32,199 bases of DNA, from positions 1 to 32,199 of the forward strand of contig CAYHQT010000001.1 of the NCBI GenBank assembly GCA_964358975.1. Direction: 5' to 3'. Below the pieces are notes generated by a model. It was given only the letters and a program-made list of their open reading frames with translations. It did not search any database and was not told the DNA's origin. Below are positions 1 through 32,199 of the stretch, piece after piece (within the stretch, counting starts at the first letter, position 1; the number at the start of each line of letters is the position of its first letter). Origin of the DNA: an uncultured Candidatus Saccharibacteria bacterium (GTDB taxonomy: Bacteria; Patescibacteriota; Minisyncoccia; Phycocordibacterales; PALSA-1337). The translations under genes and the position numbers were made by a program.

Positions 1-626
1 ACAGCAGTGGGCAGAATAACAATGGAAACATGGTCGGCTGGACTTCCACATCCAGTGCCATCGTGGCTGGGAAGCTGGGGCAGGGGCTGAAGTTTGACGG
101 GGTGGATGATTTAGCGAAGATTAATCAGACCAGCGGTTTGCCTGTATTTACTATGGGCGGAAAAGCCTCGGTCGCTTTCTGGGTTAAAGGCTCTTCCCAG
201 GATAGTAAAACAATATGGTCCGAAAGTAGTAGCAGTAACTCGCCTTTGTATAACATTGTGACCAATAATACAAGTTGTGCTGGCCAAGCCAGCGGAAAGA
301 TTTGCATACAGATACGCACAGATGCCAGTGTAACTCTTAAACTTCAAGCTACCGCGAAAACAGTCCTTGATAATACCTGGCATCATGTTGTCTGGGTTGA
401 TAACGCGGGTGCGGCAGGAACGGCCTTATATATTGACGGCGTCAAAGATACAAATACTTTTACTTACACGCCATCGGGAGCGCTAACTTCAACCACCGAC
501 TGCATCGGGGCTTTGTGTCGAGGTTCAAATACAAACTTTTTCAACGGTAATATTGATGATGTGCGGGTTTATAATAGGGCCCTTACTGGTATCGAAGTCA
601 AACAGTTGTATAATATAGGAAGATAG
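1..626 (+). CDS. LamG-repeat secreted protein, C-terminal part (gene starts upstream of window)
   Basis: The frame is open from nt 3 with no upstream stop and ends at TAG 624-626. Nt 1-110 nearly match 15968-16077 inside the complete paralog 15751..17907. LamG/Laminin_G_3-type motifs are present (GKLGQGLKFDGVDD ... IDDVRVYNRAL..VKQLYNIGR). Confidence 0.85.
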   Translation, partial: SSGQNNNGNMVGWTSTSSAIVAGKLGQGLKFDGVDDLAKINQTSGLPVFTMGGKASVAFWVKGSSQDSKTIWSESSSSNSPLYNIVTNNTSCAGQASGKICIQIRTDASVTLKLQATAKTVLDNTWHHVVWVDNAGAAGTALYIDGVKDTNTFTYTPSGALTSTTDCIGALCRGSNTNFFNGNIDDVRVYNRALTGIEVKQLYNIGR

Positions 627-664
627 TTGGGAAGTGATATTTTACGAAATAAAATCAAAATAGA

Positions 665-3600
665 ATGTTTCCAAAAATAAAAACTGAATACGGCATAGCT
701 ATCATATTTTCAGCTTTTATTCTTGCCACAACATTGATCAATCAAAGTTGGAGAGAGTTCGTCTTAATTGCCGACCAAACTATCCAATCCATTCCTGCTC
801 GTACTCAACTAGCCTCTGCTTCTGATGGTGCTGACCCTGGTCTTGTTGGCTGGTGGAAGTTTGACGAGGGGTCTGGCACGAGTGCGGCGGATTCGAGCGG
901 AAGCGGAAATAATGGAAGACTCATTAACAATCCCCTCTGGGCTACAGGAAAAAACGGAACAGCCATTTCACTCAACGGCACCACCCAACTCATAAGGAAC
1001 ACCATGACAAGCGGACTGCCGGTATTCACAATGGGCGGAAAAGCCTCGGTCGCTTTCTGGGTTAAAGGCTCTCCCCAAGATAATAAAATAATATGGGCCG
1101 AGAGCAGTAATAGCGGTTCACCTCTGTACCAAATTATAGCTGATACTACAAATTGCACCGGTCACGCTAGCGGGAAAATCTGTATACAAATACGTACAAA
1201 TACTAGCAATACTATTCTTCTTCAAGCTACCGCGAAAACAGTCCTTGATAATACCTGGCATCATGTTGTCTGGGTTGATAACGCCGGAGCGGCAGGGACA
1301 GCCGTCTATGTTGACGGCGTCAAAGATACAAATACTTTTACTTACACGCCATCAGGAACGCTAACCTCAACCACCGATTGCATAGGGGCTTTGTGTAGAA
1401 GTTCAAACAGTAACTTTTTTAGCGGTAGTGTTGATGATGTGCGGGTTTATAATAGAGTGTTGTCGGCAGATGAAATTACCACATTATATAATAACGATTT
1501 AAGCGCTGTAGGAACCGCTCCGGTTTCTGATACTCAAACTCCAACAACGCCGGCGTCTCCAGACCCGATTATTCCCATATTGTCTGATCCAACATCTACT
1601 ACGCAGGGAAATGTAACACTTGTTACTCCTCATTTGATTGTGGCCGATCCTGCCAGAAATTGGTACGGCGGTCCAAATAATCAGCTTGGGTATGATATTT
1701 TAAATCTGGCATTAACGCGAGACGGTAATACAACTGATAAAGTAGAGGTTCAATGGTCGTCCGATGGTAATGTTTGGATTGGGAATAATAACACCTATAC
1801 GCCTGATATTTTCATTTCCGTTCCAGCCCTGCCGTACAATGTCAAGGAATTTTATCGCATCCGTGCCAAAGTTGCCGTCAGTGGAAGTTATCAATATTCA
1901 AATTGGTCGAATATTTTGCCGGTAGTCAGCTTGTATCCGCCCAATACTTTTACGGCCGTAGCCAAAAACCGTACCTCGGTCTATTTGACTTGGGCATATC
2001 GCGGGGCGAAAGATCGAAGTGGGCAAGAATATGAGCTTCTACCAGGTTCGGGTTATAAGATTGAACGGAGTATAGACCCGAACTTTCCGGCTAGTAATAC
2101 GAGAATCATTACGGTATCCCAACCTTATACATTAATACCGAATCCGAACAATAACGCCAAAAAATTAGTGGTTTATACCGATAACAGCGTATTTACCGAT
2201 GAGACATATTATTATCGTGTTCACGCATTTACAACCGTAGGTGACGGTGAGACTTCAAAGGTAGTATCATTGGCACCAAACAGATTGCCTGATCCTGTTG
2301 AATATTCGGCCACTTACATGACGGCGGATTCGTCTAACGCGGTTGCGATACCGTTTAACACAAATACAAGAGGACAAACCGGTTACCGGATTGATCGAAG
2401 CGATGATAGCGTTAATTGGACCACTATCAAATCATCTAGCTCTATATTGTCGTCAAATCCATATGTAGACAGGGGCTTAATTTCAGGCAAGACATACTAT
2501 TATCGAGTCATTGCGACAAATGATGTCGGTGATTCTCCCTATAATCTTCTCAAGGTTGATGTTCCGAATGGCGCGCCAGCCAATACAACGCAATGGTATG
2601 TCAATAATAGCGTGACCGGTGGAAATAATAATGGCGCCAGTTGGACTAATGCGTGGCATAATTTTTCCAGTATCAATTGGTATGCGATAAAACCCGGTGA
2701 TAGTATATATATAAGCGGAGGCACATCGGGTCAAATATATACCGAGACGCTATATGTGATGAAAGGGGGTATTGAAGGAAATCAGGTTACTATTAAGGTT
2801 GGTAACGACTCATCGCATCATGGAAAAATTACATTGAAAAATGGCATTATGTTTCGAGCTCCTTGGGTCACTCTCAATGGCGCCAAAGATTCGTCCTTCA
2901 GTTTTAGCAATTTGGAAAATATTGTAGCCAATCAAAATATTGAAGTTCAGAATCCAAATGATAATTCATGTATATATTCAAGCGCGCCTGAAGGCACGCG
3001 CATACTGTGGATTGATCTTAACGGTTGTGGGTCTCCGACTGGTCCACAGACATTGGAAGGAAATACTGCGGGCGTGTTATTTAGGGGTCCCAGTATCCGC
3101 GGTTCTGAAATAGCTTATAACTATGCCCATGATATTTTAGGGACCGGTTTGGCTGTGAGTGCTCCGGCGGATACCTATGGACTTAGCGCTATTCACCATA
3201 ATATTATTGAGCGTACTCATAATGACTTTATTATTGGAAGTGGCGGTTTGGATATTTACAATAATATCGCGAGAAATTGGGTCCGCCCAGGCATTGGACA
3301 CCCAGATGGTTTCCAAATCTGGGCTCCGTATATTCGCATTTACAATAATATTATACATGACACCCCCGGCACACTCGTGTATATACAATTGCAATCGGCG
3401 GCATCCAAAGGTGTTCAAATATTCAATAATATAATGTATTGGACTGAAACAGAGGAAAATTCTGCTATTACTTTTTCAACTATTGCAAACGGAGTCACAT
3501 TGAGTGATGTTGTTATTGCCAACAACCTTGTTTACAACCTAAATAAAGGCCAATTGTCATTGAATGTTCAGCAGAATATAACACCGATATCAGTCAGAAA

Positions 3601-4387
3601 CTTTGTGACAAAAAACAATATATTCTATGTACCCACAAACCCAAATAATTCCGGTAACTTCATAGACTTTAGAGTTTTTGATTATTCTGTGAATGACATT
3701 ATTTATGATTATAACATTTTGGCCGGTACAGGAAGTCTAGGAATAGGCTATAAGGGGATTTCGTACGCTAGTCCGGAAGCGTTCAATGCCGCCTTTCCTC
3801 AATATAATCATAATTCCTCCCTCAAACCTCTAATGGTTAATCCCGCTTCCTTTGATTTTCGCTTATTATCCTCTGATACCGCCACGCGAAACAGTGGGGC
3901 GGATTTATCGTCTTATTGCACCGCGGCTTATGGCTGGAGCCAGAGCAATTGTCCTTTGACTAAAGATATTGACGGAATTTCGCGCCCCCAAGGCTCCGCC
4001 TGGGATATCGGCGCCTACGAATACTATTCTGGCCAGACGGTCACTCCTCCCGTATCAACTCCAATCAACGGCTCCTGCTCTGCCACCCTGAACCAATGTC
4101 TCACCGGCGCCTTCTCTGATGTGGCCGACACCTCCACCAATTACCTCTGGTCTTGCCTAGGAAGCAACGGCGGCACAACCGCTTCCTGTAGTCTACCTAT
4201 TACATCTGTTACTCCTCCCACCCCCACCACCGGCGACTTCAACAACGACGGTTTGGTCAATTCCATAGACCTTTCTCTAATGATTACTGCCTGGAATACG
4301 AACAACACTATTTATGACCTCAACAGAGACGGCAGAGTGAACTCTCTAGACTATGTGAACATGGTGCGGAATTGGACGATGGTGTAG
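665..4387 (+). CDS. Giant surface protein: TM leader - LamG - Fn3-like x3 - right-handed beta-helix - 4-Cys module - dockerin
   Basis: 1240-aa ORF. Leader: KTEYGIAIIFSAFILATTLINQSW..ADQTIQSIP. LamG signature: GLVGWWKFDEGSGT ... VDDVRVYNRVLSADEI. Fn3-like repeats span aa ~330-640. NN[IL]-rich beta-helix repeats end in SRPQGSAWDIGAYEY. The dockerin has two Ca-loop repeats (DFNNDGLVNSID / DLNRDGRVNSLD). Confidence 0.9.
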   Translation: MFPKIKTEYGIAIIFSAFILATTLINQSWREFVLIADQTIQSIPARTQLASASDGADPGLVGWWKFDEGSGTSAADSSGSGNNGRLINNPLWATGKNGTAISLNGTTQLIRNTMTSGLPVFTMGGKASVAFWVKGSPQDNKIIWAESSNSGSPLYQIIADTTNCTGHASGKICIQIRTNTSNTILLQATAKTVLDNTWHHVVWVDNAGAAGTAVYVDGVKDTNTFTYTPSGTLTSTTDCIGALCRSSNSNFFSGSVDDVRVYNRVLSADEITTLYNNDLSAVGTAPVSDTQTPTTPASPDPIIPILSDPTSTTQGNVTLVTPHLIVADPARNWYGGPNNQLGYDILNLALTRDGNTTDKVEVQWSSDGNVWIGNNNTYTPDIFISVPALPYNVKEFYRIRAKVAVSGSYQYSNWSNILPVVSLYPPNTFTAVAKNRTSVYLTWAYRGAKDRSGQEYELLPGSGYKIERSIDPNFPASNTRIITVSQPYTLIPNPNNNAKKLVVYTDNSVFTDETYYYRVHAFTTVGDGETSKVVSLAPNRLPDPVEYSATYMTADSSNAVAIPFNTNTRGQTGYRIDRSDDSVNWTTIKSSSSILSSNPYVDRGLISGKTYYYRVIATNDVGDSPYNLLKVDVPNGAPANTTQWYVNNSVTGGNNNGASWTNAWHNFSSINWYAIKPGDSIYISGGTSGQIYTETLYVMKGGIEGNQVTIKVGNDSSHHGKITLKNGIMFRAPWVTLNGAKDSSFSFSNLENIVANQNIEVQNPNDNSCIYSSAPEGTRILWIDLNGCGSPTGPQTLEGNTAGVLFRGPSIRGSEIAYNYAHDILGTGLAVSAPADTYGLSAIHHNIIERTHNDFIIGSGGLDIYNNIARNWVRPGIGHPDGFQIWAPYIRIYNNIIHDTPGTLVYIQLQSAASKGVQIFNNIMYWTETEENSAITFSTIANGVTLSDVVIANNLVYNLNKGQLSLNVQQNITPISVRNFVTKNNIFYVPTNPNNSGNFIDFRVFDYSVNDIIYDYNILAGTGSLGIGYKGISYASPEAFNAAFPQYNHNSSLKPLMVNPASFDFRLLSSDTATRNSGADLSSYCTAAYGWSQSNCPLTKDIDGISRPQGSAWDIGAYEYYSGQTVTPPVSTPINGSCSATLNQCLTGAFSDVADTSTNYLWSCLGSNGGTTASCSLPITSVTPPTPTTGDFNNDGLVNSIDLSLMITAWNTNNTIYDLNRDGRVNSLDYVNMVRNWTMV

Positions 4388-4434
4388 ATATTATATATTA
4401 GGTATATGTATTAGATAATAACAAGCTTAAGGCG

Positions 4435-4449
4435 TGGTATAATTTCATT
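4435..4449 (+). promoter_or_regulatory. Extended -10 promoter (TGgTATAAT) with 6-nt spacing to the ATG; leaderless transcript predicted
   Basis: TG 4435-4436, TATAAT 4438-4443, ttcatt, then ATG at 4450. There is no room for a Shine-Dalgarno sequence. Confidence 0.5.
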
Positions 4450-4953
4450 ATGATTAAAAAGGAAAACAATTACGCTTTCATAGACAGTCAAAATCTTAAT
4501 CTGGGTATTCAAAAGCTCGGTTGGAAATTAGACTACAAAAAGTTTCGCGTTTATCTTGCCGAGAAATACGCGGTAAGGAAAGCATACATATTTATTGGAT
4601 TTGTAGCTCTTAATCAATCACTTTACGATAAGCTCCAAGAAGCTGAATTTATTTTAAAGTTCAAGCCAACAATTCCTGATGCTGACGGTAAAATTAAAGG
4701 AAATATTGACGCAGATCTTGTTTTGCGAGCAATTGTTGAATTAAATGATTATGATAAAGCAATTATTGTTTCAAGTGATGGAGATTTTTATTCACTGGCG
4801 CAATATTTGTATGATATCGGCAAGCTAGAACTTGTGCTTAGTCCGGACATGAAAAATTGCTCCAGCCTGCTCAGGCAAACAGCCAAGGAGAAAATCAGGT
4901 TTATGAATGAAATGAGAGAAAAGCTTGAATATAAAAAGAAAAGCACTGCTTAA
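4450..4953 (+). CDS. NYN-domain (LabA/PIN-like) putative ribonuclease
   Basis: 167 aa. N-terminal YAFIDSQNLNLG and C-terminal IIVSSDGDFYSLAQYL match the conserved acidic motifs of NYN/LabA-like proteins. Confidence 0.7.
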   Translation: MIKKENNYAFIDSQNLNLGIQKLGWKLDYKKFRVYLAEKYAVRKAYIFIGFVALNQSLYDKLQEAEFILKFKPTIPDADGKIKGNIDADLVLRAIVELNDYDKAIIVSSDGDFYSLAQYLYDIGKLELVLSPDMKNCSSLLRQTAKEKIRFMNEMREKLEYKKKSTA

Positions 4954-4975
4954 GGACGGAACCTCAAGCAGTACT
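4942..4975 (+). terminator. Hairpin spanning the NYN stop codon (possible terminator)
   Basis: agcactgcttaagg / cctcaagcagtact pair at 12 of 14 positions around a 6-nt loop. No clear T-run follows. Confidence 0.3.
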
Positions 4976-5030
4976 TAACTTTAGAAATACACTTGTAGTA
5001 TATATGAATCAAAAACCCTGTCAAGTACAT

Positions 5031-7424
5031 ATGTTCTCATCAATCAAAACTAAATACGGCATCGCCCTCTTACTTTCCACCTTTATCCTAACCCTCACTC
5101 TCATCAATCAGTCTTGGAAAGAGTTCATCTTGGTTGCCATCAGACAATCCAATACATTCCTTCCGCGCATACTCAACTAGCTCAAGTCGATGGTCCCTCG
5201 TCGCAAAGCTCCTCGGGACAATTAGCCCAAGGGCTAATTGGTTGGTGGAAATTTGACGAGGGGAGCGGAACGGTGGCGGGGGATTCAAGCGGGAGCGGAA
5301 ACAACGGCACGCTCATGAATGGAGCGGCGTGGACAACGAGCGGAAAGATTGGAGGAGCGCTGTCTTTTGATGGTCAGAATGACGAAGTTGTTCTTGATAA
5401 TTTTAGTGATCTTGATTTTAGCCAGGAAAACGCTTTTACATTCAGCGCTTGGGTATATCCTCTAGGTAATAACGCAGGCGATATTATTTTCTCAAGAGGC
5501 GGATCGTTTACAAACGCGGGGAATGCCGTTTATCATTTTGGCGTATTAAATGTAGATGCCACCCGTTGGGTTATTAGGATTAGTGACGGAACCAGCATCC
5601 TCAGCGCCGATTTTACCGGTTCGGTCTCCATCAATCAGTGGCAACTCATATCTGCAATCTGGGATGGAAGCACGCTTAAGTTGTACAAAGACGGAATACT
5701 GATAGCTTCCAGACTTAAGGGCAGTTTCACGGCGCTTTGGGATGGGGACACTGCCAAGAAGAGAGAAACATCTATTGGAGCTGATGGGGCTGAAGAGTAT
5801 CTTAATTGGAATGGTAAAATTGATGATATGCGAGTCTACTCTCGCGCCCTGTCCGCCGCCGAAATTACCGCTCTCTATAACTACACCGGAGGCGCGGCCA
5901 CCCCCGCTCCGGTTAATGGTTCCTGCTCAACCACTTTCAACCAGTGTGTAACCGGAACATTCTCCGACATTGCCGATACCGGCGCGAACTATCTTTGGAG
6001 CTGTAACGGTTCAAACGGAGGCGCAAACACTGCCTGCTCTCTGCCGATTCCATCTCAAAGCGACACCTCTCCCCCAGTTATCAACGGCCCTAATACGTAT
6101 TATGTTTTATTAACAGGCGTTGACACTAATCCCGGAACACAGGCCCAACCTTGGCGCACCATTAGGAAAGCGGCAACCGTTGCTCTTGCCGGAGATACCG
6201 TCGTTGTCGGCAACGGTTCATTTGATGAAATGGTTGAAACGAAACATACAGGCACGCAAGCTAATCCCATTACCTTTAGAGGCTCCGGACAAACAATTAT
6301 TCAAAGTTTCGGAATATTCCACGAATGGAACAATGTTGATAACTTTAAAATAACAGCCTCAAATGCTGTGATTTATGGCGCGATAACTTTTACAGCTAGC
6401 AATATCAGAATTACAAACAACACGATTTACAATATGCATGTAATGGCTATTAGAATGACTAATAACGGTGGAGGTAGTCCGACAGTCGATTCATGGCCGA
6501 CAAATGTGTATATAGGATACAACACGTGATATTATCGGGCTTGCCAAAGGGGCCGAAAATCACAATGATTTTATCCAGACATGGTATGTTGCCGGATTTC
6601 ATTCAAAGAATAACTTAATAGAAGGGAATTGGATTAAAGACAATTATTTTCAGCTATATAACTTGGAGGATGGCGACCATGGAGCGGATTATAACAACTG
6701 GACCTTTAGAAATAATATATTCATCAATAATAAAATGAACGGAAACCTCGGTATCCCGAATAGTAAATTCTATAATAATACTTTTTATCATAGTCCCTAT
6801 ACGGATGGCAGTTATAGCCCGATTGTTTGTTTCAATCAGCCGGGATTTCATGCGACGGGCGGGGTTGTCGTAAATAATCTTTTTGTAAACAATGGATTTG
6901 AAACGCCGGAATTCAAACTGGGATCTTATTCTAATGGGTCTGTATGTTCCGGAGATTACAACTTGGTAGTAGGTATGCCGCCGACTTTTTCAACTTTAAG
7001 ATCATCCCCATCATTCTCAGATGCTCATGGTTTAAATGGAGTTGACCCAATTTTTGTTGATCCTGAAAATGGAGATTTCAGATTGCAGGCCGGAAGTCCT
7101 GCCATAGGAGCTGGCACTGCACTTAATGGAACATTTACGACTGATTATAATGGAGTAACACGTGGGGCATCTTGGGACATTGGCGCCTATGAATACTATT
7201 CCGGCCAGCCGATCACACCCCAGATTACTCCTCCGGTCATACCACCCATAGTTCCTCCCACCCCCATTATCGGAGATTTCAATGCCGACGGCGTAGTTAA
7301 CTCCATAGACCTTTCTCTAATGATAATCGCCTGGAATACGAGCAACACTATTTATGACCTCAACAGAGATGGAATTGTCAACTCTCTGGATTATGTGGTC
7401 ATGGTGCGGAATTGGACGGTGTAG
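5031..7424 (+). pseudogene. Leader-type LamG - 4-Cys - beta-helix - dockerin gene disrupted by two frameshifts
   Basis: ATG 5031 opens a canonical leader (MFSSIKTKYGIALLLSTFILTLTLINQSWKEF) that stops at ~5177. Relative to paralogs, 1 nt is missing at ~5139-5144, and the body continues in the frame of ORF 5114..6529. A second frame change at ~6516-6529 joins ORF 6663..7424, whose frame is open back to 6516 (..HNDFIQTW..). The pieces together reconstitute the family architecture. Confidence 0.8.
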
Positions 7425-7479
7425 GGGGTGATATAGATGTGAGATATATGCTCCATAAATTCGCGCTAATAAAGATTCT

Positions 7480-7508
7480 TTGACTCCACTACACGAATTT
7501 GCTATATT
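7480..7508 (+). promoter_or_regulatory. Sigma70-type promoter for the AbiE operon
   Basis: TTGACT (7480-7485), a 17-nt spacer ending in TGc, then TATATT (7503-7508). Confidence 0.5.
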
Positions 7509-7536
7509 TCAGTTATTGGTTAAATACAACATATAA

Positions 7537-8157
7537 ATGAAATACATTGATTTCTATGGACAATTCAAAGATTTCCCATTTATTAACATCAACGATGTTA
7601 AAACGGCGTTTCCAGACTATGAACCCAGACGCATGTATGAATGGCAAAAGGCCGGATATATAAGGAAAGTTGCCAGGAGTTTCTATGTATTTAATGATAG
7701 AAAATTGAACGAAGACGATCTCTGCCTGATATCAAACAAACTTCGCGAGCCTTCCTATATAAGTCTGGAATATGCTCTTAGCCAGTATTCCTTGATACCG
7801 GAAACGGTATTTGTACGTACGTCCATAACTACCAAGAAGACCGCCTCTTTTGAGACTGTTATAGGAAATTTCAGTTATCAATCCGTCAAAAAGACGTTAT
7901 TTTTCGGTTATGTTCTCCAAGGTCAGAAAAAGTCAAAATATAAATTTGCAGAACCGGAGAAGGCGATCCTGGATTTTCTCTACTTGCGTTCTGATATCAA
8001 GGATGGAAATGATATAGAAAGCTTAAGGATCAACGCGGATATATACGAGGAAATCATTGATGAAGAAAAGTTGGACAAATACTTGGGTATTTTTCAGCTT
8101 GTCACTTTGAATGAAAAGGTCGCTTTGCTCAGGGAATACATAAAGAAACATGATTAA
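7537..8157 (+). CDS. abiEi: AbiEi-family antitoxin (type IV TA, winged-helix N-terminus)
   Basis: 206 aa, of a size and N-terminal pattern typical of AbiEi_4-like proteins. It overlaps the downstream AbiEii gene by 8 nt (ATGATTAA). Confidence 0.7.
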   Translation: MKYIDFYGQFKDFPFININDVKTAFPDYEPRRMYEWQKAGYIRKVARSFYVFNDRKLNEDDLCLISNKLREPSYISLEYALSQYSLIPETVFVRTSITTKKTASFETVIGNFSYQSVKKTLFFGYVLQGQKKSKYKFAEPEKAILDFLYLRSDIKDGNDIESLRINADIYEEIIDEEKLDKYLGIFQLVTLNEKVALLREYIKKHD

Positions 8158-8920
8158 TTTAGAAGATATCAAAAAGAATTATCCGTATCCGGAAGGATTT
8201 GACCGCAGCGCTTTGCGGGAATATTTCCAATATAAGATCTTGGATATCCTTTTCAGGAACGGCTTATCGGAAAAGATATCATTCCTGGGCGGGACAGCCA
8301 TAAAGATCTGTTATGGTAGCCGCAGATATTCGGAGGACCTGGATTTTGATAATTTTGGATTGACTGCGGATGATTTTTCAAAGATGTCGGAGACTATCAA
8401 ACAGAGTCTCACTCTTGAAGGGTATGAAGTCGAGATAAGAAATATTCTGAAGACCGTATTCCGCTGCTATATCAAAATCCCAAGTGTTCTCTTTGATAAC
8501 AAGCTCAGTCCTCTGGCGAATGAGAAGATCAACATTCAAATAGACACTATGCCACATGATTTTAATTTCATGCCGGAGATTTTTATGCTTCAGAAATACG
8601 ATATCCTGCGGAATATCAGGGTGACTCCCAAAGACATCATCCTTTCCGAGAAGGTTGCGGCTATTATCGGACGCAAGAGAGCCAAAGGTCGCGATTTTTA
8701 TGATCTCGTCTATTTGCGAGGTATTACGGATTTCAATTATGATTATCTGCGGGCGAAACTGAATATCGGCAATGCCGGTGAATTGAGAGAAACTCTCCTG
8801 AAAGTCACCGAGGAATTTGATTTCCGTGCTCTTGTAGCAGATGTTTCGCCGTTTTTGATCAATCAGGATGAGAAGGCGTATGTGTTGAACTTCAGGCAGT
8901 ATGTCCAGCAGAAGTTATGA
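8150..8920 (+). CDS. abiEii: AbiEii/AbiGii-family nucleotidyltransferase toxin (DUF1814-like)
   Basis: 256 aa with the motif ISFLGGTAIKICYGSRRYSEDLDFD (GG..A....R.S.DLD NTase core). Translationally coupled to the AbiEi-like partner. Confidence 0.8.
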   Translation: MINLEDIKKNYPYPEGFDRSALREYFQYKILDILFRNGLSEKISFLGGTAIKICYGSRRYSEDLDFDNFGLTADDFSKMSETIKQSLTLEGYEVEIRNILKTVFRCYIKIPSVLFDNKLSPLANEKINIQIDTMPHDFNFMPEIFMLQKYDILRNIRVTPKDIILSEKVAAIIGRKRAKGRDFYDLVYLRGITDFNYDYLRAKLNIGNAGELRETLLKVTEEFDFRALVADVSPFLINQDEKAYVLNFRQYVQQKL

Positions 8921-8925
8921 TCAAT

Positions 8926-8971
8926 AAACTCTTTGGACTATGTGGTCATGGTGCGGAATTGGACGGTGTAG
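8926..8971 (+). repeat. Solo copy of a dockerin-gene 3' end (last ~46 nt plus stop); approximate left edge
   Basis: aactctttggactatgtggtcatggtgcggaattggacggtgtag closely matches 7380-7424 (a few mismatches), the end of the 5031-7424 gene. It begins ~5 nt after the abiEii stop and has no ORF body upstream. Confidence 0.9.
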
Positions 8972-8997
8972 GGGGGTACTTCTTTCTAACCGATAAT

Positions 8998-9006
8998 TGT
9001 GATAAT
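8998..9006 (+). promoter_or_regulatory. Extended -10-like box (TGtGATAAT) 11 nt upstream of ATG 9018
   Basis: Sequence match only. The spacing is longer than in the other cassettes. Confidence 0.35.
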
Positions 9007-9017
9007 ATGGAATTATT

Positions 9018-9428
9018 ATGAATATCGAAGCTATAAAACCGAAAATCGCCCAAATCGCCGAGAAATATGGACTGGATCTCGTAGTACTTTTTGGTTCACA
9101 GGCGACAGGAAAAATACATAAAGAAAGCGATATAGATATAGCTTATACCGGAGATAAAAAACTCTCTTTCGATGAAGAAATCAAAGCCAATAGCGACCTT
9201 ATAGATATTTTCAAGAGAGATGATGTGCAACTCGTCAATATAAAGAAAGCTTCTCCTTTGCTCATGAAGCAAATCGTCGACCACGCGATCATCTTGTATG
9301 AGCGTGAGAAAAACATTTTTAACTCTATCTTTGTTTTGGCGCAGAGAATGTTCGAAGATGCCAAGGTGTTATTTGATTTGCGCCGGCATTATTTGGATTA
9401 CAAGCTAAAAGAATATAAATATGCTTGA
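9018..9428 (+). CDS. mntA: MNT-type nucleotidyltransferase antitoxin
   Basis: LFGSQATGKIHKESDIDIAY (GS...G / DxD minimal NTase motif). Overlaps the downstream HEPN gene by 8 nt. Confidence 0.85.
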   Translation: MNIEAIKPKIAQIAEKYGLDLVVLFGSQATGKIHKESDIDIAYTGDKKLSFDEEIKANSDLIDIFKRDDVQLVNIKKASPLLMKQIVDHAIILYEREKNIFNSIFVLAQRMFEDAKVLFDLRRHYLDYKLKEYKYA

Positions 9429-9846
9429 CAAGAAATTTTTGGAGAAGAAGTTGGAGATGCTCACTGGCTATGTCGATGAGATGGAAAAAGCTATCTCGGG
9501 TTTTTCTATTGGAGAAATACGAGATGATCTCGACAAGCGTCGCGTGACTGAAAGAGTATTCCAACTTATCGTGGACTGTATGATAGACACAAATGTGCAT
9601 ATTATACGAGAAGGCAATTTTGGCGCGCCTGATGATCTCGAGAGCACTTTCAAAATGCTCGGGAAGTATAAAGTTCTGGATGAAGATTTTGCTAATAAGA
9701 TTGCGCCTATCGTCGGAGCCAGGAACATGATCGTGCACCGGTATGAAAAGCTTGATATCGACCTTTTCCTAAACAATCTTAAAAACAATTTCTTGGATTT
9801 CAAGAAGTATATTGTGCAGATAGATTCGTATATAAAAAAGAACTAA
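9421..9846 (+). CDS. hepT: HEPN (DUF86/HepT-like) toxin
   Basis: 141 aa with the R-x4-H motif in GARNMIVHRYEKLD. Paired with MNT. Confidence 0.85.
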   Translation: MLDKKFLEKKLEMLTGYVDEMEKAISGFSIGEIRDDLDKRRVTERVFQLIVDCMIDTNVHIIREGNFGAPDDLESTFKMLGKYKVLDEDFANKIAPIVGARNMIVHRYEKLDIDLFLNNLKNNFLDFKKYIVQIDSYIKKN

Positions 9847-9852
9847 TAATAA

Positions 9853-9912
9853 AGGGATGGCAGAGTGAACTCTCTCGACTATGTGGTGATGGTGCGGAAT
9901 TGGACGGTGTAA
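9853..9912 (+). repeat. Solo copy of a dockerin-gene 3' end (~60 nt, ends in TAA)
   Basis: gatggcagagtgaactctctcgactatgtggtgatggtgcggaattggacggtgtaa aligns to the ends of the dockerin ORFs (e.g. 4328-4387). It starts ~7 nt after the HEPN stop. Confidence 0.9.
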
Positions 9913-9933
9913 AAGTAAATGGACTTTCTATTC

Positions 9934-9955
9934 CATTTCTAATATAATAGAAATG
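9934..9955 (+). promoter_or_regulatory. 8-bp inverted repeat overlapping a TATAAT box (candidate operator/promoter)
   Basis: catttcta-atataa-tagaaatg, with TATAAT at 9943-9948. A second possible -10 (GATAAT, 9986-9991) lies 5 nt before ATG 9997. Confidence 0.4.
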
Positions 9956-9996
9956 AGGCAGTAATATTAACCAATAAATCGAAACGATAATAAAAT

Positions 9997-10587
9997 ATGA
10001 CTAAAAAGGAGATAATTTGGCGGGAAATCATTGAAAAAACCGCCCAAAAAGAACAATTGAAATTTACTCAAAAAGACTTGGCTAAAAAGTTCGGTTTTTC
10101 GTTGAGCACGATTTTTAACGCTTTAAAAATTCCGCGCCTTCTTGGGGCCATAAAAGTGGGAGGCAGAAGCTTCTCGGTTATTGATCTGGAAAAATTTCTG
10201 TATATCTGGGCGACCAACAGGAATTTGGATAAAGAAAAAATATATGAAACCCATGTGCCGAAAGCACCCAAAGAAATAGAAGGACTTTTGCCGGCGGAAA
10301 CGATTTTCGGCGCTTATAGCGCCTATTGCAAAAAATATTCCGACACGCCGGCCGACTACGATAAAGTCTATGTTTATGCCAATCCGGCGACGCTCGCGGA
10401 AATAAAAAAGAGATTTCCCAAAGTCAAAGGCTATGCGAATCTTTTCGTGTTGAAGAGCAATCCATCGCTTGACCGCTTCGGCGCTGTCACGCCGGATGTT
10501 CAGACATTCGTTGACCTTTGGAACTTGAAAGACTGGTACGTCAAAGATTATTTGAACGAAATTAAAAAGAAAATTTTACCGTTTTAA
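9997..10587 (+). CDS. Winged-helix/HTH protein, putative antitoxin of an AbiE-like pair
   Basis: HTH-like segment FTQKDLAKKFGFSLSTIFNALK. It ends 4 nt before the NTase-like partner. Confidence 0.5.
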   Translation: MTKKEIIWREIIEKTAQKEQLKFTQKDLAKKFGFSLSTIFNALKIPRLLGAIKVGGRSFSVIDLEKFLYIWATNRNLDKEKIYETHVPKAPKEIEGLLPAETIFGAYSAYCKKYSDTPADYDKVYVYANPATLAEIKKRFPKVKGYANLFVLKSNPSLDRFGAVTPDVQTFVDLWNLKDWYVKDYLNEIKKKILPF

Positions 10588-10591
10588 TTCT

Positions 10592-11209
10592 ATGGAATTT
10601 TATCACAATTTAATCACCGAAAAGAGCTTCCAATATCTGGAGGATTTGAAACGTCGCCACGATTTCGTTCTTATCGGCGGTTGGGCGGTTTTTATGTATT
10701 CTCGGCAATTGAAATCAAAAGACATAGATATTATCATTGATTATTCGGAACTGGCCAAAATGAAGGAAGAATACGATGTCGTGAAAAATGATCGTTTAAA
10801 AAAATATGAAATTAAAACCGGCGAGTTTGATATTGATATTTACTTGCCACATTATTCCGAATTAGGCGTTGATATTGAAGAAATCATAGAAACAGTCATT
10901 GTCCGTGGCGGGTTCAAAATCCCTTCATTAGAAATGCTTTTCCTGTTGAAACTTCATGCCTTTGAAAATCGTCGCGGTTCGGTCAAAGGGCAGAAAGATG
11001 AACTGGATTTGTTAAGTTTGGCGATATTGCCGGAATTTAATTGGCAAATATATTTGGCAATAGTCGCTAAATTTGATTTTACGACACCCCACGGATTGTT
11101 TTTAGATTTTCTAGGCAGAACCGTAGAGGTGAAAGAATTAGATTTGAATGAGCAAAAAATGTCCAAAATCAAGAAAATGATACGAGCTCGTTGTGAAAGT
11201 AAAAATTAA
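10592..11209 (+). CDS. Minimal nucleotidyltransferase-fold protein (divergent AbiEii-like), putative toxin
   Basis: FVLIGGWAVFMYSRQLKSKDIDIII resembles the GG.A....R.S.D[IL]D core of AbiEii/DUF1814 NTases. Confidence 0.5.
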   Translation: MEFYHNLITEKSFQYLEDLKRRHDFVLIGGWAVFMYSRQLKSKDIDIIIDYSELAKMKEEYDVVKNDRLKKYEIKTGEFDIDIYLPHYSELGVDIEEIIETVIVRGGFKIPSLEMLFLLKLHAFENRRGSVKGQKDELDLLSLAILPEFNWQIYLAIVAKFDFTTPHGLFLDFLGRTVEVKELDLNEQKMSKIKKMIRARCESKN

Positions 11210-11217
11210 TCTCGTTA

Positions 11218-11267
11218 GAATCAACTCTCTAGACTATGTGGTCATGGTGCGGAATTGGACACTATAA
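11218..11267 (+). repeat. Solo copy of a dockerin-gene 3' end (~50 nt, diverged last codons, in-frame TAA)
   Basis: gaatcaactctctagactatgtggtcatggtgcggaattggacactataa. It starts ~9 nt after the preceding stop codon. Confidence 0.85.
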
Positions 11268-11300
11268 GTAAGAAGTATACTCAATCTATTCTCCAAAAAG

Positions 11301-11311
11301 TGTGCTATAAT
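11301..11311 (+). promoter_or_regulatory. Extended -10 box TGTGCTATAAT, 6 nt upstream of ATG 11318 (leaderless)
   Basis: TATAAT 11306-11311, gcgcgc, then ATG. The same 19-mer aaaagtgtgctataatgcg recurs at 25342-25360. Confidence 0.6.
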
Positions 11312-11317
11312 GCGCGC

Positions 11318-11716
11318 ATGAATATAGATAGTATAGAATCAAAAGCGACCGAACTGGCTCACAAATACAATCTGGACATGATCGTCCTTTTCGGTTCTCG
11401 TGCCGATAATACCGCTACTTCCAAAAGCGATGTGGATATTGCTTATACAAAAAAAGAATCTCTTTCTTTCGAAGATCAGTTATCGCTGGGCAGTGAATTG
11501 GCTCCTCTTTTCGGCACCGAAGCCGTGGATGTTGTCTATTTGAATAGAACATCACCGGTATTCATGTATCAAATAATGAAAAAAGCCAAACTTCTGTTTT
11601 CGAAGAGTTCAATGTCATTTTCTAACCTTTTTTCTTACGCCATAAAAAGACTTCATGAAAACATGTTTTTGTATGATTTGAAGCTTGATAGATTGCGCGC
11701 GGAGTACGGCGTATAA
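11318..11716 (+). CDS. mntA: MNT-type nucleotidyltransferase antitoxin
   Basis: LFGSRADNTATSKSDVDIAY. The start was moved from the track's TTG 11255, which lies inside the solo repeat, to ATG 11318 just after the promoter box. Confidence 0.85.
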   Translation: MNIDSIESKATELAHKYNLDMIVLFGSRADNTATSKSDVDIAYTKKESLSFEDQLSLGSELAPLFGTEAVDVVYLNRTSPVFMYQIMKKAKLLFSKSSMSFSNLFSYAIKRLHENMFLYDLKLDRLRAEYGV

Positions 11717-11737
11717 TTAATAGGTAATTCAAATTCC

Positions 11738-12157
11738 ATGCCTCTTGAAAAAACATTCATTATTTCCAAAATCGAACGCATAAGGGAGAGTCTCGGTAAG
11801 GTCAGATCCAAGCTTCAGTTTTCCGATGAAGAAATACTTCGTTCAGACGATCATCTTGCGGTTTTGGAACGAAATTTCCAGTTGATGGTTGATTACGCGA
11901 TAGATATCAATCATCATTTCATAAAAGAAGGCGGGTATGGTATTCCTGATGATTTACAAAGTACTTTCACGGCTCTTGGAGAGCATAATATTCTACAAAA
12001 AGAATTCGCCGACAAAATCGGCAGGTCAGTCGGCTTGAGAAATCGCATAGTGCATCAATACGAAGATGTGAAGCCCGCGGTTTTTGTGGAGAGTCTAAGG
12101 AAAAATATTGGAGATTATGATGAGTACATAAGATACATACTCTCGAATATAAAATAA
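11738..12157 (+). CDS. hepT: HEPN (DUF86/HepT-like) toxin
   Basis: 139 aa with R-x4-H in GLRNRIVHQYEDV. Paralogous to 9421..9846. Confidence 0.85.
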   Translation: MPLEKTFIISKIERIRESLGKVRSKLQFSDEEILRSDDHLAVLERNFQLMVDYAIDINHHFIKEGGYGIPDDLQSTFTALGEHNILQKEFADKIGRSVGLRNRIVHQYEDVKPAVFVESLRKNIGDYDEYIRYILSNIK

Positions 12158-12204
12158 TTGATTGAAAAAGGTTTGAGGCTTTCTAGCTAGAAGAAATATT
12201 CACT

Positions 12205-15105
12205 ATGCCAATATTCCAGAGAATACTTTTCAAAGATATTATCAAAACCGAACACGGCATTGTCCTCTTACTTTCCAGTTTCATTCTCGTCACCACTCTC
12301 ATTGGTCAAAGTTGGAATGATTTTGCCTTGATTGCCGACCAGACCATTCAATCTATTCCAGCGCATACTCAACTAGCTCAAGTTAGCAGTCCCTCGTCGT
12401 TCTTCTCTTTCGCTTACGCTCAGGATCAGAACTCCTCTGGACAATTAGCCCAAGGGCTAATTGGCTGGTGGAAGTTTGACGAGGGCTCCGGCACGACCGC
12501 GGGGGATTCAAGCGGGAATGGAAATAATGGGACGCTGGTGAATTTTCCTACGAATAATTCTGGATGGATCGGAGGAGCCCTCTCTTTTGACGGGGTGGAT
12601 GATTATGTAAATGTTCCTGCTGTTAATTCGTTTTCCGCTAATGCTCCGATGACAATTAGCGCATGGTTCAAACCGGCCACAATCAATACTGGTGGTTCAG
12701 TGAAGTGCATTGTCTGTATCCCTAATCAAACATATGATGCCGCGGGAATAGGATATTTAAACAATAATCTAAGCTTCGCAATCGGCACTGAAACCTATGA
12801 TACCGGCGGAGTAAATGGAGGCAGCATAGTGGCGAATAAGTGGTATTTTATAACAGGAACATTCAACGGAACTGTGCAGAAACTTTATCTTAATGGTGCG
12901 TATGTAAATCAAAGTTTATCCGCGACATTAAATGCTTTTTCTTCATTAAAAATTGGCGGAAACGGAGGTGGTACTCGTTATTTCAAAGGTTCTCTCGACG
13001 ACGTCCGCGTCTACAACCGTGCCCTTTCCCAAGACGAGATCACTCAGCTCTATGCTCTTGGTTCCGCTCAAACGCCTTCCGACACCACCGCTCCTTCGGT
13101 GCCCACATCTTTTTCTGCCACAGCCATATCTTCCTCCCAAATCAATCTTTTCTGGACTGCTTCTACCGATAATACGGTCGTAACCGGTTACAAAATATAC
13201 AGAGGAGGAACGCAGGTCGGGACTTCAGCCACTAACTCATATTCTGATACTGGTCTTACCGCGGATACTTTATACTCGTACACCATTTCCGCTTACGATG
13301 CTGCCGGAAACATATCTTCACAGTCTTCCTCGGCTTCCGCTACCACACAACCCGCTTCTGTTTCCATCTACACTCTTACCGTTTCCAAATCAGGCACTGC
13401 CGCCGGCACAGTTTCTGGTGGTTCAATCAATTGCGGCTCTACTTGCGTCCAATCAAACATTACGGCAGGCACATCAATCACTCTAACCGCCGTTCCTAAC
13501 TCCAACTCCACTTTTACCGGCTGGTCTGGAGGCGGATGTTCTGGAACAGGAACTTGCTCTGTAACCGTTAACTCCGATTCAATCATAACTGCCACATTTA
13601 CCCAAAACCAGACTCAAGCTTCGGGTAATAAGTATATTACCCCCAATGGCGCTGGATTAAAGGATGGTTCGGACTGGGCAAATGCCTATGCCGGATTGCC
13701 TGCCTCGGGAACTCTGCAACGAGGAGCGACATATTATTTTTCAGCCGGAACATACGTAATCCCCTATACATTTTATAGCCTGAAACACAAATTTAATGAC
13801 CCTAATGACGGCACAAAAGTAATTACGATAAAGAAAGCAACTGCCGCGGAGCACGGCACGGATGTCGGCTGGCAGACAAGTTACGGAGGAATGAGCATCT
13901 GGACAGCTTCAGCAGGGGAGGGCACACATGCCATGCTTTGGTTCATTACGGACTACTATGTATTTGACGGCGGTTCAAGGGATCAATGCATACTTGACGC
14001 GAATAATACCGTCGAAGGACAAGCAGGGTTTATTCGGACTGACGGGTCGCATATTACCATTTCAAATTGCACGATTACAAAATATCTCGAATCTAAAGTC
14101 GTGCTCAATGGGGGTTCATACAATACGTTTTCACATTTATATTTTATAAACAACTATAAAAGCGATATTTTTTATCTTTGGGGGAGCTATAACACTATCA
14201 GCTATAACGAAGTGGACGGGTCAACGGAGCCTGCCGATCCCAATCCATCCTCGGGGAATCACGCGGACTTTGTTCAGACATTTGATATTAATACCCCGGG
14301 AACTATAGCTACTGATAATCTGATCGAATACAATTATGTTCATGATTCTCCTACACGCCAGTTATTTATGCTCTCGCAAATGCATTCCTCCTCTCGTTTT
14401 GAAAACTGGACATTTAGGAACAATATCTTTGCAAACACAGCGCCTGGATTTTCAGCGACAGTTGGCATAAACCTCTATAATAATATCTTTTATAATGTCG
14501 GCACTCTAAGCCATACCTATGCCGCATTTATCGGCCTGGGTTCCATTGCTTTTAATAATGCATTTTTATCCGGAACCGCCGGCCTTCTTTATTCTGGAGG
14601 GGCTAACCCAAATATCGATTATAACTATTTCGCTAATATTACAAATAATTATGCCGCACCAAGCTATTTTAATGTAAGTAGCATCGGAACACATAATATT
14701 TTGGGAGGAACTCCTGATTTTGTAAATGAAGCTCTGCAGGATTTTCATTTAAAACCAGGCAGCAGGATTATAGATGCGGGCATTGCTCCCGCAATATCTT
14801 TCGTTGATTATGATGGGGTTTCTCGCCCCCAAGGCTCGGCTTGGGACATTGGCGCTTACGAATACTATTCAGGCCAGTCGGTTACTCCACCTGTTTCAAA
14901 TCCAGTAAATAGTTTACCGATCACACCCGTCACTCCTCCTACCCTTATCATCGGCGACTTCAATAACGACGGCATAGTCAATTCCATTGACCTTTCTCTC
15001 ATGATTACCGCCTGGAATACGAGCAACACTATTTATGACCTCAACAGAGATGGAGCAGTCAACTCTCTGGATTATGTGATGATGGTAAGGAATTGGACGG
15101 TGTAA
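12205..15105 (+). CDS. Giant surface protein: TM leader - LamG - Fn3 - B-repeat-like Cys domain - beta-helix - dockerin
   Basis: 966 aa with the family leader (..EHGIVLLLSSFILVTTLIGQSW..ADQTIQSIP). LamG: GLIGWWKFDEGSGT...LDDVRVYNRALSQDEI. Fn3: APSVPTSFSATAISSSQINLFW. Divergent InlB-B-repeat-like domain: YTLTVSKSGTAAGTVSGGSINCGSTC...FTGWSGGGCSGTGTCSV. The beta-helix ends in SRPQGSAWDIGAYEY and is followed by the dockerin. Confidence 0.9.
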   Translation: MPIFQRILFKDIIKTEHGIVLLLSSFILVTTLIGQSWNDFALIADQTIQSIPAHTQLAQVSSPSSFFSFAYAQDQNSSGQLAQGLIGWWKFDEGSGTTAGDSSGNGNNGTLVNFPTNNSGWIGGALSFDGVDDYVNVPAVNSFSANAPMTISAWFKPATINTGGSVKCIVCIPNQTYDAAGIGYLNNNLSFAIGTETYDTGGVNGGSIVANKWYFITGTFNGTVQKLYLNGAYVNQSLSATLNAFSSLKIGGNGGGTRYFKGSLDDVRVYNRALSQDEITQLYALGSAQTPSDTTAPSVPTSFSATAISSSQINLFWTASTDNTVVTGYKIYRGGTQVGTSATNSYSDTGLTADTLYSYTISAYDAAGNISSQSSSASATTQPASVSIYTLTVSKSGTAAGTVSGGSINCGSTCVQSNITAGTSITLTAVPNSNSTFTGWSGGGCSGTGTCSVTVNSDSIITATFTQNQTQASGNKYITPNGAGLKDGSDWANAYAGLPASGTLQRGATYYFSAGTYVIPYTFYSLKHKFNDPNDGTKVITIKKATAAEHGTDVGWQTSYGGMSIWTASAGEGTHAMLWFITDYYVFDGGSRDQCILDANNTVEGQAGFIRTDGSHITISNCTITKYLESKVVLNGGSYNTFSHLYFINNYKSDIFYLWGSYNTISYNEVDGSTEPADPNPSSGNHADFVQTFDINTPGTIATDNLIEYNYVHDSPTRQLFMLSQMHSSSRFENWTFRNNIFANTAPGFSATVGINLYNNIFYNVGTLSHTYAAFIGLGSIAFNNAFLSGTAGLLYSGGANPNIDYNYFANITNNYAAPSYFNVSSIGTHNILGGTPDFVNEALQDFHLKPGSRIIDAGIAPAISFVDYDGVSRPQGSAWDIGAYEYYSGQSVTPPVSNPVNSLPITPVTPPTLIIGDFNNDGIVNSIDLSLMITAWNTSNTIYDLNRDGAVNSLDYVMMVRNWTV

Positions 15106-15113
15106 ACGAACGC

Positions 15114-15142
15114 TTGACTTTCCTGTTATTTTTGCCTAATAT
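15114..15142 (+). promoter_or_regulatory. Sigma70-type promoter for hicBA, leaderless
   Basis: TTGACT (15114-15119), 17-nt spacer, TAATAT (15137-15142), ggaacc, then ATG 15149. Confidence 0.6.
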
Positions 15143-15148
15143 GGAACC

Positions 15149-15385
15149 ATGAAGCATATCATTCAATTCTCTATTACGCGAGAAGACGGCACCTATACTG
15201 CCAATGGTGTCAATGTGCCTATTGTTACAGAAGGTAAAACTTTTGAGGAATTAGAAGGCAATATACATGAAGCTGTCGGACTATATTTCGATGGTGAAGA
15301 TCCGACTTCGTTGGGCTTCGTTGCGTCCCCGGCAGTTCTTACCAACTTTGAACTTATCCCCGCTGTCTATGGAAGTAAAGCTTAA
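15149..15385 (+). CDS. hicB: HicB-family antitoxin (short UPF0150-type)
   Basis: 78 aa. The motif ..TREDGTYTANGVNVPIVTEGKTFEELEGNIHEAVGLYF is typical of the HicB N-domain. It overlaps the hicA start. Confidence 0.75.
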   Translation: MKHIIQFSITREDGTYTANGVNVPIVTEGKTFEELEGNIHEAVGLYFDGEDPTSLGFVASPAVLTNFELIPAVYGSKA

Positions 15386-15611
15386 AGTATTGTCAGGGAT
15401 ACAAGTGACCAAAATTCTGGAGAATTACGGTTTTTCTGTTCATGCACAAAATGGAAGTCATATAAAGTTGAGAAGAACAACAATGGGCATAAGAGAGATT
15501 TTGATTGTTCCGAATCATAACCCTATTGCAAAAGGAACCTTGAAAGCAATTTTCACCCAAGCATCGCAATACATTTCAGAAACTGAATTGAGGAAACATT
15601 TTTATAATTGA
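15369..15611 (+). CDS. hicA: HicA-family mRNA interferase toxin
   Basis: MEVKLKVLSGIQVTKILENYGFSVHAQNGSHIKLRR...VPNHNPIAKGTLKAI matches the HicA dsRBD-like pattern. The start was set at internal ATG 15369; the track ORF starts at 15267 inside hicB. Confidence 0.75.
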   Translation: MEVKLKVLSGIQVTKILENYGFSVHAQNGSHIKLRRTTMGIREILIVPNHNPIAKGTLKAIFTQASQYISETELRKHFYN

Positions 15612-15616
15612 TTTTA

Positions 15617-15695
15617 ACTCCCTCGATGACGTGCACATCTACTCTCGCGCCCTGTCGGCCAACAAAGTGAAGCAGTTGTATAATCTGGGGAGATA
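15617..15695 (+). repeat. Solo 3' end of a LamG-repeat gene (encodes NSLDDVHIYSRALSANKVKQLYNLGR*)
   Basis: It aligns with the last codons of 30..626 (IDDVRVYNRALTGIEVKQLYNIGR*) and 15751..17907. It starts 6 nt after the hicA stop and has no ORF body upstream. Confidence 0.85.
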
Positions 15696-15703
15696 GGGGA
15701 GCC

Positions 15704-15724
15704 GAAAAAGGTCGGACCTTTTTC
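15704..15724 (+). terminator. A/T-rich palindrome (gaaaaaggtc g gacctttttc), possible bidirectional terminator
   Basis: Perfect 10-nt inverted arms, but the stem is weak. It lies between the solo fragment and the next promoter. Confidence 0.3.
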
Positions 15725-15735
15725 CCGCGATAATG

Positions 15736-15744
15736 TGTTAAAAT
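15736..15744 (+). promoter_or_regulatory. Extended -10 (TGtTAAAAT), 6 nt upstream of ATG 15751 (leaderless)
   Basis: TAAAAT 15739-15744, ataccc, then ATG. Confidence 0.5.
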
Positions 15745-15750
15745 ATACCC

Positions 15751-17907
15751 ATGCGCTCGAAGTTAGAATTTAGAATTTGGAATTTGGAATTTTGGGCAAA
15801 AATTCTATTTTTTGTTTTTATTATTCTATATTCCATATTCCATATTCCAAATTCCGTAAAAGCCTCCTTCGTCTCAAACTCTTCCTCCAATTTCACCAAC
15901 ACCTTGAAAACCGGCCTAGTCGGCTGGTGGACTTTTGACGGCGCCAATATGAAGAATAATGTGACCGACAGCAGTGGGCAGAATAACAATGGAAACATGG
16001 TCGGCTGGACTTCCACATCCAGCGCCATCGTGGCGGGCAAGCTGGGGCAGGGGTTGAGGTTTGATGGGGTGAATGATGTTGTAACGGGCCCAACCTACAA
16101 TGGCGTAAAAACAGTCTCATTCTGGCTAAAGCCCAATTCCACAACCCAGCAAATCTTAATGCTAGATGCCAATCTTGCTTCAACCAGCGTAAGTTCCGGA
16201 ACGATATCCGCCAACAATTTCACCAGTCCTACTATTTATGTAGACGGCGCTGTTTCTTCCACTATCTCAAATACCAATTGGCATTTCATTACCATTACAA
16301 CCGCGACAACCATCAACGCTTCCGCCATTAAAATAGGTCAAACCGGAACCGGGTATTATAAAGGTCTCCTCGACGACGTCCGCGTTTACAACCGAGTATT
16401 ATCCGCCAGCGAAGTTAAACAGCTCTACTCCATGGGCGCCGACACGAAAATGAACATTACGCCAACGGCTTGGCCAAGCCCGCTTAAGCAAGGACTGACT
16501 CTCTGGTGGACGCTGGACGGCGCCGACACGAAATGGAATACGCAAAAAGAGAATGATAAAAGCGGTACCGGCTCCGCGGGGTCGGTGGGAACGCTCGCGG
16601 GTTTTTCCACTTCAACCAGCGTGCTTCCGGGTAAAATGGGGCAGGCGCTCTCCTTTAACGGCGCCAGCAATGTTTATTCAACGAATGCCATATCCGCTTT
16701 TATGAGCAACGCGACGGGCACGATGTCTCTTTGGTTCTACCCAAAAAACGGCAACTCCGGTACCTGTTCGGACGGCAGTATGTCAGCTCTTATTTCCGAC
16801 TATGACGGCGTAAGCCTCGGCGGTTACGCTTGGCTCGGCTATGACGGCGCCAATCTTTGCGCCGGCGGCTATGACGGCGTCCTGCGCGTGATTTCTTCGG
16901 CTGTTTCAAAAAACAAGTGGACGCACGCAGTTTGGGTTCATAAGAACGGAGTGCTCACGCTCTGGAAAGACGGCGCTCTGGTCAGCGCGCAAACGCTCGG
17001 CAATATCTCCGATATTTCGCGCCCTATGTACCTCGGCCGCTCTTATCTCAACACTTATTTTAACGGATATTTGGATGATGTTCGCATGTACTCAACCGCC
17101 CTCTCCACTTCTACCATCCAGACACTCTACAATGCCGGCGCGAGCACGAAAGTTAATGTCTCTTTAAGTCCGCCGCAAAGTTTGGGACAAACGAACTTGA
17201 TGACGGGACTCGTCGGCTGGTGGACCTTCGACGGCAAGGACACCAACTGGGCCACCGGCGTGACGAACGATAAGTCTGGAAATAGTAACAACGGGCAACT
17301 TATCAATATGTCAACGAGCACGAGCGTGGTCCGGGGGAAGCTGGGGCAGGGGTTGAAGTTTGATGGAATTAGTGGCGCATCTTCCGGTACCTATGTGAAT
17401 GTAGGGTCACCTACAACATTGACAAACCTCTCTGCTTTAACAGTGTCGGTATGGGCGAAAACAAATGGTTACGGTGTATCTGGTCAGGGTGTTCTTGTCA
17501 GCAAAAAAAGCTGGTATGGCGCAGGTGACGGATGGCTTTTTAGCGTTAATAGCTCATATCACGACATTGATTTTTTCCGAAAATACGATGGAGGCACATC
17601 CTTGGATGTTCTCTCCACCGCTAATACTTTGACAACTAGCGATTTTGGCAAATGGATTCATTGGACTGTAACAACTGATGGCACTGCAAACGCTTCAGGT
17701 GTTCACATCTACAAGAATGGCGTGGATGTTACAGGTACAACCGTTACTAACGGAGTCGGAAACAGATACAGTGATGCGGCAATCAATCTTGAATTAGGTA
17801 ATGTATTATACAATCAGACTTTTAATGGTGTTCTCGACGATATTCGCGTATACAATCGGGTGTTGTCCGTTACCGAAATCAAACAACTCTATAATATGGG
17901 TAAATAA
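15751..17907 (+). CDS. Secreted protein of four tandem LamG domains (Sec-type signal peptide)
   Basis: 718 aa. Signal: KILFFVFIILYSIFHIPNSVKA|SF. There are four LamG units. Three open with GL[VT][GL]WWT[FL]DG (nt ~15916, 16492, 17206) and the second, internal unit lacks this opener. Each ends with LDD[VI]R[VM]Y..LS...[IV].[QT]LY. Confidence 0.9.
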   Translation: MRSKLEFRIWNLEFWAKILFFVFIILYSIFHIPNSVKASFVSNSSSNFTNTLKTGLVGWWTFDGANMKNNVTDSSGQNNNGNMVGWTSTSSAIVAGKLGQGLRFDGVNDVVTGPTYNGVKTVSFWLKPNSTTQQILMLDANLASTSVSSGTISANNFTSPTIYVDGAVSSTISNTNWHFITITTATTINASAIKIGQTGTGYYKGLLDDVRVYNRVLSASEVKQLYSMGADTKMNITPTAWPSPLKQGLTLWWTLDGADTKWNTQKENDKSGTGSAGSVGTLAGFSTSTSVLPGKMGQALSFNGASNVYSTNAISAFMSNATGTMSLWFYPKNGNSGTCSDGSMSALISDYDGVSLGGYAWLGYDGANLCAGGYDGVLRVISSAVSKNKWTHAVWVHKNGVLTLWKDGALVSAQTLGNISDISRPMYLGRSYLNTYFNGYLDDVRMYSTALSTSTIQTLYNAGASTKVNVSLSPPQSLGQTNLMTGLVGWWTFDGKDTNWATGVTNDKSGNSNNGQLINMSTSTSVVRGKLGQGLKFDGISGASSGTYVNVGSPTTLTNLSALTVSVWAKTNGYGVSGQGVLVSKKSWYGAGDGWLFSVNSSYHDIDFFRKYDGGTSLDVLSTANTLTTSDFGKWIHWTVTTDGTANASGVHIYKNGVDVTGTTVTNGVGNRYSDAAINLELGNVLYNQTFNGVLDDIRVYNRVLSVTEIKQLYNMGK

Positions 17908-17913
17908 AGTTAT

Positions 17914-20676
17914 ATGTTTTCATCTATCAAAATATTTATTAAGACTGAATACGGTATAGCTATTTTACTGTCCAGTTTTATTTTAGCTCTCACCCTCATC
18001 GGCCAGTCTTGGAATGATTTTGTTTTAGTTGCTGACCAAACAATCCAATCCATTCCTTCCTCCGCCAGCTGGCGGAATACCCAACTAGCTTCCGCTGAAG
18101 GCACTGATTTACTAACACAAGGGTTAGTTGGATGGTGGAAATTTGACGAGGGGAGCGGGACGACGGCGGGGGATGCGAGTGGCGGGGGGAATGTAGGGAT
18201 GTTTGTTAATGAACCGGCATGGGTTTCTATCACAAAGGCGAAAGTGGGGAATGGAGCGGTGCAGTTTAATGGTATTAACAATTACATATCAGTCGGAACC
18301 TTGGACTCATTTGGTGCCTCCAATGGTCAAACCCAAATGCAACAGGGCGTTACAATATCTCTTTGGCTAAAGACGACCAATAACTCAAGTATAATGACAT
18401 TGGTTGGTAACAGATCGCTCGGGCTCTCTCCAGGATTTGGTGTATCGTTGAATAGTGGTTTTTACGGAATGGTTCCCGGATCGATAAGAGTCAGTTGGTC
18501 GCAATCTTCTAATTACGGGTCATCATTCGCTTTTAACGCCAACAGATTGATAAACGACGGAAATTGGCATCTTCTAACCGTGGTAATCAAAATGCCCGGC
18601 ACACAGCAAATCTGGATTGATGGTACAAGCCGAAATGTTAGTATTGAACGTGATAGTTTTAGCACATACCAAACATGGTCTATCACTCCGTCGCTTGGAA
18701 TTGGCGCGGATATTATGAGTGCAACTACGGAGAACTATTTCTTGGGATTAATTGACGACGTCCGCGTTTACAACCGTGTCCTGTCAGCGGATGAAATAAG
18801 CCAACTCTATGCTCTTGGAGACAGCACTGTTGCTCCTGCCAATACCTCATCCCCATCAAGCCCTCTTTCTGTCACGACCGTGGCCGCAGCTCCAACCACT
18901 TACACTCTTACCGTTTCAAAGTCAGGAAGTGGCACAGGCGCTGTCACTGGCGGATCAATTTTCTGCGGTTCCACTTGTTCTCAATCCAGTATCACTTCAG
19001 GAACTTCAATCACCCTTTCCGCTACCCCAACATCAGGTTCGACCTTTACGGGTTGGAGCGGGGGAGGGTGTTCGGGAACTGATGTATGCCTGGTCACGCT
19101 TAACGCAGATACAAGCATACGGGCTACCTTTAGCACAGCATCAACACAGATTCCAGCCGGCGCTGACGTATATGTTGCGGCTAACGGCAATGATTCAACA
19201 TGCGCTAGAAACAATGTCACGAAGCCGTGCCTTACGCTTAGCAGAGCTTACACTGTATCTCAAGCGGGGGATGTCATAGAAATATCCGGTGGGACATATC
19301 CTGATCAGACCATACCGAAGCTATCCAAGGGAACCGCGATTGTAACATTCGAGCCGGCGTCTGGAGCGTCTGTAATTTTAGGAAGCGTTAATATTTATGC
19401 CAGTTATGTGGAATTGCGGAACATGGCGTCATCAGGAAGAATAGGGATAAATCCCGTAGCGACTGACTATCCATCAGGCACCAATCATATAACTCTGCGT
19501 AATATGAATGCTGAAAGCCTGGGCATCGTTGCTGAAGATGTTCTAGTTAAAGGCGGAAATTTCGGCGGATTTGACGCGTGTGACGCAAGCAAGCCTGAAG
19601 ATATTGTCCAAATTTGGGAAACGAGCAGGTCGGGGAATTGGTATGCTTCTTCAAGAGTTACAATTGATGGAGCGGTTATACATGATGTAACCGACCACAA
19701 CAATGCCTGTTCGGATGTGCCACCTCCAGCCCAAGGACGACATGTTGACTGCATGCAAATATTGTCCGGACATTTTATAACGGTCAGAAATTCTGTTTTC
19801 TATAATTGTGCAACGAGTGATATTATTGCCCGTCCGTTTCGTGTGGGATTAGATAATCTTTTGATTGAAAATAATTTTATGCAAGCAGTAATGAATCCTG
19901 GTTTAGCTTTAAATTTGGGAGACGGGTCGGATGTCTTTGGCGGCACAAATATTGTTAGATACAATACGATTTTTGGAGCGGCTGGAAGATGTTCTACTCC
20001 GGGCTGTCTTCAATTTTACGGTAATATCATAAATGCCGGTTACTGTCCGACTAATGTCAATGCGGTTTTTGATCATAATGTATTTATTTCTGGCTTGTCC
20101 AATCTCTCCAGTGCGTATCTGTGCGGTACCAATTTTAAACAAGGCAATCCTTCTTTCGTTGGACCCACGCCGAGTTCCTCATATTTAAACGGTATTATTC
20201 CGAATTATCATCTTGCGGCTAATGATGTGGTGGCGCTCGATTCCGGAGACCCGACGCGTTATCCGGCAACTGACATTGACGGTCAAACCCGTTTTTTTGG
20301 TTTAACTCCTGATGCTGGAGCAGATGAATACACAGGAAGTGGGGGAGTCACTCTCACAAACGGTCTCTGCTCCACCACTCTCAATCAGTGTACAACAGGA
20401 ACATTCTCCGACCTTGCCGACACCTCCGCTAACTACCTCTGGTCATGCATGGGTTCCAACGGCGGTACTACCGCTTCCTGTAGTTTGCCTATCACACCAG
20501 TTACCCCCCCCACTCCAACCACCGGCGACTTCAACGCTGACGGCATAGTCAACTCCATAGACCTCTCTCTCATGATTACCGCCTGGAATACGAGCAACGC
20601 TACTTACGACCTTAACAGAGACGGCAGAGTGAATTCTCTAGATTATGTGATTATGGTGCGGAATTGGAGTATGTAG
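17914..20676 (+). CDS. Giant surface protein: TM leader - LamG - B-repeat-like Cys domain - beta-helix - 4-Cys module - dockerin
   Basis: 920 aa. It starts 6 nt after the upstream stop, so it is probably co-transcribed. It carries the leader, the LamG signature, YTLTVSKSGSGTGAVTGGSIFCGSTC..FTGWSGGGCSGTDVC, NGLCSTTLNQC..YLWSC..ASCSLPI, and the dockerin. Confidence 0.9.
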   Translation: MFSSIKIFIKTEYGIAILLSSFILALTLIGQSWNDFVLVADQTIQSIPSSASWRNTQLASAEGTDLLTQGLVGWWKFDEGSGTTAGDASGGGNVGMFVNEPAWVSITKAKVGNGAVQFNGINNYISVGTLDSFGASNGQTQMQQGVTISLWLKTTNNSSIMTLVGNRSLGLSPGFGVSLNSGFYGMVPGSIRVSWSQSSNYGSSFAFNANRLINDGNWHLLTVVIKMPGTQQIWIDGTSRNVSIERDSFSTYQTWSITPSLGIGADIMSATTENYFLGLIDDVRVYNRVLSADEISQLYALGDSTVAPANTSSPSSPLSVTTVAAAPTTYTLTVSKSGSGTGAVTGGSIFCGSTCSQSSITSGTSITLSATPTSGSTFTGWSGGGCSGTDVCLVTLNADTSIRATFSTASTQIPAGADVYVAANGNDSTCARNNVTKPCLTLSRAYTVSQAGDVIEISGGTYPDQTIPKLSKGTAIVTFEPASGASVILGSVNIYASYVELRNMASSGRIGINPVATDYPSGTNHITLRNMNAESLGIVAEDVLVKGGNFGGFDACDASKPEDIVQIWETSRSGNWYASSRVTIDGAVIHDVTDHNNACSDVPPPAQGRHVDCMQILSGHFITVRNSVFYNCATSDIIARPFRVGLDNLLIENNFMQAVMNPGLALNLGDGSDVFGGTNIVRYNTIFGAAGRCSTPGCLQFYGNIINAGYCPTNVNAVFDHNVFISGLSNLSSAYLCGTNFKQGNPSFVGPTPSSSYLNGIIPNYHLAANDVVALDSGDPTRYPATDIDGQTRFFGLTPDAGADEYTGSGGVTLTNGLCSTTLNQCTTGTFSDLADTSANYLWSCMGSNGGTTASCSLPITPVTPPTPTTGDFNADGIVNSIDLSLMITAWNTSNATYDLNRDGRVNSLDYVIMVRNWSM

Positions 20677-20684
20677 GGTACAAA

Positions 20685-20695
20685 TGTGCTATAAT
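20685..20695 (+). promoter_or_regulatory. Extended -10 box TGTGCTATAAT, 6 nt upstream of ATG 20702 (leaderless)
   Basis: TATAAT 20690-20695 begins 14 nt after the dockerin-gene stop (20674-20676), followed by gctggc and ATG. Confidence 0.6.
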
Positions 20696-20701
20696 GCTGG
20701 C

Positions 20702-21130
20702 ATGGAAGGTAAAAGATTAACAGATGAACAAAGACAAGAGATCATCTCTCTAATGCAATCACGAGGGGCTATTGTCGGCTATCTATTCGGCTCATATGCC
20801 CGTGGCACAGCAGGACCTTTGAGTGATATTGATGTTGGTGTGGCTTTTCCGGAGACAATACCGAAGAATACCCAAGACACGCTCATCGAAGAGATCCGCA
20901 CTGGTTTGGAAAGAAAATTTGGAGGTAGAGACAAAGCTGATGTTTTGAATGTACCAGAACTTAAAAATCCATTACTCCGATACATTGTCACTTTGGGAGA
21001 AGGTCAAATACTATTTTCGGATGATCAATCTCTTCATAATAGATTGGCTAATTACGCTCTGCGTGAATATGAGGACACGAGGTCACTTCGATCAATTCAA
21101 AGTAAAGCTCTAGAGCATTTATTCGCGTAA
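20702..21130 (+). CDS. mntA: MNT-type nucleotidyltransferase antitoxin
   Basis: LFGSYARGTAGPLSDIDVGVAF. The start was set at ATG 20702; the track start 20684 lies inside the promoter box. Confidence 0.85.
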   Translation: MEGKRLTDEQRQEIISLMQSRGAIVGYLFGSYARGTAGPLSDIDVGVAFPETIPKNTQDTLIEEIRTGLERKFGGRDKADVLNVPELKNPLLRYIVTLGEGQILFSDDQSLHNRLANYALREYEDTRSLRSIQSKALEHLFA

Positions 21131-21140
21131 CTATATTTTC

Positions 21141-21435
21141 ATGACAACACTCAATATTGAATCAATAGAAGATAAATTATTTCGACGCTCATATTCTGGC
21201 TGAAGAATTTCATGAAAATCCCAAGAATTACGCGGAAATTATTACCGCGCTTGGAGAGCATGGCGTTATAGACAAAGAATTCGCGATCACCCAAGAAGAG
21301 ATGGCTAAATTTAGAAATAAGCTGATTCATGATTATGATTCAATTGATCGGTCTAAAACTGTTTTTTATGGCCGATCTGCTCCGGAAGTTTTCCGAACAT
21401 TTGGCAAGGCATTTACGGAGTATATAAAGAAATAA
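21141..21435 (+). pseudogene. Degraded HEPN (DUF86-like) toxin gene: internal deletion plus frameshift
   Basis: ATG 21141 gives only 20 codons (MTTLNIESIEDKLFRRSYSG*). The +1 frame then encodes ..AEEFHENPKNYAEIITALGEHGVIDKEFA...FRNKLIHDYDSID..EYIKK* (R-x4-H present) and ends at 21435. Roughly 45 residues of a normal DUF86 N-terminal half are missing. Confidence 0.75.
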
Positions 21436-21438
21436 AAA

Positions 21439-21531
21439 TGGAATACGAGCAACACTATTTACGACCTTAATAGAGATGGTATCGTTAATTCTCTGGATTA
21501 TGTGATGATGGTAAGGAATTGGAGTATGTAA
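21439..21531 (+). repeat. Solo copy of a dockerin-gene 3' end (93 nt; encodes WNTSNTIYDLNRDGIVNSLDYVMMVRNWSM*)
   Basis: It aligns to 20584-20676 and 15013-15105. It begins 3 nt after the HEPN-remnant stop and has no ORF body upstream. Confidence 0.9.
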
Positions 21532-21694
21532 TGAAGTCTCCCGGATATTGAAAGCTTTTGCTCTGCCGACGGGGGTGAGAGGGTGATGGAAAAATGGGAA
21601 ATTGGGAGATCATAAATTCTGGGACTAGACTCGAATATTGTACACTAGAGTAGCAATAATTGACCATATTTTGTTAGTATGCTAGGCTAAAAAC

Positions 21695-22834
21695 ATGTAT
21701 ATACCAAGGTTTCCGAAAATCGAAGACAAAATAGGAATTGGAAAGGTTCTAGTTATTTATGGTGCAAGACAAGTAGGTAAGTCATTTTTGGTCAAGAAAT
21801 ATCTGGAAAAGGTTTCTAGAGAAACTCCAACTCTGAAACAATTATTTTTCAATGGAGAAGATGTCAATGTTCAAGCTATTTTTTCTTCAATGAATTTGAA
21901 AACACTTGATGAAGCGGTTGGGGATGCTGAACTCATGGTGTTGGATGAAGCACAAGTCATAAGAAATGTCGGGATCTCACTCAAATTACTTGTTGACACG
22001 AAACCGAGGTTGAAAATTATTGTTACAGGGTCTTCCTCGTTTGAACTTTCCGGCCAGATAGGAGAACCATTGGTCGGAAGAATGAATGTTATCAATCTTC
22101 TGCCTTTATGGGAAAGAGAAATAAAGGAAGGGGGACTTATGGATTATGTCACAGGACTTGATTTTGCGTTGCGCTTCGGACGTTATCCGGAGGTATTTCT
22201 GGAATCGGTCATTGAAAGGAAGAAAGAGATTGTTACGAATATCGTCAATGGTTATCTTTTGAAAGATATCTTGGCATTCGAGCAGGTGAAAAATTCAAAG
22301 TTAATTCTTGATCTATTGAAACTTCTGGCTTATCAAGTCGGAAATGAAGTTTCCGTAAATGAAATAGCCAATAATCTTTCTATCGGTAGAAATATAGTCA
22401 ATAGATATTTGGATTTACTTGAACAAAATTTTATTATTTTTCCACTCCATCCCTTTGCTAAAAATCTGAGGAATGAAATACGTAAAAAAGAGAAATATTA
22501 CTTTTATGATTTGGGTATCAGGAATGCTCTGATTGAGAATTTCGATGCGATCGATACTAGAGGTGATATCGGGGCACTCTGGGAGAATTATTTGATTGTA
22601 GAAAGACGCAAGCGCAATGCCTATACTGACCCTTACAAATCCGTCTATTTTTGGCGCAAATTATCTGGAGCAGAAGTAGATTTTGTCGAAGTATATAGCG
22701 ACCATATCGATGGTTATGAGTTTTCGTTGAAGGAAAAGGCTGGTAATAAATCGAAAAGATCTTGGTTGGAGAACTATAACAACGCTACATGGATAAATAT
22801 TCATAAAGAGAATTACAAAGATTTTATTTCCTAA
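21695..22834 (+). CDS. AAA+ ATPase (AAA_14 / DUF4143-type ATP-binding protein)
   Basis: 379 aa. Walker A: IYGARQVGKS. Walker B: LMVLDEAQ. The C-terminal region is typical of DUF4143 proteins. A possible TGcTAGGCT box lies 6 nt before the ATG. Confidence 0.75.
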   Translation: MYIPRFPKIEDKIGIGKVLVIYGARQVGKSFLVKKYLEKVSRETPTLKQLFFNGEDVNVQAIFSSMNLKTLDEAVGDAELMVLDEAQVIRNVGISLKLLVDTKPRLKIIVTGSSSFELSGQIGEPLVGRMNVINLLPLWEREIKEGGLMDYVTGLDFALRFGRYPEVFLESVIERKKEIVTNIVNGYLLKDILAFEQVKNSKLILDLLKLLAYQVGNEVSVNEIANNLSIGRNIVNRYLDLLEQNFIIFPLHPFAKNLRNEIRKKEKYYFYDLGIRNALIENFDAIDTRGDIGALWENYLIVERRKRNAYTDPYKSVYFWRKLSGAEVDFVEVYSDHIDGYEFSLKEKAGNKSKRSWLENYNNATWINIHKENYKDFIS

Positions 22835-22848
22835 CGGTAGATAGTAAT

Positions 22849-22957
22849 TCTAATGACCACCGCCTGGAACACGAACAACGCTACTTATGACCTTAACAGA
22901 GACGGCAGAGTGAACTCTCTGGACTATGCCATCATGGTGCGGAATTGGACGGTGTAG
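22849..22957 (+). repeat. Solo copy of a dockerin-gene 3' end (109 nt; encodes LMTTAWNTNNATYDLNRDGRVNSLDYAIMVRNWTV*)
   Basis: It aligns to 4279-4387 and 20568-20676. It begins ~14 nt after the ATPase stop. Confidence 0.9.
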
Positions 22958-23047
22958 GGGAAAACTACCTATCTCGAGCACCTTATTTTAGAGAAAGGAG
23001 ATAAAGTCTTCCGATAGTTATCAACTTGAATTTCTCATAATAGTCAG

Positions 23048-23091
23048 TATAATGTACGTATTGAGCGAAAAAGCTTAAAAACGCTCAATAC
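23048..23091 (+). promoter_or_regulatory. TATAAT box followed by a perfect 10-bp inverted repeat in the 5' leader of the ATPase gene
   Basis: TATAAT 23048-23053. gtattgagcg (23058-23067) and cgctcaatac (23082-23091) are separated by 14 nt and end 3 nt before ATG 23095. Confidence 0.45.
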
Positions 23092-23094
23092 ATC

Positions 23095-24354
23095 ATGATA
23101 AATGAACAAAAAACCAATATTTTACGAGAAATTGTCTCGAAACAGAGAGAAAATCTCAAAGTAAAGCTTTCTCGTGAATATATTCCTCGAGAAGTTTTGA
23201 AAAAGGCAGAAGAGCTATTCAAGTCCAATCTGATAAAAGTTATTACGGGTCCGCGAAGAGCTGGGAAGTCTGTGCTAGCTTTATTGTTGCTAAAGGGTAA
23301 AGATTTCGCCTATTTAGATCTCGATGATGAATATTTGAAAGAAATCGTCAAAGGATTGGGACATTATGAAATACTTATGGATGTTTTGAAAGTGATTTAC
23401 GGGGATACAAAAAATATATTTATTGATGAAATACAGAATCTACCACGATGGGAACTTTTCGCCAACAGACTGCATAGTCAGGGATACAATCTTTTACTTA
23501 CTGGATCAAACTCGAATCTTTTGAGCAGAGAACTTTCCACGCATTTGACCGGAAGGCATTATGTTATCGAAATTATGCCTTTTAGCTTTGGTGAGTTTAC
23601 CTTGAATGGAATCAGAAATAACGCTACGCAAAATCTCAAAGATTATATGGAGAATGGAGGGTACCCGGAAATAGTCACGGGTAGTGATAAGCCGGAATCA
23701 TATTTAACGGTACTTTTCAATTCCATAATATATAAAGACATAATTAGTAGATATAAAGTAAGACATGCGGATGAATTGAATCTCGTCTCTGAATATCTAC
23801 TGAATAATTATAGCAAGGAAATAAGTTTCAAAAAGATCTCCGCCTTGCTCGGTATTGTGAGTCCCAATACTATAAAAAGTTATCTAGGACATCTAGAGGA
23901 GTCGTACCTGTTCTTTATTCTGAACAGATTTTTATTGAAGATCGGCGAGAGGATGAAAGCTCCGAAGAAAGTTTATTTGGTAGATAATGGTTATATAAAA
24001 GCCAAATCAATGCAGATTTCTCCCGATCATGGAAAACTTTTGGAAAATATGTTTTTCATGGAATTGGTCAAGAAAGGTTTTGTTCCAAATAAAGAGATTT
24101 TCTATTATAAGACGAGAAATCAGAAGGAGATAGACTTTGTCGTCGTGAAAAATCTAGAAAAGAAACTATTCCAAGTTTCGTATGATATTTCTGATATTGA
24201 TGTCAGGAAAAGAGAGGTTAAAGCACTGATTGAGGCGGGTCAAGATTTAGTTACCGATGAATTATATATTATAACTTTCGATAGAGAAGAAATTATTGAA
24301 CAAAGTGGAAAGAGAATAAAAGTTATTCCATTTGGCAAATGGGCTTTGGAATAA
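23095..24354 (+). CDS. AAA+ ATPase (AAA_14 / DUF4143-type ATP-binding protein)
   Basis: 419 aa. Walker A: ITGPRRAGKS. Walker B: IFIDEIQ. Distant paralog of 21695..22834. Confidence 0.75.
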   Translation: MINEQKTNILREIVSKQRENLKVKLSREYIPREVLKKAEELFKSNLIKVITGPRRAGKSVLALLLLKGKDFAYLDLDDEYLKEIVKGLGHYEILMDVLKVIYGDTKNIFIDEIQNLPRWELFANRLHSQGYNLLLTGSNSNLLSRELSTHLTGRHYVIEIMPFSFGEFTLNGIRNNATQNLKDYMENGGYPEIVTGSDKPESYLTVLFNSIIYKDIISRYKVRHADELNLVSEYLLNNYSKEISFKKISALLGIVSPNTIKSYLGHLEESYLFFILNRFLLKIGERMKAPKKVYLVDNGYIKAKSMQISPDHGKLLENMFFMELVKKGFVPNKEIFYYKTRNQKEIDFVVVKNLEKKLFQVSYDISDIDVRKREVKALIEAGQDLVTDELYIITFDREEIIEQSGKRIKVIPFGKWALE

Positions 24355-24376
24355 TTAAAGAAAAGTCATATTTATC

Positions 24377-24450
24377 ATGCCACTATCTATCCAAACATCA
24401 AATAAGGCATTCCTCAATTCATTAATCGCCGATCAAACAATCCATTCCTT
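24377..24450 (+). repeat. Degraded remnant of the leader-type gene 5' end (TM-coding part deleted)
   Basis: atgccactatctatccaaaca...atcgccgatcaaacaatccattcc parallels 27871-27891 (atgtccccatctatccaaaca) joined directly to the ADQTIQSIP-coding segment (28010-28040). Confidence 0.65.
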
Positions 24451-24537
24451 TATAGGTGCGAAATTGAATGGTGTATGGCCATGTCCATCTTGAGGTATTT
24501 CTTTACGATTACTACAAAATATGTAAAAATAGTAAAT

Positions 24538-24636
24538 ATGTCAGAAAAGCCTATGTTTATAAGGAGAAAAATCGATGCTAAAATACAGGAGTATTTGAAA
24601 TTACCTGAAATACTGGCAATTTTAGGTTCGTGGTAA
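24538..24636 (+). pseudogene. Possible N-terminal fragment of a third AAA_14-type ATPase gene (32 codons)
   Basis: MSEKPMFIRRKIDAKIQEYLKLPEILAILGSW* resembles the pre-Walker-A N-terminus of this ATPase family and stops where G.R..GKS would follow. Weak, motif-level call only. Confidence 0.3.
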
Positions 24637-24689
24637 GCTAACGGTTTTATAGACACGTATTTATGGTTGCATCGGATTTTCAGGTCATA

Positions 24690-24695
24690 TATAAT
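24690..24695 (+). promoter_or_regulatory. TATAAT box 6 nt upstream of ATG 24702 (leaderless)
   Basis: TATAAT, acaaat, then ATG. Confidence 0.5.
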
Positions 24696-24701
24696 ACAAA
24701 T

Positions 24702-24899
24702 ATGGTTACAATAACAATTCCAAAGAAATTATCGAAGCTCGGTGAACTAGTGCTTATCTCCAAGAGAGAGTTGGAAGCTCTTATTGCCCGCGTTAGTGAA
24801 GTTGTGGAAGAAAAAGATGTATTGCGTTGGTCTAGGGAAGCTAGGGCAATGAAGCGCGCGGGAAAACTTCCATTGCTCGGAAATATGGCGACGCTATGA
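24702..24899 (+). CDS. Putative antitoxin of the RelE/ParE-like toxin (family unassigned; VTITIPKKL is reminiscent of SpoVT/AbrB-type)
   Basis: 65 aa with a 4-nt ATGA overlap onto the downstream toxin. The start was chosen at 24702 because the TATAAT box lies inside the longer track ORF (24663). Confidence 0.55.
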   Translation: MVTITIPKKLSKLGELVLISKRELEALIARVSEVVEEKDVLRWSREARAMKRAGKLPLLGNMATL

Positions 24900-25162
24900 T
24901 CATTTACTTTCACCCACGCTTCCAGAAAAATTATCGCAAACTCGATTCCAAAACAAAGATTCAAGCAGAATTCAGAGTGACACGGTTCAAGATTGATCCA
25001 TTCGATAGTATTCTCGGAACGCATCATCTTCATGAAAAGCTCAAAAAACAATTGAGCTTTTCTATTAATTCACGCTGTCGAATCCTATTCGAATTTGTAG
25101 GTAAAAAACAAAATGAGGTTATTTTTCTAGATATCGGAGATCATGATATTTATTCCGTCTAG
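24896..25162 (+). CDS. RelE/ParE-superfamily toxin (RelE/StbE/YafQ-like)
   Basis: 88 aa. The pattern F.K.YRKL....K........F..DPF...L..H.L...L....SFSI....RILFEF.....I.FLDIGDHDIY is typical of the family. Confidence 0.7.
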   Translation: MIIYFHPRFQKNYRKLDSKTKIQAEFRVTRFKIDPFDSILGTHHLHEKLKKQLSFSINSRCRILFEFVGKKQNEVIFLDIGDHDIYSV

Positions 25163-25168
25163 CGAGCG

Positions 25169-25200
25169 GTGTCGTGACTGCCGATAGGCAGACATGACAC
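25169..25200. other. Strong GC-rich hairpin flanked by direct gcgagcg repeats
   Basis: gtgtcgtgactgcc-gata-ggcagacatgacac forms 12 WC pairs and 1 GU out of 14 positions. gcgagcg occurs at 25162-25168 and again at 25201-25207. No T-run follows. Confidence 0.4.
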
Positions 25201-25346
25201 GCGAGCGAAGACGGAAGAAAGGGTAATACCCACAGTTTTCAATAGACTGATTCACCGTTTTAGGGATAATTTGGTGAATAGACTCACTAAATTAGGTAAA
25301 ATAATATGAAAATATATAGATATTTACAGGAAAAAATATAGAAAAG

Positions 25347-25357
25347 TGTGCTATAAT
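25347..25357 (+). promoter_or_regulatory. Extended -10 box TGTGCTATAAT, 7 nt upstream of ATG 25365 (leaderless)
   Basis: TATAAT 25352-25357. The 19-mer shared with 11296-11314 is present. Confidence 0.6.
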
Positions 25358-25364
25358 GCGATTT

Positions 25365-25664
25365 ATGTCGGAATTCGAAATAATCAAACAGAAAATAGCT
25401 CTGCAAAAAGAGTATTTACATAAAACCTATGGAGTGGAAGAAATAGGTGTTTTCGGCTCATTTGCCCGCGGAGACAATGATGAGAATAGCGATATAGATG
25501 TTTCAGTTGAGCTCAATCAGAAAGTACCCGTGGGACTTTTTGAATTTGCCGGTATGAAATTTTATCTTGAGGATTTACTGGGAAGAAAAGTTGATTTGGT
25601 GATAAAGAGTGGAATAAAAGCGCTTATAAAAGACAGGATTTTAAGTCAATTAGTCATCATATGA
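25365..25664 (+). CDS. mntA: MNT-type nucleotidyltransferase antitoxin (short classical form)
   Basis: [20 protein letters not shown]. 4-nt ATGA overlap with the HEPN gene. The track start 25356 lies within the -10 box. Confidence 0.85.
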
Positions 25665-26011
25665 GTGAAAAAAGAAATGTAAAATTATTTATTCAGGATT
25701 CTTTCGATGCTATTGATAAGATCAATGGTTATGTTTCTAATATTAAAGACGCTAATGAACTGAAAAATTCTGGGCAAACTTATGATGCGGTGATGATGAA
25801 TTTCATCGTTATCGGTGAGGCAATTAAAAATATTTATGAAGAAGTCCGTGAAAATTATCCGGATGTAGAATGGCGACAAATCATGGCAATGCGCAATATT
25901 TTAATACACGAGTATTGGGGAGTAGATGAAAAAGTAGTATGGAACGCGATTGGAAGAAATTTACCTGAATTAAAGGAAATTCTTACAAAGATTAGGAATA
26001 GTTTGAATTGA
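25661..26011 (+). CDS. hepT: HEPN (DUF86/HepT) toxin
   Basis: 116 aa with R-x4-H in [14 protein letters not shown]. Confidence 0.85.
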
Positions 26012-26034
26012 ACAATGTAGGTAAATAGAATTGT

Positions 26035-26289
26035 ATGTTCTCATCCCTAAAAACACCCCTAAAACCCGAACACGGTATCGCCCTCTTACTGTCCTGTTTC
26101 ATCCTCTCTCTCACCCTCATCAGTCAAAGCTGGAATGATTTCATATTAGTCGCCGACCAAACCATCCAATCCATTCCTTCCTCCGCCAACTGGCGGAATA
26201 CCCAACTTGCTTCGGCCGAAGGCGCTGATACATTAATTGCCCTCTCCCTAATGATCACCGTATGGAACCATAGCAACACCATAGGTTGA
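26035..26289 (+). pseudogene. Leader-dockerin minigene: family 5' leader fused directly to an internal dockerin fragment
   Basis: The 84-aa ORF has aa 1-66 equal to the family leader (MFSSLKTPLKPEHGIALLLSCFILSLTLISQSW..ADQTIQSIPSSANWRNTQLASAEGADT). It then continues LIALSLMITVWNHSNTIG*, which corresponds to dockerin SIDLSLMITAWNTSNTI. LamG, beta-helix and the dockerin 3' half are all missing. Confidence 0.8.
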
Positions 26290-26293
26290 AATA

Positions 26294-26302
26294 TGCTATA
26301 CT
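26294..26302 (+). promoter_or_regulatory. Extended -10 (TGcTATACT), 6 nt upstream of ATG 26309 (leaderless)
   Basis: TATACT 26297-26302, gagagc, then ATG. It starts only a few nt after the truncated dockerin fragment. Confidence 0.5.
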
Positions 26303-26308
26303 GAGAGC

Positions 26309-26593
26309 ATGACAATACATGAGTTTATAAAGCAAAGACCTTATCTAGTTTGGTATGTGAAAGATTTGGATAGTCTTTCCGAAGAATCCATTGTCGAACA
26401 TGTTTTGAACTTTGGAGATTGGAACGACGTGCAGGGAATGATAAAGATATTAGGCATGGGAAAAACCGCCCACATATTCACGGAAAAATCCTCGCCTGAC
26501 AAATTCGGCAGGCAAAATTATCGTCCGGAGATCAAGAATTATTTCCAATTGTATTTCAATAAATATGCACCACAAGGAAATCTTTACCAATGA
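26309..26593 (+). CDS. Small conserved hypothetical protein, putative cognate antitoxin of the downstream NTase
   Basis: 94 aa. The pattern LVWYVKDLDSLSEESIVEHVLNFGDWNDVQGMIKILG is one I recall seeing upstream of short AbiEii-like NTases, but I cannot name the family with confidence. It overlaps the next ORF by 29 nt. Confidence 0.45.
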   Translation: MTIHEFIKQRPYLVWYVKDLDSLSEESIVEHVLNFGDWNDVQGMIKILGMGKTAHIFTEKSSPDKFGRQNYRPEIKNYFQLYFNKYAPQGNLYQ

Positions 26594-27179
26594 GCAGAAT
26601 AAATTACTACCACTAGTCGCCGAATTTTCCAAAGATTTCGGCTTGGTTGGTGGCACGGCCATCGCTCTTCATTTGGGACATCGCAGGTCTATTGATTTCG
26701 ACCTTTTCTCTGAAAAGGAATTCGGCAATCAAAGCCTCCTAAATAAGATTGTCGCTTTTGGCGCACCCGATCAAATTATTGTCAATAAATTGGATGAGCT
26801 CACGCTTGTTATCAAAGGTGTAAAAATGACTTTCTTTCATTATCCATACAAGATCATATACTCCGAAAATTTTGGTTACAGGATAAAGATGCCGGATCTT
26901 TTGACTCTCTCCGCCATGAAAGCTTTTGCCTTGGGACAACGAGCCAAATGGAAGGACTATGTGGATTTATATTTTATTATCAAAGACTATTTTTCGATCA
27001 GTCGGATTTCGGAAAAGAGCCGGGAAATTTTCGGTAATATGTTCAATGAAAAACTTTTTAGAAGCCAACTGGCTTATTTTGACGGCATAAATTACAAAGA
27101 AGCTGTGGAATTTTTGCCGGGATTTGAGGTTTCCGACGAAATTGTTAAAAAGAGACTGACGGAGTTTAGTATTGATTAA
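26565..27179 (+). CDS. Short AbiEii/AbiGii-like nucleotidyltransferase, putative toxin
   Basis: 204 aa with FGLVGGTAIALHLGHRRSIDFDLFS (GG.A....R.S.D.D core). Confidence 0.65.
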   Translation: MHHKEIFTNEQNKLLPLVAEFSKDFGLVGGTAIALHLGHRRSIDFDLFSEKEFGNQSLLNKIVAFGAPDQIIVNKLDELTLVIKGVKMTFFHYPYKIIYSENFGYRIKMPDLLTLSAMKAFALGQRAKWKDYVDLYFIIKDYFSISRISEKSREIFGNMFNEKLFRSQLAYFDGINYKEAVEFLPGFEVSDEIVKKRLTEFSID

Positions 27180-27187
27180 TCATACTT

Positions 27188-27817
27188 ATGAAGAAGATTT
27201 TTGCTTTTATTGATGTCCAGAATACGGAGACGACAACTCGCCGAATATTAGGTTTTTTCGTTGATTGGAAGAAGTTATTTAATTTCCTGAAAACTGATTG
27301 GAAATGTGAAAAAGTATTCTTTTATTCAGGAATAGACGCTGGGGATTCAGAGTCGGAAGAAGAATTTAAAAAGTTAGAAGATAACGGATGTATTGTTAGA
27401 TCAAAACTTGTTTTCGCGTATAAAAACAGAGATAAGAATATAGATGTAGAATGTCCAAAATGTGGAAATAAGTTTGAAGAGGTTATAGATATGGGGTACA
27501 ATCGAAAATCGAATTGTGACGTGGATCTTACCGTTGACGCGATGGAATGCGCTGGATCTGATACGGAATTTTATATTTTTACCGGTGATGGAGATTTCGA
27601 GTATCTAATTAAAAAAGTCATTGAAAAAGGAGCGATTGTTCATATTGTATCGAGCGCGAAGAGGGTAAAAAGCGGACCTAGATATTATACATCTAGATTT
27701 TCCACGAAATTGAGGAAACTGACTGAAGAAGAAGGGAAGCCTGTGGATTTTCTTAATATTAATAACTTGAAATTTAGAATAAAAAAGGAAAAGGCCGCGA
27801 AGCGCGACCTTTTCTAG
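27188..27817 (+). CDS. NYN-domain (LabA/PIN-like) putative ribonuclease with inserted Cys pair (CPKCG, half of a possible zinc-ribbon-like element)
   Basis: 209 aa. N-terminal IFAFIDVQN and C-terminal IFTGDGDFEYLIKKV NYN motifs, with a CPKCGNKFEEV insert. It starts 9 nt after the NTase stop. Confidence 0.65.
   Translation: MKKIFAFIDVQNTETTTRRILGFFVDWKKLFNFLKTDWKCEKVFFYSGIDAGDSESEEEFKKLEDNGCIVRSKLVFAYKNRDKNIDVECPKCGNKFEEVIDMGYNRKSNCDVDLTVDAMECAGSDTEFYIFTGDGDFEYLIKKVIEKGAIVHIVSSAKRVKSGPRYYTSRFSTKLRKLTEEEGKPVDFLNINNLKFRIKKEKAAKRDLF
27793..27814 (+). terminator. Rho-independent-type terminator overlapping the last NYN codons
   Basis: The stem ggccgcg-aag-cgcgacc has one mismatch and is followed by tttt (27810-27813). 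Confidence 0.5.
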
Positions 27818-27870
27818 GGATGAATACATCATAGCAAGGTGATAAATAAGTGTCAAGCGTCATTATCCAC

Positions 27871-30474
27871 ATGTCCCCATCTATCCAAACATTCATAAAG
27901 ACTTTAGCTAAAACACCTCTCAAACCCGAACACGGCCTCGCCCTCTTACTGTCCTGTTTCATTCTCGCTATCACCCTCATCAGTCAAAGCTGGAATGACT
28001 TCGTCTTAGTCGCCGACCAAACAATCCAATCAATTCCTTCCTCCGCCAGCTGGCGGAATACTCAACTAGCCCAAGTCGGTGGTCCCTCGTCGCAAAGCTC
28101 CTCGGGACAATTAGCCCAAGGGCTAATTGGCTGGTGGAAGTTTGATGAGGGAAGCGGGACGACTGCGGGGGATGCGAGCGGAAATGGGAATAACGGGACG
28201 CTGGTGAATGGGCCGGCGTGGACGACAGATAGTAAGGTGGGAGGTGGGGCGGTAAGTTTTGATGGTACGAACAATTATATTAATGTTAGTTCAGCTCCAT
28301 CTCTGGAGAGTTTAGGACCACTTACATATTCTGCGTGGATATATCCAATCAGTTGGGGTCAGGGTAGTCAGGGGTATTTATTTTCAAAATCTACAGGTTT
28401 ACGTTTTCAGTTGCTTAGCACATATAGCCAGATAAGATTTTATGTAGATTATTCAACGGCTAATCTCGCAGTTGGCTCTGCAGTAGGTTCCATTTCATTG
28501 AATAATTGGGTGCACGTTGTTGTAACATGGGATGGATCATCCTCAGCTTCAAACACGCATATTTATCTTAACGGGGTTGAAACAACAAACTATCAAATAA
28601 GGCAAAATGGCGACGGGACTAGGTCTCCAATAGTGACAAGGCCTTTTATTATTGGCGCAAGTGATCCTATCTACGGATCAGGTAGATTTTTCAGTGGAAA
28701 AATGGACGATGTTCGTGTTTATAATCGCATTTTATCAACAGGTGAAATTATGGACTTATATAATTTCACTTATGTTTCTACTGCCAGTCCAGTTCAAGAA
28801 CCAATCATCGTTCAAGCCCCGTCGATTCAAACTTCACCAACCCAGCTTCAACCCCCTTCTGTAACTCTTGCAGTTGGTGTTTACAGGGTTAACCAAGATG
28901 GTACTGGTGATTTCAAGACGGTTCAAACTTGTGTGGACGCGGTCGCGCCTAATTCAACATGCCTCGTTTACCCAGGTAACTATAAAGAATTGGTTACTAT
29001 TACCAAATCTGGGAGCATACAAAGCCCAACAATAATTAAAGGTCTAAACAAGCCGAACATATCTTTTCCAGATGGATCCAATGCGTACTTAAATAATCAA
29101 GATCAAACTTCAAAGGTTAAAGGGTTTGTTGTAAAAGCAGATAATATTAAAATAATTAACTTTGAATTCACGGATATCACCACAAAACAGCAAGGAGCCA
29201 TATATTTAGACAATCGCAGTAATATAGATATTGAAGATAATTATTTCCATGAATTGAATCCCCCAAGGATAGTCAATAATAATTGCCTATGGTGTGGTTG
29301 GGGTTCAGTACGGGGTGTTGGTTATAATATTAAATTTATTGGTAATACAGTATGGCGTGTTGAAGGTGTGGGTATAGCAATTACAGGCAATAATTGGCTA
29401 GTGGAAAATAATAATGTTTCTCATGGTAATATTTTTGCTTGGAATTATGCGGAAAAAGCTTTAAGGGATGGTCTTAACGGATCGATGTGGGACCAGAATT
29501 ATATAGTAGTAGGTGATACTGATGCTCTTAGGTTTTTTGGCAATGGACATATTATAAAAAATAATTATTTTCATGATTATTTGCTCGGGGAGACGGCTTG
29601 GGCTGAAAGAAAAACTGTGCAGAATCCAAATCCTTCTCCACACATGGACTGTATGCAAACATTTTCAAATGGAGATCCTCCATGGCAGGGTGCGACCAAT
29701 GTAATCATTGAGGGAAATTTTTGTTTTAATATTGGTACCCAATTTATCTTTATCTCTGATATAAACAATAAGAGCGATCATATCACGATTGTTAATAATA
29801 TATTCAAAAAAAATGGCGCGCACGGCATAGCGGTAAGTGGAATAGAATATCTTACACTCGCGAACAATATAATTGCCAATGTCAGTTATGCGGCCATTAG
29901 TGTTGGTAATTCCCCCAATTCAAAAATTATCAATAATATTATTTACTATGATTATTCTTCAGATGGTGTTTTTCGCATAGATCCTGTAATTGATGAAGTT
30001 TCTAAGGTTGGACTGACTTTAGATTATAATTTACATTTTCCAAATACGAGAGTTACTTTTCCGGGAGTGTATGATACGAATGGAATTTTTGGAAAAGATC
30101 CTAAGTTTATAGATCCAAACGGAAATAACTTTCACATTCAGAATAGTTCTGTTGCGATTGATTCAGGATCGGATATGAGCTCATATTTATCAAATGACAA
30201 AGACGGCATCTCCCGCCCCCAAGGCTCCGCCTGGGACATCGGCGCCTATGAATATGTCGGTTCTGGTGGAGTTGTCACGCCTCCAATTATTTCATCAACT
30301 CCTCCTCCCGCCATCATCATCGGCGACTTTAACAAAAACGGCATAGTCAATTCTATAGACCTTTCTCTAATGGTCACCGCATGGAATACGAACAACACCA
30401 CTTACGACCTTAATAGGGATGGCATAGTGAACTCTCTCGACTATGTGATCATGGTGCGGAATTGGACGATCTAG
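27871..30474 (+). CDS. Giant surface protein: TM leader - LamG - beta-helix - dockerin
   Basis: Start set at ATG 27871 (MSPSIQTFIK..), supported by the parallel remnant at 24377; the track used GTG 27850. It has the leader, the LamG signature, NN[IW]-rich beta-helix repeats, SRPQGSAWDIGAYEY and the dockerin (DFNKNGIVNSID / DLNRDGIVNSLD). Confidence 0.9.
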   Translation: MSPSIQTFIKTLAKTPLKPEHGLALLLSCFILAITLISQSWNDFVLVADQTIQSIPSSASWRNTQLAQVGGPSSQSSSGQLAQGLIGWWKFDEGSGTTAGDASGNGNNGTLVNGPAWTTDSKVGGGAVSFDGTNNYINVSSAPSLESLGPLTYSAWIYPISWGQGSQGYLFSKSTGLRFQLLSTYSQIRFYVDYSTANLAVGSAVGSISLNNWVHVVVTWDGSSSASNTHIYLNGVETTNYQIRQNGDGTRSPIVTRPFIIGASDPIYGSGRFFSGKMDDVRVYNRILSTGEIMDLYNFTYVSTASPVQEPIIVQAPSIQTSPTQLQPPSVTLAVGVYRVNQDGTGDFKTVQTCVDAVAPNSTCLVYPGNYKELVTITKSGSIQSPTIIKGLNKPNISFPDGSNAYLNNQDQTSKVKGFVVKADNIKIINFEFTDITTKQQGAIYLDNRSNIDIEDNYFHELNPPRIVNNNCLWCGWGSVRGVGYNIKFIGNTVWRVEGVGIAITGNNWLVENNNVSHGNIFAWNYAEKALRDGLNGSMWDQNYIVVGDTDALRFFGNGHIIKNNYFHDYLLGETAWAERKTVQNPNPSPHMDCMQTFSNGDPPWQGATNVIIEGNFCFNIGTQFIFISDINNKSDHITIVNNIFKKNGAHGIAVSGIEYLTLANNIIANVSYAAISVGNSPNSKIINNIIYYDYSSDGVFRIDPVIDEVSKVGLTLDYNLHFPNTRVTFPGVYDTNGIFGKDPKFIDPNGNNFHIQNSSVAIDSGSDMSSYLSNDKDGISRPQGSAWDIGAYEYVGSGGVVTPPIISSTPPPAIIIGDFNKNGIVNSIDLSLMVTAWNTNNTTYDLNRDGIVNSLDYVIMVRNWTI

Positions 30475-30490
30475 AATATATACTAGAAGA

Positions 30491-30499
30491 TGCTAGAAT
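30491..30499 (+). promoter_or_regulatory. Extended -10 (TGcTAGAAT), 6 nt upstream of ATG 30506 (leaderless)
   Basis: TAGAAT 30494-30499, atagtc, then ATG. Confidence 0.5.
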
Positions 30500-30505
30500 A
30501 TAGTC

Positions 30506-32199
30506 ATGAGCATGAAGTTGGAATTTAGAATAAAGAATATGGGATTTTGGACAAGGATTATTTTTTTTGTCTTTATTCTAAATTCTATATTCCAAATTCC
30601 AACCACCTACGCCTCCGTTGTCTCCAAACCCTCTCAATACAATACCAATCTCAAATCCGGTCTTGTCGGCTGGTGGACTATGGATGGCGCGGATGTCGTG
30701 AATGGTGTGGCACTAGATAAGAGTGGCAATAATAATAACGGCAATCTTATAAACATCGCCACCACAACCTTTTATAAACCCGGTAAGATCGGTCAGGCTT
30801 TCAATTTTGACGGGGTGGATGATTATGTGAAATCAGGAACTATCAATGGAAGTTCTCTGACGACAATATCCTATTCATTTTGGATTAAAACTACCAAAAC
30901 AAGCGGAGGTAAAATTATAGTATGGGGAACTGTTGCCTGTTACATAAATGATACGGTGAAAAAAGTGAGTTGTACCGCCGACGGTATTACTAGTGGTTCG
31001 ACAGTTACTCTCGGTACTGTAAATAATGGTCAATGGCATCATCTCGTCTATGTCGTGAACGGCAATAGTCAAAATCTGTATTTAGATAGTGTTGTACAAA
31101 CTCCTGCTACGGAAACTCTAACTTCTCCAAATGATATAGTTTATATTGGAAGAACTGGTAGCACCTTAAGTCCGCTTAATGGCTCCCTCGATGATGTCAG
31201 TATTTATAATCGTGTTTTGACTATAACAGAAATCCGTCAGCTTTACAATCTCGGTCAAGCCAAAGTGAATGAAACGCCGACTACCAACACGAACATCAAT
31301 TCTGGTTTACTCGGCTGGTGGACATTTGATGGCAAGAATTCGACGACTAGTACCACGGCTGATGATACGAGTGGTCGCGGTCTGACTGCCACCTTGCATG
31401 ACGCGCCGTTCTTGCCGAAGAAGACGCCAGCAAAGATCGGGCAGGGACTAGCATTCGACGGCGTTAACAATTATGCTTCTTTAGCTTCCAACCCTCTCGC
31501 CGGGGTAATGACTGCCGCCAATTCAACTTGCGCTTGGGCGCTCATCAAAGACCCGAATATACTCGGCGCTGGTGCTTGGGACCAGACTATCTTAAATTTC
31601 CGAACGGATGCCAGCAACGGCGTTGTTATGTCTAATGACTATTCGAGCGGCGGAGACTTCGTGGCTTCGTACAGACTCGGCGGCATATTCTATGGTCTTA
31701 AATCCTCGACTGTGGTTTTCAAGAAAAACACATGGGTCCATGTCTGTTATGTCTGGAATGGTTCAGCTGTCACCCTCTACGCTAACGGCACCGCTCTCAC
31801 AGGTACCGCCTCCACTAACCCTATCGGCACAGCCAATGTCATCGGCGCTCTTGACGACACCCTCTCCGGTATTTGGAACGGCACCGTTGATGATATCCGC
31901 GTCTATTCCCGCGCCCTCACCGCCACCGAAGTTCGGGAAATCTACAATCAAGGCGTTTCGAAGGTCAATATTAGTCCTGTAAGGAGCTTGAATGGTACAG
32001 GGCTCGGCTCCGGCCTTGTCGGTTATTGGACTTTTGATGGTAAAGATACAAATTGGGCGACGGGGGTGACGAAAGATATGTCGGGGAATAATAACGGGCA
32101 ACTTTTGAATATGTCTACGACAACGAGTCCGACGCCGGGGAAGTTGGGGCAGGGGTTGAAGTTTGATGGGGTGAATGACAAAGTCAAAATGAGTACTGA
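30506..32199 (+). CDS. Secreted LamG-repeat protein, N-terminal part (runs off the 3' end of the window; absent from the ORF track)
   Basis: Hand translation from ATG 30506 gives an uninterrupted frame to nt 32199: MSMKLEFRIKNMGFWTRIIFFVFILNSIFQIPTTYA|SV..GLVGWWTMDGAD...LDDVSIYNRVLTITEIRQLYNLGQ..GLLGWWTFDGKN...VDDIRVYSRALTATEVREIYNQG..GLVGYWTFDGKD... It is paralogous to 15751..17907. The track ORFs at 31608..31982 (+) and the minus-strand ORFs here are shadows. Confidence 0.85.
   Translation, partial: MSMKLEFRIKNMGFWTRIIFFVFILNSIFQIPTTYASVVSKPSQYNTNLKSGLVGWWTMDGADVVNGVALDKSGNNNNGNLINIATTTFYKPGKIGQAFNFDGVDDYVKSGTINGSSLTTISYSFWIKTTKTSGGKIIVWGTVACYINDTVKKVSCTADGITSGSTVTLGTVNNGQWHHLVYVVNGNSQNLYLDSVVQTPATETLTSPNDIVYIGRTGSTLSPLNGSLDDVSIYNRVLTITEIRQLYNLGQAKVNETPTTNTNINSGLLGWWTFDGKNSTTSTTADDTSGRGLTATLHDAPFLPKKTPAKIGQGLAFDGVNNYASLASNPLAGVMTAANSTCAWALIKDPNILGAGAWDQTILNFRTDASNGVVMSNDYSSGGDFVASYRLGGIFYGLKSSTVVFKKNTWVHVCYVWNGSAVTLYANGTALTGTASTNPIGTANVIGALDDTLSGIWNGTVDDIRVYSRALTATEVREIYNQGVSKVNISPVRSLNGTGLGSGLVGYWTFDGKDTNWATGVTKDMSGNNNGQLLNMSTTTSPTPGKLGQGLKFDGVNDKVKMST

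What the first reader, a model, noticed from the sequence alone, without database searches (positions are those of the whole stretch)
1..32199. Whole-window architecture: co-oriented paralog/TA mosaic, with TA cassettes possibly stabilising a recombination-prone surface-protein locus
Roughly 30 credible genes all lie on the + strand. Eight large paralogs carry nearly identical 5' and 3' ends in direct orientation, an arrangement that invites deletions by homologous recombination. Nearly every gap between leader-type paralogs is occupied by toxin-antitoxin modules. TA cassettes in chromosomal superintegrons are known to counter-select large deletions (established for Vibrio). The same logic would apply here: any paralog-to-paralog deletion removes antitoxin genes. 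The window may therefore be a contingency locus, with variable adhesin/lectin-like proteins whose repertoire is shuffled through conserved ends and is policed by interleaved addiction modules.
Basis: inference. Interest (0 to 1): 0.7.

Follow-up and report, generated by a model that had tools for sequence, protein, structure and literature searches.

The report
Surface-protein array littered with addiction-gene cassettes
A groundwater ultra-small bacterium keeps a fast-changing row of surface-protein genes interleaved with toxin-antitoxin and phage-defence cassettes; the cassettes survive intact while the neighbouring surface-protein genes are cut down to short 3' stubs, so the cassettes seem to protect themselves rather than the locus.

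Summary
The architecture is real. The window is a whole 32,199-nt MAG contig from Hainich aquifer Patescibacteria, with 30 genes or gene fragments, all on the + strand. There are five leader+LamG+dockerin paralogs (one frameshifted), three multi-LamG genes, and 13 small units: 3 intact MNT/HepT pairs, MNT with a truncated HepT, AbiE, an AbiE-like pair, an HTH+nucleotidyltransferase pair, HicBA, a RelE-like pair, 2 PDC-S01 ATPases and 2 NYN genes.

The paralog ends are only 61-90% identical, with exact tracts of 11-51 nt. They are not "nearly identical".

A sixth junction carries a LamG-gene 3' stub. There are also two leader scraps. Related contigs from the same aquifer show the same stubs (33-173 nt) and place the same cassettes among different neighbours.

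TA genes are under strong purifying selection (dN/dS 0.03-0.23). Paralogs are deleted, frameshifted or replaced.

Best reading: a high-turnover island where selfish TA and defence cassettes accumulate and persist. Recombination in the dockerin module and deletions remodel what lies around them. Stabilisation of the paralog repertoire by TA modules is not shown and is partly contradicted. No integrase or attC-like structure was found.

The parts
1..626 (+). 3' part of a multi-LamG gene that runs off the contig start. It is chimeric.
   Evidence: Laminin_G_3 6.7e-19. Bases 1-110 are 94% identical to 15968-16077, and 128-427 are 80% identical to 1006-1305 (D14/D8).
665..4387 (+). Paralog A: leader/TM, LamG, fn3-like region, beta-helix, Cys-rich module, type I dockerin (1240 aa).
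4450..4953 (+). NYN-domain gene 1 (single gene).
   Evidence: PF01936 4.4e-13. The junction is confirmed by L021/L022.
5004..7424 (+). Paralog B, a pseudogene with at least 2 frameshifts (near 5114-5180 and near 6527).
   Evidence: L009 and L021 are 99.9% identical across both sites.
7537..8920 (+). AbiEi/AbiEii cassette 1 (8-nt gene overlap).
   Evidence: PADLOC 7.3e-62 and 1.2e-80. dN/dS is 0.21 and 0.07 against L015.
8927..8971 (+). Orphan dockerin 3' stub, 45 nt including the stop codon.
   Evidence: The orthologous stub in L015 is 173 nt.
9018..9846 (+). MNT/HepT cassette 1.
   Evidence: Polbeta 9e-21 and HepT-like 3e-21. Motifs are intact. dN/dS is 0.03 against C1726.
9852..9911 (+). Orphan dockerin 3' stub, 60 nt.
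9997..11209 (+). HTH protein plus DUF6036-like nucleotidyltransferase pair (an AbiE-like two-gene module; weak HMM support).
   Evidence: L006 is 99.9% identical.
11218..11264 (+). Orphan dockerin 3' stub, 47 nt.
   Evidence: It is confirmed in the independent assembly L006.
11300..12157 (+). MNT/HepT cassette 2.
   Evidence: dN/dS is 0.08-0.09 against L007.
12205..15105 (+). Paralog C (966 aa): leader, LamG, fn3, InlB B-repeat, beta-helix, dockerin.
   Evidence: This exact protein is on record from a 32,199-nt NCBI contig.
15149..15611 (+). HicB-like plus HicA cassette.
   Evidence: HicA_toxin 1.7e-13. HicB has no HMM hit.
15612..15695 (+). Orphan 3' stub of a multi-LamG gene, flush with the HicA stop codon and followed by a hairpin.
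   Evidence: nhmmer E=4.3e-16. Sequence shown.
15751..17907 (+). Multi-LamG gene (3 LamG domains, own signal peptide, no dockerin).
   Evidence: Laminin_G_3 7.5e-43, 3 stretches.
17914..20676 (+). Paralog D (920 aa).
20684..21130 (+). MNT3 antitoxin-type gene. It lies inside a block (about 20690-21260) that is 100% identical to relative C1726.
21163..21437 (+). HepT pseudogene. About 130 nt of its 5' part is deleted and it has no start codon.
   Evidence: The intact version is in L025.
21439..21530 (+). Orphan dockerin 3' stub, 93 nt. It is a mosaic of parC-like and parD-like tracts.
21695..22834 (+). AAA_14/DUF4143 ATPase 1 (PADLOC candidate defence gene PDC-S01).
   Evidence: PADLOC 1.2e-126.
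22849..22957 (+). Orphan dockerin 3' stub, 112 nt.
23095..24354 (+). AAA_14/DUF4143 ATPase 2 (PDC-S01).
   Evidence: PADLOC 3.2e-101.
24365..24449 (+). Scrap of a paralog 5' leader.
   Evidence: D19. nhmmer result.
24663..25162 (+). Putative antitoxin plus RelE/HigB-like toxin pair (4-nt overlap; weak HMM support).
   Evidence: E=0.005.
25356..26011 (+). MNT/HepT cassette 4.
   Evidence: dN/dS is 0.04-0.07 against C1726.
26035..26289 (+). Paralog remnant. The leader and LamG start are fused to an internal dockerin piece, and the 3' end is also lost.
26309..27179 (+). Short partner gene plus AbiEii-like nucleotidyltransferase pair.
   Evidence: AbiEii 6.7e-11. It is 90% identical to L019, where it lies between two stubs.
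27188..27817 (+). NYN-domain gene 2.
   Evidence: The junction is confirmed by L023/L024.
27850..30474 (+). Paralog E (874 aa).
30510..32199 (+). Multi-LamG gene that runs off the contig end.
   Evidence: (D13/D17).

Best explanation
This is a high-turnover flexible island in a groundwater Patescibacteria genome (a near relative is labelled Candidatus Paceibacterota). It has two building blocks.

(1) Secreted LamG proteins. One family ends in a type I dockerin and is probably hung on a peptidoglycan-anchored cohesin. That is inferred from a relative's contig.

(2) Small autonomous cassettes: MNT/HepT, AbiE, HicBA, a RelE-like pair, PDC-S01 ATPases and NYN genes. They behave as selfish or defence genes.

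Shown:
- Cassettes are kept intact by purifying selection, while adjacent paralogs are frameshifted, internally deleted, or reduced to 33-173-nt 3' stubs.
- The same cassette has different neighbours in related genomes.
- One cassette block was exchanged very recently.
- The stubs still read as pristine dockerin and are mosaics of the genome's own dockerin ends.

Inferred:
- The conserved dockerin-coding module, in genes and in stubs, acts as dispersed homology for gene conversion and crossovers that reshuffle cassettes and paralog bodies.
- Illegitimate deletions prune non-essential DNA right up to the cassette genes and their promoters.
- Cassettes persist because losing them, or disturbing their expression, is counter-selected, through addiction and/or defence benefit.

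The net effect is an accreting, co-oriented cassette array that looks integron-like but has no integrase and no attC. TA modules protect themselves, not the surface-protein repertoire.
For: - Gene content.
- Stubs: 10 motif copies against 0 expected. About 21 right-end stubs occur in relatives, against 2 right-truncated scraps and 3 leader scraps. A LamG-type stub follows HicA.
- True deletion remnants lie at 26035-26289 and 24365-24449.
- Stubs at the same place differ in length between relatives: 45 vs 173 nt after AbiEii, and 93 vs about 127-156 nt after the MNT3 cassette.
- Cassette neighbours differ between the window and C1726, L019, L007 and L010.
- dN/dS is 0.03-0.23 for 11 TA genes. 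dS is 0.02 for MNT3 against 0.5-1.6 for other cassettes in the same pair of contigs. The 100%-identical block spans about 570 nt.
- Differences between stubs and the nearest full dockerin are 65 synonymous to 39 non-synonymous codons, with no frameshifts. Stub 21439-21530 shares a 34-nt exact tract with parC and a 16-nt tract with parD.
- MNT3 with an intact HepT occurs in a different Paceibacterota contig with no paralog nearby.
- Junctions are reproduced in independent assemblies.
- Literature parallel: addictive TAs sit in high-turnover spots, show toxin pseudogenisation and streamlining of linked loci, and do not conserve their neighbours (PMC13617665).
Against: - The scars are asymmetric. 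They almost always keep the gene's 3' end, never exceed the ~175-nt dockerin module, and none falls between 173 nt and full length. Random deletion does not predict this. It could instead point to an insertion or duplication mechanism, or to a functional role for the last 30-45 nt.
- The related loci were found with a 3'-end motif, which biases counts towards right-end stubs.
- No reads or same-strain variants were available, so neither rates nor the direction of change (gain vs loss) are known.
- Exact identity tracts of 16-50 nt are marginal for RecA-dependent recombination.
- Toxin activity is untested.
Confidence: 0.6

Rival explanations
1. The interleaved TA modules act as police. Homologous recombination between the conserved paralog ends would delete antitoxin genes and kill the cell. 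The TA cassettes therefore stabilise a contingency locus of variable surface proteins.
For: - TA genes have intact motifs and low dN/dS.
- Three of the four gaps between leader-type paralogs contain at least one TA pair.
- All visible deletion scars stop short of cassette genes.
- The principle is established for Vibrio chromosomal integrons (PMC13108822).
Against: - Paralogs next to TA cassettes have been lost or broken at least eight times in this contig's history.
- TA neighbours are not conserved between relatives.
- The A-B gap has no antitoxin.
- Most paralog-to-multiLamG junctions in relatives have no cassette.
- One toxin is already dead.
- In Photorhabdus, TA systems did not conserve their neighbourhoods.
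- Eight paralog hits against one cassette hit is not significant given target sizes.
Confidence: 0.2
2. A site-specific cassette system, like an integron or a cis-mobilisable element. The last ~35-45 nt of the dockerin gene would be an attachment site used by a recombinase encoded elsewhere. Each cassette would carry its own copy of the site, as islands that accrete in tandem at tRNA genes do.
For: - Cassettes are separated by direct repeats that all keep the same right end, the dockerin stop codon.
- The minimum stub length clusters at 45-49 nt and 60-66 nt.
- The MNT3 cassette ends at the same nucleotide (within 1 nt) next to two different stubs, although its last gene is a pseudogene.
Against: - No integrase, transposase or other recombinase domain is present in the 30 window genes or in any related locus.
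- The stubs do not fold. Their z-scores range from -0.95 to +1.64.
- Left edges vary continuously from 33 to 173 nt.
- Right-truncated dockerin scraps exist.
- The stub after HicBA derives from a LamG gene, not from a dockerin.
- In L019 the junction eats into the end of AbiEii.
Confidence: 0.1
3. The mosaic is an assembly artefact: a chimeric contig built across repeats from several co-occurring strains.
For: - The sample holds several related populations with shared repeats.
- A 100%-identical block is shared with another contig.
Against: - Six short contigs from other replicate assemblies match at 99.8-100%. They cover the junctions at 4194-5307, 6512-8161, 10340-11408 (which includes a stub) and 26554-28109.
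- The repeats are short (330 nt or less) and only 61-90% identical.
- Relatives assembled independently show the same kind of array.
Confidence: 0.04

Closest known systems
Sedentary chromosomal integron arrays with TA cassettes (Vibrio superintegron)
   Same: Both are co-oriented arrays of small cassettes. Many of the cassettes are promoter-bearing TA or defence genes, and they are separated by a repeated element. TA cassettes are thought to penalise cassette loss (PMC13108822).
   Different: There is no IntI and no attC hairpin. The repeat is a variable-length fragment of the coding 3' end of a neighbouring gene family. Large paralogous genes are interleaved. Junctions look like products of illegitimate or homologous recombination, not site-specific recombination.
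TA clusters in high-turnover chromosomal spots (Photorhabdus; Belot et al. 2026, PMC13617665)
   Same: TA systems cluster in permissive, fast-changing regions and their neighbours are not conserved. Toxins become pseudogenes. Linked DNA is streamlined away while the TA module remains.
   Different: Here no transposase or integrase is linked. The flanks are remnants of one surface-protein family. The host is a streamlined Patescibacteria genome.
Tandem accretion of islands at tRNA genes, and integrase-less cis-mobilisable elements (my own knowledge)
   Same: Each unit is bounded by a direct repeat of the 3' end of the target gene, and the upstream gene keeps an intact 3' end.
   Different: The repeat length is not fixed. 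No integrase was found. One stub comes from a different gene family than the intact gene upstream of it.
Rhs/CDI polymorphic-toxin loci with orphan modules; Neisseria minimal mobile elements (my own knowledge)
   Same: Orphan gene fragments or conserved flanks supply the homology that lets cassettes be swapped by homologous recombination.
   Different: The orphans here carry only the conserved module and no alternative variable domain. The cassettes are unrelated TA and defence genes, not cognate immunity genes.
Cellulosome-type cohesin-dockerin display
   Same: The paralogs end in a type I dockerin with two calcium-binding repeats. A relative encodes a Cohesin+PG_binding_1 protein and a Cohesin+Dockerin adaptor.
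   Different: The cargo is LamG/beta-helix proteins in an ultra-small bacterium, not a set of cellulases. The cohesin partner was not found on this contig.

Membership tests
Chromosomal integron | IntI tyrosine recombinase with attI next to the array | tested here: not met
   No recombinase domain was found in any of the 30 window genes or in the ORFs of related loci. Only 32 kb of this genome is available.
Chromosomal integron | attC sites: imperfect palindromes that fold as single strands | tested here: not met
   Five stubs were folded on both strands as DNA. The z-scores range from -0.95 to +1.64. The repeat finder reported no inverted repeats.
Chromosomal integron | Co-oriented cassettes separated by a repeated element | tested here: met
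MNT/HepT (type VII) toxin-antitoxin | Adjacent MNT (GSx10DxD) and HepT (Rx4HxY) genes | tested here: met
   Three intact pairs have both motifs and Pfam E-values of 1e-11 to 1e-27. The fourth HepT is truncated at its 5' end.
AbiE (type IV) toxin-antitoxin / abortive infection | AbiEi antitoxin followed by an AbiEii nucleotidyltransferase | tested here: met
   Pair 7537-8920 scores PADLOC 7.3e-62 and 1.2e-80. For pair 26309-27179 only the toxin matches (Pfam 6.7e-11) and the partner has no hit, so that pair is inconclusive.
HicAB and RelE/ParE type II toxin-antitoxin | A toxin HMM match plus a recognisable antitoxin partner | tested here: inconclusive
   HicA scores 1.7e-13, but HicB has no HMM hit. 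The RelE/HigB-like match has E=0.005, below the Pfam cut-off, and its partner has no hit.
Any toxin-antitoxin system | Toxicity of one partner and its neutralisation by the other; addiction | not testable with these tools
   The only evidence is indirect: dN/dS of 0.03-0.23.
Contingency locus (phase or antigenic variation) | High-frequency switching within a clone, through simple-sequence repeats or silent variable donor cassettes | tested here: inconclusive
   The stubs carry only the conserved module, so they are not variable donors. Two 7-nt repeats of 4.9 copies each lie in the signal-peptide region of 15751-17907. No read-level data are available.
Cohesin-dockerin display | A C-terminal type I dockerin on the cargo and a cohesin-bearing anchor | tested here: inconclusive
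   The dockerin criterion is met in all five leader-type paralogs, with E-values of 7e-11 to 6e-9. Cohesin+PG_binding_1 was found only on a relative's contig, L016.
tRNA-style site-specific island accretion | A fixed att core repeat and a cognate integrase | tested here: not met
   Left edges vary from 33 to 173 nt, and no integrase was found.

The most novel reading that the evidence does not exclude
The array may be an integrase-free 'pseudo-integron'. In this reading, stubs of the dockerin-coding 3' end serve as portable homology. RecA-type recombination, possibly after DNA uptake, then excises, inserts and swaps TA and defence cassettes behind any dockerin gene, both within a genome and between co-occurring Patescibacteria. 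The lethal cost of disturbing a TA promoter would explain why the last 30-45 nt of each stub is always kept.
Probability: 0.25. Interest if true: 0.7.

Novelty: new variant of a known kind. Interest (0 to 1): 0.5.

Why it matters
Patescibacteria have tiny genomes and are usually described as poor in defence and TA systems. Here about a third of a 32-kb contig is TA and defence cassettes wedged into a surface-display gene family.

The locus offers a natural test of whether chromosomal TA modules stabilise their neighbourhood or merely themselves. Paralogs are cut down to stubs while the cassettes stay pristine, which favours the selfish reading.

If the stubs really act as recombination handles, this would be a way to build integron-like cassette arrays without an integrase. 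It would also be a route for gene exchange among uncultivated aquifer bacteria.

Tried and rejected
- attC-like or other structure in the stubs: DNA folds on both strands gave z-scores from -0.95 to +1.64. Rejected.
- dif/Xer-like site: judged by eye only. The motif begins with GGTGCG but there is no matching inverted arm. Rejected.
- Circular contig, with the last and first genes as one gene: the reading frames do not join, and homology to the C1726 gene drops to 47% amino-acid identity. Rejected.
- Plasmid or phage origin: no blastn match.
- Known RNA families: none found.
- tRNA genes as island anchors: none found.
- DGR-type diversification: there is no reverse transcriptase among the 30 genes and no near-identical template/variable repeat pair.
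- Sigma-70 promoter scan: not enriched over shuffles. Individual TATAAT-like boxes after the dockerin stop codons were seen by eye only.
- Exact-protein look-ups for flanking DNA: only contigs of 1.6 kb or less from the same strain exist. Nothing beyond the contig ends could be read.
- Homologue search with paralog C: hits are dominated by fn3 and InlB-repeat domains. It was useful only for showing that the window is a whole NCBI contig.
- Statistical test of cassette vs paralog inactivation: too few events.

Full report
WHAT THE WINDOW IS

The window is an entire 32,199-nt contig of an NCBI metagenome-assembled genome. The exact 966-aa product of 12205-15105 is on record with a longest contig of 32,199 nt.

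Near-identical fragments (99.8-100%) and more distant relatives all come from Hainich aquifer well H43, in 0.1 and 0.2 µm filter metagenomes. One cassette protein clusters at 90% identity or more with a protein named 'Candidatus Paceibacterota'. Three GTDB contigs that carry the repeat are labelled Candidatus Saccharibacteria. I therefore call the host Patescibacteria/CPR.

G+C is 35-53%, and GC skew rises along the + strand. The contig has no tRNA, no Rfam family, no plasmid or phage DNA match and no recombinase domain.

CHECK OF THE OBSERVATION

Thirty genes or gene fragments, all on the + strand, cover 93% of the contig. The 'eight paralogs' are really two families.

- Five leader-type genes: A 665-4387, B 5004-7424, C 12205-15105, D 17914-20676 and E 27850-30474. 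Each has an N-terminal hydrophobic leader, one LamG domain, a variable middle (fn3, InlB B-repeat, right-handed beta-helix, a Cys-rich module) and a C-terminal type I dockerin.
- Three multi-LamG genes: 1-626, 15751-17907 and 30510-end. They have a different signal peptide and no dockerin.

The conserved ends are 61-78% identical at the 5' end and 74-90% at the 3' end. The longest exact tracts are 11-51 nt and 16-46 nt. 'Nearly identical' is too strong. Paralog B has at least two frameshifts, which independent assemblies reproduce.

The gaps between leader-type paralogs hold:
- three intact MNT/HepT pairs with catalytic motifs;
- a fourth MNT whose HepT has lost about 130 nt at its 5' end;
- AbiEi/AbiEii, with PADLOC 7e-62 and 1e-80;
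- a weaker AbiE-like pair;
- an HTH plus DUF6036 nucleotidyltransferase pair;
- HicB-like plus HicA;
- a weak RelE-like pair;
- two AAA_14/DUF4143 ATPases that match the PADLOC candidate PDC-S01 at 1e-126 and 3e-101;
- two solitary NYN genes.

The A-B gap holds only an NYN gene.

The last 45-112 nt of the dockerin coding sequence, including its stop codon, recurs as an orphan stub right after five cassettes. The stubs lie at 8927-8971, 9852-9911, 11218-11264, 21439-21530 and 22849-22957. A 28-nt degenerate motif matches 10 times against 0 expected.

- Each stub starts 0-14 nt after the stop codon of the preceding cassette gene.
- Each stub ends at the dockerin stop codon, which is followed by the spacer and a TATAAT-like box of the next cassette.
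- After HicA there is an analogous 84-nt stub of a multi-LamG gene's 3' end (15612-15695).
- A leader scrap lies at 24365-24449.
- An 84-codon remnant at 26035-26289 has a leader fused to an internal dockerin piece.

The contig therefore carries the wreckage of at least seven further paralogs, plus one frameshifted paralog, between cassettes that are almost all intact.

COMPARISON WITH RELATIVES

A pattern scan of metagenome contigs returned 17 stretches from the same aquifer. The 20.5-kb contig ERZ1292629.1726 (L008+L013, 'C1726' below) and several shorter contigs have the same architecture. Paralogs and multi-LamG genes alternate with cassettes that are each followed by a dockerin stub.

An HMM scan found about 21 stubs that keep the right end (33-173 nt), 2 right-truncated scraps and 3 leader scraps. 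Nothing falls between 173 nt and full length. The loci were ascertained by the right-end motif, which biases these counts.

The same cassette has different neighbours in different genomes.
- MNT1/HepT1 follows AbiE in the window, the MNT3 cassette in C1726, and an ATPase in L010 (for a related MNT behind the same promoter region). The dockerin is joined at -45, about -156 and -123 nt respectively.
- MNT4/HepT4 follows the RelE-like pair in the window, but a parA-like paralog in C1726.
- The second AbiE pair sits behind the remnant in the window, but between two stubs in L019.
- MNT3 follows three different paralogs.

In all, 7 of 11 assessable neighbour comparisons differ.

Stubs at the same place differ in length: 45 vs 173 nt after AbiEii, and 93 vs about 127-156 nt after the MNT3 cassette. 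This shows ongoing loss of sequence.

SELECTION AND EXCHANGE

Eleven TA genes shared with relatives have dN/dS of 0.03-0.23. Both toxins and antitoxins are therefore maintained.

Between the window and C1726, dS is 0.5-1.6 for three cassettes but 0.02 for MNT3. A block of about 570 nt is 100% identical. That indicates a very recent exchange.

MNT3 with an intact HepT also sits in a TA cluster behind a 2,463-aa protein in a different Paceibacterota contig, with no dockerin or leader homology nearby. The cassette therefore travels independently of the paralogs. By contrast, paralogs at corresponding positions share only 40-65% amino-acid identity.

All stubs still translate into flawless dockerin C-termini. 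Their differences from the nearest full dockerin are 65 synonymous to 39 non-synonymous codons. Stub 21439-21530 combines a 34-nt exact parC tract with a 16-nt exact parD tract. The stubs are therefore young, or they are refreshed by gene conversion with functional dockerins. They are not old neutral relics.

MECHANISM

Shown:
- deletions remove paralog bodies and spare cassettes;
- cassette order is reshuffled;
- cassettes are exchanged between populations;
- dockerin-derived DNA marks most junctions.

Inferred:
- The conserved dockerin module supplies dispersed homology for conversion and crossovers.
- Illegitimate deletions trim everything that is not needed.
- Cassettes persist through addiction and/or defence benefit.

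This matches the stepwise model proposed for Photorhabdus: acquisition into permissive high-turnover spots, streamlining of linked loci, toxin pseudogenisation, and no conservation of neighbours (PMC13617665).

Unexplained: the scars nearly always keep the 3' end and never exceed the ~175-nt dockerin module. Three explanations are possible.
- Erosion slows as the target shrinks, and leaderless beta-helix fragments are selected against.
- Incoming cassettes flanked by dockerin DNA insert by homologous or homology-facilitated recombination, which duplicates part of the module.
- The last 30-45 nt belongs to the promoter or operator region of the next cassette.

The LamG stub behind HicBA cannot be a target duplication, because the intact gene upstream of it ends in a dockerin. 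The remnant at 26035 is a plain deletion product. Deletion is therefore certainly one of the processes at work.

Its factual core holds: a variable, recombination-prone, co-oriented mosaic with active-looking TA pairs. Its own refutation criteria are not met. The locus is not invariant, and the pairs do not look dead.

However, the data do not show stabilisation of the repertoire. Paralogs adjacent to TA modules were lost repeatedly. TA neighbourhoods are not conserved. Most paralog-to-multiLamG junctions lack cassettes. The count of inactivating events (8 in paralogs, 1 in cassettes) does not differ significantly from chance. The principle is established for Vibrio integrons (PMC13108822). 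It may still apply to large deletions that span cassettes, but that cannot be tested without strain-resolved reads.

COMPARISON WITH KNOWN SYSTEMS

The array works most like a chromosomal integron array or a TA-rich turnover hotspot. It is not an integron: there is no IntI, and the stubs have no attC-like fold. It is not a tRNA-style accretion site, because repeat lengths vary and there is no integrase. It is not a polymorphic-toxin orphan array, because the stubs lack variable domains.

The dockerin paralogs probably belong to a cohesin-dockerin display system. A relative's contig encodes Cohesin+PG_binding_1 and Cohesin+Dockerin proteins, and also LamG proteins with a pilin-type N-methylation motif.

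VERDICT

The architecture is real, and richer than described. The stabilisation hypothesis is plausible in principle, but the evidence here does not support it and partly goes against it. The best-supported reading is that self-preserving cassettes accumulate in a decaying, recombining surface-protein array. This is a new variant of known kinds and is of moderate interest. The open question is whether the dockerin stubs are mere scars or working recombination handles.

Noticed in passing
window 15768-15858 and 30517-30603: The signal-peptide coding regions of the two multi-LamG genes are long imperfect palindromes. They are built from 7-nt repeats (GAATTTA and TATTCCA, 4.9 copies each in the first gene). 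RNA folds give -26.7 kcal/mol (z -3.2) and -35.0 kcal/mol (z -5.9). The orthologous gene starts in five relatives have no such hairpin. Possible meanings are translational control, slippage-based phase variation, or a small inserted palindromic element.
   Followed up: partly
window 20690-21260 vs L013 (contig ERZ1292629.1726): A block of about 570 nt covering MNT3 and the start of the dead HepT is 100% identical between the two contigs. Adjacent cassettes in the same two contigs are only about 90% identical (dS 0.02 vs 0.5-1.6). This is either very recent exchange between co-occurring populations or a shared assembly path.
   Followed up: partly
L016:904-3034 (relative's contig): A 341-aa secreted protein has a Cohesin domain and a PG_binding_1 domain. 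Next to it lies a 351-aa Cohesin+Dockerin protein, followed by a LamG protein with a type IV pilin N-methylation motif. Together they look like a peptidoglycan-anchored docking scaffold for the dockerin paralogs.
   Followed up: partly
L025:1-13902 (95-kb Paceibacterota contig): A close homologue of MNT3 sits with an intact HepT. It is followed by HicBA, another MNT and a PD-(D/E)XK protein, directly behind giant genes (more than 842 aa and 2,463 aa) with no Pfam hits. TA clusters behind very large putative surface proteins may be a wider habit in this group.
   Followed up: no
window 1-626: The first gene fragment is a chimera. Bases 1-110 are 94% identical to the multi-LamG gene at 15968-16077. 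Bases 128-427 are 80% identical to the LamG domain of leader-type paralog A (1006-1305).
   Followed up: no
window 4058-4357, 5915-6048, 20350-20649: A Cys-rich module (NGSCS...NYLWSC...GG..SCSLP) lies just before the dockerin in paralogs A and D, but directly after the LamG domain in paralog B. This indicates domain shuffling among the paralogs.
   Followed up: no
window 4941-4976 and 27788-27814: Both NYN genes sit immediately upstream of a leader-type paralog. Each has a strong 12-15-bp hairpin at its 3' end, scored as a terminator only on the minus strand. The meaning is unknown.
   Followed up: no
window 26280-26310 vs L019:1950-2110: In the relative, the AbiE-like pair is preceded by a 49-nt dockerin stub and a ~100-nt spacer. 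In the window, that spacer and the last ~73 nt of dockerin are gone. The pair now sits 19 nt behind the 84-codon leader remnant, so it may be driven by the dead paralog's promoter.
   Followed up: partly
window 25163-25355 and 24450-24662: Two unusually long spacers (193 and about 210 nt) flank the RelE-like pair. Neither has a recognisable stub, ORF or RNA family.
   Followed up: no

Follow-up and report, generated by a model that had tools for sequence, protein, structure and literature searches.

Solo copies of a surface-protein gene end between toxin-antitoxin cassettes of a Patescibacteria contig: possible recombination scars in a paralogous gene array

How do short copies of the 3' end of a protein-coding gene, lacking the gene itself, come to lie between consecutive toxin-antitoxin (TA) and defense cassettes? 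The question is raised by a 32-kb groundwater Patescibacteria contig, analyzed here in full (32,199 nt; the window). Searches with the core GACTATGTGGTCATGGTGCGGAATTGGAC, allowing up to 3 mismatches, recovered 7 plus-strand occurrences versus 0 across 100 shuffles, and a repeat search of the window recovered a 62-nt unit (family D4) in 10 copies, all in the same orientation. These copies of a dockerin-coding 3' end divide into 5 that terminate genes and 5 solo tails, which confirms the report in the initial annotation of gene-end copies between cassettes. Pfam searches showed that the gene-terminal copies end long LamG/Dockerin_1 ORFs (stops at 4387, 7424, 15105, 20676, and 30474); since the gene at 5031-7424 contains two frameshifts, the claim that the repeat terminates at least five full-length genes holds for the five gene ends but includes one apparent pseudogene. 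The solo dockerin tails of the window are 45 to 109 nt long (n = 5), and all five begin 3 to 14 nt past an ORF stop (stops at 8920, 9846, 11209, 21435, and 22834). Most have the dockerin stop codon as their right end, and the distance from there to the start of the following cassette varies from about 45 to 165 nt. When the sibling contigs are included, tails range from 33 to 192 nt, corresponding to the stretch that is conserved among the paralogs (the ~206-nt repeat family D1), and nearly all of them, down to a shortest length of 33 nt, retain the extreme 3' end. The dockerin-end copies found are bimodal, being either full genes or tails of ≤192 nt, with no remnants of 200 to 2,000 nt among them.

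Array 1 comprises the following features.

5031..7424, plus strand: LamG/beta-helix/dockerin surface-protein gene heading the array (Pfam Laminin_G_3 and Dockerin_1)
7228-7424, plus strand: R0, conserved dockerin 3' block, the last ~200 nt of that gene (nhmmer dockerin-end profile, positions 11-213)
7537..8920, plus strand: cassette C1, AbiEi antitoxin (7537-8157; PADLOC E = 7e-62) and AbiEii toxin (8150-8920; PADLOC E = 1e-80; Pfam AbiEii)
8923/8927..8971, plus strand: solo tail R1, final 45 to 49 nt of a dockerin gene with its stop
9018..9846, plus strand: cassette C2, MNT (9018-9428) and HepT (9421-9846) (Pfam Polbeta/NTP_transf_2 and HepT-like)
9853..9912, plus strand: solo tail R2, final 60 nt of a dockerin gene
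9997..11209, plus strand: cassette C3, HTH-like protein (9997-10587) and DUF6036-like nucleotidyltransferase (10592-11209), both Pfam matches being weak and below the curated cutoffs
11217/11221..11267, plus strand: solo tail R3, final ~47 nt of a dockerin gene (repeat copy; alignment with contig L014)
11318..12157, plus strand: cassette C4, MNT (11318-11716) and HepT (11738-12157) (Pfam; synteny with contigs L014 and L085)

The heading gene changes frame near positions 5130 and 6530 (tblastn) and is probably a young pseudogene. In order of distance from it, R1, R2, and R3 are identical to its end at 43/45, 41/45, and 39/45 positions. The initial annotation had placed these three tails correctly to within a few bases and had noted that no ORF body precedes them; indeed, the spacers upstream are only 2 to 11 nt long, there is no nhmmer match to the 5' block of the gene family, and a search for decayed paralog sequence upstream of the array 1 tails recovered none. 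Its cassette identities stand for AbiEi/AbiEii and the two MNT/HepT pairs, while the third is limited to a weak HTH and a subthreshold DUF6036-type match. A gene end with a stop codon precedes each array 1 cassette, consistent with the proposal that the gene end is regenerated to the left of the insert, but the heading gene itself is frameshifted, and the stop of R3 is not the original one: alignment with L014 shows that a small deletion removed 7 to 9 nt at its end, contrary to the statement that all tails carry the in-frame stop. Repeat copies lie on both sides of only three of the four cassettes, as C4 runs straight on to the next gene (12205) without an intervening tail.

Contig breaks at tails are common in this population, and the arrangement might reflect short-read contigs wrongly joined at a 30- to 60-nt repeat. 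This explanation is scarcely credible, as all of the array 1 junctions recur at 99.8 to 100% identity in six independent contigs drawn from three further assemblies (L001, L013, L022, L059, L060, and L061), with L059 containing C2-R2-C3-R3-C4-next gene in one piece; they are therefore not misassemblies at the repeat.

Comparable tails occur elsewhere in the window, both behind a HicA-type toxin and in a second array.

15149..15611, plus strand: HicA-type toxin (15267-15611; Pfam HicA_toxin) and an overlapping 78-aa ORF (15149-15385) that matched no Pfam family
15612..15696, plus strand: solo tail, final ~80 to 85 nt of a gene end encoding a C-terminal LamG domain (nhmmer LamG-end profile, positions 22-99, E = 2e-17)
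20684..21435, plus strand: first cassette of array 2, MNT (20684-21130) and a decayed HepT with two in-frame stops (Pfam), here MNT/HEPN'
21439..21531, plus strand: solo dockerin tail, 93 nt (repeat copy)
21695..22834, plus strand: AAA_14/DUF4143 ATPase, candidate defense family PDC-S01 (Pfam, PADLOC)
22849..22957, plus strand: solo dockerin tail, 109 nt (repeat copy)
24378..24480, plus strand: patchwork gene remnant after a second ATPase (direct reading; family D15 copy at 24422-24451)
26007..26289, plus strand: gene remnant with the full 5' conserved block and an internal dockerin piece at 26218-26281 (nhmmer)

The HicA unit stands behind the dockerin gene 12205-15105, and the tail that begins 0 to 6 nt past the HicA stop is of the LamG type (compared with 537-626 and 17818-17907), so that its two flanks belong to different gene-end families. 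A distinct Patescibacteria lineage shows an array that reads LamG end and ATPase, then tail and AbiE, then tail and pheT; since LamG-type tails thus occur both after HicA and beside pheT, the tail geometry is independent of a particular sequence. The LamG gene end also encodes a perfect TATAAT ~20 nt upstream of the start of the next gene, and the cassettes bear promoter-like TGnTATAAT sequences of their own. In array 2, the remnant at 24378-24480 joins a LamG/dockerin start codon and 5' conserved bits to the decayed last ~28 nt of a dockerin end, and that at 26007-26289 combines the 5' block (profile E = 8.5e-50, nhmmer) with dockerin profile positions 76-139. As both carry 5' pieces, interior deletions of paralogs also occur at this locus.

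Comparison with sibling contigs from the same aquifer showed that the cassettes are reshuffled, with breakpoints exactly at the tail edges. In L031, the array 2 cassette MNT/HEPN' is followed by the array 1 cassette C2: homology to the window ends at 21437, which is 2 nt short of the tail at 21439-21531, and restarts at 8927, the first base of R1. The two segments correspond to window 20367-21437 (L031 864-1922, 92.7% identity) and window 8927-9872 (L031 2033-2977, 90%), while the remainder of the genes preceding MNT/HEPN' shows only ~35% protein identity. R1 is contiguous with C2, and the R1+C2 unit is inherited together, being present in both L031 and L024. R3 is likewise contiguous with C4, which in L014 and L085 stands directly behind a full dockerin gene. 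Here homology begins at 11217, the first base of R3 (window 11217-12359 matches L085 3566-4734 at 84%), and the corresponding end belongs in L085 to a full 960-aa gene, with flanking genes that are no orthologs of their counterparts in the window, and in L014 to a dockerin stretch of 222 nt or more. Thus, the changes in cassette order at tail edges support the suggestion of the initial annotation that a multicopy 3' end serves as a recombination substrate.

The joints between cassettes and tails differ between strains in 6/6 comparable sets. The tail is 45 nt behind the AbiE cassette in the window versus ~190 nt in L037; 93 nt behind MNT/HEPN' versus at least 124 nt, from a different paralog, in L031; and 60 nt after C2, where L031 has an internal dockerin piece. 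Before C2, tails measure 45, 123, and 124 nt across strains; before the gene at L031 4605, 152 or 57 nt; and before a 536-aa gene, 82 or 79 nt. On the cassette side, roughly 16/22 joints fall at the stop codon (about -26 to +14 nt), with AbiE and MNT/HEPN' each using an identical base in two contexts; several others fall within the final codons of the ORF (L056/L002 and L067) or 20 to 54 nt past its end. Across the ~22 junctions, the left leftover has a median of ~6 nt versus ~80 nt on the right, about a tenfold difference, and we saw no consistent microhomology. A tail and its downstream unit constitute a single inherited block, such blocks of 3' end plus cassette move between different gene bodies, and each cassette-tail joint is unique.

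The best explanation, which we hold tentatively as something approaching an even chance, is that the solo fragments represent gene ends that were orphaned, i.e., scars of recombination in a large paralogous array of surface-protein genes. Each tail would originally have been the 3' end of a LamG/dockerin or LamG-only gene, kept with its own downstream neighbor (a cassette or the next gene) upon the upstream entry of a new segment made up of a conserved 3' block, a spacer, and a TA or defense cassette. On the left, the segment would pair with the conserved 3' block by ordinary homologous recombination, yielding a complete gene end; on the right, the end of the incoming cassette would be joined nonhomologously to a point inside the resident 3' block, the whole process being a homology-facilitated illegitimate recombination (HFIR). 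Repeated entry would stack the cassettes, with the newest beside the intact gene and older tails farther downstream. Such a process would require neither a dedicated recombinase nor an attachment site, and the tails, with no function of their own, could still supply homology for later shuffling and loop-out. The product of the surface gene would never change, the repeated piece being a true gene end with its own stop codon.

Several observations favor this reading. A joint made inside a paired anchor would keep tails within the conserved stretch and leave no mid-size remnants, as random deletion would not. Sequential displacement would also produce an age gradient, which fits the declining identity along array 1 and the stop loss of R3. 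Our searches recovered no recombinase, fold, or Rfam family, and the cassettes are AT-richer than the surface genes (GC content, 0.34 to 0.40 versus 0.41 to 0.48), as the tips of rhs genes are of lower GC content than their cores (PMC2935791). On the other side, the unlike flanks of HicA would need an insertion-deletion or an additional exchange, the stop-codon clustering of cassette-side joints is not predicted by the model, and the joints lack the microhomology and variable donor positions of published HFIR joints (Prudhomme 2002; de Vries & Wackernagel 2002; both cited in PMC5361080). Both the direction of events (insertion over deletion) and the HFIR-type mechanism are what we infer; as no clean empty-site/filled-site pair of orthologous loci was found among the sibling contigs compared, insertion is not told apart from deletion of intervening genes.

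That deletion alternative, a serious if less likely rival, envisages an ancestral gene-cassette-gene-cassette layout from which the intervening genes were mostly lost, leaving pseudogene tails of the last 33 to 190 nt. The alternating layout is still present elsewhere in the window, the gene 5031-7424 is in decay, the two array 2 remnants combine 5' conserved and dockerin pieces, L027 and L042 may have short 5'-like bits separating cassette from tail, a deletion up to the -10 box is visible at 26289/26294 relative to L056, and the two gene-end families around HicA would be directly explained. It fits poorly, however, with the bimodal remnant sizes, with the asymmetry of the leftovers, which random or successive deletions should make symmetric, with the absence of any 5' remnant in array 1, and with the reuse of the same cassette-side base in independent AbiE and MNT/HEPN' joints. 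Moreover, the relatives recovered for the pheT lineage (pheT 74 to 79% identical) have no source gene there for the two LamG-type tails.

The identical stop-codon joints of AbiE and MNT/HEPN', the lack of microhomology, the new joints in every strain comparison (suggesting that joint formation is frequent), and the recurrence of the geometry in a distant Patescibacteria lineage would all suit a dedicated system, encoded elsewhere in the genome, that mobilizes cassettes by a precise 3' cut and pastes them into multicopy gene ends. Were TA and defense cassettes of Patescibacteria moved in this enzyme-driven manner, by cutting at the ORF end and splicing into multicopy gene ends, it would be a functional analogue of integrons without IntI or attC, with stop-codon joints and ever-new tail lengths as its footprint. 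We regard both the system and this wider claim as improbable: neither the 32-kb contig (Pfam; large and cassette ORFs) nor the examined sibling loci contain a recombinase or transposase, as the initial annotation had already noted for the window; no conserved sequence or fold marks the cassette ends or the tails; joints within the last codons or 20 to 54 nt past the ORF imply an end of less than strict precision; target positions form a continuum across ~190 nt; and in other Patescibacteria, no tails accompany the AbiE homologues that follow giant genes. Retention of the tails for a function, as terminators or insulators, as promoters or operators for the downstream cassette, or as selected homology handles, is very improbable. 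Near-universal retention of the extreme 3' end and the TATAAT of the LamG gene end would speak for it, but the tails fold no better than shuffles (five on the plus strand and three on the minus strand, as single-stranded DNA; z = -0.5 to +1.5), which also bears out the reported lack of attC symmetry. Further, they match no Rfam family and contain no terminator-like sites, the promoter-like sites lie downstream of them, their distance to the cassette varies, and R3 is short of its end; the fixed right end of the tails, at which no joint exists, has a trivial explanation. A diversity-generating retroelement, which would bring a nearby reverse transcriptase (RT) and adenine-specific mismatches to the gene end, was rejected: the Pfam scans recovered no RT domain, and R1 differs from the end of the gene 5031-7424 by C/T changes only.

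Among known systems, islands that integrate at the 3' ends of tRNA or protein genes (e.g., phage 21/e14 in icd and the tycheposon arrays) carry an integrase, use a fixed crossover, and displace a fragment that is constant in length for each element. In these islands too, the insert has a complete gene end on its left side and a partial, displaced one on its right, and tandem arrays may form. However, the analogy with such islands drawn in the initial annotation fails: tail length varies for the same cassette and the same downstream unit, the cassettes comprise TA and defense genes only, with no integrase, there is neither a fold nor a recombinase in the 32 kb, R3 has decayed, a second, unrelated gene end behaves alike, and array 2 contains 5' gene remnants. 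Integron arrays are similarly compact, co-oriented, and TA-rich, with a variable-length repeat of conserved right end after each stop; in contrast, here there is no IntI in the contig, which makes up the entire record, so that a gene farther away in the genome may exist; there is also no attC symmetry or fold, the cassettes have their own promoter-like sequences, and the length of the repeat is not set by the cassette.

Closer parallels are found in the rhs and type VI secretion system (T6SS) effector-immunity loci, for which sequential displacement by HFIR has been proposed (PMC2935791, PMC5361080). In the T6SS modules of Vibrio cholerae (Kirchberger et al. 2017; PMC5361080), as here, a conserved upstream anchor is combined with a nonhomologous joint on the other side, no integrase is involved, and the former gene's 3' end is shifted downstream along with the older modules. 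In Vibrio, however, the effector is replaced by the new module and its immunity genes remain as orphans, whereas in the present arrays there is no replacement and part of the anchor is duplicated; our joints also hug ORF ends and lack the microhomology that has been reported with HFIR. The orphan strings of rhs (Jackson et al. 2009; PMC2935791) and their cdiA/mafB analogues (Poole et al. 2011; PMC3150448) similarly begin with an intact gene, behind which lie conserved pieces in the same orientation, truncated on the 5' side and varying in length, each tied to a different variable module of lower GC content, with homology of the conserved part limiting exchange and recombination there building and reshuffling the array. 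As in displacement arrays, the fragment-plus-module unit is also attached to full genes elsewhere (R3+C4 in L014/L085). The initial annotation had set the rhs/CDI arrays aside for want of a new C-terminal domain, and the modules are indeed distinct: in place of the in-frame toxin domain and immunity gene of rhs, cdi, maf, and T6SS loci, they are free-standing type II/IV TA and defense operons with their own promoters, beginning about 45 to 165 nt downstream. The host lineage (Patescibacteria), the LamG/dockerin surface proteins, and the use of two different conserved ends further distinguish them from rhs/cdiA. By analogy, nevertheless, the tail geometry matches the C-terminal or sequential displacement arrays of rhs and T6SS loci (PMC2935791, PMC5361080), so the kind is not without precedent, and the array looks like a variant of the recombination scars of polymorphic-toxin loci rather than the product of a new integration machine.

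The window constitutes a complete NCBI/ENA contig of 32,199 nt that derives from metagenomes of Hainich groundwater (well H43). In the databases it is most closely related to two MAGs labelled Candidatus Saccharibacteria, whose shared cassettes are about 90% identical to those of the window at the nucleotide level; exact-protein look-ups with the window proteins retrieved the same strain only. All of the sizeable genes lie on the + strand, on which small cassettes alternate with large LamG-domain surface-protein genes, many of them terminated by a type I dockerin. Nearly all of the cassettes consist of toxin-antitoxin or candidate defence genes, and the ORFs scanned in the window yielded no recombinase, transposase, or reverse transcriptase domains. 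The cassette inventory of the window is as follows:

AbiEi/AbiEii, two copies
MNT/HepT, four to five copies
HicA
HigB-like protein
NYN nucleases, two copies
AAA_14/DUF4143 ATPases of PADLOC family PDC-S01, two copies

The GC content of the cassettes is 0.34 to 0.40, as against 0.41 to 0.48 for the surface-protein genes. Upstream of many cassette starts lies an extended −10 element (TGCTATAAT or TGTGATAAT) lacking a good −35 (e.g., 20703-20711, 11305-11313, and 8995-9003). In the LamG-only genes, conserved C-terminal codons (CTC TAT AAT ATG GG...) spell a perfect TATAAT about 20 nt before the start of the next gene (17885-17913, 600-664, and 26007-26034), and the end of such an upstream gene may double as the promoter of the downstream one. 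A conserved 87-nt stretch (family D19) with tandem GGAATTT/AGAATTT units also extends across LamG-only gene starts (15736-15822 and 30491-30577; 78% identity).

A 62-nt dockerin-end unit is present in 10 copies, all co-oriented, of which five close long ORFs and five are solo tails; seven matches to the 29-nt dockerin-end core were counted at three or fewer mismatches, against none in shuffles. Three solo tails belong to array 1, in which gene 5031-7424 is followed by cassettes C1 to C4, and two belong to array 2, the region from 20684:

8923/8927-8971, + strand, solo dockerin tail R1, after C1 (AbiEi/AbiEii)
9853-9912, + strand, solo dockerin tail R2, after C2 (MNT/HepT)
11217/11221-11267, + strand, solo dockerin tail R3, after C3 (HTH and NTase)
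21439-21531, + strand, solo dockerin tail in array 2
22849-22957, + strand, solo dockerin tail in array 2

The solo copies start 3 to 14 nt past the stop codon of the ORF before them and extend to the dockerin stop. In R3 a small deletion has removed the original stop, so that the in-frame stop initially annotated there is a different one. Every junction of array 1 is spanned by independent contigs from three other assemblies (99.8 to 100% identity), one of which covers C2-R2-C3-R3-C4 and the next gene in a single piece. Hence, the array is not a mis-join at a repeat. The initial observation of solo tails bounding the cassettes is genuine, robust, and recurrent. A complete gene end stands to the left of every cassette, array 1 is free of 5' remnants, and identity to the end of the heading gene drops along it (43/45, 41/45, and 39/45). 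No tail lies behind the last cassette of either array, so that the direct repeats do not flank every cassette as had been claimed.

The initial annotation also held that the dockerin end terminates at least five full-length genes. Five long ORFs do close with it, but one of these genes, the LamG/beta-helix/dockerin gene 5031-7424 that heads array 1, requires two frame changes to align with its paralogs (near 5130-5138 and 6530-6560) and is an apparent young pseudogene. Two gene remnants likewise point to ordinary gene decay in this region:

24378-24480, start codon and 5' conserved bits fused to the decayed last ~28 nt of a dockerin
26007-26289, 84-aa ORF with a complete 5' block fused to an internal dockerin piece

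Beyond the latter remnant, a further deletion extends up to the −10 box belonging to the cassette that follows. The putative 5' bits of three related loci (L027, L042, and L031), which are very short, were not detected by a profile built on the 5' block of the genes.

Scanning public metagenomes and genomes for the pattern recovered about 25 loci of relevance, almost all of them originating from the same aquifer as the window. A dockerin-end profile identified about 25 non-redundant solo tails in these loci. Comparison with two sibling contigs shows what travels together: R1 with C2 (window 8927-9872) corresponds to L031 2033-2977 at 90% identity, and R3 with C4 and the start of the next gene (window 11217-12359) corresponds to L085 3566-4734 at 84%, where the R3-equivalent end is part of a complete 960-aa dockerin gene. 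A tail and its downstream neighbor are thus a single inherited block, and what had looked like a "fixed right end" is a native gene end beside its native neighbor rather than a joint. The initial annotation was correct in taking a multicopy gene end as the site of cassette stacking and reshuffling.

The sole joint connects the cassette end to a point within the conserved 3' block (the dockerin-coding gene end conserved among paralogs), and it differs in every available comparison. Behind the AbiE cassette ("...TGATCAATA"), the dockerin tail measures 45 nt in the window versus about 190 nt in L037; the array 2 cassette MNT/HEPN' is followed by a 93-nt tail in the window versus one of at least 124 nt, from another paralog, in L031; and C2 is followed by 60 nt in the window versus an internal dockerin piece in L031. 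Viewed from the downstream side, C2 has tails of 45, 123, and 124 nt in front of it, each behind a different cassette; the tail ahead of gene L031 4605 is 152 or 57 nt long, and that ahead of a 536-aa gene is 82 or 79 nt. Tail lengths form a continuum between 33 and about 192 nt, which is the extent of conservation among the paralogs (a ~206-nt repeat family), and copies are either full genes or tails, with none of 200 to 2,000 nt. On the cassette side, the joints lie at the ORF end, about −26 to +14 nt from the stop in roughly 16/22 cases (median near +6); a few are 20 to 54 nt off the stop, and in L056/L002 and L067 the cassette ORF reads into the tail and terminates there. The cassette-side base is identical in two contexts each for AbiE and MNT/HEPN'. 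By-eye inspection revealed neither a microhomology nor a motif that recurs consistently at the joints. Paired with the first array 2 MNT is a decayed HepT (21142-21435) with two in-frame stops, whose original stop nevertheless marks the joint with the tail in both the window and L031.

The wider region is a mosaic generated by homologous exchange in conserved blocks and is rearranged between strains. The same 3' region and cassette are found on differing gene bodies (window 20367-21437 and L031 864-1922; 92.7% identity), the remainder of the genes having ~35% protein identity, and L031 joins a match to the right end of the window (30315-32178) to a match to its left part (1640-3371). An empty-site search for array 1 with the C4 HepT homolog led to L085, where C4 directly follows a full gene in a mosaic, non-orthologous gene context. 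Within the window, nt 1 to 110 are 94% identical to 15968-16077.

The tail geometry is not tied to the dockerin sequence. The HicA stop (15611) is followed at 15612-15696 by the last 80 to 85 nt of a LamG-type gene end, starting 0 to 6 nt past the stop and succeeded by a hairpin and T-run (GAGCCGAAAAAGGTCGGACCTTTTT), which places the HicA cassette between a dockerin end to the left and a LamG-type tail to the right. In an unrelated Patescibacteria lineage located via AbiEii homologs (L065-L068; 81% identity; e.g., L067 1-2920), the order is a LamG-type end, a PDC-S01-type ATPase, an 86-nt LamG-type tail, AbiEi/AbiEii, a 47-nt LamG-type tail, and pheT. Relatives of this pheT lineage (L076-L083; pheT at 74 to 79% identity) have pheS-DUF5069-pheT with no array and are too distant to decide the empty site. 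Other AbiEi/AbiEii cassettes from other metagenomes (L062-L064 and L069-L075; 75 to 82% identity) lie 58 to 66 nt behind very large genes (1,689 to >5,109 aa) and upstream of Fic/PemK genes or a LamG protein; no duplicated gene end was found at these.

Because tail length is constant for neither a given cassette nor a given downstream unit, the tails fold no better than shuffles, no Rfam family reaches the gathering score anywhere in the window, and no candidate enzyme is present, we exclude site-specific models as the source of the joints. These include an integron/attC system (no integrase was found among the ORFs scanned), islands targeting tRNA-type gene ends, and Campbell-type circle shuffling or any fixed-unit model; with them falls the likeness to integrase-type docking drawn initially. 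A regulatory role of the tails is unlikely, as a scan found no terminator or promoter inside them. A diversity-generating retroelement (DGR) template repeat is rejected, given that the ORFs scanned contain no reverse transcriptase and that tail-gene mismatches are not adenine specific; a phage or episome vector is likewise rejected, the one match of a viral-contig scan (same contig as L021) not being a dockerin tail. Ten termite-gut loci (Ga0123355, Ga0123357, and Ga0131853) with a 34- to 38-nt repeat (TTATGTATGTATGGTAGGGAATTGG...) were chance pattern matches unrelated to dockerin and were discarded.

Two explanations are left, of which we tentatively favor sequential displacement. In this process, homology would let an incoming segment comprising the conserved 3' block and a cassette pair with the end of a resident gene, the segment would be closed by a non-homologous joint located within the paired stretch, and the resident end would thereby be duplicated and shifted downstream along with its neighbor. 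This would explain why tails are confined to the conserved block, why array 1 lacks 5' remnants and each cassette has a complete end to its left, why cassette GC is lower, and why identity declines along array 1. Deletion of intervening paralogs as the origin of the tails is the less probable of the two: this accounts for the array 2 remnants and the HicA case but for neither the bimodal remnant sizes nor the tenfold asymmetry between left and right leftovers. Displacement and deletion probably both operate. Neither explains why cassette-side joints hug stop codons; that feature, with the identical base used by AbiE and MNT/HEPN' in two contexts each, would suit an enzyme-driven mechanism of an undescribed type, which we nevertheless regard as quite improbable.

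If the displacement reading holds, the process would reach beyond polymorphic-toxin loci, and cassettes could be stacked by nothing more than one illegitimate joint and homologous pairing within a conserved stretch of a gene. It would offer a general route by which streamlined Patescibacteria genomes build toxin-antitoxin and defence islands, multicopy surface-protein genes serving as the landing pads. An ORF stop with a truncated multicopy gene end directly behind it provides a concrete signature in the sequence by which such islands can be found, and the reading also helps in dating and ordering the acquisition of cassettes. How precisely the cassette-side joints are placed is a minor yet genuine puzzle, with a bearing on the origin of compact gene cassettes.

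A full-text literature search for Patescibacteria with toxin-antitoxin and dockerin found no paper. The geometry itself has precedents, contrary to the initial annotation. In the "C-terminal displacement" of rhs loci, an intact gene is followed by strings of variable-length core fragments with a different tip on each, which Jackson et al. explain by homologous recombination via a circular intermediate (PMC2935791); the geometry is the same as that of the window arrays. These also match the sequential displacement of Vibrio cholerae T6SS effector-immunity modules, for which the proposed mechanism is homology-facilitated illegitimate recombination that uses an upstream anchor (PMC5361080). In contrast to both, the repeated piece in the window is a true gene end carrying the gene's own stop codon, so that the protein is unchanged; the stacked modules are free-standing toxin-antitoxin/defence operons; two different conserved ends are used; and the host is a Patescibacteria lineage.

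What the first reader, a model, noticed from the sequence alone, without database searches (positions are those of the whole stretch)
15106..15750. The HicBA cassette is followed by a solo 3' end of the other (LamG-repeat) gene family
Six nt after the hicA stop lies a 79-nt fragment (15617-15695) encoding NSLDDVHIYSRALSANKVKQLYNLGR*. This is the exact C-terminus type of the LamG-repeat family (30..626, 15751..17907), and there is no ORF body. A second, unrelated conserved gene end thus shows the same pattern: cassette stop codon, then a solo gene 3' end. That argues for a general mechanism, either insertion inside the last codons of family genes or deletions anchored there, rather than a dockerin-specific sequence.
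Basis: partly seen in the sequence, partly recalled or inferred. Interest (0 to 1): 0.65.

Follow-up and report, generated by a model that had tools for sequence, protein, structure and literature searches.

The report
Orphan LamG gene tail behind hicBA
Right after a HicBA toxin-antitoxin pair in an uncultured groundwater bacterium lie the last 26 codons of a surface-protein gene with no gene body; similar stubs sit next to such cassettes in several related genomes, and they look like scars of recombination at a highly conserved gene end, not parts of a new insertion machine.

Summary
hicB (15149-15385) and hicA (15372-15611) are followed after 4 nt by an 81-nt stub (15616-15696) that encodes NSLDDVHIYSRALSANKVKQLYNLGR*. 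This is the end motif of a LamG domain with a terminal stop and no body.

The stub shows decay: R->H and E->K at positions that are 95-96% conserved, and one missing Gly codon.

The pattern is not confined to dockerin ends. I found comparable solo LamG tails next to hicBA, NYN, RelBE-like, MNT-HEPN or IS200-like genes in six other Patescibacteria loci. They include the closest hicBA relative, which has a tail on both sides.

- Stub lengths are bimodal against intact genes, so random deletion is unlikely.
- Stubs differ from neighbouring intact tails mostly by synonymous changes, so they are remains of once-functional separate copies.
- Their left edges vary, they do not fold, and no recombinase is nearby. 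Cassette genes (MNT, hicA) leave 3' stubs too.

Best reading: a recombination scar anchored on the conserved, GC3-rich LamG tail core. It resembles Rhs and T6SS displacement arrays.

Moderate interest.

The parts
12205..15105 (+). Complete dockerin-type family gene (LamG, FN3, beta-helix, dockerin). Its intact tail ...NSLDYVMMVRNWTV* is the left neighbour of hicBA.
   Evidence: Translation. Pfam Laminin_G_3, fn3, Beta_helix and Dockerin_1.
15114..15142 (+). Promoter-like site TTGACT-17-TAATAT, 6 nt before the hicB ATG. It forms the left part of the cassette.
   Evidence: Consensus scan. Homology to relative L015 starts at 15137.
15149..15385 (+). hicB antitoxin gene (78 aa).
   Evidence: Twenty homologues, some named HicB family by their sources. 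No Pfam hit at E 0.01.
15372..15611 (+). hicA toxin gene (79 aa). It overlaps hicB by 14 nt and is full length.
   Evidence: Pfam PF07927, E 6.6e-14. The C-terminus matches relatives.
15616..15696 (+). Solo 3' end of a LamG-repeat gene: 26 codons plus TAG, with no gene body. It carries R->H, E->K and a missing Gly codon relative to the family consensus.
15704..15724 (.). Inverted repeat GAAAAAGG-TCGGA-CCTTTTTC downstream of the stub's stop. It may be the old terminator of the lost gene, but it is not a canonical terminator.
   Evidence: Self-match on the opposite strand. Fold shown. No terminator call. Other community contigs diverge from the window just past the stub's stop, at about 15695.
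15736..15744 (+). TGTTAAAAT, a -10-like box 6 nt before the ATG of the next gene.
   Evidence: Sequence.
15751..17907 (+). Intact LamG-repeat gene (three LamG domains). It ends ...LDDIRVYNRVLSVTEIKQLYNMGK*, the same end type as the stub.
   Evidence: Translation. Pfam Laminin_G_3, E 7.5e-43.

Best explanation
The 81-nt stretch is a non-functional relic. It is the tail of a LamG-repeat paralog or allele that once lay between the dockerin-type gene 12205-15105 (or hicBA) and the LamG-repeat gene 15751-17907. Its body was removed or replaced in a recombination event whose right-hand joint fell in the conserved tail core of the LamG domain (..[LI]DDVR[IV]YNRALS..E[IV]..LY..G).

That core is the longest stretch of near-identical DNA shared by paralogs and by related genomes. 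It therefore acts as a portable homology arm. A cassette that sits between two conserved family segments can replace a family-gene body by ordinary RecA-type recombination, or by homology-facilitated illegitimate recombination. Either route leaves 'cassette stop codon, then solo tail'. The toxin-antitoxin pair then persists because losing it is costly, while the stub slowly decays.

Shown here: the stub and its decay; its recurrence in other genomes; the bimodal length distribution; the mainly synonymous divergence between stubs and intact tails; and the conserved DNA core. Inferred: the actual event at this locus and the enzymes involved.
For: (1) Anatomy and decay. The stub abuts the conserved end of the hicBA cassette within about 2 nt (TGATTTTA is shared with L110 and L180). 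R->H and E->K fall at positions held by R in 188 of 196 and by E in 186 of 196 LamG ends. One Gly codon is missing.

(2) Recurrence. The closest hicBA relative (L014, HicB 81% identical) has a solo LamG tail after hicA and another before hicB. L080 has hicBA 73 nt behind an intact LamG-repeat gene. L110 (Cand. Taylorbacteria) reads LamG gene, NYN, solo tail, hicBA. L107 reads LamG gene, RelBE-like pair, solo tail, NYN, solo tail. L105, L106 and L118 also carry solo tails.

(3) Bimodality. Among 46 terminal LamG tails, 34 have at least 390 open codons upstream, 12 have at most 115, and none lies between.

(4) Stubs derive from once-functional separate copies. Counts of synonymous against non-synonymous codon differences from the neighbouring intact tail are L118 13/0, L110 9/3 and L107 13/4. 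The window's dockerin stubs show the same trend in most comparisons with the nearest intact tail, for example 7/1 for the stub ending at 9912, but not for the one ending at 22957.

(5) DNA core. GC3 of the 12-codon core is 0.62 against 0.42 in the 600 nt upstream. The 29-32-nt string ATCGACGACGTCCGCRTCTACAACCGCGCGCT recurs in different genomes.

(6) No sign of a dedicated site. Left edges vary, the stubs do not fold (z +1.1 and +0.3), Rfam gives no credible match (only two chance-level hits outside the stub), and no recombinase is visible in the window.

(7) Cassette genes leave 3' stubs too: an MNT tail in L110 and a hicA tail in L176.

(8) A precedent exists for displacement through homology-facilitated illegitimate recombination that shifts a gene's 3' end downstream (PMC5361080).
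Against: No orthologous locus with the intact gene or an empty site was found. The best homologue of gene 15751 is 46% identical. The same-population contigs L001-L003 and the groundwater runs X1-X4 show only the present arrangement, at about 5x depth.

The left flank is a dockerin-type tail, not a LamG-repeat tail. At least two events, or a donor that was already chimeric, are therefore needed.

Ordinary recombination does not by itself explain why the left edges sit within a few nucleotides of the cassette stop codons. It also does not explain why only 3' ends survive.

Confidence: 0.6

Rival explanations
1. The cassette carries its own tail, as e14 does at icd. The mobile unit would be 'replacement tail, intergenic DNA, cassette'. 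It integrates into the tail of a family gene, either through a circular intermediate (Campbell type) or through an unknown site-specific enzyme. That rebuilds an intact gene on the left and displaces the resident tail to the right. Repeated integration builds integron-like arrays.
For: The layout 'intact tail, insert, partial tail' with synonymous differences between the two tails (L118, L110, L107) matches icd, e14 and the icdC pseudogene (PMC13626634). Arrays of gene, cassette, stub, cassette, stub occur in L107 and in the window. Stub lengths are bimodal. Earlier scan notes from other genomes describe the same layout (unchecked leads).
Against: At this locus the left neighbour is a dockerin-type tail, so the two flanks do not match. 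Stub left edges vary by up to about 45 nt. Cassette left boundaries and intergenic DNA are not conserved between hicBA loci. No integrase lies in the window. No excision joints appear in the read lay. The stubs have no hairpin structure.
Confidence: 0.17
2. Plain pseudogene decay. A LamG-repeat paralog downstream of hicBA was whittled away by unrelated random deletions in a streamlined genome. The last 81 nt survive by chance or because they are young.
For: The stub shows decay. L014 stub 1 and L107 stub 1 carry frameshifts. Longer half-domain relics exist in L125, L130 and L151. Leader-plus-dockerin relics occur in the window.
Against: If right-hand breakpoints were spread evenly over genes of about 700 codons, 12 of 12 relics would not end up at 115 codons or fewer; my rough estimate of that chance is (115/700)^12, about 4e-10 (data). 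In addition, eight of the 12 have fewer than 45 open codons upstream of the terminal RAL motif. In the window, seven stubs start within about 15 nt of an intact upstream stop codon.
Confidence: 0.13
3. A hairpin-guided single-strand transposase system (Y1, RAYT or IS200-like) creates the joints. Small palindromic elements and Y1 transposase genes target the LamG tail core, and their cutting or insertion produces the stubs.
For: A Y-shaped 52-nt element is inserted at the VRI|YNRAL codon junction in L014. It also sits directly after a LamG stop in L110, and it occurs in both orientations. A 100-nt element with terminal inverted repeats separates the intact tail from the stub in L118 and recurs at cassette borders there. 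A Y1_Tnp gene lies between the intact tail and the stub in L105, and Y1-like genes occur in at least seven LamG loci.
Against: The window has none of these: no Y-hairpin, no TIR element and no Y1 gene. Its junction carries no inserted element. IS200/IS605-type insertion does not duplicate flanking sequence, so it does not by itself give two tails.
Confidence: 0.07
4. The stub is functional. It could be a terminator or insulator for hicBA, a regulatory RNA, or a peptide made by frameshifting from hicA.
For: A 9-bp inverted repeat follows the stub. The stub frame is +1 relative to hicA and is open from 15591.
Against: The scan called no terminator. Folding is no better than for shuffled sequence and Rfam gives no credible match. 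The spacing between hicA and the stub differs in L014 (21 nt against 4 nt). Substitutions fall at the best-conserved residues. The stub matches the family only at the coding level.
Confidence: 0.03

Closest known systems
Orphan or displacement arrays of polymorphic-toxin loci: Rhs 'C-terminal displacement', cdiA and mafB orphans, and Vibrio cholerae T6SS effector-immunity arrays (Kirchberger et al. 2017, PMC5361080; Jackson et al. 2009, cited there)
   Same: Co-oriented arrays in which self-contained two-gene modules are separated by short leftover pieces of a conserved gene. The proposed origin is recombination anchored on a conserved segment plus an illegitimate or short-homology joint, which shifts a resident 3' end downstream. 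No integrase is involved.
   Different: In those systems the conserved anchor lies upstream of a variable toxin tip, and each orphan keeps a toxin tip plus its immunity gene. Here the leftover is the extreme, conserved 3' end of a non-toxin surface protein. The modules are unrelated toxin-antitoxin or defence cassettes with their own promoters. The stub follows the cassette and carries no variable part.
Integration into the 3' end of a protein-coding gene with a replacement end: e14 at icd, leaving the icdC pseudogene (PMC13626634; Hill et al. 1989, cited there)
   Same: An intact gene end lies on the left of the insert and a displaced partial 3' end on the right. The two copies differ mainly by synonymous changes, as in L118, L110 and L107.
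   Different: e14 is a 15-kb prophage with its own integrase and a fixed core site. Here the inserts are 0.1-1.5 kb, carry no integrase, and their joint positions vary. In the window the left flank belongs to the other gene family.
Integron cassette arrays, including sedentary chromosomal integrons rich in toxin-antitoxin cassettes, and CALINs
   Same: Co-oriented small cassettes, many of them toxin-antitoxin pairs, each followed by a repeated element of 50-110 nt.
   Different: There is no intI and no attI. The repeats are coding-sequence relics with no attC-like imperfect palindrome. Their lengths and edges vary, and each cassette has its own promoter.
Defence and toxin-antitoxin islands at recombination hotspots flanked by conserved genes
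   Same: Diverse toxin-antitoxin and defence genes (HicBA, MNT-HEPN, AbiE, NYN, RelE/ParE, ATPases) pile up between conserved genes, turn over quickly, and leave decayed copies.
   Different: Here the flanking conserved 'genes' are many tandem paralogs of one surface-protein family. Their short conserved ends are repeated inside the island.

Membership tests
Type II toxin-antitoxin system HicBA | HicA toxin domain (PF07927) | tested here: met
   15372-15611 matches HicA_toxin at E 6.6e-14, 52 bits against a cut-off of 27.
Type II toxin-antitoxin system HicBA | A small HicB antitoxin gene directly upstream, in one operon with hicA | tested here: met
   15149-15385 overlaps hicA by 14 nt. Homologues are named HicB family by JGI and NCBI, and relatives keep the pair. 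There is no Pfam hit at E 0.01, so it is a short HicB without a DNA-binding domain.
Type II toxin-antitoxin system HicBA | Toxicity of HicA and its neutralisation by HicB | not testable with these tools
   This needs expression in a laboratory strain.
LamG (Laminin_G_3) domain gene | A complete concanavalin-like beta-sandwich domain of about 150-200 residues | tested here: not met
   Only the last 26 residues are present and hicA ends 4 nt upstream. The stretch is a fragment, not a gene.
LamG (Laminin_G_3) domain gene | The C-terminal strand motif [LI]DDVR[IV]YNRALS..E[IV]..LY..G | tested here: met
   tblastn gives E 2e-8 to 5e-5 to eleven other LamG ends in the window. Alignment A2. Two consensus positions are substituted.
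Integron cassette array | An integron integrase (intI) and attI next to the array | tested here: not met
   No tyrosine recombinase appears among the window's translated ORFs or in the Pfam scans of its unknown ORFs.
Integron cassette array | attC sites: imperfect palindromes that fold as single strands, with fixed cassette borders | tested here: not met
   The LamG and dockerin stubs fold no better than shuffled sequence on either strand (z +1.1, +0.3, -1.0, +0.7). Stub left edges vary.
Rhs / CDI / T6SS displacement (orphan) arrays | Each orphan keeps a piece of the conserved region joined to a variable toxin tip and its immunity gene | tested here: not met
   The stubs are the conserved extreme 3' end only. 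The neighbouring modules are independent toxin-antitoxin cassettes with their own promoters. The array works like such a system but is not a member.
Rhs / CDI / T6SS displacement (orphan) arrays | Leftover pieces derive from formerly functional copies displaced by recombination at a conserved segment | tested here: inconclusive
   Mainly synonymous divergence from intact tails, bimodal lengths and a conserved DNA core fit this feature. No before-and-after pair of loci was found.
Integrative element with a replacement gene end (icd/e14 type) | The element encodes an integrase and uses a fixed core site inside the target gene's 3' end | tested here: not met
   The cassette has no integrase, and joint positions vary.

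The most novel reading that the evidence does not exclude
The conserved tail core of LamG (and dockerin) surface-protein genes serves as the docking site of an integrase-less cassette platform that is widespread in Patescibacteria. Toxin-antitoxin and defence cassettes would be captured, stacked and exchanged behind surface-protein genes through this core. The agent would be either RecA acting on a DNA core kept GC-rich and near-identical across genomes, or hairpin-guided Y1 transposases. In logic this would be an integron analogue that uses coding sequence as its 'att' site.
Probability: 0.15. Interest if true: 0.85.

Novelty: new variant of a known kind. Interest (0 to 1): 0.5.

Why it matters
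Patescibacteria have tiny genomes yet keep large, fast-changing arrays of surface-protein paralogs interleaved with toxin-antitoxin and defence genes. If a short, unusually conserved piece of coding DNA at the end of these genes acts as a shared homology arm, that would explain how selfish cassettes spread between paralogous loci and between strains without any dedicated recombinase. It would also explain why surface-protein genes are lost and replaced so quickly in these episymbionts. This single stub extends the pattern from dockerin ends to a second, unrelated gene end. The same cassette family (hicBA) sits next to LamG tails in four independent loci. That makes the idea testable by a systematic census and by long-read population data.

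Tried and rejected

2. Exact look-up of HicA and of the 15751 protein: not on record. The HicB look-up returned only three identical same-locus contigs from Hainich well H43.

3. Orthologous locus through homologues of gene 15751: the best hit is 46% identical, so no ortholog is available. The 'extra domains' on some hits (PemK, GIY-YIG, IVS protein) turned out to be N-terminal fusions made by gene callers, not tail insertions.

4. Population variants in four groundwater runs: only the present junction appears, at about 5x depth. Other contigs match the stub at only about 85% and diverge at its stop.

5. Of 80 metagenome loci with hicB relatives, only L080 has LamG ends nearby. The link therefore holds only in lineages that have LamG arrays and is not a property of hicBA itself.

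6. The Y-hairpin element of L014 and L110 is absent from the window and has no Rfam family.

7. attC-like folding of the stubs: rejected.

8. A HicA-stub fusion by frameshifting: considered and rejected, because the spacing and frame are not conserved in L014.

9. Silent-cassette (antigenic variation) donors: rejected, because the stubs hold only the invariant part of the gene.

10. Further hicB relatives (L176-L180) showed no LamG tails.

Full report
**1. What is there**

The window is a co-oriented array from a groundwater Patescibacteria contig. Contig names point to Hainich well H43, and HicB relatives are named Candidatus Taylorbacteria. Two kinds of large surface-protein paralogs alternate in it:
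- 'LamG-repeat' genes: 3-626 (partial), 15751-17907 and 30506 onwards.
- 'Dockerin-type' genes with LamG, beta-helix and dockerin domains: 665-4387, 5114-7424 (broken), 12205-15105, 17914-20676 and 27850-30474.

Between them lie small cassettes: NYN, AbiEi/AbiEii, MNT-HEPN, HicBA, ATPases and RelE-like genes.

At the finding, hicB (15149-15385) and hicA (15372-15611; Pfam HicA_toxin, E 6.6e-14) follow a promoter-like site. The hicA stop (15609-15611) is followed by TTTT. Then 15616-15696 encodes NSLDDVHIYSRALSANKVKQLYNLGR*. This matches every other LamG-domain end in the window (tblastn E 2e-8 to 5e-5). It has a stop directly after the motif, like the true gene ends at 626 and 17907.

No LamG body can be hidden upstream, for three reasons:
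- HicA is full length compared with its relatives.
- Cassette homology to relatives runs to 15613.
- The string TGATTTTA after hicA is shared with L110 and L180.

The stub has family-gene composition (52% GC, against 39% for hicBA). Behind it come an inverted repeat (15704-15724), a -10-like box and gene 15751.

**2. The stub is decaying**

In 196 LamG-end motifs collected from the window and 82 other loci, the position after DDV is R in 188 and H in 3. The E of '..E[IV]' is E in 186 and K only in this stub. Against six family tails the stub also lacks the Gly codon of 'NG[SN][IL]DD'. Other stubs show frameshifts or insertions (L014 stubs 1 and 2, L107 stub 1).

**3. The pattern recurs elsewhere**

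The look-up of HicB homologues and their contigs gave these loci:
- L014, the closest relative (81% identity). After hicA come 21 nt, then GSIDDVRI, a roughly 105-nt hairpin insertion, NRALSASEVSRLYNAGR*, and then an NYN gene. Before hicB lies another stub, which follows the stop of a different cassette.
- L080, which has hicBA 73 nt behind an intact LamG-repeat gene.
- The other 79 of 80 metagenome loci with hicB relatives, which have no LamG ends. The link therefore belongs to lineages with LamG arrays, not to hicBA as such.

A genome scan with an alignment of LamG tails plus motif scans found further solo tails:
- L110 (Cand. Taylorbacteria): LamG gene, NYN, solo tail, hicBA, solo MNT tail, and then a further LamG tail split by two insertions.
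- L107: LamG gene, RelBE-like pair, solo tail, NYN, solo tail.
- L118: intact tail, a 100-nt TIR element, then a solo tail.
- L105: intact tail, a Y1_Tnp gene, then a solo tail.
- L106: a solo tail followed by NYN.

The same cassette types as in the window, co-oriented with the LamG genes, occur in about 20 of the 80 genome loci. Earlier notes of this scan report similar LamG stubs in other genomes. I treat these as leads only.

**4. What the comparisons say about origin**

(a) *Lengths.* I measured the open frame upstream of 46 terminal LamG tails. It is at least 390 codons in 34 and at most 115 codons in 12, with nothing in between. Eight of the 12 have fewer than 45 open codons. Random right-hand breakpoints in genes of about 700 codons would not give this.

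(b) *Divergence.* Stubs differ from the neighbouring intact tail mostly by synonymous codon changes:

| Locus | Synonymous | Non-synonymous |
|---|---|---|
| L118 | 13 | 0 |
| L110 | 9 | 3 |
| L107 | 13 | 4 |

The dockerin stubs of the window behave the same way in most comparisons with the nearest intact tail, although the stub ending at 22957 does not. The stubs are therefore remains of separate copies (paralogs or foreign alleles) that diverged while still coding. They are not decayed local duplications.

(c) *Left edges.* The edges differ between stubs: NG|S[IL]DD in the window, L014 stub 2, L107 (both) and L110; D|DVR in L105; Y|NRAL in L118 and L014 stub 1. They all lie inside the roughly 45-nt conserved core. 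That is where crossovers between diverged sequences would be expected, and it does not look like a single cut site.

(d) *The core at the DNA level.* The core is unusual: GC3 is 0.62, against 0.42 in the 600 nt upstream. The string ATCGACGACGTCCGCRTCTACAACCGCGCGCT recurs in genomes of 41-47% GC.

(e) *Cassette genes.* These leave 3' stubs as well, so the process is not specific to surface-protein genes. L110 has an MNT tail after hicA, followed by at least 105 nt that are 100% identical to the DNA behind the intact MNT gene. L176 has a hicA tail.

(f) *No site-specific signature.* The stubs do not fold. Rfam gives no credible match (two chance-level hits lie outside the stub). No recombinase or Y1 gene lies in the window.

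**5. Most likely mechanism**

I read the stub as a recombination scar. A cassette that lies between conserved family segments can replace the body of a family gene by double crossover. Here the left segment would be the dockerin-type gene and the right segment a LamG tail core. The first such joint can arise by homology-facilitated illegitimate recombination, as proposed for T6SS and Rhs displacement arrays (PMC5361080). The result is 'dockerin gene, hicBA, LamG tail, old downstream DNA, next LamG-repeat gene', which is what the window shows.

The canonical neighbour of a dockerin-type gene is a LamG-repeat gene (30474 followed by 30506). A lost LamG-repeat copy at this position is therefore plausible.

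The toxin-antitoxin pair resists loss, and the stub decays.

Shown: points 1-4 above. Inferred: the event itself, its direction and the enzymes.

**6. Rivals**

- *An e14/icd-like unit that carries a replacement tail* (PMC13626634). It fits L118, L110 and L107 well. It fits this locus poorly, because the flanks belong to different families, and it does not fit the variable edges.
- *Random decay.* It fails on the length distribution.
- *Hairpin elements and Y1 transposases.* They are real neighbours of LamG tails elsewhere but are absent here.
- *A function for the stub.* Nothing supports it.

**7. Limits**

- No ortholog of the flanking genes exists in the searched collections.
- The population data are shallow contigs.

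**8. Verdict**

Insertion into the last codons is not supported at this locus. Loss or replacement anchored at the conserved end, through ordinary recombination, is the best reading (about 0.6). The finding is a new variant of a known kind (orphan or displacement arrays) and is of moderate interest. A roughly 15% possibility remains that the tail core is the docking site of a genuine integrase-less cassette platform in Patescibacteria.

Noticed in passing
L014:538-589 and 1272-1321; L110:3888-3938 and 5670-5720: A 52-nt Y-shaped palindromic element (CCCTGTGAAA..two inner hairpins..TTTCACAGGG) occurs in two genomes and in both orientations. One inner stem shows a compensatory change (AGTCGC/GCGACT against AGTTGC/GCAACT). 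Fold z-scores are -4.9 to -7.6 and there is no Rfam family. It sits at the VRI|YNRAL codon junction of LamG tails or directly after a LamG stop.
   Followed up: partly
L118:5102-5204, 5798-5896, 7069-7167: A roughly 100-nt element with terminal inverted repeats CCCCGTTAGAGAGTTA / TAACTCTCTAACGGGG occurs three times in one locus. Each copy lies at a cassette border. One copy separates the intact LamG tail from its solo copy.
   Followed up: partly
L105:1311-1982; also L117, L154, L118, L096, L097, L107: IS200-like Y1 transposase genes (Pfam Y1_Tnp) are frequent neighbours of LamG genes in Patescibacteria loci. In L105 the gene lies exactly between an intact LamG tail and a solo tail. None is present in the window.
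   Followed up: partly
LamG tail cores in the window (e.g. 12994-13029) and in L105, L106, L107, L130: The 12-codon LamG tail core has GC3 of 0.62, against 0.42 in the 600 nt upstream. An almost identical DNA string (ATCGACGACGTCCGCRTCTACAACCGCGCGCT) appears in different genomes of 41-47% GC. This suggests conservation at the DNA level or frequent exchange.
   Followed up: partly
L110:5380-5565 versus 6550-6732: After hicA lies a solo 3' end of an MNT nucleotidyltransferase gene (about 85% identical to the intact MNT tail 0.9 kb downstream). It is followed by at least 105 nt that are 100% identical to the DNA behind that intact gene. There is a sharp switch in identity at the stop codon.
   Followed up: partly
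L176:2392-2625: An internally deleted hicBA: the first 58 codons of hicB are joined to the last roughly 17 codons of hicA (..QASRYISETELRKHFFS*). It lies next to a second, intact hicBA in a type IV pilus locus.
   Followed up: no
L004:87-342 and L005:2431-2686 (Hainich well H51): hicB is kept but hicA is deleted a few codons after its start, so only the antitoxin remains. A truncated HEPN gene (49 aa) lies upstream in L005.
   Followed up: no
window 15764-15856: An imperfect palindrome of about 90 nt spans the first codons of LamG-repeat gene 15751 (GAATTTAGAATTTGGAATTTGG ... CCATATTCCATATTCCAAATTCC). Public contigs join opposite strands here (joints 15764/15824 and 15766/15822), probably as assembly fold-backs.
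   Followed up: no
window 4940-4990; L107:4330-4375; L128:1390-1430; L100, L112, L141: NYN cassettes carry a conserved hairpin that includes their stop codon (AAGCACTGCTTAAGGACGGAACC..AAGCAGTGCT), followed by a conserved 3' flank of about 80 nt ending near TGTCAAGT.
   Followed up: no
Proteins P0131, P0057, P0078, P0029, P0086: Gene callers fuse small selfish genes to the N-terminus of the LamG gene that follows them. The fused genes are a PemK toxin, a GIY-YIG nuclease and a 23S-rRNA-IVS four-helix-bundle protein. Such genes therefore often sit immediately upstream of LamG genes without an in-frame stop.
   Followed up: no
window 21439-21531: The dockerin stub is a mosaic. Its middle matches gene 12205-15105 (GATTATGTGATGATGGTAAGG) and its end matches gene 17914-20676 (AATTGGAGTATGTA, NWSM*). 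This is a sign of gene conversion among tails.
   Followed up: partly

Follow-up and report, generated by a model that had tools for sequence, protein, structure and literature searches.

Why should the last codons of a surface-protein gene, stop codon included, lie by themselves between TA and defence genes? The question is raised by the window analyzed here, a 32,199-nt stretch of DNA from an uncultured Candidatus Saccharibacteria bacterium. It carries five genes of a LamG/dockerin family (genes A to E, with stop codons at 4387, 7424, 15105, 20676, and 30474), of which gene B is split and frameshifted. A degenerate 28-mer for DYVxMVRNW detected 10 dockerin ends on the forward strand, 5 on genes and 5 orphans (0.00 expected from dinucleotide shuffles), and a repeat finder recovered the same 10 copies in its families D2 and D4. 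These searches, together with an nhmmer profile built from the final 210 nt of genes A to E, establish that the two solo dockerin ends that a first-pass annotation had proposed for the second array are real (s4 and s5, Table 1).

Table 1. Features of array 2 and related debris elsewhere in the window
Feature	Coordinates	Strand	Evidence
Stub s1 (array 1), ~50 nt, after AbiEi/AbiEii	8922..8971	+	nhmmer profile 161-210
Stub s2 (array 1), ~61-66 nt, after MNT/HEPN 9018-9846	9852..9912	+	nhmmer profile 150-209
Stub s3 (array 1), ~50 nt	11218..11267	+	nhmmer profile 161-208
3' stub of LamG-only gene (DFNSLDDVHIYSRALSANKVKQLYNLGR, then stop)	15610..15696	+	blastx of spacers, E 6e-10
Gene D, full-length surface protein (Laminin_G_3, InlB B-repeat, dockerin type I)	17914..20676	+	Pfam PF13385 1.5e-18, PF00404 7e-11, PF18998 6e-8
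Extended -10-like element TGTGCTATAATGC, putative promoter of the MNT cassette	20685..20697	+	8 nt past gene D stop
MNT-type nucleotidyltransferase, antitoxin-like	20702..21130 (ORF open from 20684)	+	PF18765 7.6e-11, PF01909 7e-10; PADLOC PDC-S09
HepT/HEPN toxin pseudogene, stop at ~21203 plus frameshift	21143..21435	+	translation with stops
Stub s4, orphan last 93 nt of dockerin gene (WNTSNTIYDLNRDGIVNSLDYVMMVRNWSM, then stop)	21439..21531	+	nhmmer 21439-21530, profile 118-209, E 1e-25
ATPase-1 cassette upstream region, with TTGACC-17-TATGCT at 21660-21688	21590..21694	+	conserved before ATPase-1 homologues in unrelated genomes L030, L032, L034, L036
ATPase 1 (AAA_14 + DUF4143), candidate single-gene defence protein	21695..22834	+	PF13173 1.5e-24, PF13635 7.5e-36; PADLOC PDC-S01 1e-126
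Stub s5, orphan last ~110-116 nt of dockerin gene (LMTTAWNTNNATYDLNRDGRVNSLDYAIMVRNWTV, then stop)	22842..22957	+	nhmmer 22849-22957, profile 102-210, E 7e-34
Promoter-like site TTGAAT-16-TATAAT before ATPase 2, entirely 3' of s5	23026..23053	+	consensus scan (matches overall no more frequent than in shuffles)
ATPase 2 (AAA_14 + DUF4143)	23095..24354	+	PF13173 1e-30, PF13635 2e-23; PDC-S01 3e-101
Probable eroded 5' stub 5a of LamG-dockerin gene	24377..24451	+	two colinear pieces (start codon + 7 codons; LIADQTIQ); weak, below nhmmer threshold
23-nt remnant, 3' end of LamG-only (LamG3x) gene	26012..26034	+	directly after HEPN stop 26011
Mini-gene 5b, paralogue 5' start fused to middle piece of dockerin (…SLMITVWNHSNTI)	26035..26289	+	nhmmer and translation
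Gene E, next intact LamG-dockerin paralogue, closing array 2	27850..30474	+	PF13385 1.7e-28, PF00404 5.6e-9

The stubs are mosaics of gene ends

The dockerin end of gene D was located by nhmmer at 20469-20676, and its last ~170 nt served as the reference for array 2. Stub s4 starts 3 nt past the HEPN stop and s5 8 to 14 nt past the stop of ATPase 1, with homology perhaps beginning, by eye, at ~22842. Translation in the dockerin frame showed that both retain an intact second Ca-binding repeat and an in-frame stop codon, as originally described. The annotation had also argued that they are not local duplications of the end of gene D, and this was borne out: s4 differs at 12/93 positions from gene C and at 13/93 from gene D, and s5 at 11/93 from gene A and 12/93 from gene D. 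Even in an enlarged set, the nearest full gene end was still 10-13% from either stub (11/106 for s5). Both stubs are mosaics of variants from different paralogues; of the two end motifs quoted earlier and found again here, GTAAGGAATTGGAGTATGTAA combines one C-like and one D-like variant, while GTGCGGAATTGGACGGTGTAG is identical to gene B.

Gene ends and stubs are mutually 80-90% alike, with a 17-mer core at the right end that is identical in 7 of the 10 copies, a likeness that makes them substrates for homologous recombination and gene conversion. Among full gene ends, 61% of informative site pairs were incompatible (PHI-like p = 0.04). Nucleotides unseen in 17 full gene ends occurred in the stubs 3, 6, and 16 times at codon positions 1, 2, and 3, as compared with 8, 2, and 19 for the full genes in a leave-one-out count; s4 carried no novel changes at first and second codon positions. 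These patterns suggest that the stubs were functional, or were converted, until recently. Relaxation is also indicated, with W-to-stop changes in two stubs and V-to-A, I-to-T, and R-to-H changes at invariant positions; s5 has two substitutions (I to T and V to A) at positions invariant in 18 full genes.

Cassettes between the stubs carry putative promoters of their own

Pfam searches supported the cassette identities assigned previously, namely an MNT gene with a gutted HEPN gene, followed by two AAA_14+DUF4143 ATPases. The MNT protein is 99.3% identical at the amino acid level in the related contig L019, and the putative promoter 13-mer TGTGCTATAATGC also precedes two other MNT cassettes, at 11301 and 25347. 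The C-terminal part of the HepT/HEPN pseudogene (21202-21432) matches PF01934 at 1.1e-12 over profile positions 55-101 only, and the gene is also broken in L001 and L019. Stubs s4 and s5 are followed by spacers of 137-163 nt that hold the predicted promoters of the ATPases, so that the stubs are not retained as promoter parts.

Elsewhere in Patescibacteria, the ATPase cassettes are solitary genes, complete from promoter to stop codon, and their flanks are not duplicated. Homologues of ATPase 1 (82-90% identical) occur in this form in many contigs, and those of ATPase 2 (79%) in housekeeping contexts. In L030, L034, and L035, the ATPase-1 homologue adjoins a DGR reverse transcriptase. In L036, a homologue (90% amino acid identity) is immediately followed by a full-length LamG-family gene, an intact arrangement such as would be expected before deletion. 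A full-length paralogue between HEPN and ATPase 1, or between ATPase 1 and ATPase 2, was not found in any genome examined.

Other paralogue debris in the same arrays

The arrays also hold features that the first-pass annotation had missed: 5' stubs, a mini-gene consisting of a start plus a middle piece, and 3' stubs of a non-dockerin family. These point to the decay of whole paralogues. By eye, the first piece of the probable 5' stub 5a (24377-24398) agrees with the beginning of gene E at 19/22 positions, and the second (24422-24451) belongs to repeat family D17 and aligns locally to gene starts. Mini-gene 5b matches an nhmmer profile of gene starts (positions 1-180) at 26035-26226 (E 6e-42) and the ends profile (positions 69-137) at 26214-26282, and is cut off by the next cassette. 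Such middle-only dockerin pieces were found both here and at 2950-2987 of L019. The LamG-only stub at 15610-15696 shares bases with the HicA stop codon and has a hairpin (15704-15724) and an intact LamG3x gene downstream, and the 23-nt remnant is identical at 17/23 positions to 17891-17913, the end of the LamG3x gene preceding gene D. As both LamG-only 3' stubs abut TA cassettes, the occurrence of such stubs is not confined to the dockerin sequence. In total, the window contains seven 3' stubs and two 5' stubs, an imbalance that is not significant (p ~0.18).

Stub edges and cassette order vary between related contigs

All strain comparisons are based on short-read metagenome assemblies, in which mosaic contigs such as L001 may be assembler products. 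Positions 20361-27175 were reproduced at 97.4-99.98% identity in independent assemblies from four samples (L001-L004), indicating that the arrangement is not an assembly artefact of this contig; s3 was reproduced in L013. Related groundwater contigs, probably from Saccharibacteria, yielded at least 16 distinct orphan ends. Among 16 distinct stubs, the right edge was always the stop codon, while the left edge ranged from profile position 30 to 166, so that the stubs were 45-180 nt long, with the shortest all at ~45-50 nt. The sequence after the stub stop often shares GG(G)TA. The gap between the stop of the upstream cassette and the start of the stub was 0-20 nt in nearly all cases, with a median of ~6.

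In all three informative comparisons (3/3), the same cassette was followed by stubs with different left edges. The edge after the broken HEPN lies at 118 in the window and at about 41-58 in L019, and that after AbiEii at 161 in the window and at 30 in L023, where the stub after this AbiEii end is at least 174 nt long and is truncated by the contig edge. For HEPN_9421, the edges (~146 in the window, 62 in L019) are exactly one internal dockerin repeat (81 nt) apart, as expected from homologous recombination between the two Ca-binding repeats; in the L019 counterpart of s2, this HEPN stop adjoins the corresponding position in dockerin repeat 1. Stub lengths vary between related contigs on a timescale of 2-10% cassette divergence. 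The annotation had suggested that the fragments were imported with their cassettes or exchanged by gene conversion. These comparisons do not support the implied integron-like principle, under which a fragment would be part of its cassette and move along with it.

Cassettes are also reshuffled between haplotypes, in keeping with the polymorphism among related genomes that had been anticipated. The MNT-HEPN(broken) cassette is followed in the window by s4 and an ATPase, and in L019 (99% amino acid identity) by a different, longer stub and the MNT/HEPN cassette of the window's array 1. The two versions are 100% identical over 20753-21262, ~5% diverged at the cassette edges, and 11-30% diverged in the upstream gene, with non-homologous sequence downstream.

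Candidate explanations for the orphan ends

We consider it somewhat more probable than an even chance that the stubs are eroding remnants of paralogues in a hotspot for TA and defence cassettes, shuffled and homogenized via the repeated gene ends. The gaps within a tandem family of LamG/dockerin surface-protein genes would form a landing zone for self-contained TA and candidate defence cassettes, each arriving complete from promoter to stop codon. Stubs s4 and s5 would then be all that is left of sister genes that lost their starts and bodies to deletion or replacement, with the conserved gene end still attached to the cassette formerly 3' of the lost gene. Gene ends and stubs alike could undergo gene conversion and ordinary homologous recombination, both from paralogue to paralogue and among strains that occur together. 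Cassettes would thereby be shuffled between arrays, and the stubs would continue to resemble live gene ends even as small deletions wear them down. The residue would consist of addictive TA modules, which are hard to delete, and neither a dedicated recombinase nor an attachment site would be involved. Within this scheme, we infer a separate full-length paralogue as the ancestor of each stub, RecA-type recombination as the shuffling process, and TA addiction as the cause of retention. The decay series in the same arrays (split gene B, the mini-gene, the eroded 5' stub, and the middle-only pieces) supports the remnant reading. So do the LamG-only stubs, the variable left and fixed right edges, the different stubs behind one cassette, the codon-position and site-incompatibility patterns, the exchange of cassettes between contexts, the ATPase-1 homologue beside a LamG-family gene in L036, and the lack of integrase or transposase hits. 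Several points run against it: random deletions do not obviously predict gaps of only 0-20 nt between stop and stub; s4 and s5 persist in a compact genome though they are not promoter parts; no genome examined has a full-length paralogue between these particular cassettes; the excess of 3' over 5' stubs, though not significant, points to a directional process; and the strain comparisons depend on short-read assemblies. An alternative is insertion with displacement, in which an incoming dockerin end plus cassette pushes the old end of the resident gene downstream as a stub. The left join would be homologous with the resident dockerin end and the right join illegitimate within the same end, through homology-facilitated illegitimate recombination or through break repair with an ectopic paralogue as template, and arrays would extend outwards from the gene, like C-terminal displacement in Rhs/CdiA loci. 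This would explain why every cassette has a complete dockerin stop on its left and a variable-start stub on its right, why one cassette end is joined to different dockerin positions across contigs, why 3' stubs are commoner, and why 5' debris is absent between a cassette and the following stub. We nevertheless regard it as unlikely. Divergence between the window and L019 remains high up to the stop and for ~75 nt beyond, upstream of the common MNT cassette (mismatches at 20652, 20669-71, 20681, 20698, 20733, and 20752), and so there is no common donor-derived dockerin tract of the kind that a left homologous anchor would leave. Displacement also leaves the 5' stubs, mini-gene, and middle-only pieces unaccounted for, and at other sites the ATPase cassettes occur with no duplication of the adjacent gene ends.

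The layout of gene end, cassette, repeat, cassette, repeat is formally that of a site-specific system (integron-, CALIN-, or CIME-like), in which the last ~45-50 nt of the dockerin coding sequence would be the attachment site and a recombinase encoded elsewhere would capture and stack cassettes at the dockerin end. The strongly conserved right end, the recurrent GG(G)TA, the uniform minimum stub length, and a cargo of TA and defence genes as in chromosomal integrons all fit. Even so, this explanation appears improbable. No integrase or transposase was found in the 30 window ORFs by Pfam scan; the ORFs of 17 related contigs (~80 kb) were compared by BLAST with the window proteins, and a Pfam scan of the 10 unmatched ORFs likewise gave no hit. 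Neither inverted repeats nor single-strand hairpins were detected in the stubs (z-scores 0 to +1.9), the stub boundary varies for one and the same cassette, stubs from another gene family play the same role, and the cassettes bring predicted promoters of their own and are widespread without such repeats. More improbable still is that the stubs are kept for a function, whether as promoter part of the next cassette, as terminator or 3' UTR of the preceding one, or for RNA pairing with dockerin-gene transcripts. Their persistence in a compact genome, the retention of the 3'-most part, and a -10-like box 8-33 nt past the stop in some cassettes would be consistent with this, but the promoter-like sites lie 70-130 nt downstream of s4 and s5, the stubs gave no hairpin, terminator, or Rfam match, and their lengths differ between related contigs as if eroding. 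Lastly, an orphan copy of a gene's 3' end is a DGR hallmark, and reverse transcriptases lie beside some ATPase-1 homologues, which could make the orphan a template and the gene end its variable region. We give this practically no credence: the window lacks a reverse transcriptase or Avd, the repeat encodes a conserved dockerin instead of a variable ligand-binding tip, and the mismatch spectrum refutes it, with only 2/15 mismatches at A in the stub for s5 versus gene D and 4/13 for s4 versus gene D.

Comparison with known systems

Like defence and TA islands at recombination hotspots, the window carries clustered, strain-variable, self-contained cargo (MNT/HEPN, AbiE, HicAB, NYN, and PDC-S01 ATPases) without mobility genes, and exchange appears to use homology in conserved flanks. 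Here, however, the flanks are a single tandem paralogue family with pieces interleaved with the cargo, so that the homology arms are repeated inside the island. Integron arrays and CALINs share the alternation of ORFs with short, variable-length repeats best conserved at the right, as well as compact cassettes, many of them TA. In contrast, the arrays described here have neither integrase nor hairpin-forming imperfect inverted repeat; their repeat is a protein-coding gene end and not a fixed property of the preceding cassette, and their cassettes have predicted promoters of their own.

In tandem accretion at 3' ends (tRNA-gene islands, CIMEs at fda, SGI1 at trmE), the direct repeats likewise reproduce the 3' end of the target gene through to its terminus, with an intact gene on one side of the array. 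There, the position at which the integrase crosses over fixes the repeat length, and the integrase gene is carried by at least one of the elements, whereas the stubs here span a continuous range of lengths (45-180 nt) and the searches revealed no integrase. The orphan toxin-immunity modules of rhs and cdiA loci also follow a full gene as cassettes each preceded by a short conserved piece, and homologous recombination between the pieces can reshuffle or delete them. In those loci, in-frame fusion of the conserved piece to a new toxin tip alters the protein. In the window, by contrast, the piece is the extreme 3' end of the gene, stop codon included, its neighbouring cassettes are unrelated operons, and the surface protein is left unaltered.

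Gene content of the window

Every gene of the window lies on the + strand. Five large genes, A to E, encode a Laminin_G_3 domain and a terminal type I dockerin according to Pfam, and several of them are preceded by a LamG-only gene, such as that at 15751-17907. The gaps between A to E are occupied by small operons, among which Pfam and PADLOC identified AbiEi/AbiEii, four MNT/HepT pairs, one HTH/DUF6036 pair, HicA with a partner, a weak RelE/HigB-like pair, two NYN genes, and two AAA_14+DUF4143 ATPases. PADLOC assigned ATPases 1 and 2 to the candidate defence family PDC-S01 (1e-126 and 3e-101, respectively), and DUF4143 is listed in the PD-(D/E)XK superfamily (PMC3424549). As a dense cluster of toxin-antitoxin (TA) and defence genes (MNT/HepT, AbiEi/AbiEii, HicA, NYN, PDC-S01) with strain-variable content, the locus is a TA/defence island.

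Array 2, which runs from gene D to gene E, begins with a degraded MNT-HEPN (MntA-HepT) pair: MNT is intact, but in the HEPN, where a complete pair would have an intact RNase with the Rx4-6H motif, the frame is broken and matches its profile only at positions 55-101 of 120 (20702-21435). An identical 13-mer, TGTGCTATAATGC, resembling an extended -10 box, stands before three MNT/HEPN cassettes with otherwise diverged proteins (11301-11313, 20685-20697, and 25347-25359). It is possibly a further recombination substrate or a shared regulatory element; from its first position, the true start of the MNT gene listed from 11255 should lie after 11313.

Surface-protein genes, array-2 cassettes and gene debris in the window
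Feature	Position	Strand	Description
Gene A	665-4387	+	Laminin_G_3 + dockerin end
Gene B	5114-6529 and 6663-7424 (split)	+	Laminin_G_3 + dockerin end
Gene C	12205-15105	+	Laminin_G_3 + dockerin end
LamG-only 3' stub	15610-15696		87 nt; overlaps HicA stop codon
Terminator-like hairpin	15704-15724		after LamG-only stub, before intact LamG-only gene
Gene D	17914-20676	+	Laminin_G_3 + dockerin end
MNT-HEPN (broken)	20702-21435	+	cassette
Orphan s4	21439-21530		dockerin end
ATPase 1	21695-22834	+	cassette
Orphan s5	22849-22957		dockerin end
ATPase 2	23095-24354	+	cassette
Eroded 5' stub	24377-24451		weaker case
LamG-only 3' remnant	26012-26034		23 nt; after HEPN stop
Mini-gene	26035-26289		84-codon ORF: paralogue N-terminal signal/anchor region + dockerin middle piece; then cut by next cassette
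Gene E	27850-30474	+	Laminin_G_3 + dockerin end

Orphan dockerin ends follow the cassettes

With a degenerate 28-mer that describes the dockerin end, the window gave 10 matches, against 0.00 expected, and a repeat finder returned the same ten copies: the five gene ends and five orphans, that is, gene ends without a gene body. The two orphans of array 2, s4 and s5, were located with a profile built from the terminal 210 nt of genes A to E. The first-pass annotation had described solo dockerin ends here, each with a complete second Ca-binding repeat and an in-frame stop codon, set around cassettes that include a gutted HEPN, and all of this holds. Both orphans keep the frame, the second repeat and the stop codon; they encode repeat 2 and part of the linker only, with no upstream ORF. 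The full-length genes carry the PF00404 domain; s4 and s5 do not amount to a type I dockerin domain, which has two F-hand repeats in a secreted protein. The stretch 20361-27175 was reproduced by contigs from four other samples at 97.4-99.98% identity.

The gap between the stop codon of a cassette and the stub that follows is 0-20 nt in almost every case, and s4 and s5 have been retained although the ATPase promoters sit another 70-130 nt downstream. That position speaks against the stubs being kept as promoters, as does a consensus promoter scan without enrichment (32 sites versus 24.5±5.4). A reading frame shared by cassette ORF and stub was found for 4 of the 5 stubs in the window and, across all loci, for about 8 of the 15, where 5 would be expected; it was treated as chance. 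In the in-frame window stubs s1, s2, s4, and s5, only stop codons stand between the frame of the cassette ORF and the stub, which is probably chance as well. Orphan s4 is poor in C, with 10 among its 93 bases versus 27 among 109 for s5. In roughly half of the mismatches between s4 and the gene ends, s4 has T in place of a C of the gene, nearly always at a third codon position. Early AT drift, or descent from a more AT-rich donor, may account for this.

Ancestry of the orphans

Neither s4 nor s5 is a local duplicate of the adjacent gene end. Orphan s4 differs from gene C at 12 of 93 positions and from gene D, its neighbor, at 13 of 93; for s5 the counts are 11 of 93 against gene A and 12 of 93 against gene D. 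The nearest among 17 full-length ends of related contigs still differ at 12/90 positions (s4) and 11/106 (s5), and the degenerate motif found no parent end for either in GTDB genomes and metagenomes (4+20 loci), the nearest being ~10% away. Each orphan combines variants from different paralogues. Among the full gene ends, 61% of informative site pairs are incompatible (PHI-like p 0.04), so the dockerin-end family is mosaic throughout.

To judge by their substitutions, the orphans look like recently live sequence. Among 16 distinct orphans, the first, second, and third codon positions hold 3, 6, and 16 nucleotides, respectively, that no full gene has; a leave-one-out comparison of the full genes gave 8, 2, and 19. 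Relaxation is mild: a W-to-stop change in two orphans, and V to A, I to T, and R to H at otherwise invariant positions.

Cassette order and stub boundaries differ among related strains

The degenerate end motif yielded 4+20 loci in a scan of GTDB genomes and metagenomes, nearly all from the same Hainich groundwater samples; three of the related contigs belong to two MAGs labelled Candidatus Saccharibacteria. It is through such MAG contigs, rather than through markers of its own, that the window is assigned to Saccharibacteria. The loci contain many further orphans. All of these run to the stop codon on the right, often with GG(G)TA next, and start on the left at any profile position between 30 and 166, which gives lengths of 45-180 nt (16 stubs).

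Cassette order in contigs L019, L016, and L028 is unlike that of the window. L019 begins with a gene (X) and the broken MNT-HEPN cassette (99% amino acid identity to that of array 2), followed by a stub, an MNT/HEPN cassette (96-97% to the array-1 cassette at 9018-9846), a middle-only dockerin piece, another AbiE pair, a stub, and a gene. L028 runs ATPase, stub, ATPase, stub, AbiE-like cassette (93% amino acid identity to 26309-27179), stub, AbiE; in L020, a full-length gene is followed by a cassette of the 9018 type.

Over 20753-21262, the window and L019 share the broken MNT-HEPN cassette at 100% identity; its edges are ~5% diverged. Upstream, the two genes differ by 11% in the dockerin and by ~30% further up; downstream, the sequences are unrelated. 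The stub after the broken HEPN starts at profile position 118 in the window and at ~41-58 in L019, and the two differ at ~24% of aligned positions (by eye). Likewise, the stub after AbiEii starts at 161 in the window and at 30 in L023, and the stub after HEPN_9421, the HEPN of the 9018-9846 cassette, at ~146 in the window and 62 in L019. At this last junction (9846-9912 versus L019 2947-2987), L019 enters at CTTTAAC… of repeat 1 and the window at the equivalent …TAATA… of repeat 2, in both cases behind the same HEPN stop codon. The 81-nt offset is exactly one dockerin repeat, as recombination between two Ca-binding repeats would give, and the pair looks like the product of such an event within one dockerin.

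The first-pass annotation had rejected simple copying of the adjacent gene end, rightly given the distances to gene D, and had called for a comparison of related genomes, which are indeed polymorphic. Of its two suggestions for the fragments, import with their cassettes or exchange by gene conversion, the first is not supported: all three informative cassettes carry stubs with different starts in different contigs. A tie to the downstream cassette was considered instead, as the L019 and L016 stubs both start at ~87-88 before a cassette of the MNT_9018 type, and those of L018 and L025 at 129 and 132. The alignments gave no convincing shared sequence to the left of these stubs, the agreement may be coincidence, and the idea was dropped.

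Co-occurring strains, assembled from short-read metagenomes, supplied all of these comparisons. Junctions outside the repeated core, such as that of the broken HEPN with different stub starts, are robust; for linkage across the conserved core, chimeric assembly is possible in principle. Within 20300-23160, contig L001 equals L019 up to ~21315 and the window from ~21345. Either a crossover in nature has joined the two inside the broken HEPN, or the assembler merged sequences of two co-occurring strains. Contigs L002 and L003 begin at 21208-21209, beside this shared block, and L004 at 21630.

Several related contigs also encode cohesin + peptidoglycan-binding and cohesin + dockerin proteins adjoining LamG-dockerin genes (L024 1-771; L025 904-1959 and 2009-3034; L018 6701-8311). 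The combination suggests that these small-genome bacteria use a cohesin-dockerin system for surface display.

Other debris, and ATPases outside the arrays

Gene B is an apparent pseudogene (5031-7424): its conserved start, ATG 5031, is out of frame with the 5114 ORF, and a second break between 6529 and 6663 recurs in L015 at 99.9% identity. The mini-gene, whose ORF is also in L002 and L003, looks like a paralogue that has been almost wholly deleted. The layout of a cassette stop followed by a gene-end stub is not specific to dockerins, as the LamG-only family shows the same.

Homologues of ATPase 1 (82-90% amino acid identity) and ATPase 2 (79%) occur as solitary genes in many unrelated Patescibacteria contexts, including between pgk and a HIT gene, after ribosomal protein S1, and beside reverse transcriptases of diversity-generating retroelements (DGRs). 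The block conserved with ATPase 1 extends from ~110 nt upstream through the stop codon and includes TTGACC-17-TATGCT (21660-21688). A cassette mechanism that inherently duplicates the 3' end of its neighbor was rejected: in L030, L032, and L034, no neighboring gene ends are duplicated, the only repeats around the ATPase-1 homologues being those internal to LamG and the VR/TR pair of a DGR. The remaining homologues of either ATPase that were looked at are single genes in housekeeping contexts. The cassettes thus do not require dockerin ends. In L036, a full-length LamG-family gene has its start codon overlapped by a 90% homologue of ATPase 1. An intact arrangement of this kind could be the precursor of an ATPase with a 3' stub behind it.

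As a separate observation, ATPase-1 homologues (86-87% amino acid identity) from other Patescibacteria genomes adjoin DGR genes in two of seven distinct contexts examined (L030 3874-7140, L034 3943-7140, L035 129-2618), the neighbors being RVT_1 and bAvd, with a VR/TR pair in L034.

Origin of the arrays

We lean, without firm commitment, towards a cassette hotspot in a tandem paralogue family, with the stubs as the surviving ends of decaying paralogues. The tandem surface genes would form a hotspot in which TA/defence cassettes, each complete from promoter to stop, settle; dispensable paralogues would then decay, and their conserved ends would last longest and stay recognizable. Repeated ends and repeated cassettes would offer many substrates for homologous recombination and gene conversion, giving rise to the mosaics and the reshuffling. 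The short gap between cassette stop and stub may reflect no more than genome-wide compaction and the trimming of sequence back to its functional limits, yet its near-zero length keeps more exotic readings alive. A rival account is displacement, in which an incoming cassette is anchored by homology in the dockerin and joined illegitimately at its right end. This accounts better for the directional look and the zero-gap junctions; it is unlikely, as it leaves the 5' and middle debris unaccounted for and is contradicted at the one testable place, where no shared donor tract by the stop codon lies upstream of the shared MNT cassette. The zero-gap junctions would also be the footprint expected if the last ~45-50 nt of the dockerin coding sequence were a genuine recombination site, at which an unlinked recombinase, or RecA given targeted breaks and very short homology, captured, stacked, and swapped TA/defence cassettes. 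We regard this as improbable, and a true site-specific system as slightly more so; against the latter, stub left edges vary, and Pfam detected no integrase or transposase in 30 window ORFs.

Patescibacteria have tiny genomes with few recognizable mobile elements, yet many TA and defence genes, and are known for DNA uptake; in Saccharibacteria, genetic work has made use of natural transformation (PMC10633639). Under the hotspot account, the locus suggests a simple acquisition route: a tandem surface-gene family supplies repeated homology, self-contained cassettes settle between paralogues, and the stubs of decayed paralogues still act as portable homology arms for exchange among co-occurring strains. 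If so, integron-like arrays can arise without dedicated machinery, which calls for caution in annotation, and the locus provides a testable model of defence-gene flow in organisms that take up DNA.

Comparison with known systems

No description of this architecture was found in the literature. Rfam gave no match at the gathering threshold in the window, which also lacks tRNA and tmRNA genes. For the related loci, 17 contigs (~80 kb) were BLAST-matched to the window proteins and the 10 unmatched ORFs scanned with Pfam, again without an integrase or transposase.

Diversity-generating retroelements have a reverse transcriptase nearby and mismatches at template adenines; the window has no RVT_1, and where stubs differ from gene ends the changes are not specific to adenines, so the stubs are not DGR templates. 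Rhs and CdiA systems fuse a conserved fragment in frame to a toxin domain, followed by an immunity gene, whereas every stub here closes with the family's own stop codon and is followed by a separate cassette with a promoter-like upstream region. Accretion of integrative elements at a gene 3' end leaves direct repeats of that end, as here, but with a fixed repeat length, one crossover core and, in at least one element, a recombinase gene; here, left edges range from 30 to 166 among 16 stubs, and no recombinase gene was found.

The arrays also invite comparison with the integron. There, an IntI tyrosine recombinase adjoins the array; the ORFs scanned from the window and related loci yielded none, although an unlinked gene may lie elsewhere in the genome. 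An attC is an imperfect inverted repeat that forms a single-strand hairpin. The stubs have no inverted repeats, and single-stranded folding of s4, s5, and the gene D end gave z-scores of -0.2 to +1.9 against shuffles on both strands. An integron cassette carries its own constant attC at its 3' end, whereas the same cassette here is followed by stubs of different left edge. Should the gene end, improbable as we hold it, be a recombination site after all, the arrays would be an integrase-less, coding-sequence-based analogue of the integron in Patescibacteria, and a new kind of cassette-capture system.

Follow-up and report, generated by a model that had tools for sequence, protein, structure and literature searches.

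In the window analysed here, i.e. the whole stretch of 32,199 nucleotides, an open reading frame of the + strand, beginning with an ATG at 26035 and ending at 26289, joins the leader of a local gene family directly to a piece of dockerin. The predicted translation of 84 aa was recovered, and this 84-codon minigene is also annotated by NCBI as a protein (P0001). This raises the question of how the minigene arose and of whether it still has a function. The original prediction, in which a family gene has been cut to its leader and a dockerin piece and ends at the promoter of the next cassette, describes the locus correctly. The mechanism proposed along with it, a reciprocal insertion product whose partner would lie at 21439, fared less well, as discussed below.

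The leader part is complete. A nucleotide-level profile search for the family leader gave a full-length match at 26017-26225 (E 2.5e-62, covering profile positions 2-210). Intact relatives, P0124 (the gene in L014) and P0127, read ...QLASAEGADTL|TQGLVGWW, i.e. ...NTQLASAEGADTL|TQGLVGWWKFDEG. Since these proteins read through ADTL|, the minigene leader is complete to the L codon (26233-26235) and the body is missing from there. Judged from the profile and from the intact relatives, the leader, composed of a signal-anchor helix followed by ADQTIQSIP...QLASAEGADTL, therefore occupies 26035-26235. After GADTL|, the intact relatives go on with TQGLVGWWKFDEGSG whereas the minigene goes on with dockerin sequence. 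The minigene thus has the N-terminal signal-anchor leader (...ADQTIQSIP...QLA...) that characterises the local family, and in its 84 aa it lacks the LamG (Laminin_G_3) domain and the body of ~700-1100 residues. The leader itself is a mosaic. Its start and end resemble those of g17914 and of the gene in L014, whereas 26050-26210 shares 90.7% identity with the g27850 leader; at the amino acid level, identity to P0123-P0125 is 72-82%. An end point common to the minigene leader and to the leader fragment of L016 was considered and rejected, the L016 leader continuing, in decayed form, into TQGLVG when compared with intact L014.

The leader is joined in frame to the dockerin piece at 26235/26236, with a microhomology of at most 2-3 nt (AT/ATT, ambiguous). 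From 26236 on, the minigene sequence, ATTGCCCTCTCCCTAATGATCACCGTATGGAACCATAGCAACACCAT, aligns to nt ~37-83 of the 156-nt dockerin end. The nucleotide profile of this end matches 26216-26282 (E 1.1e-5); judged by eye, homology extends from 26236 (dockerin nt ~34-37) to 26282 (nt 83). A type I dockerin comprises two tandem segments of ~22 residues, each made of a calcium-binding loop (DxNxDGxxxxxD) followed by a helix. Compared with this domain (PF00404), the piece at 26236-26282 (IALSLMITVWNHSNTI) holds helix 1 only: loop 1 and all of segment 2 are absent, so that both calcium-binding loops are missing. Among the fragments of the window, the minigene is the only one to retain a 5'-proximal dockerin piece, as had been proposed. 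The claim that it keeps the 5' half of the dockerin stands as regards the loss of the 3' half, but the piece is internal, the first ~36 nt (calcium loop 1) being lost as well. The piece is also the most diverged dockerin copy, with 70-77% identity to intact copies, as against 83-91% for intact copies among themselves, and with the last loop residue changed from D to A. Within it, a 7-nt direct repeat (ACCATAG..ACCATAG, 26264-26284) is found, the first copy of which stands in place of four consecutive consensus bases (TACG to CCAT); this repeat may represent a templated mutation. The alignment leaves 11 orphan nucleotides, AGGTTGAAATA (26283-26293), which contain the accidental stop codon TGA at 26287-26289, 4 nt upstream of the extended -10 box of the next cassette.

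The sequences on either side of the minigene carry their own traces of rearrangement. Upstream, the gap of 23 nt between the HepT stop codon and the minigene ATG holds a 17-nt relic (26012-26028) left from the 3' terminus of a LamG-only gene (..NVGK* from ..YNMGK*), recognised by junction identity and blastn and directly adjoining the HepT stop codon. The 30 nt ending at the minigene start codon show 21/30 identity to the g15751-to-g17914 junction, including GGTAAATA, and blastn homology to the region upstream of g17914 begins at 26014. The GGTAAATA match supplies TAAATA (26022-26027), 7 nt before the minigene ATG, which is likely to be its -10 box; a consensus promoter scan gave TTGAAT-17-TAGAAT at 26003-26031. 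The presence of the LamG-only relic points to an ancestral local order MNT/HepT, LamG-only gene, family gene, AbiE-like cassette. Downstream, the expected promoter of the next cassette was borne out as a motif: the extended -10 sequence TGCTATACT (26294-26302) is followed, after 6 nt, by the ATG at 26309 (whole motif 26294-26311, + strand), and homology of the cassette to its copy in L025 starts at the same box, at about 26294. The motif TGNTAKRMT-N6-ATG occurs six times in the window, for 0.12 expected, always on the + strand and always at gene starts (4435-4452, 11303-11320, 20687-20704, 21680-21697, 26294-26311 and 30491-30508). Its spacing indicates that the true starts of two MNT genes are at 11318 and 20702 rather than at the longer ORF starts. 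On motif grounds, an extended -10 box 6 nt before the ATG suggests leaderless mRNAs.

The minigene stands in an array in which all genes lie on the + strand and fall into three classes. Family genes, which combine leader, LamG, beta-helix and type I dockerin (Pfam, ORFs), are found at 665-4387, 12205-15105, 17914-20676 and 27871-30474. LamG-only genes form the second class. Small cassettes in between form the third (NYN, AbiEi/AbiEii, MNT/HepT, HicAB, RelE-like, AAA_14/DUF4143). Family genes can be seen decaying in place. The pseudogene at 5041-7424 (g5114/6663, + strand) has lost the 5' part of its leader (only profile positions 42-210 remain) and shows a frame break between 6529 and 6663, and P0002 in L027 consists of the leader plus 35 aa before it is broken. 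LamG-only genes leave relics too, such as the 3' end at 15616-15696 (+ strand; ..NSLDDVHIYSRALSANKVKQLYNLGR; ..RALSANKVKQLYNLGR), which begins 4 nt past the HicA stop codon. The signal-anchor leader family is very narrow, with 12 matches among 1.84 billion representative proteins, whereas the adjacent cassettes have thousands of homologues.

Taken together, these data make it probable that the minigene represents a pseudogene, the relic of a large gene for a secreted surface protein, and that it was produced by at least two breaks within a strain-variable toxin-antitoxin island. The progenitor would have been a local family gene of ~2.7 kb, with signal-anchor leader, LamG, beta-helix and type I dockerin, flanked upstream by a LamG-only gene and downstream by the AbiE-like cassette. 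A first break would have removed everything from the end of the leader (...AEGADTL, 26235) to dockerin nt ~37, the frame being kept by chance. A second break would have removed dockerin nt 84-156, so that the ORF now reaches an accidental TGA 4 nt before the cassette promoter. The upstream LamG-only gene would have been deleted down to its last 17 nt, which bear the -10 box. Both minigene junctions would thus be deletions, and they would belong to an array-wide erosion in which family genes between toxin-antitoxin cassettes are deleted stepwise, their conserved ends being the last parts to remain recognisable. The retained promoter may well still drive transcription of the ORF. Its product of 84 aa, in which a membrane helix is followed by 17 dockerin-derived residues with no calcium loops, would be devoid of dockerin function.

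Some observations weigh against the relic reading. The ORF is intact and the promoter-like upstream sequence has been kept. The 3' junction could alternatively result from insertion of the AbiE-like cassette. Moreover, no strain with an intact gene at the minigene position was found, so that both breaks are inferred rather than observed. Exact-protein look-up, word-indexed search and a full HMMER search gave no uninterrupted orthologue; the search in relatives suggested by the original prediction yielded, as short proteins, only the minigene and the truncated P0002. The closest intact leaders, those of P0124 and P0127, are in other genomic contexts.

Two further leader-to-dockerin fusions show that the minigene is not an isolated case. 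A second and more decayed relic (24377-24478, + strand, 38-aa ORF MPLSIQTSNK...) consists of the leader start, the leader middle (..ADQTI.SIP) and the last ~24 nt of the dockerin. In L027, positions 151-273 comprise a 5' fragment of MNT, the leader middle (..ADQTIQSIP) and the last ~35 nt of the dockerin. These two relics have in common the junction ..CCATTCCTT|T.. (QSIP|VIMVRNW), which differs from that of the minigene, and they lie on opposite sides of homologous AAA_14/DUF4143 ATPase cassettes. A common junction in different contexts argues that the relics have been reshuffled via leader homology. The existence of two junction types argues that a family gene was cut to its conserved ends at least twice, with different break points. 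Repeated leader-to-dockerin fusion is the outcome to be expected of repeated internal deletions between functional neighbours.

More numerous are fragments that retain the dockerin end alone. Five solo 3' fragments of the window, all on the + strand, end at the family stop codon and begin 0-15 nt past the stop codon of the upstream cassette: dockerin nt 107-156 at 8922-8971, nt 96-155 at 9852-9912, nt 107-153 at 11218-11267, nt 64-155 at 21439-21531 (the partner proposed earlier, which is not reciprocal to the minigene) and nt 48-156 at 22849-22957. Three strain comparisons settle their origin. Firstly, L021 is 93% identical to window positions 7408-8926 and reads AbiEii-TGA-TCAATA, followed by a Pro/Thr (PT) linker and a whole dockerin. 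With the same left flank, the window shows dockerin nt 107-156 instead, which corresponds to a simple deletion of ~128 nt; fragment 8922-8971 is thus a deletion derivative of the longer L021 remnant. Secondly, in L013 the C-terminus of an intact family gene, P0127, precedes the MNT/HepT cassette that in the window follows only fragment 11218-11267. Thirdly, a block made of a dockerin end, a TAGGGGTACTTCTTTCTAACCGATAATTGTGATAATATGGAATTATT spacer and an MNT cassette is shared by the window, L019 and L016; the gene upstream of it differs in each of the three, and its fragments start at nt 107, 33 and 34, respectively. These comparisons show the fragments to be leftovers of a family gene that once stood before the downstream cassette and shrank stepwise. 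Differences between fragments and intact dockerins fall at third codon positions in 57 of 99 cases, without indels, which argues that the fragments are young relative to the divergence of the paralogues. The longest class of relics is that of solo complete dockerins located right behind a cassette stop codon (L016 2378-2563, a 61-aa ORF; L019 4429-4580). Two other candidates, L018 8148 and L022 1798, had been considered as 3'-truncated dockerins and belong to another protein family with a divergent dockerin. Campbell-type mobility of units composed of a cassette and its downstream fragment found no support either: the junction between cassette and downstream fragment differs among strains, and the link between a fragment and the cassette downstream of it is conserved.

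Among the alternatives to the relic reading, insertion of the AbiE-like cassette has to be considered for the 3' junction. The cassette (26309-27179, + strand; Pfam, homologue searches) encodes a DUF6922-like antitoxin and an AbiEii-type toxin. Its insertion, as a unit spanning 26294-27179, into a dockerin near ..NTI|YDL would leave the minigene as the left product, the right product being found in L025/L008. There, a 90%-identical cassette stands directly before a dockerin fragment, the start of which lies at nt 83 according to nhmmer, close to the end of the minigene piece at nt 83. The cassette is certainly mobile on evolutionary time scales: three alleles, 83-92% identical, are present in one aquifer (window, L001 and L025) with three different right-hand neighbours, and more than 7700 homologues (70-90% aa identity) occur across classes of Patescibacteria, where the cassette is found among other toxin-antitoxin cassettes and LamG genes. 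However, judged by eye the L025/L008 fragment starts at ~nt 88-92 (a GAC common to both partners makes the position ambiguous), so that the end points agree only within ~5-9 nt. As fragment starts span ~165 nt, the chance of such a coincidence was estimated at roughly 1 in 10. In addition, no target duplication, recombinase or terminal repeats accompany the cassette, the 11 nt that separate the dockerin piece from the promoter are not accounted for, and the informative strain pairs tie fragments to the downstream, not the upstream, cassette. The junction would result either from deletion of dockerin nt 84 to the end together with the spacer or from insertion of the cassette; on balance, the insertion with its right product in L025/L008 is considered unlikely.

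The same cassette has further surroundings that deserve mention. In an unrelated CPR genome (L034 2300-3480, JGI 3300049718), a homologous DUF6922/AbiEii cassette follows a LamG gene; next come a LamG 3' stub of ~50 nt (RALSASEIKQLYNMGKR) and MNT/HepT, i.e. the same architecture with another gene family. In other groundwater genomes (L028, at ~3110-3160 and ~4150-4200, L029 and L032), a ~46-nt repeat flanks the cassette on both sides. Its upstream copy contains a perfect 14-bp palindrome, GTTGAAATCAGATG-TTGA-CATCTGATTTCAAC, a possible terminator, REP-like element or recombination site.

Could the minigene be functional, either as a maintained small membrane-anchored peptide or as an empty acceptor site that captures bodies and cassettes by homologous recombination? 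The intact ORF and the retained promoter-like sequence would fit, and the leader differences are mainly synonymous: 10 of the 15 differences from the g27850 leader are at third codon positions, a bias that could reflect selection, recent origin or gene conversion. Recombination at conserved ends does occur in the array, as seen in the mosaic leader, in the switch of L001 at ~26389 (see below) and in the relic junction found in two contexts. Nevertheless, neither a homologous short protein nor any conserved counterpart was found among the 1.84 billion representatives. The dockerin piece has lost both calcium loops and has diverged further than any other copy, and the sibling fusions show obvious degeneration. 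By accident alone, the frame would be kept at such a junction in one case out of three. A Pfam scan of the 84-aa product detected no domain (by comparison, 7e-11 for g17914), and Rfam and tRNA scans gave no matches. A functional minigene is held to be improbable.

Still less probable is the proposal that the minigene and the 93-nt fragment at 21439 are the reciprocal products of an insertion at a single dockerin hot spot, WNTSNTI|YDL. It is true that both break points fall inside the same ~7 codons. However, when 26227-26289 and 21439-21531 are aligned to an intact dockerin, the breakpoints do not coincide, which essentially refutes the proposal. Fragment 21439-21531 corresponds to nt 64-155 and the minigene to nt ~37-83; instead of abutting, the two pieces overlap by 20 nt (TGGAACCATAGCAACACCAT vs TGGAATACGAGCAACACTAT), with 15/20 identities and hence 5 mismatches. 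Their order is also reversed: a simple insertion would leave the 5' piece first, but here the 3' piece at 21439 precedes it by 4.7 kb. A pair of attL/attR type would show abutting ends or an identical duplicated core, with the 5' piece before the 3' piece; fragment 21439 and the minigene show neither the core nor the order. Furthermore, in L019 the gene that lies upstream of 21439 in the window is followed by a different fragment, starting at nt 33. A hot spot received no support from a survey of fragment starts in the window and 27 related loci, in which ~18 independent junctions were numbered by dockerin nt. The unique starts, at about -30, -25, 1-5, 33, 34, 48, 51, 64, 74, 77, 88, 96, 106, 107, 107, 112, 123 and 134, are scattered without excess at nt 64-84. 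Those at 33/34 (L019, L016) are similar to the ~37 of the minigene, but not beyond what chance would give.

Finally, the idea that a leader read was fused to a dockerin read during assembly of this repeat-rich region can be set aside almost with certainty, since the sequence over both minigene junctions is identical in six samples/runs (ERZ1292629, ERZ1292632, ERZ1292635, ERZ1292640, ERR3858116 and ERR3858133) and in the NCBI contig, so that the chimera raised as a caveat in the original prediction is out.

These assemblies also place the minigene in its environment. Exact-protein look-ups traced the locus to metagenomes from well H43 in the Hainich aquifer (groundwater). Positions 25403-26546 are 100% identical to the window in independent assemblies L003-L006, and L002 differs from the window by one base in 5366 nt. 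Over more than 5 kb, as far as 26388, L001 is identical to the window. Beyond this position, its AbiE-like cassette is another allele, with 6-16% divergence (L001 5180-6068 vs window 26389-27300), and a family leader (MPLSIKIFRK...) follows directly after the cassette, without the NYN cassette of the window. The haplotype switch indicates a recombination break within the first gene of the AbiE-like cassette, and the difference from the window shows that array content varies among co-occurring strains.

One feature of the relics calls for an explanation beyond random deletion. Considering all relic junctions in the window, L016, L019, L021, L025 and L027, decay is polar: 30-190 nt of the 3' end are kept, as against usually 0-15 nt (rarely 33-43) after the upstream stop codon. 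No relic extends more than ~30 nt upstream of the dockerin, and any part of the leader is kept in only 3 of ~21 decayed genes. LamG-only relics (15616-15696, 26012-26028) and the LamG stub in L034 show the same 3' polarity. Random deletion alone does not account for it. Possible causes are selection against expression of an orphan signal-anchor peptide or a directed recombination mechanism. Retention of the 3' stubs because of a -35 box or a terminator was rejected, as the distance between stop codon and -10 box varies between 3 and over 100 nt and a search for terminators gave none. It can be proposed, though this is rather doubtful, that promoter-bearing toxin-antitoxin cassettes of Patescibacteria spread without integrase, via recombination at the conserved 3' ends (and leaders) of multicopy surface-protein genes, which they would displace, leaving 3' stubs behind. 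If this were true, the minigene would be a rare left-hand product. The cassette with its LamG stub in L034 has the same architecture.

The array can be compared with several known systems. The closest kind is that of hypervariable islands rich in toxin-antitoxin genes, with which it shares strain-variable content, surface paralogues decayed by deletion and relics between functional genes. In ANME-1, for instance, hotspots contain toxin-antitoxin operons with insertions and partial deletions (PMC13385816). The present array differs from such islands in the strong polarity of its relics, its co-oriented genes, its leaderless-type promoters and its location in an ultra-small genome of Patescibacteria type. 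Sedentary chromosomal integrons likewise have arrays of co-oriented small toxin-antitoxin cassettes, a recurring short sequence and strain-differing content. Their attC site is an imperfect inverted repeat which forms a hairpin when single-stranded. Here, in contrast, what recurs is the 3' end of a coding sequence, which varies in length and shows no potential to form a hairpin: six folds (three solo fragments, both strands) gave z values of -0.87 to +1.63 relative to shuffles, and folds of the minigene junction region gave -0.38 and -1.27. Moreover, the fragments go with the downstream, not the upstream, cassette, and the cassettes, uniform in orientation like the promoterless ones of integrons, bring promoters of their own, with extended -10 boxes located 6 nt upstream of the ATG. 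With no hairpin and with promoter-bearing cassettes, an attC reading was rejected. An integron array also adjoins attI and the gene for the tyrosine recombinase IntI; no recombinase or integrase domain was detected among 20 Pfam-scanned proteins of the 32-kb contig.

Likeness to attL/attR elements at tRNA genes lies in an intact gene end upstream and partial 3' copies downstream of inserted DNA. Here, however, the partial copies are not duplicates of the upstream end but are 83-92% identical to it, with paralogue-like differences; their starts are scattered, they shrink by deletion in sister strains, and no integrase was found. The template repeats of diversity-generating retroelements (DGRs), which are common in CPR bacteria, were considered as well, the fragments being non-coding 3'-end copies of a surface-protein gene. 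In a DGR pair, mismatches are confined to template adenines and a reverse transcriptase is encoded nearby. Where the fragments mismatch, they carry C 105, A 73, G 64 and T 49 times, i.e. 25% A vs 28% in the composition, and no reverse transcriptase was detected among the Pfam-scanned ORFs of the window. Since the mismatches show no adenine-specific pattern, this possibility was rejected.

In itself, the minigene is ordinary, a decayed gene with an open frame kept by chance, and its value is that of a marker. Together with ~18 sibling relics and with the strain comparisons, it marks a fast-turnover island in a Patescibacteria-type genome, where the large surface-protein paralogues disappear step by step and the toxin-antitoxin cassettes remain, being reshuffled among co-occurring strains. 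Such an island would be a useful natural system for the study of deletion bias and recombination in ultra-small genomes, and the 3' polarity of its relics is the single feature that might indicate a new mechanism.
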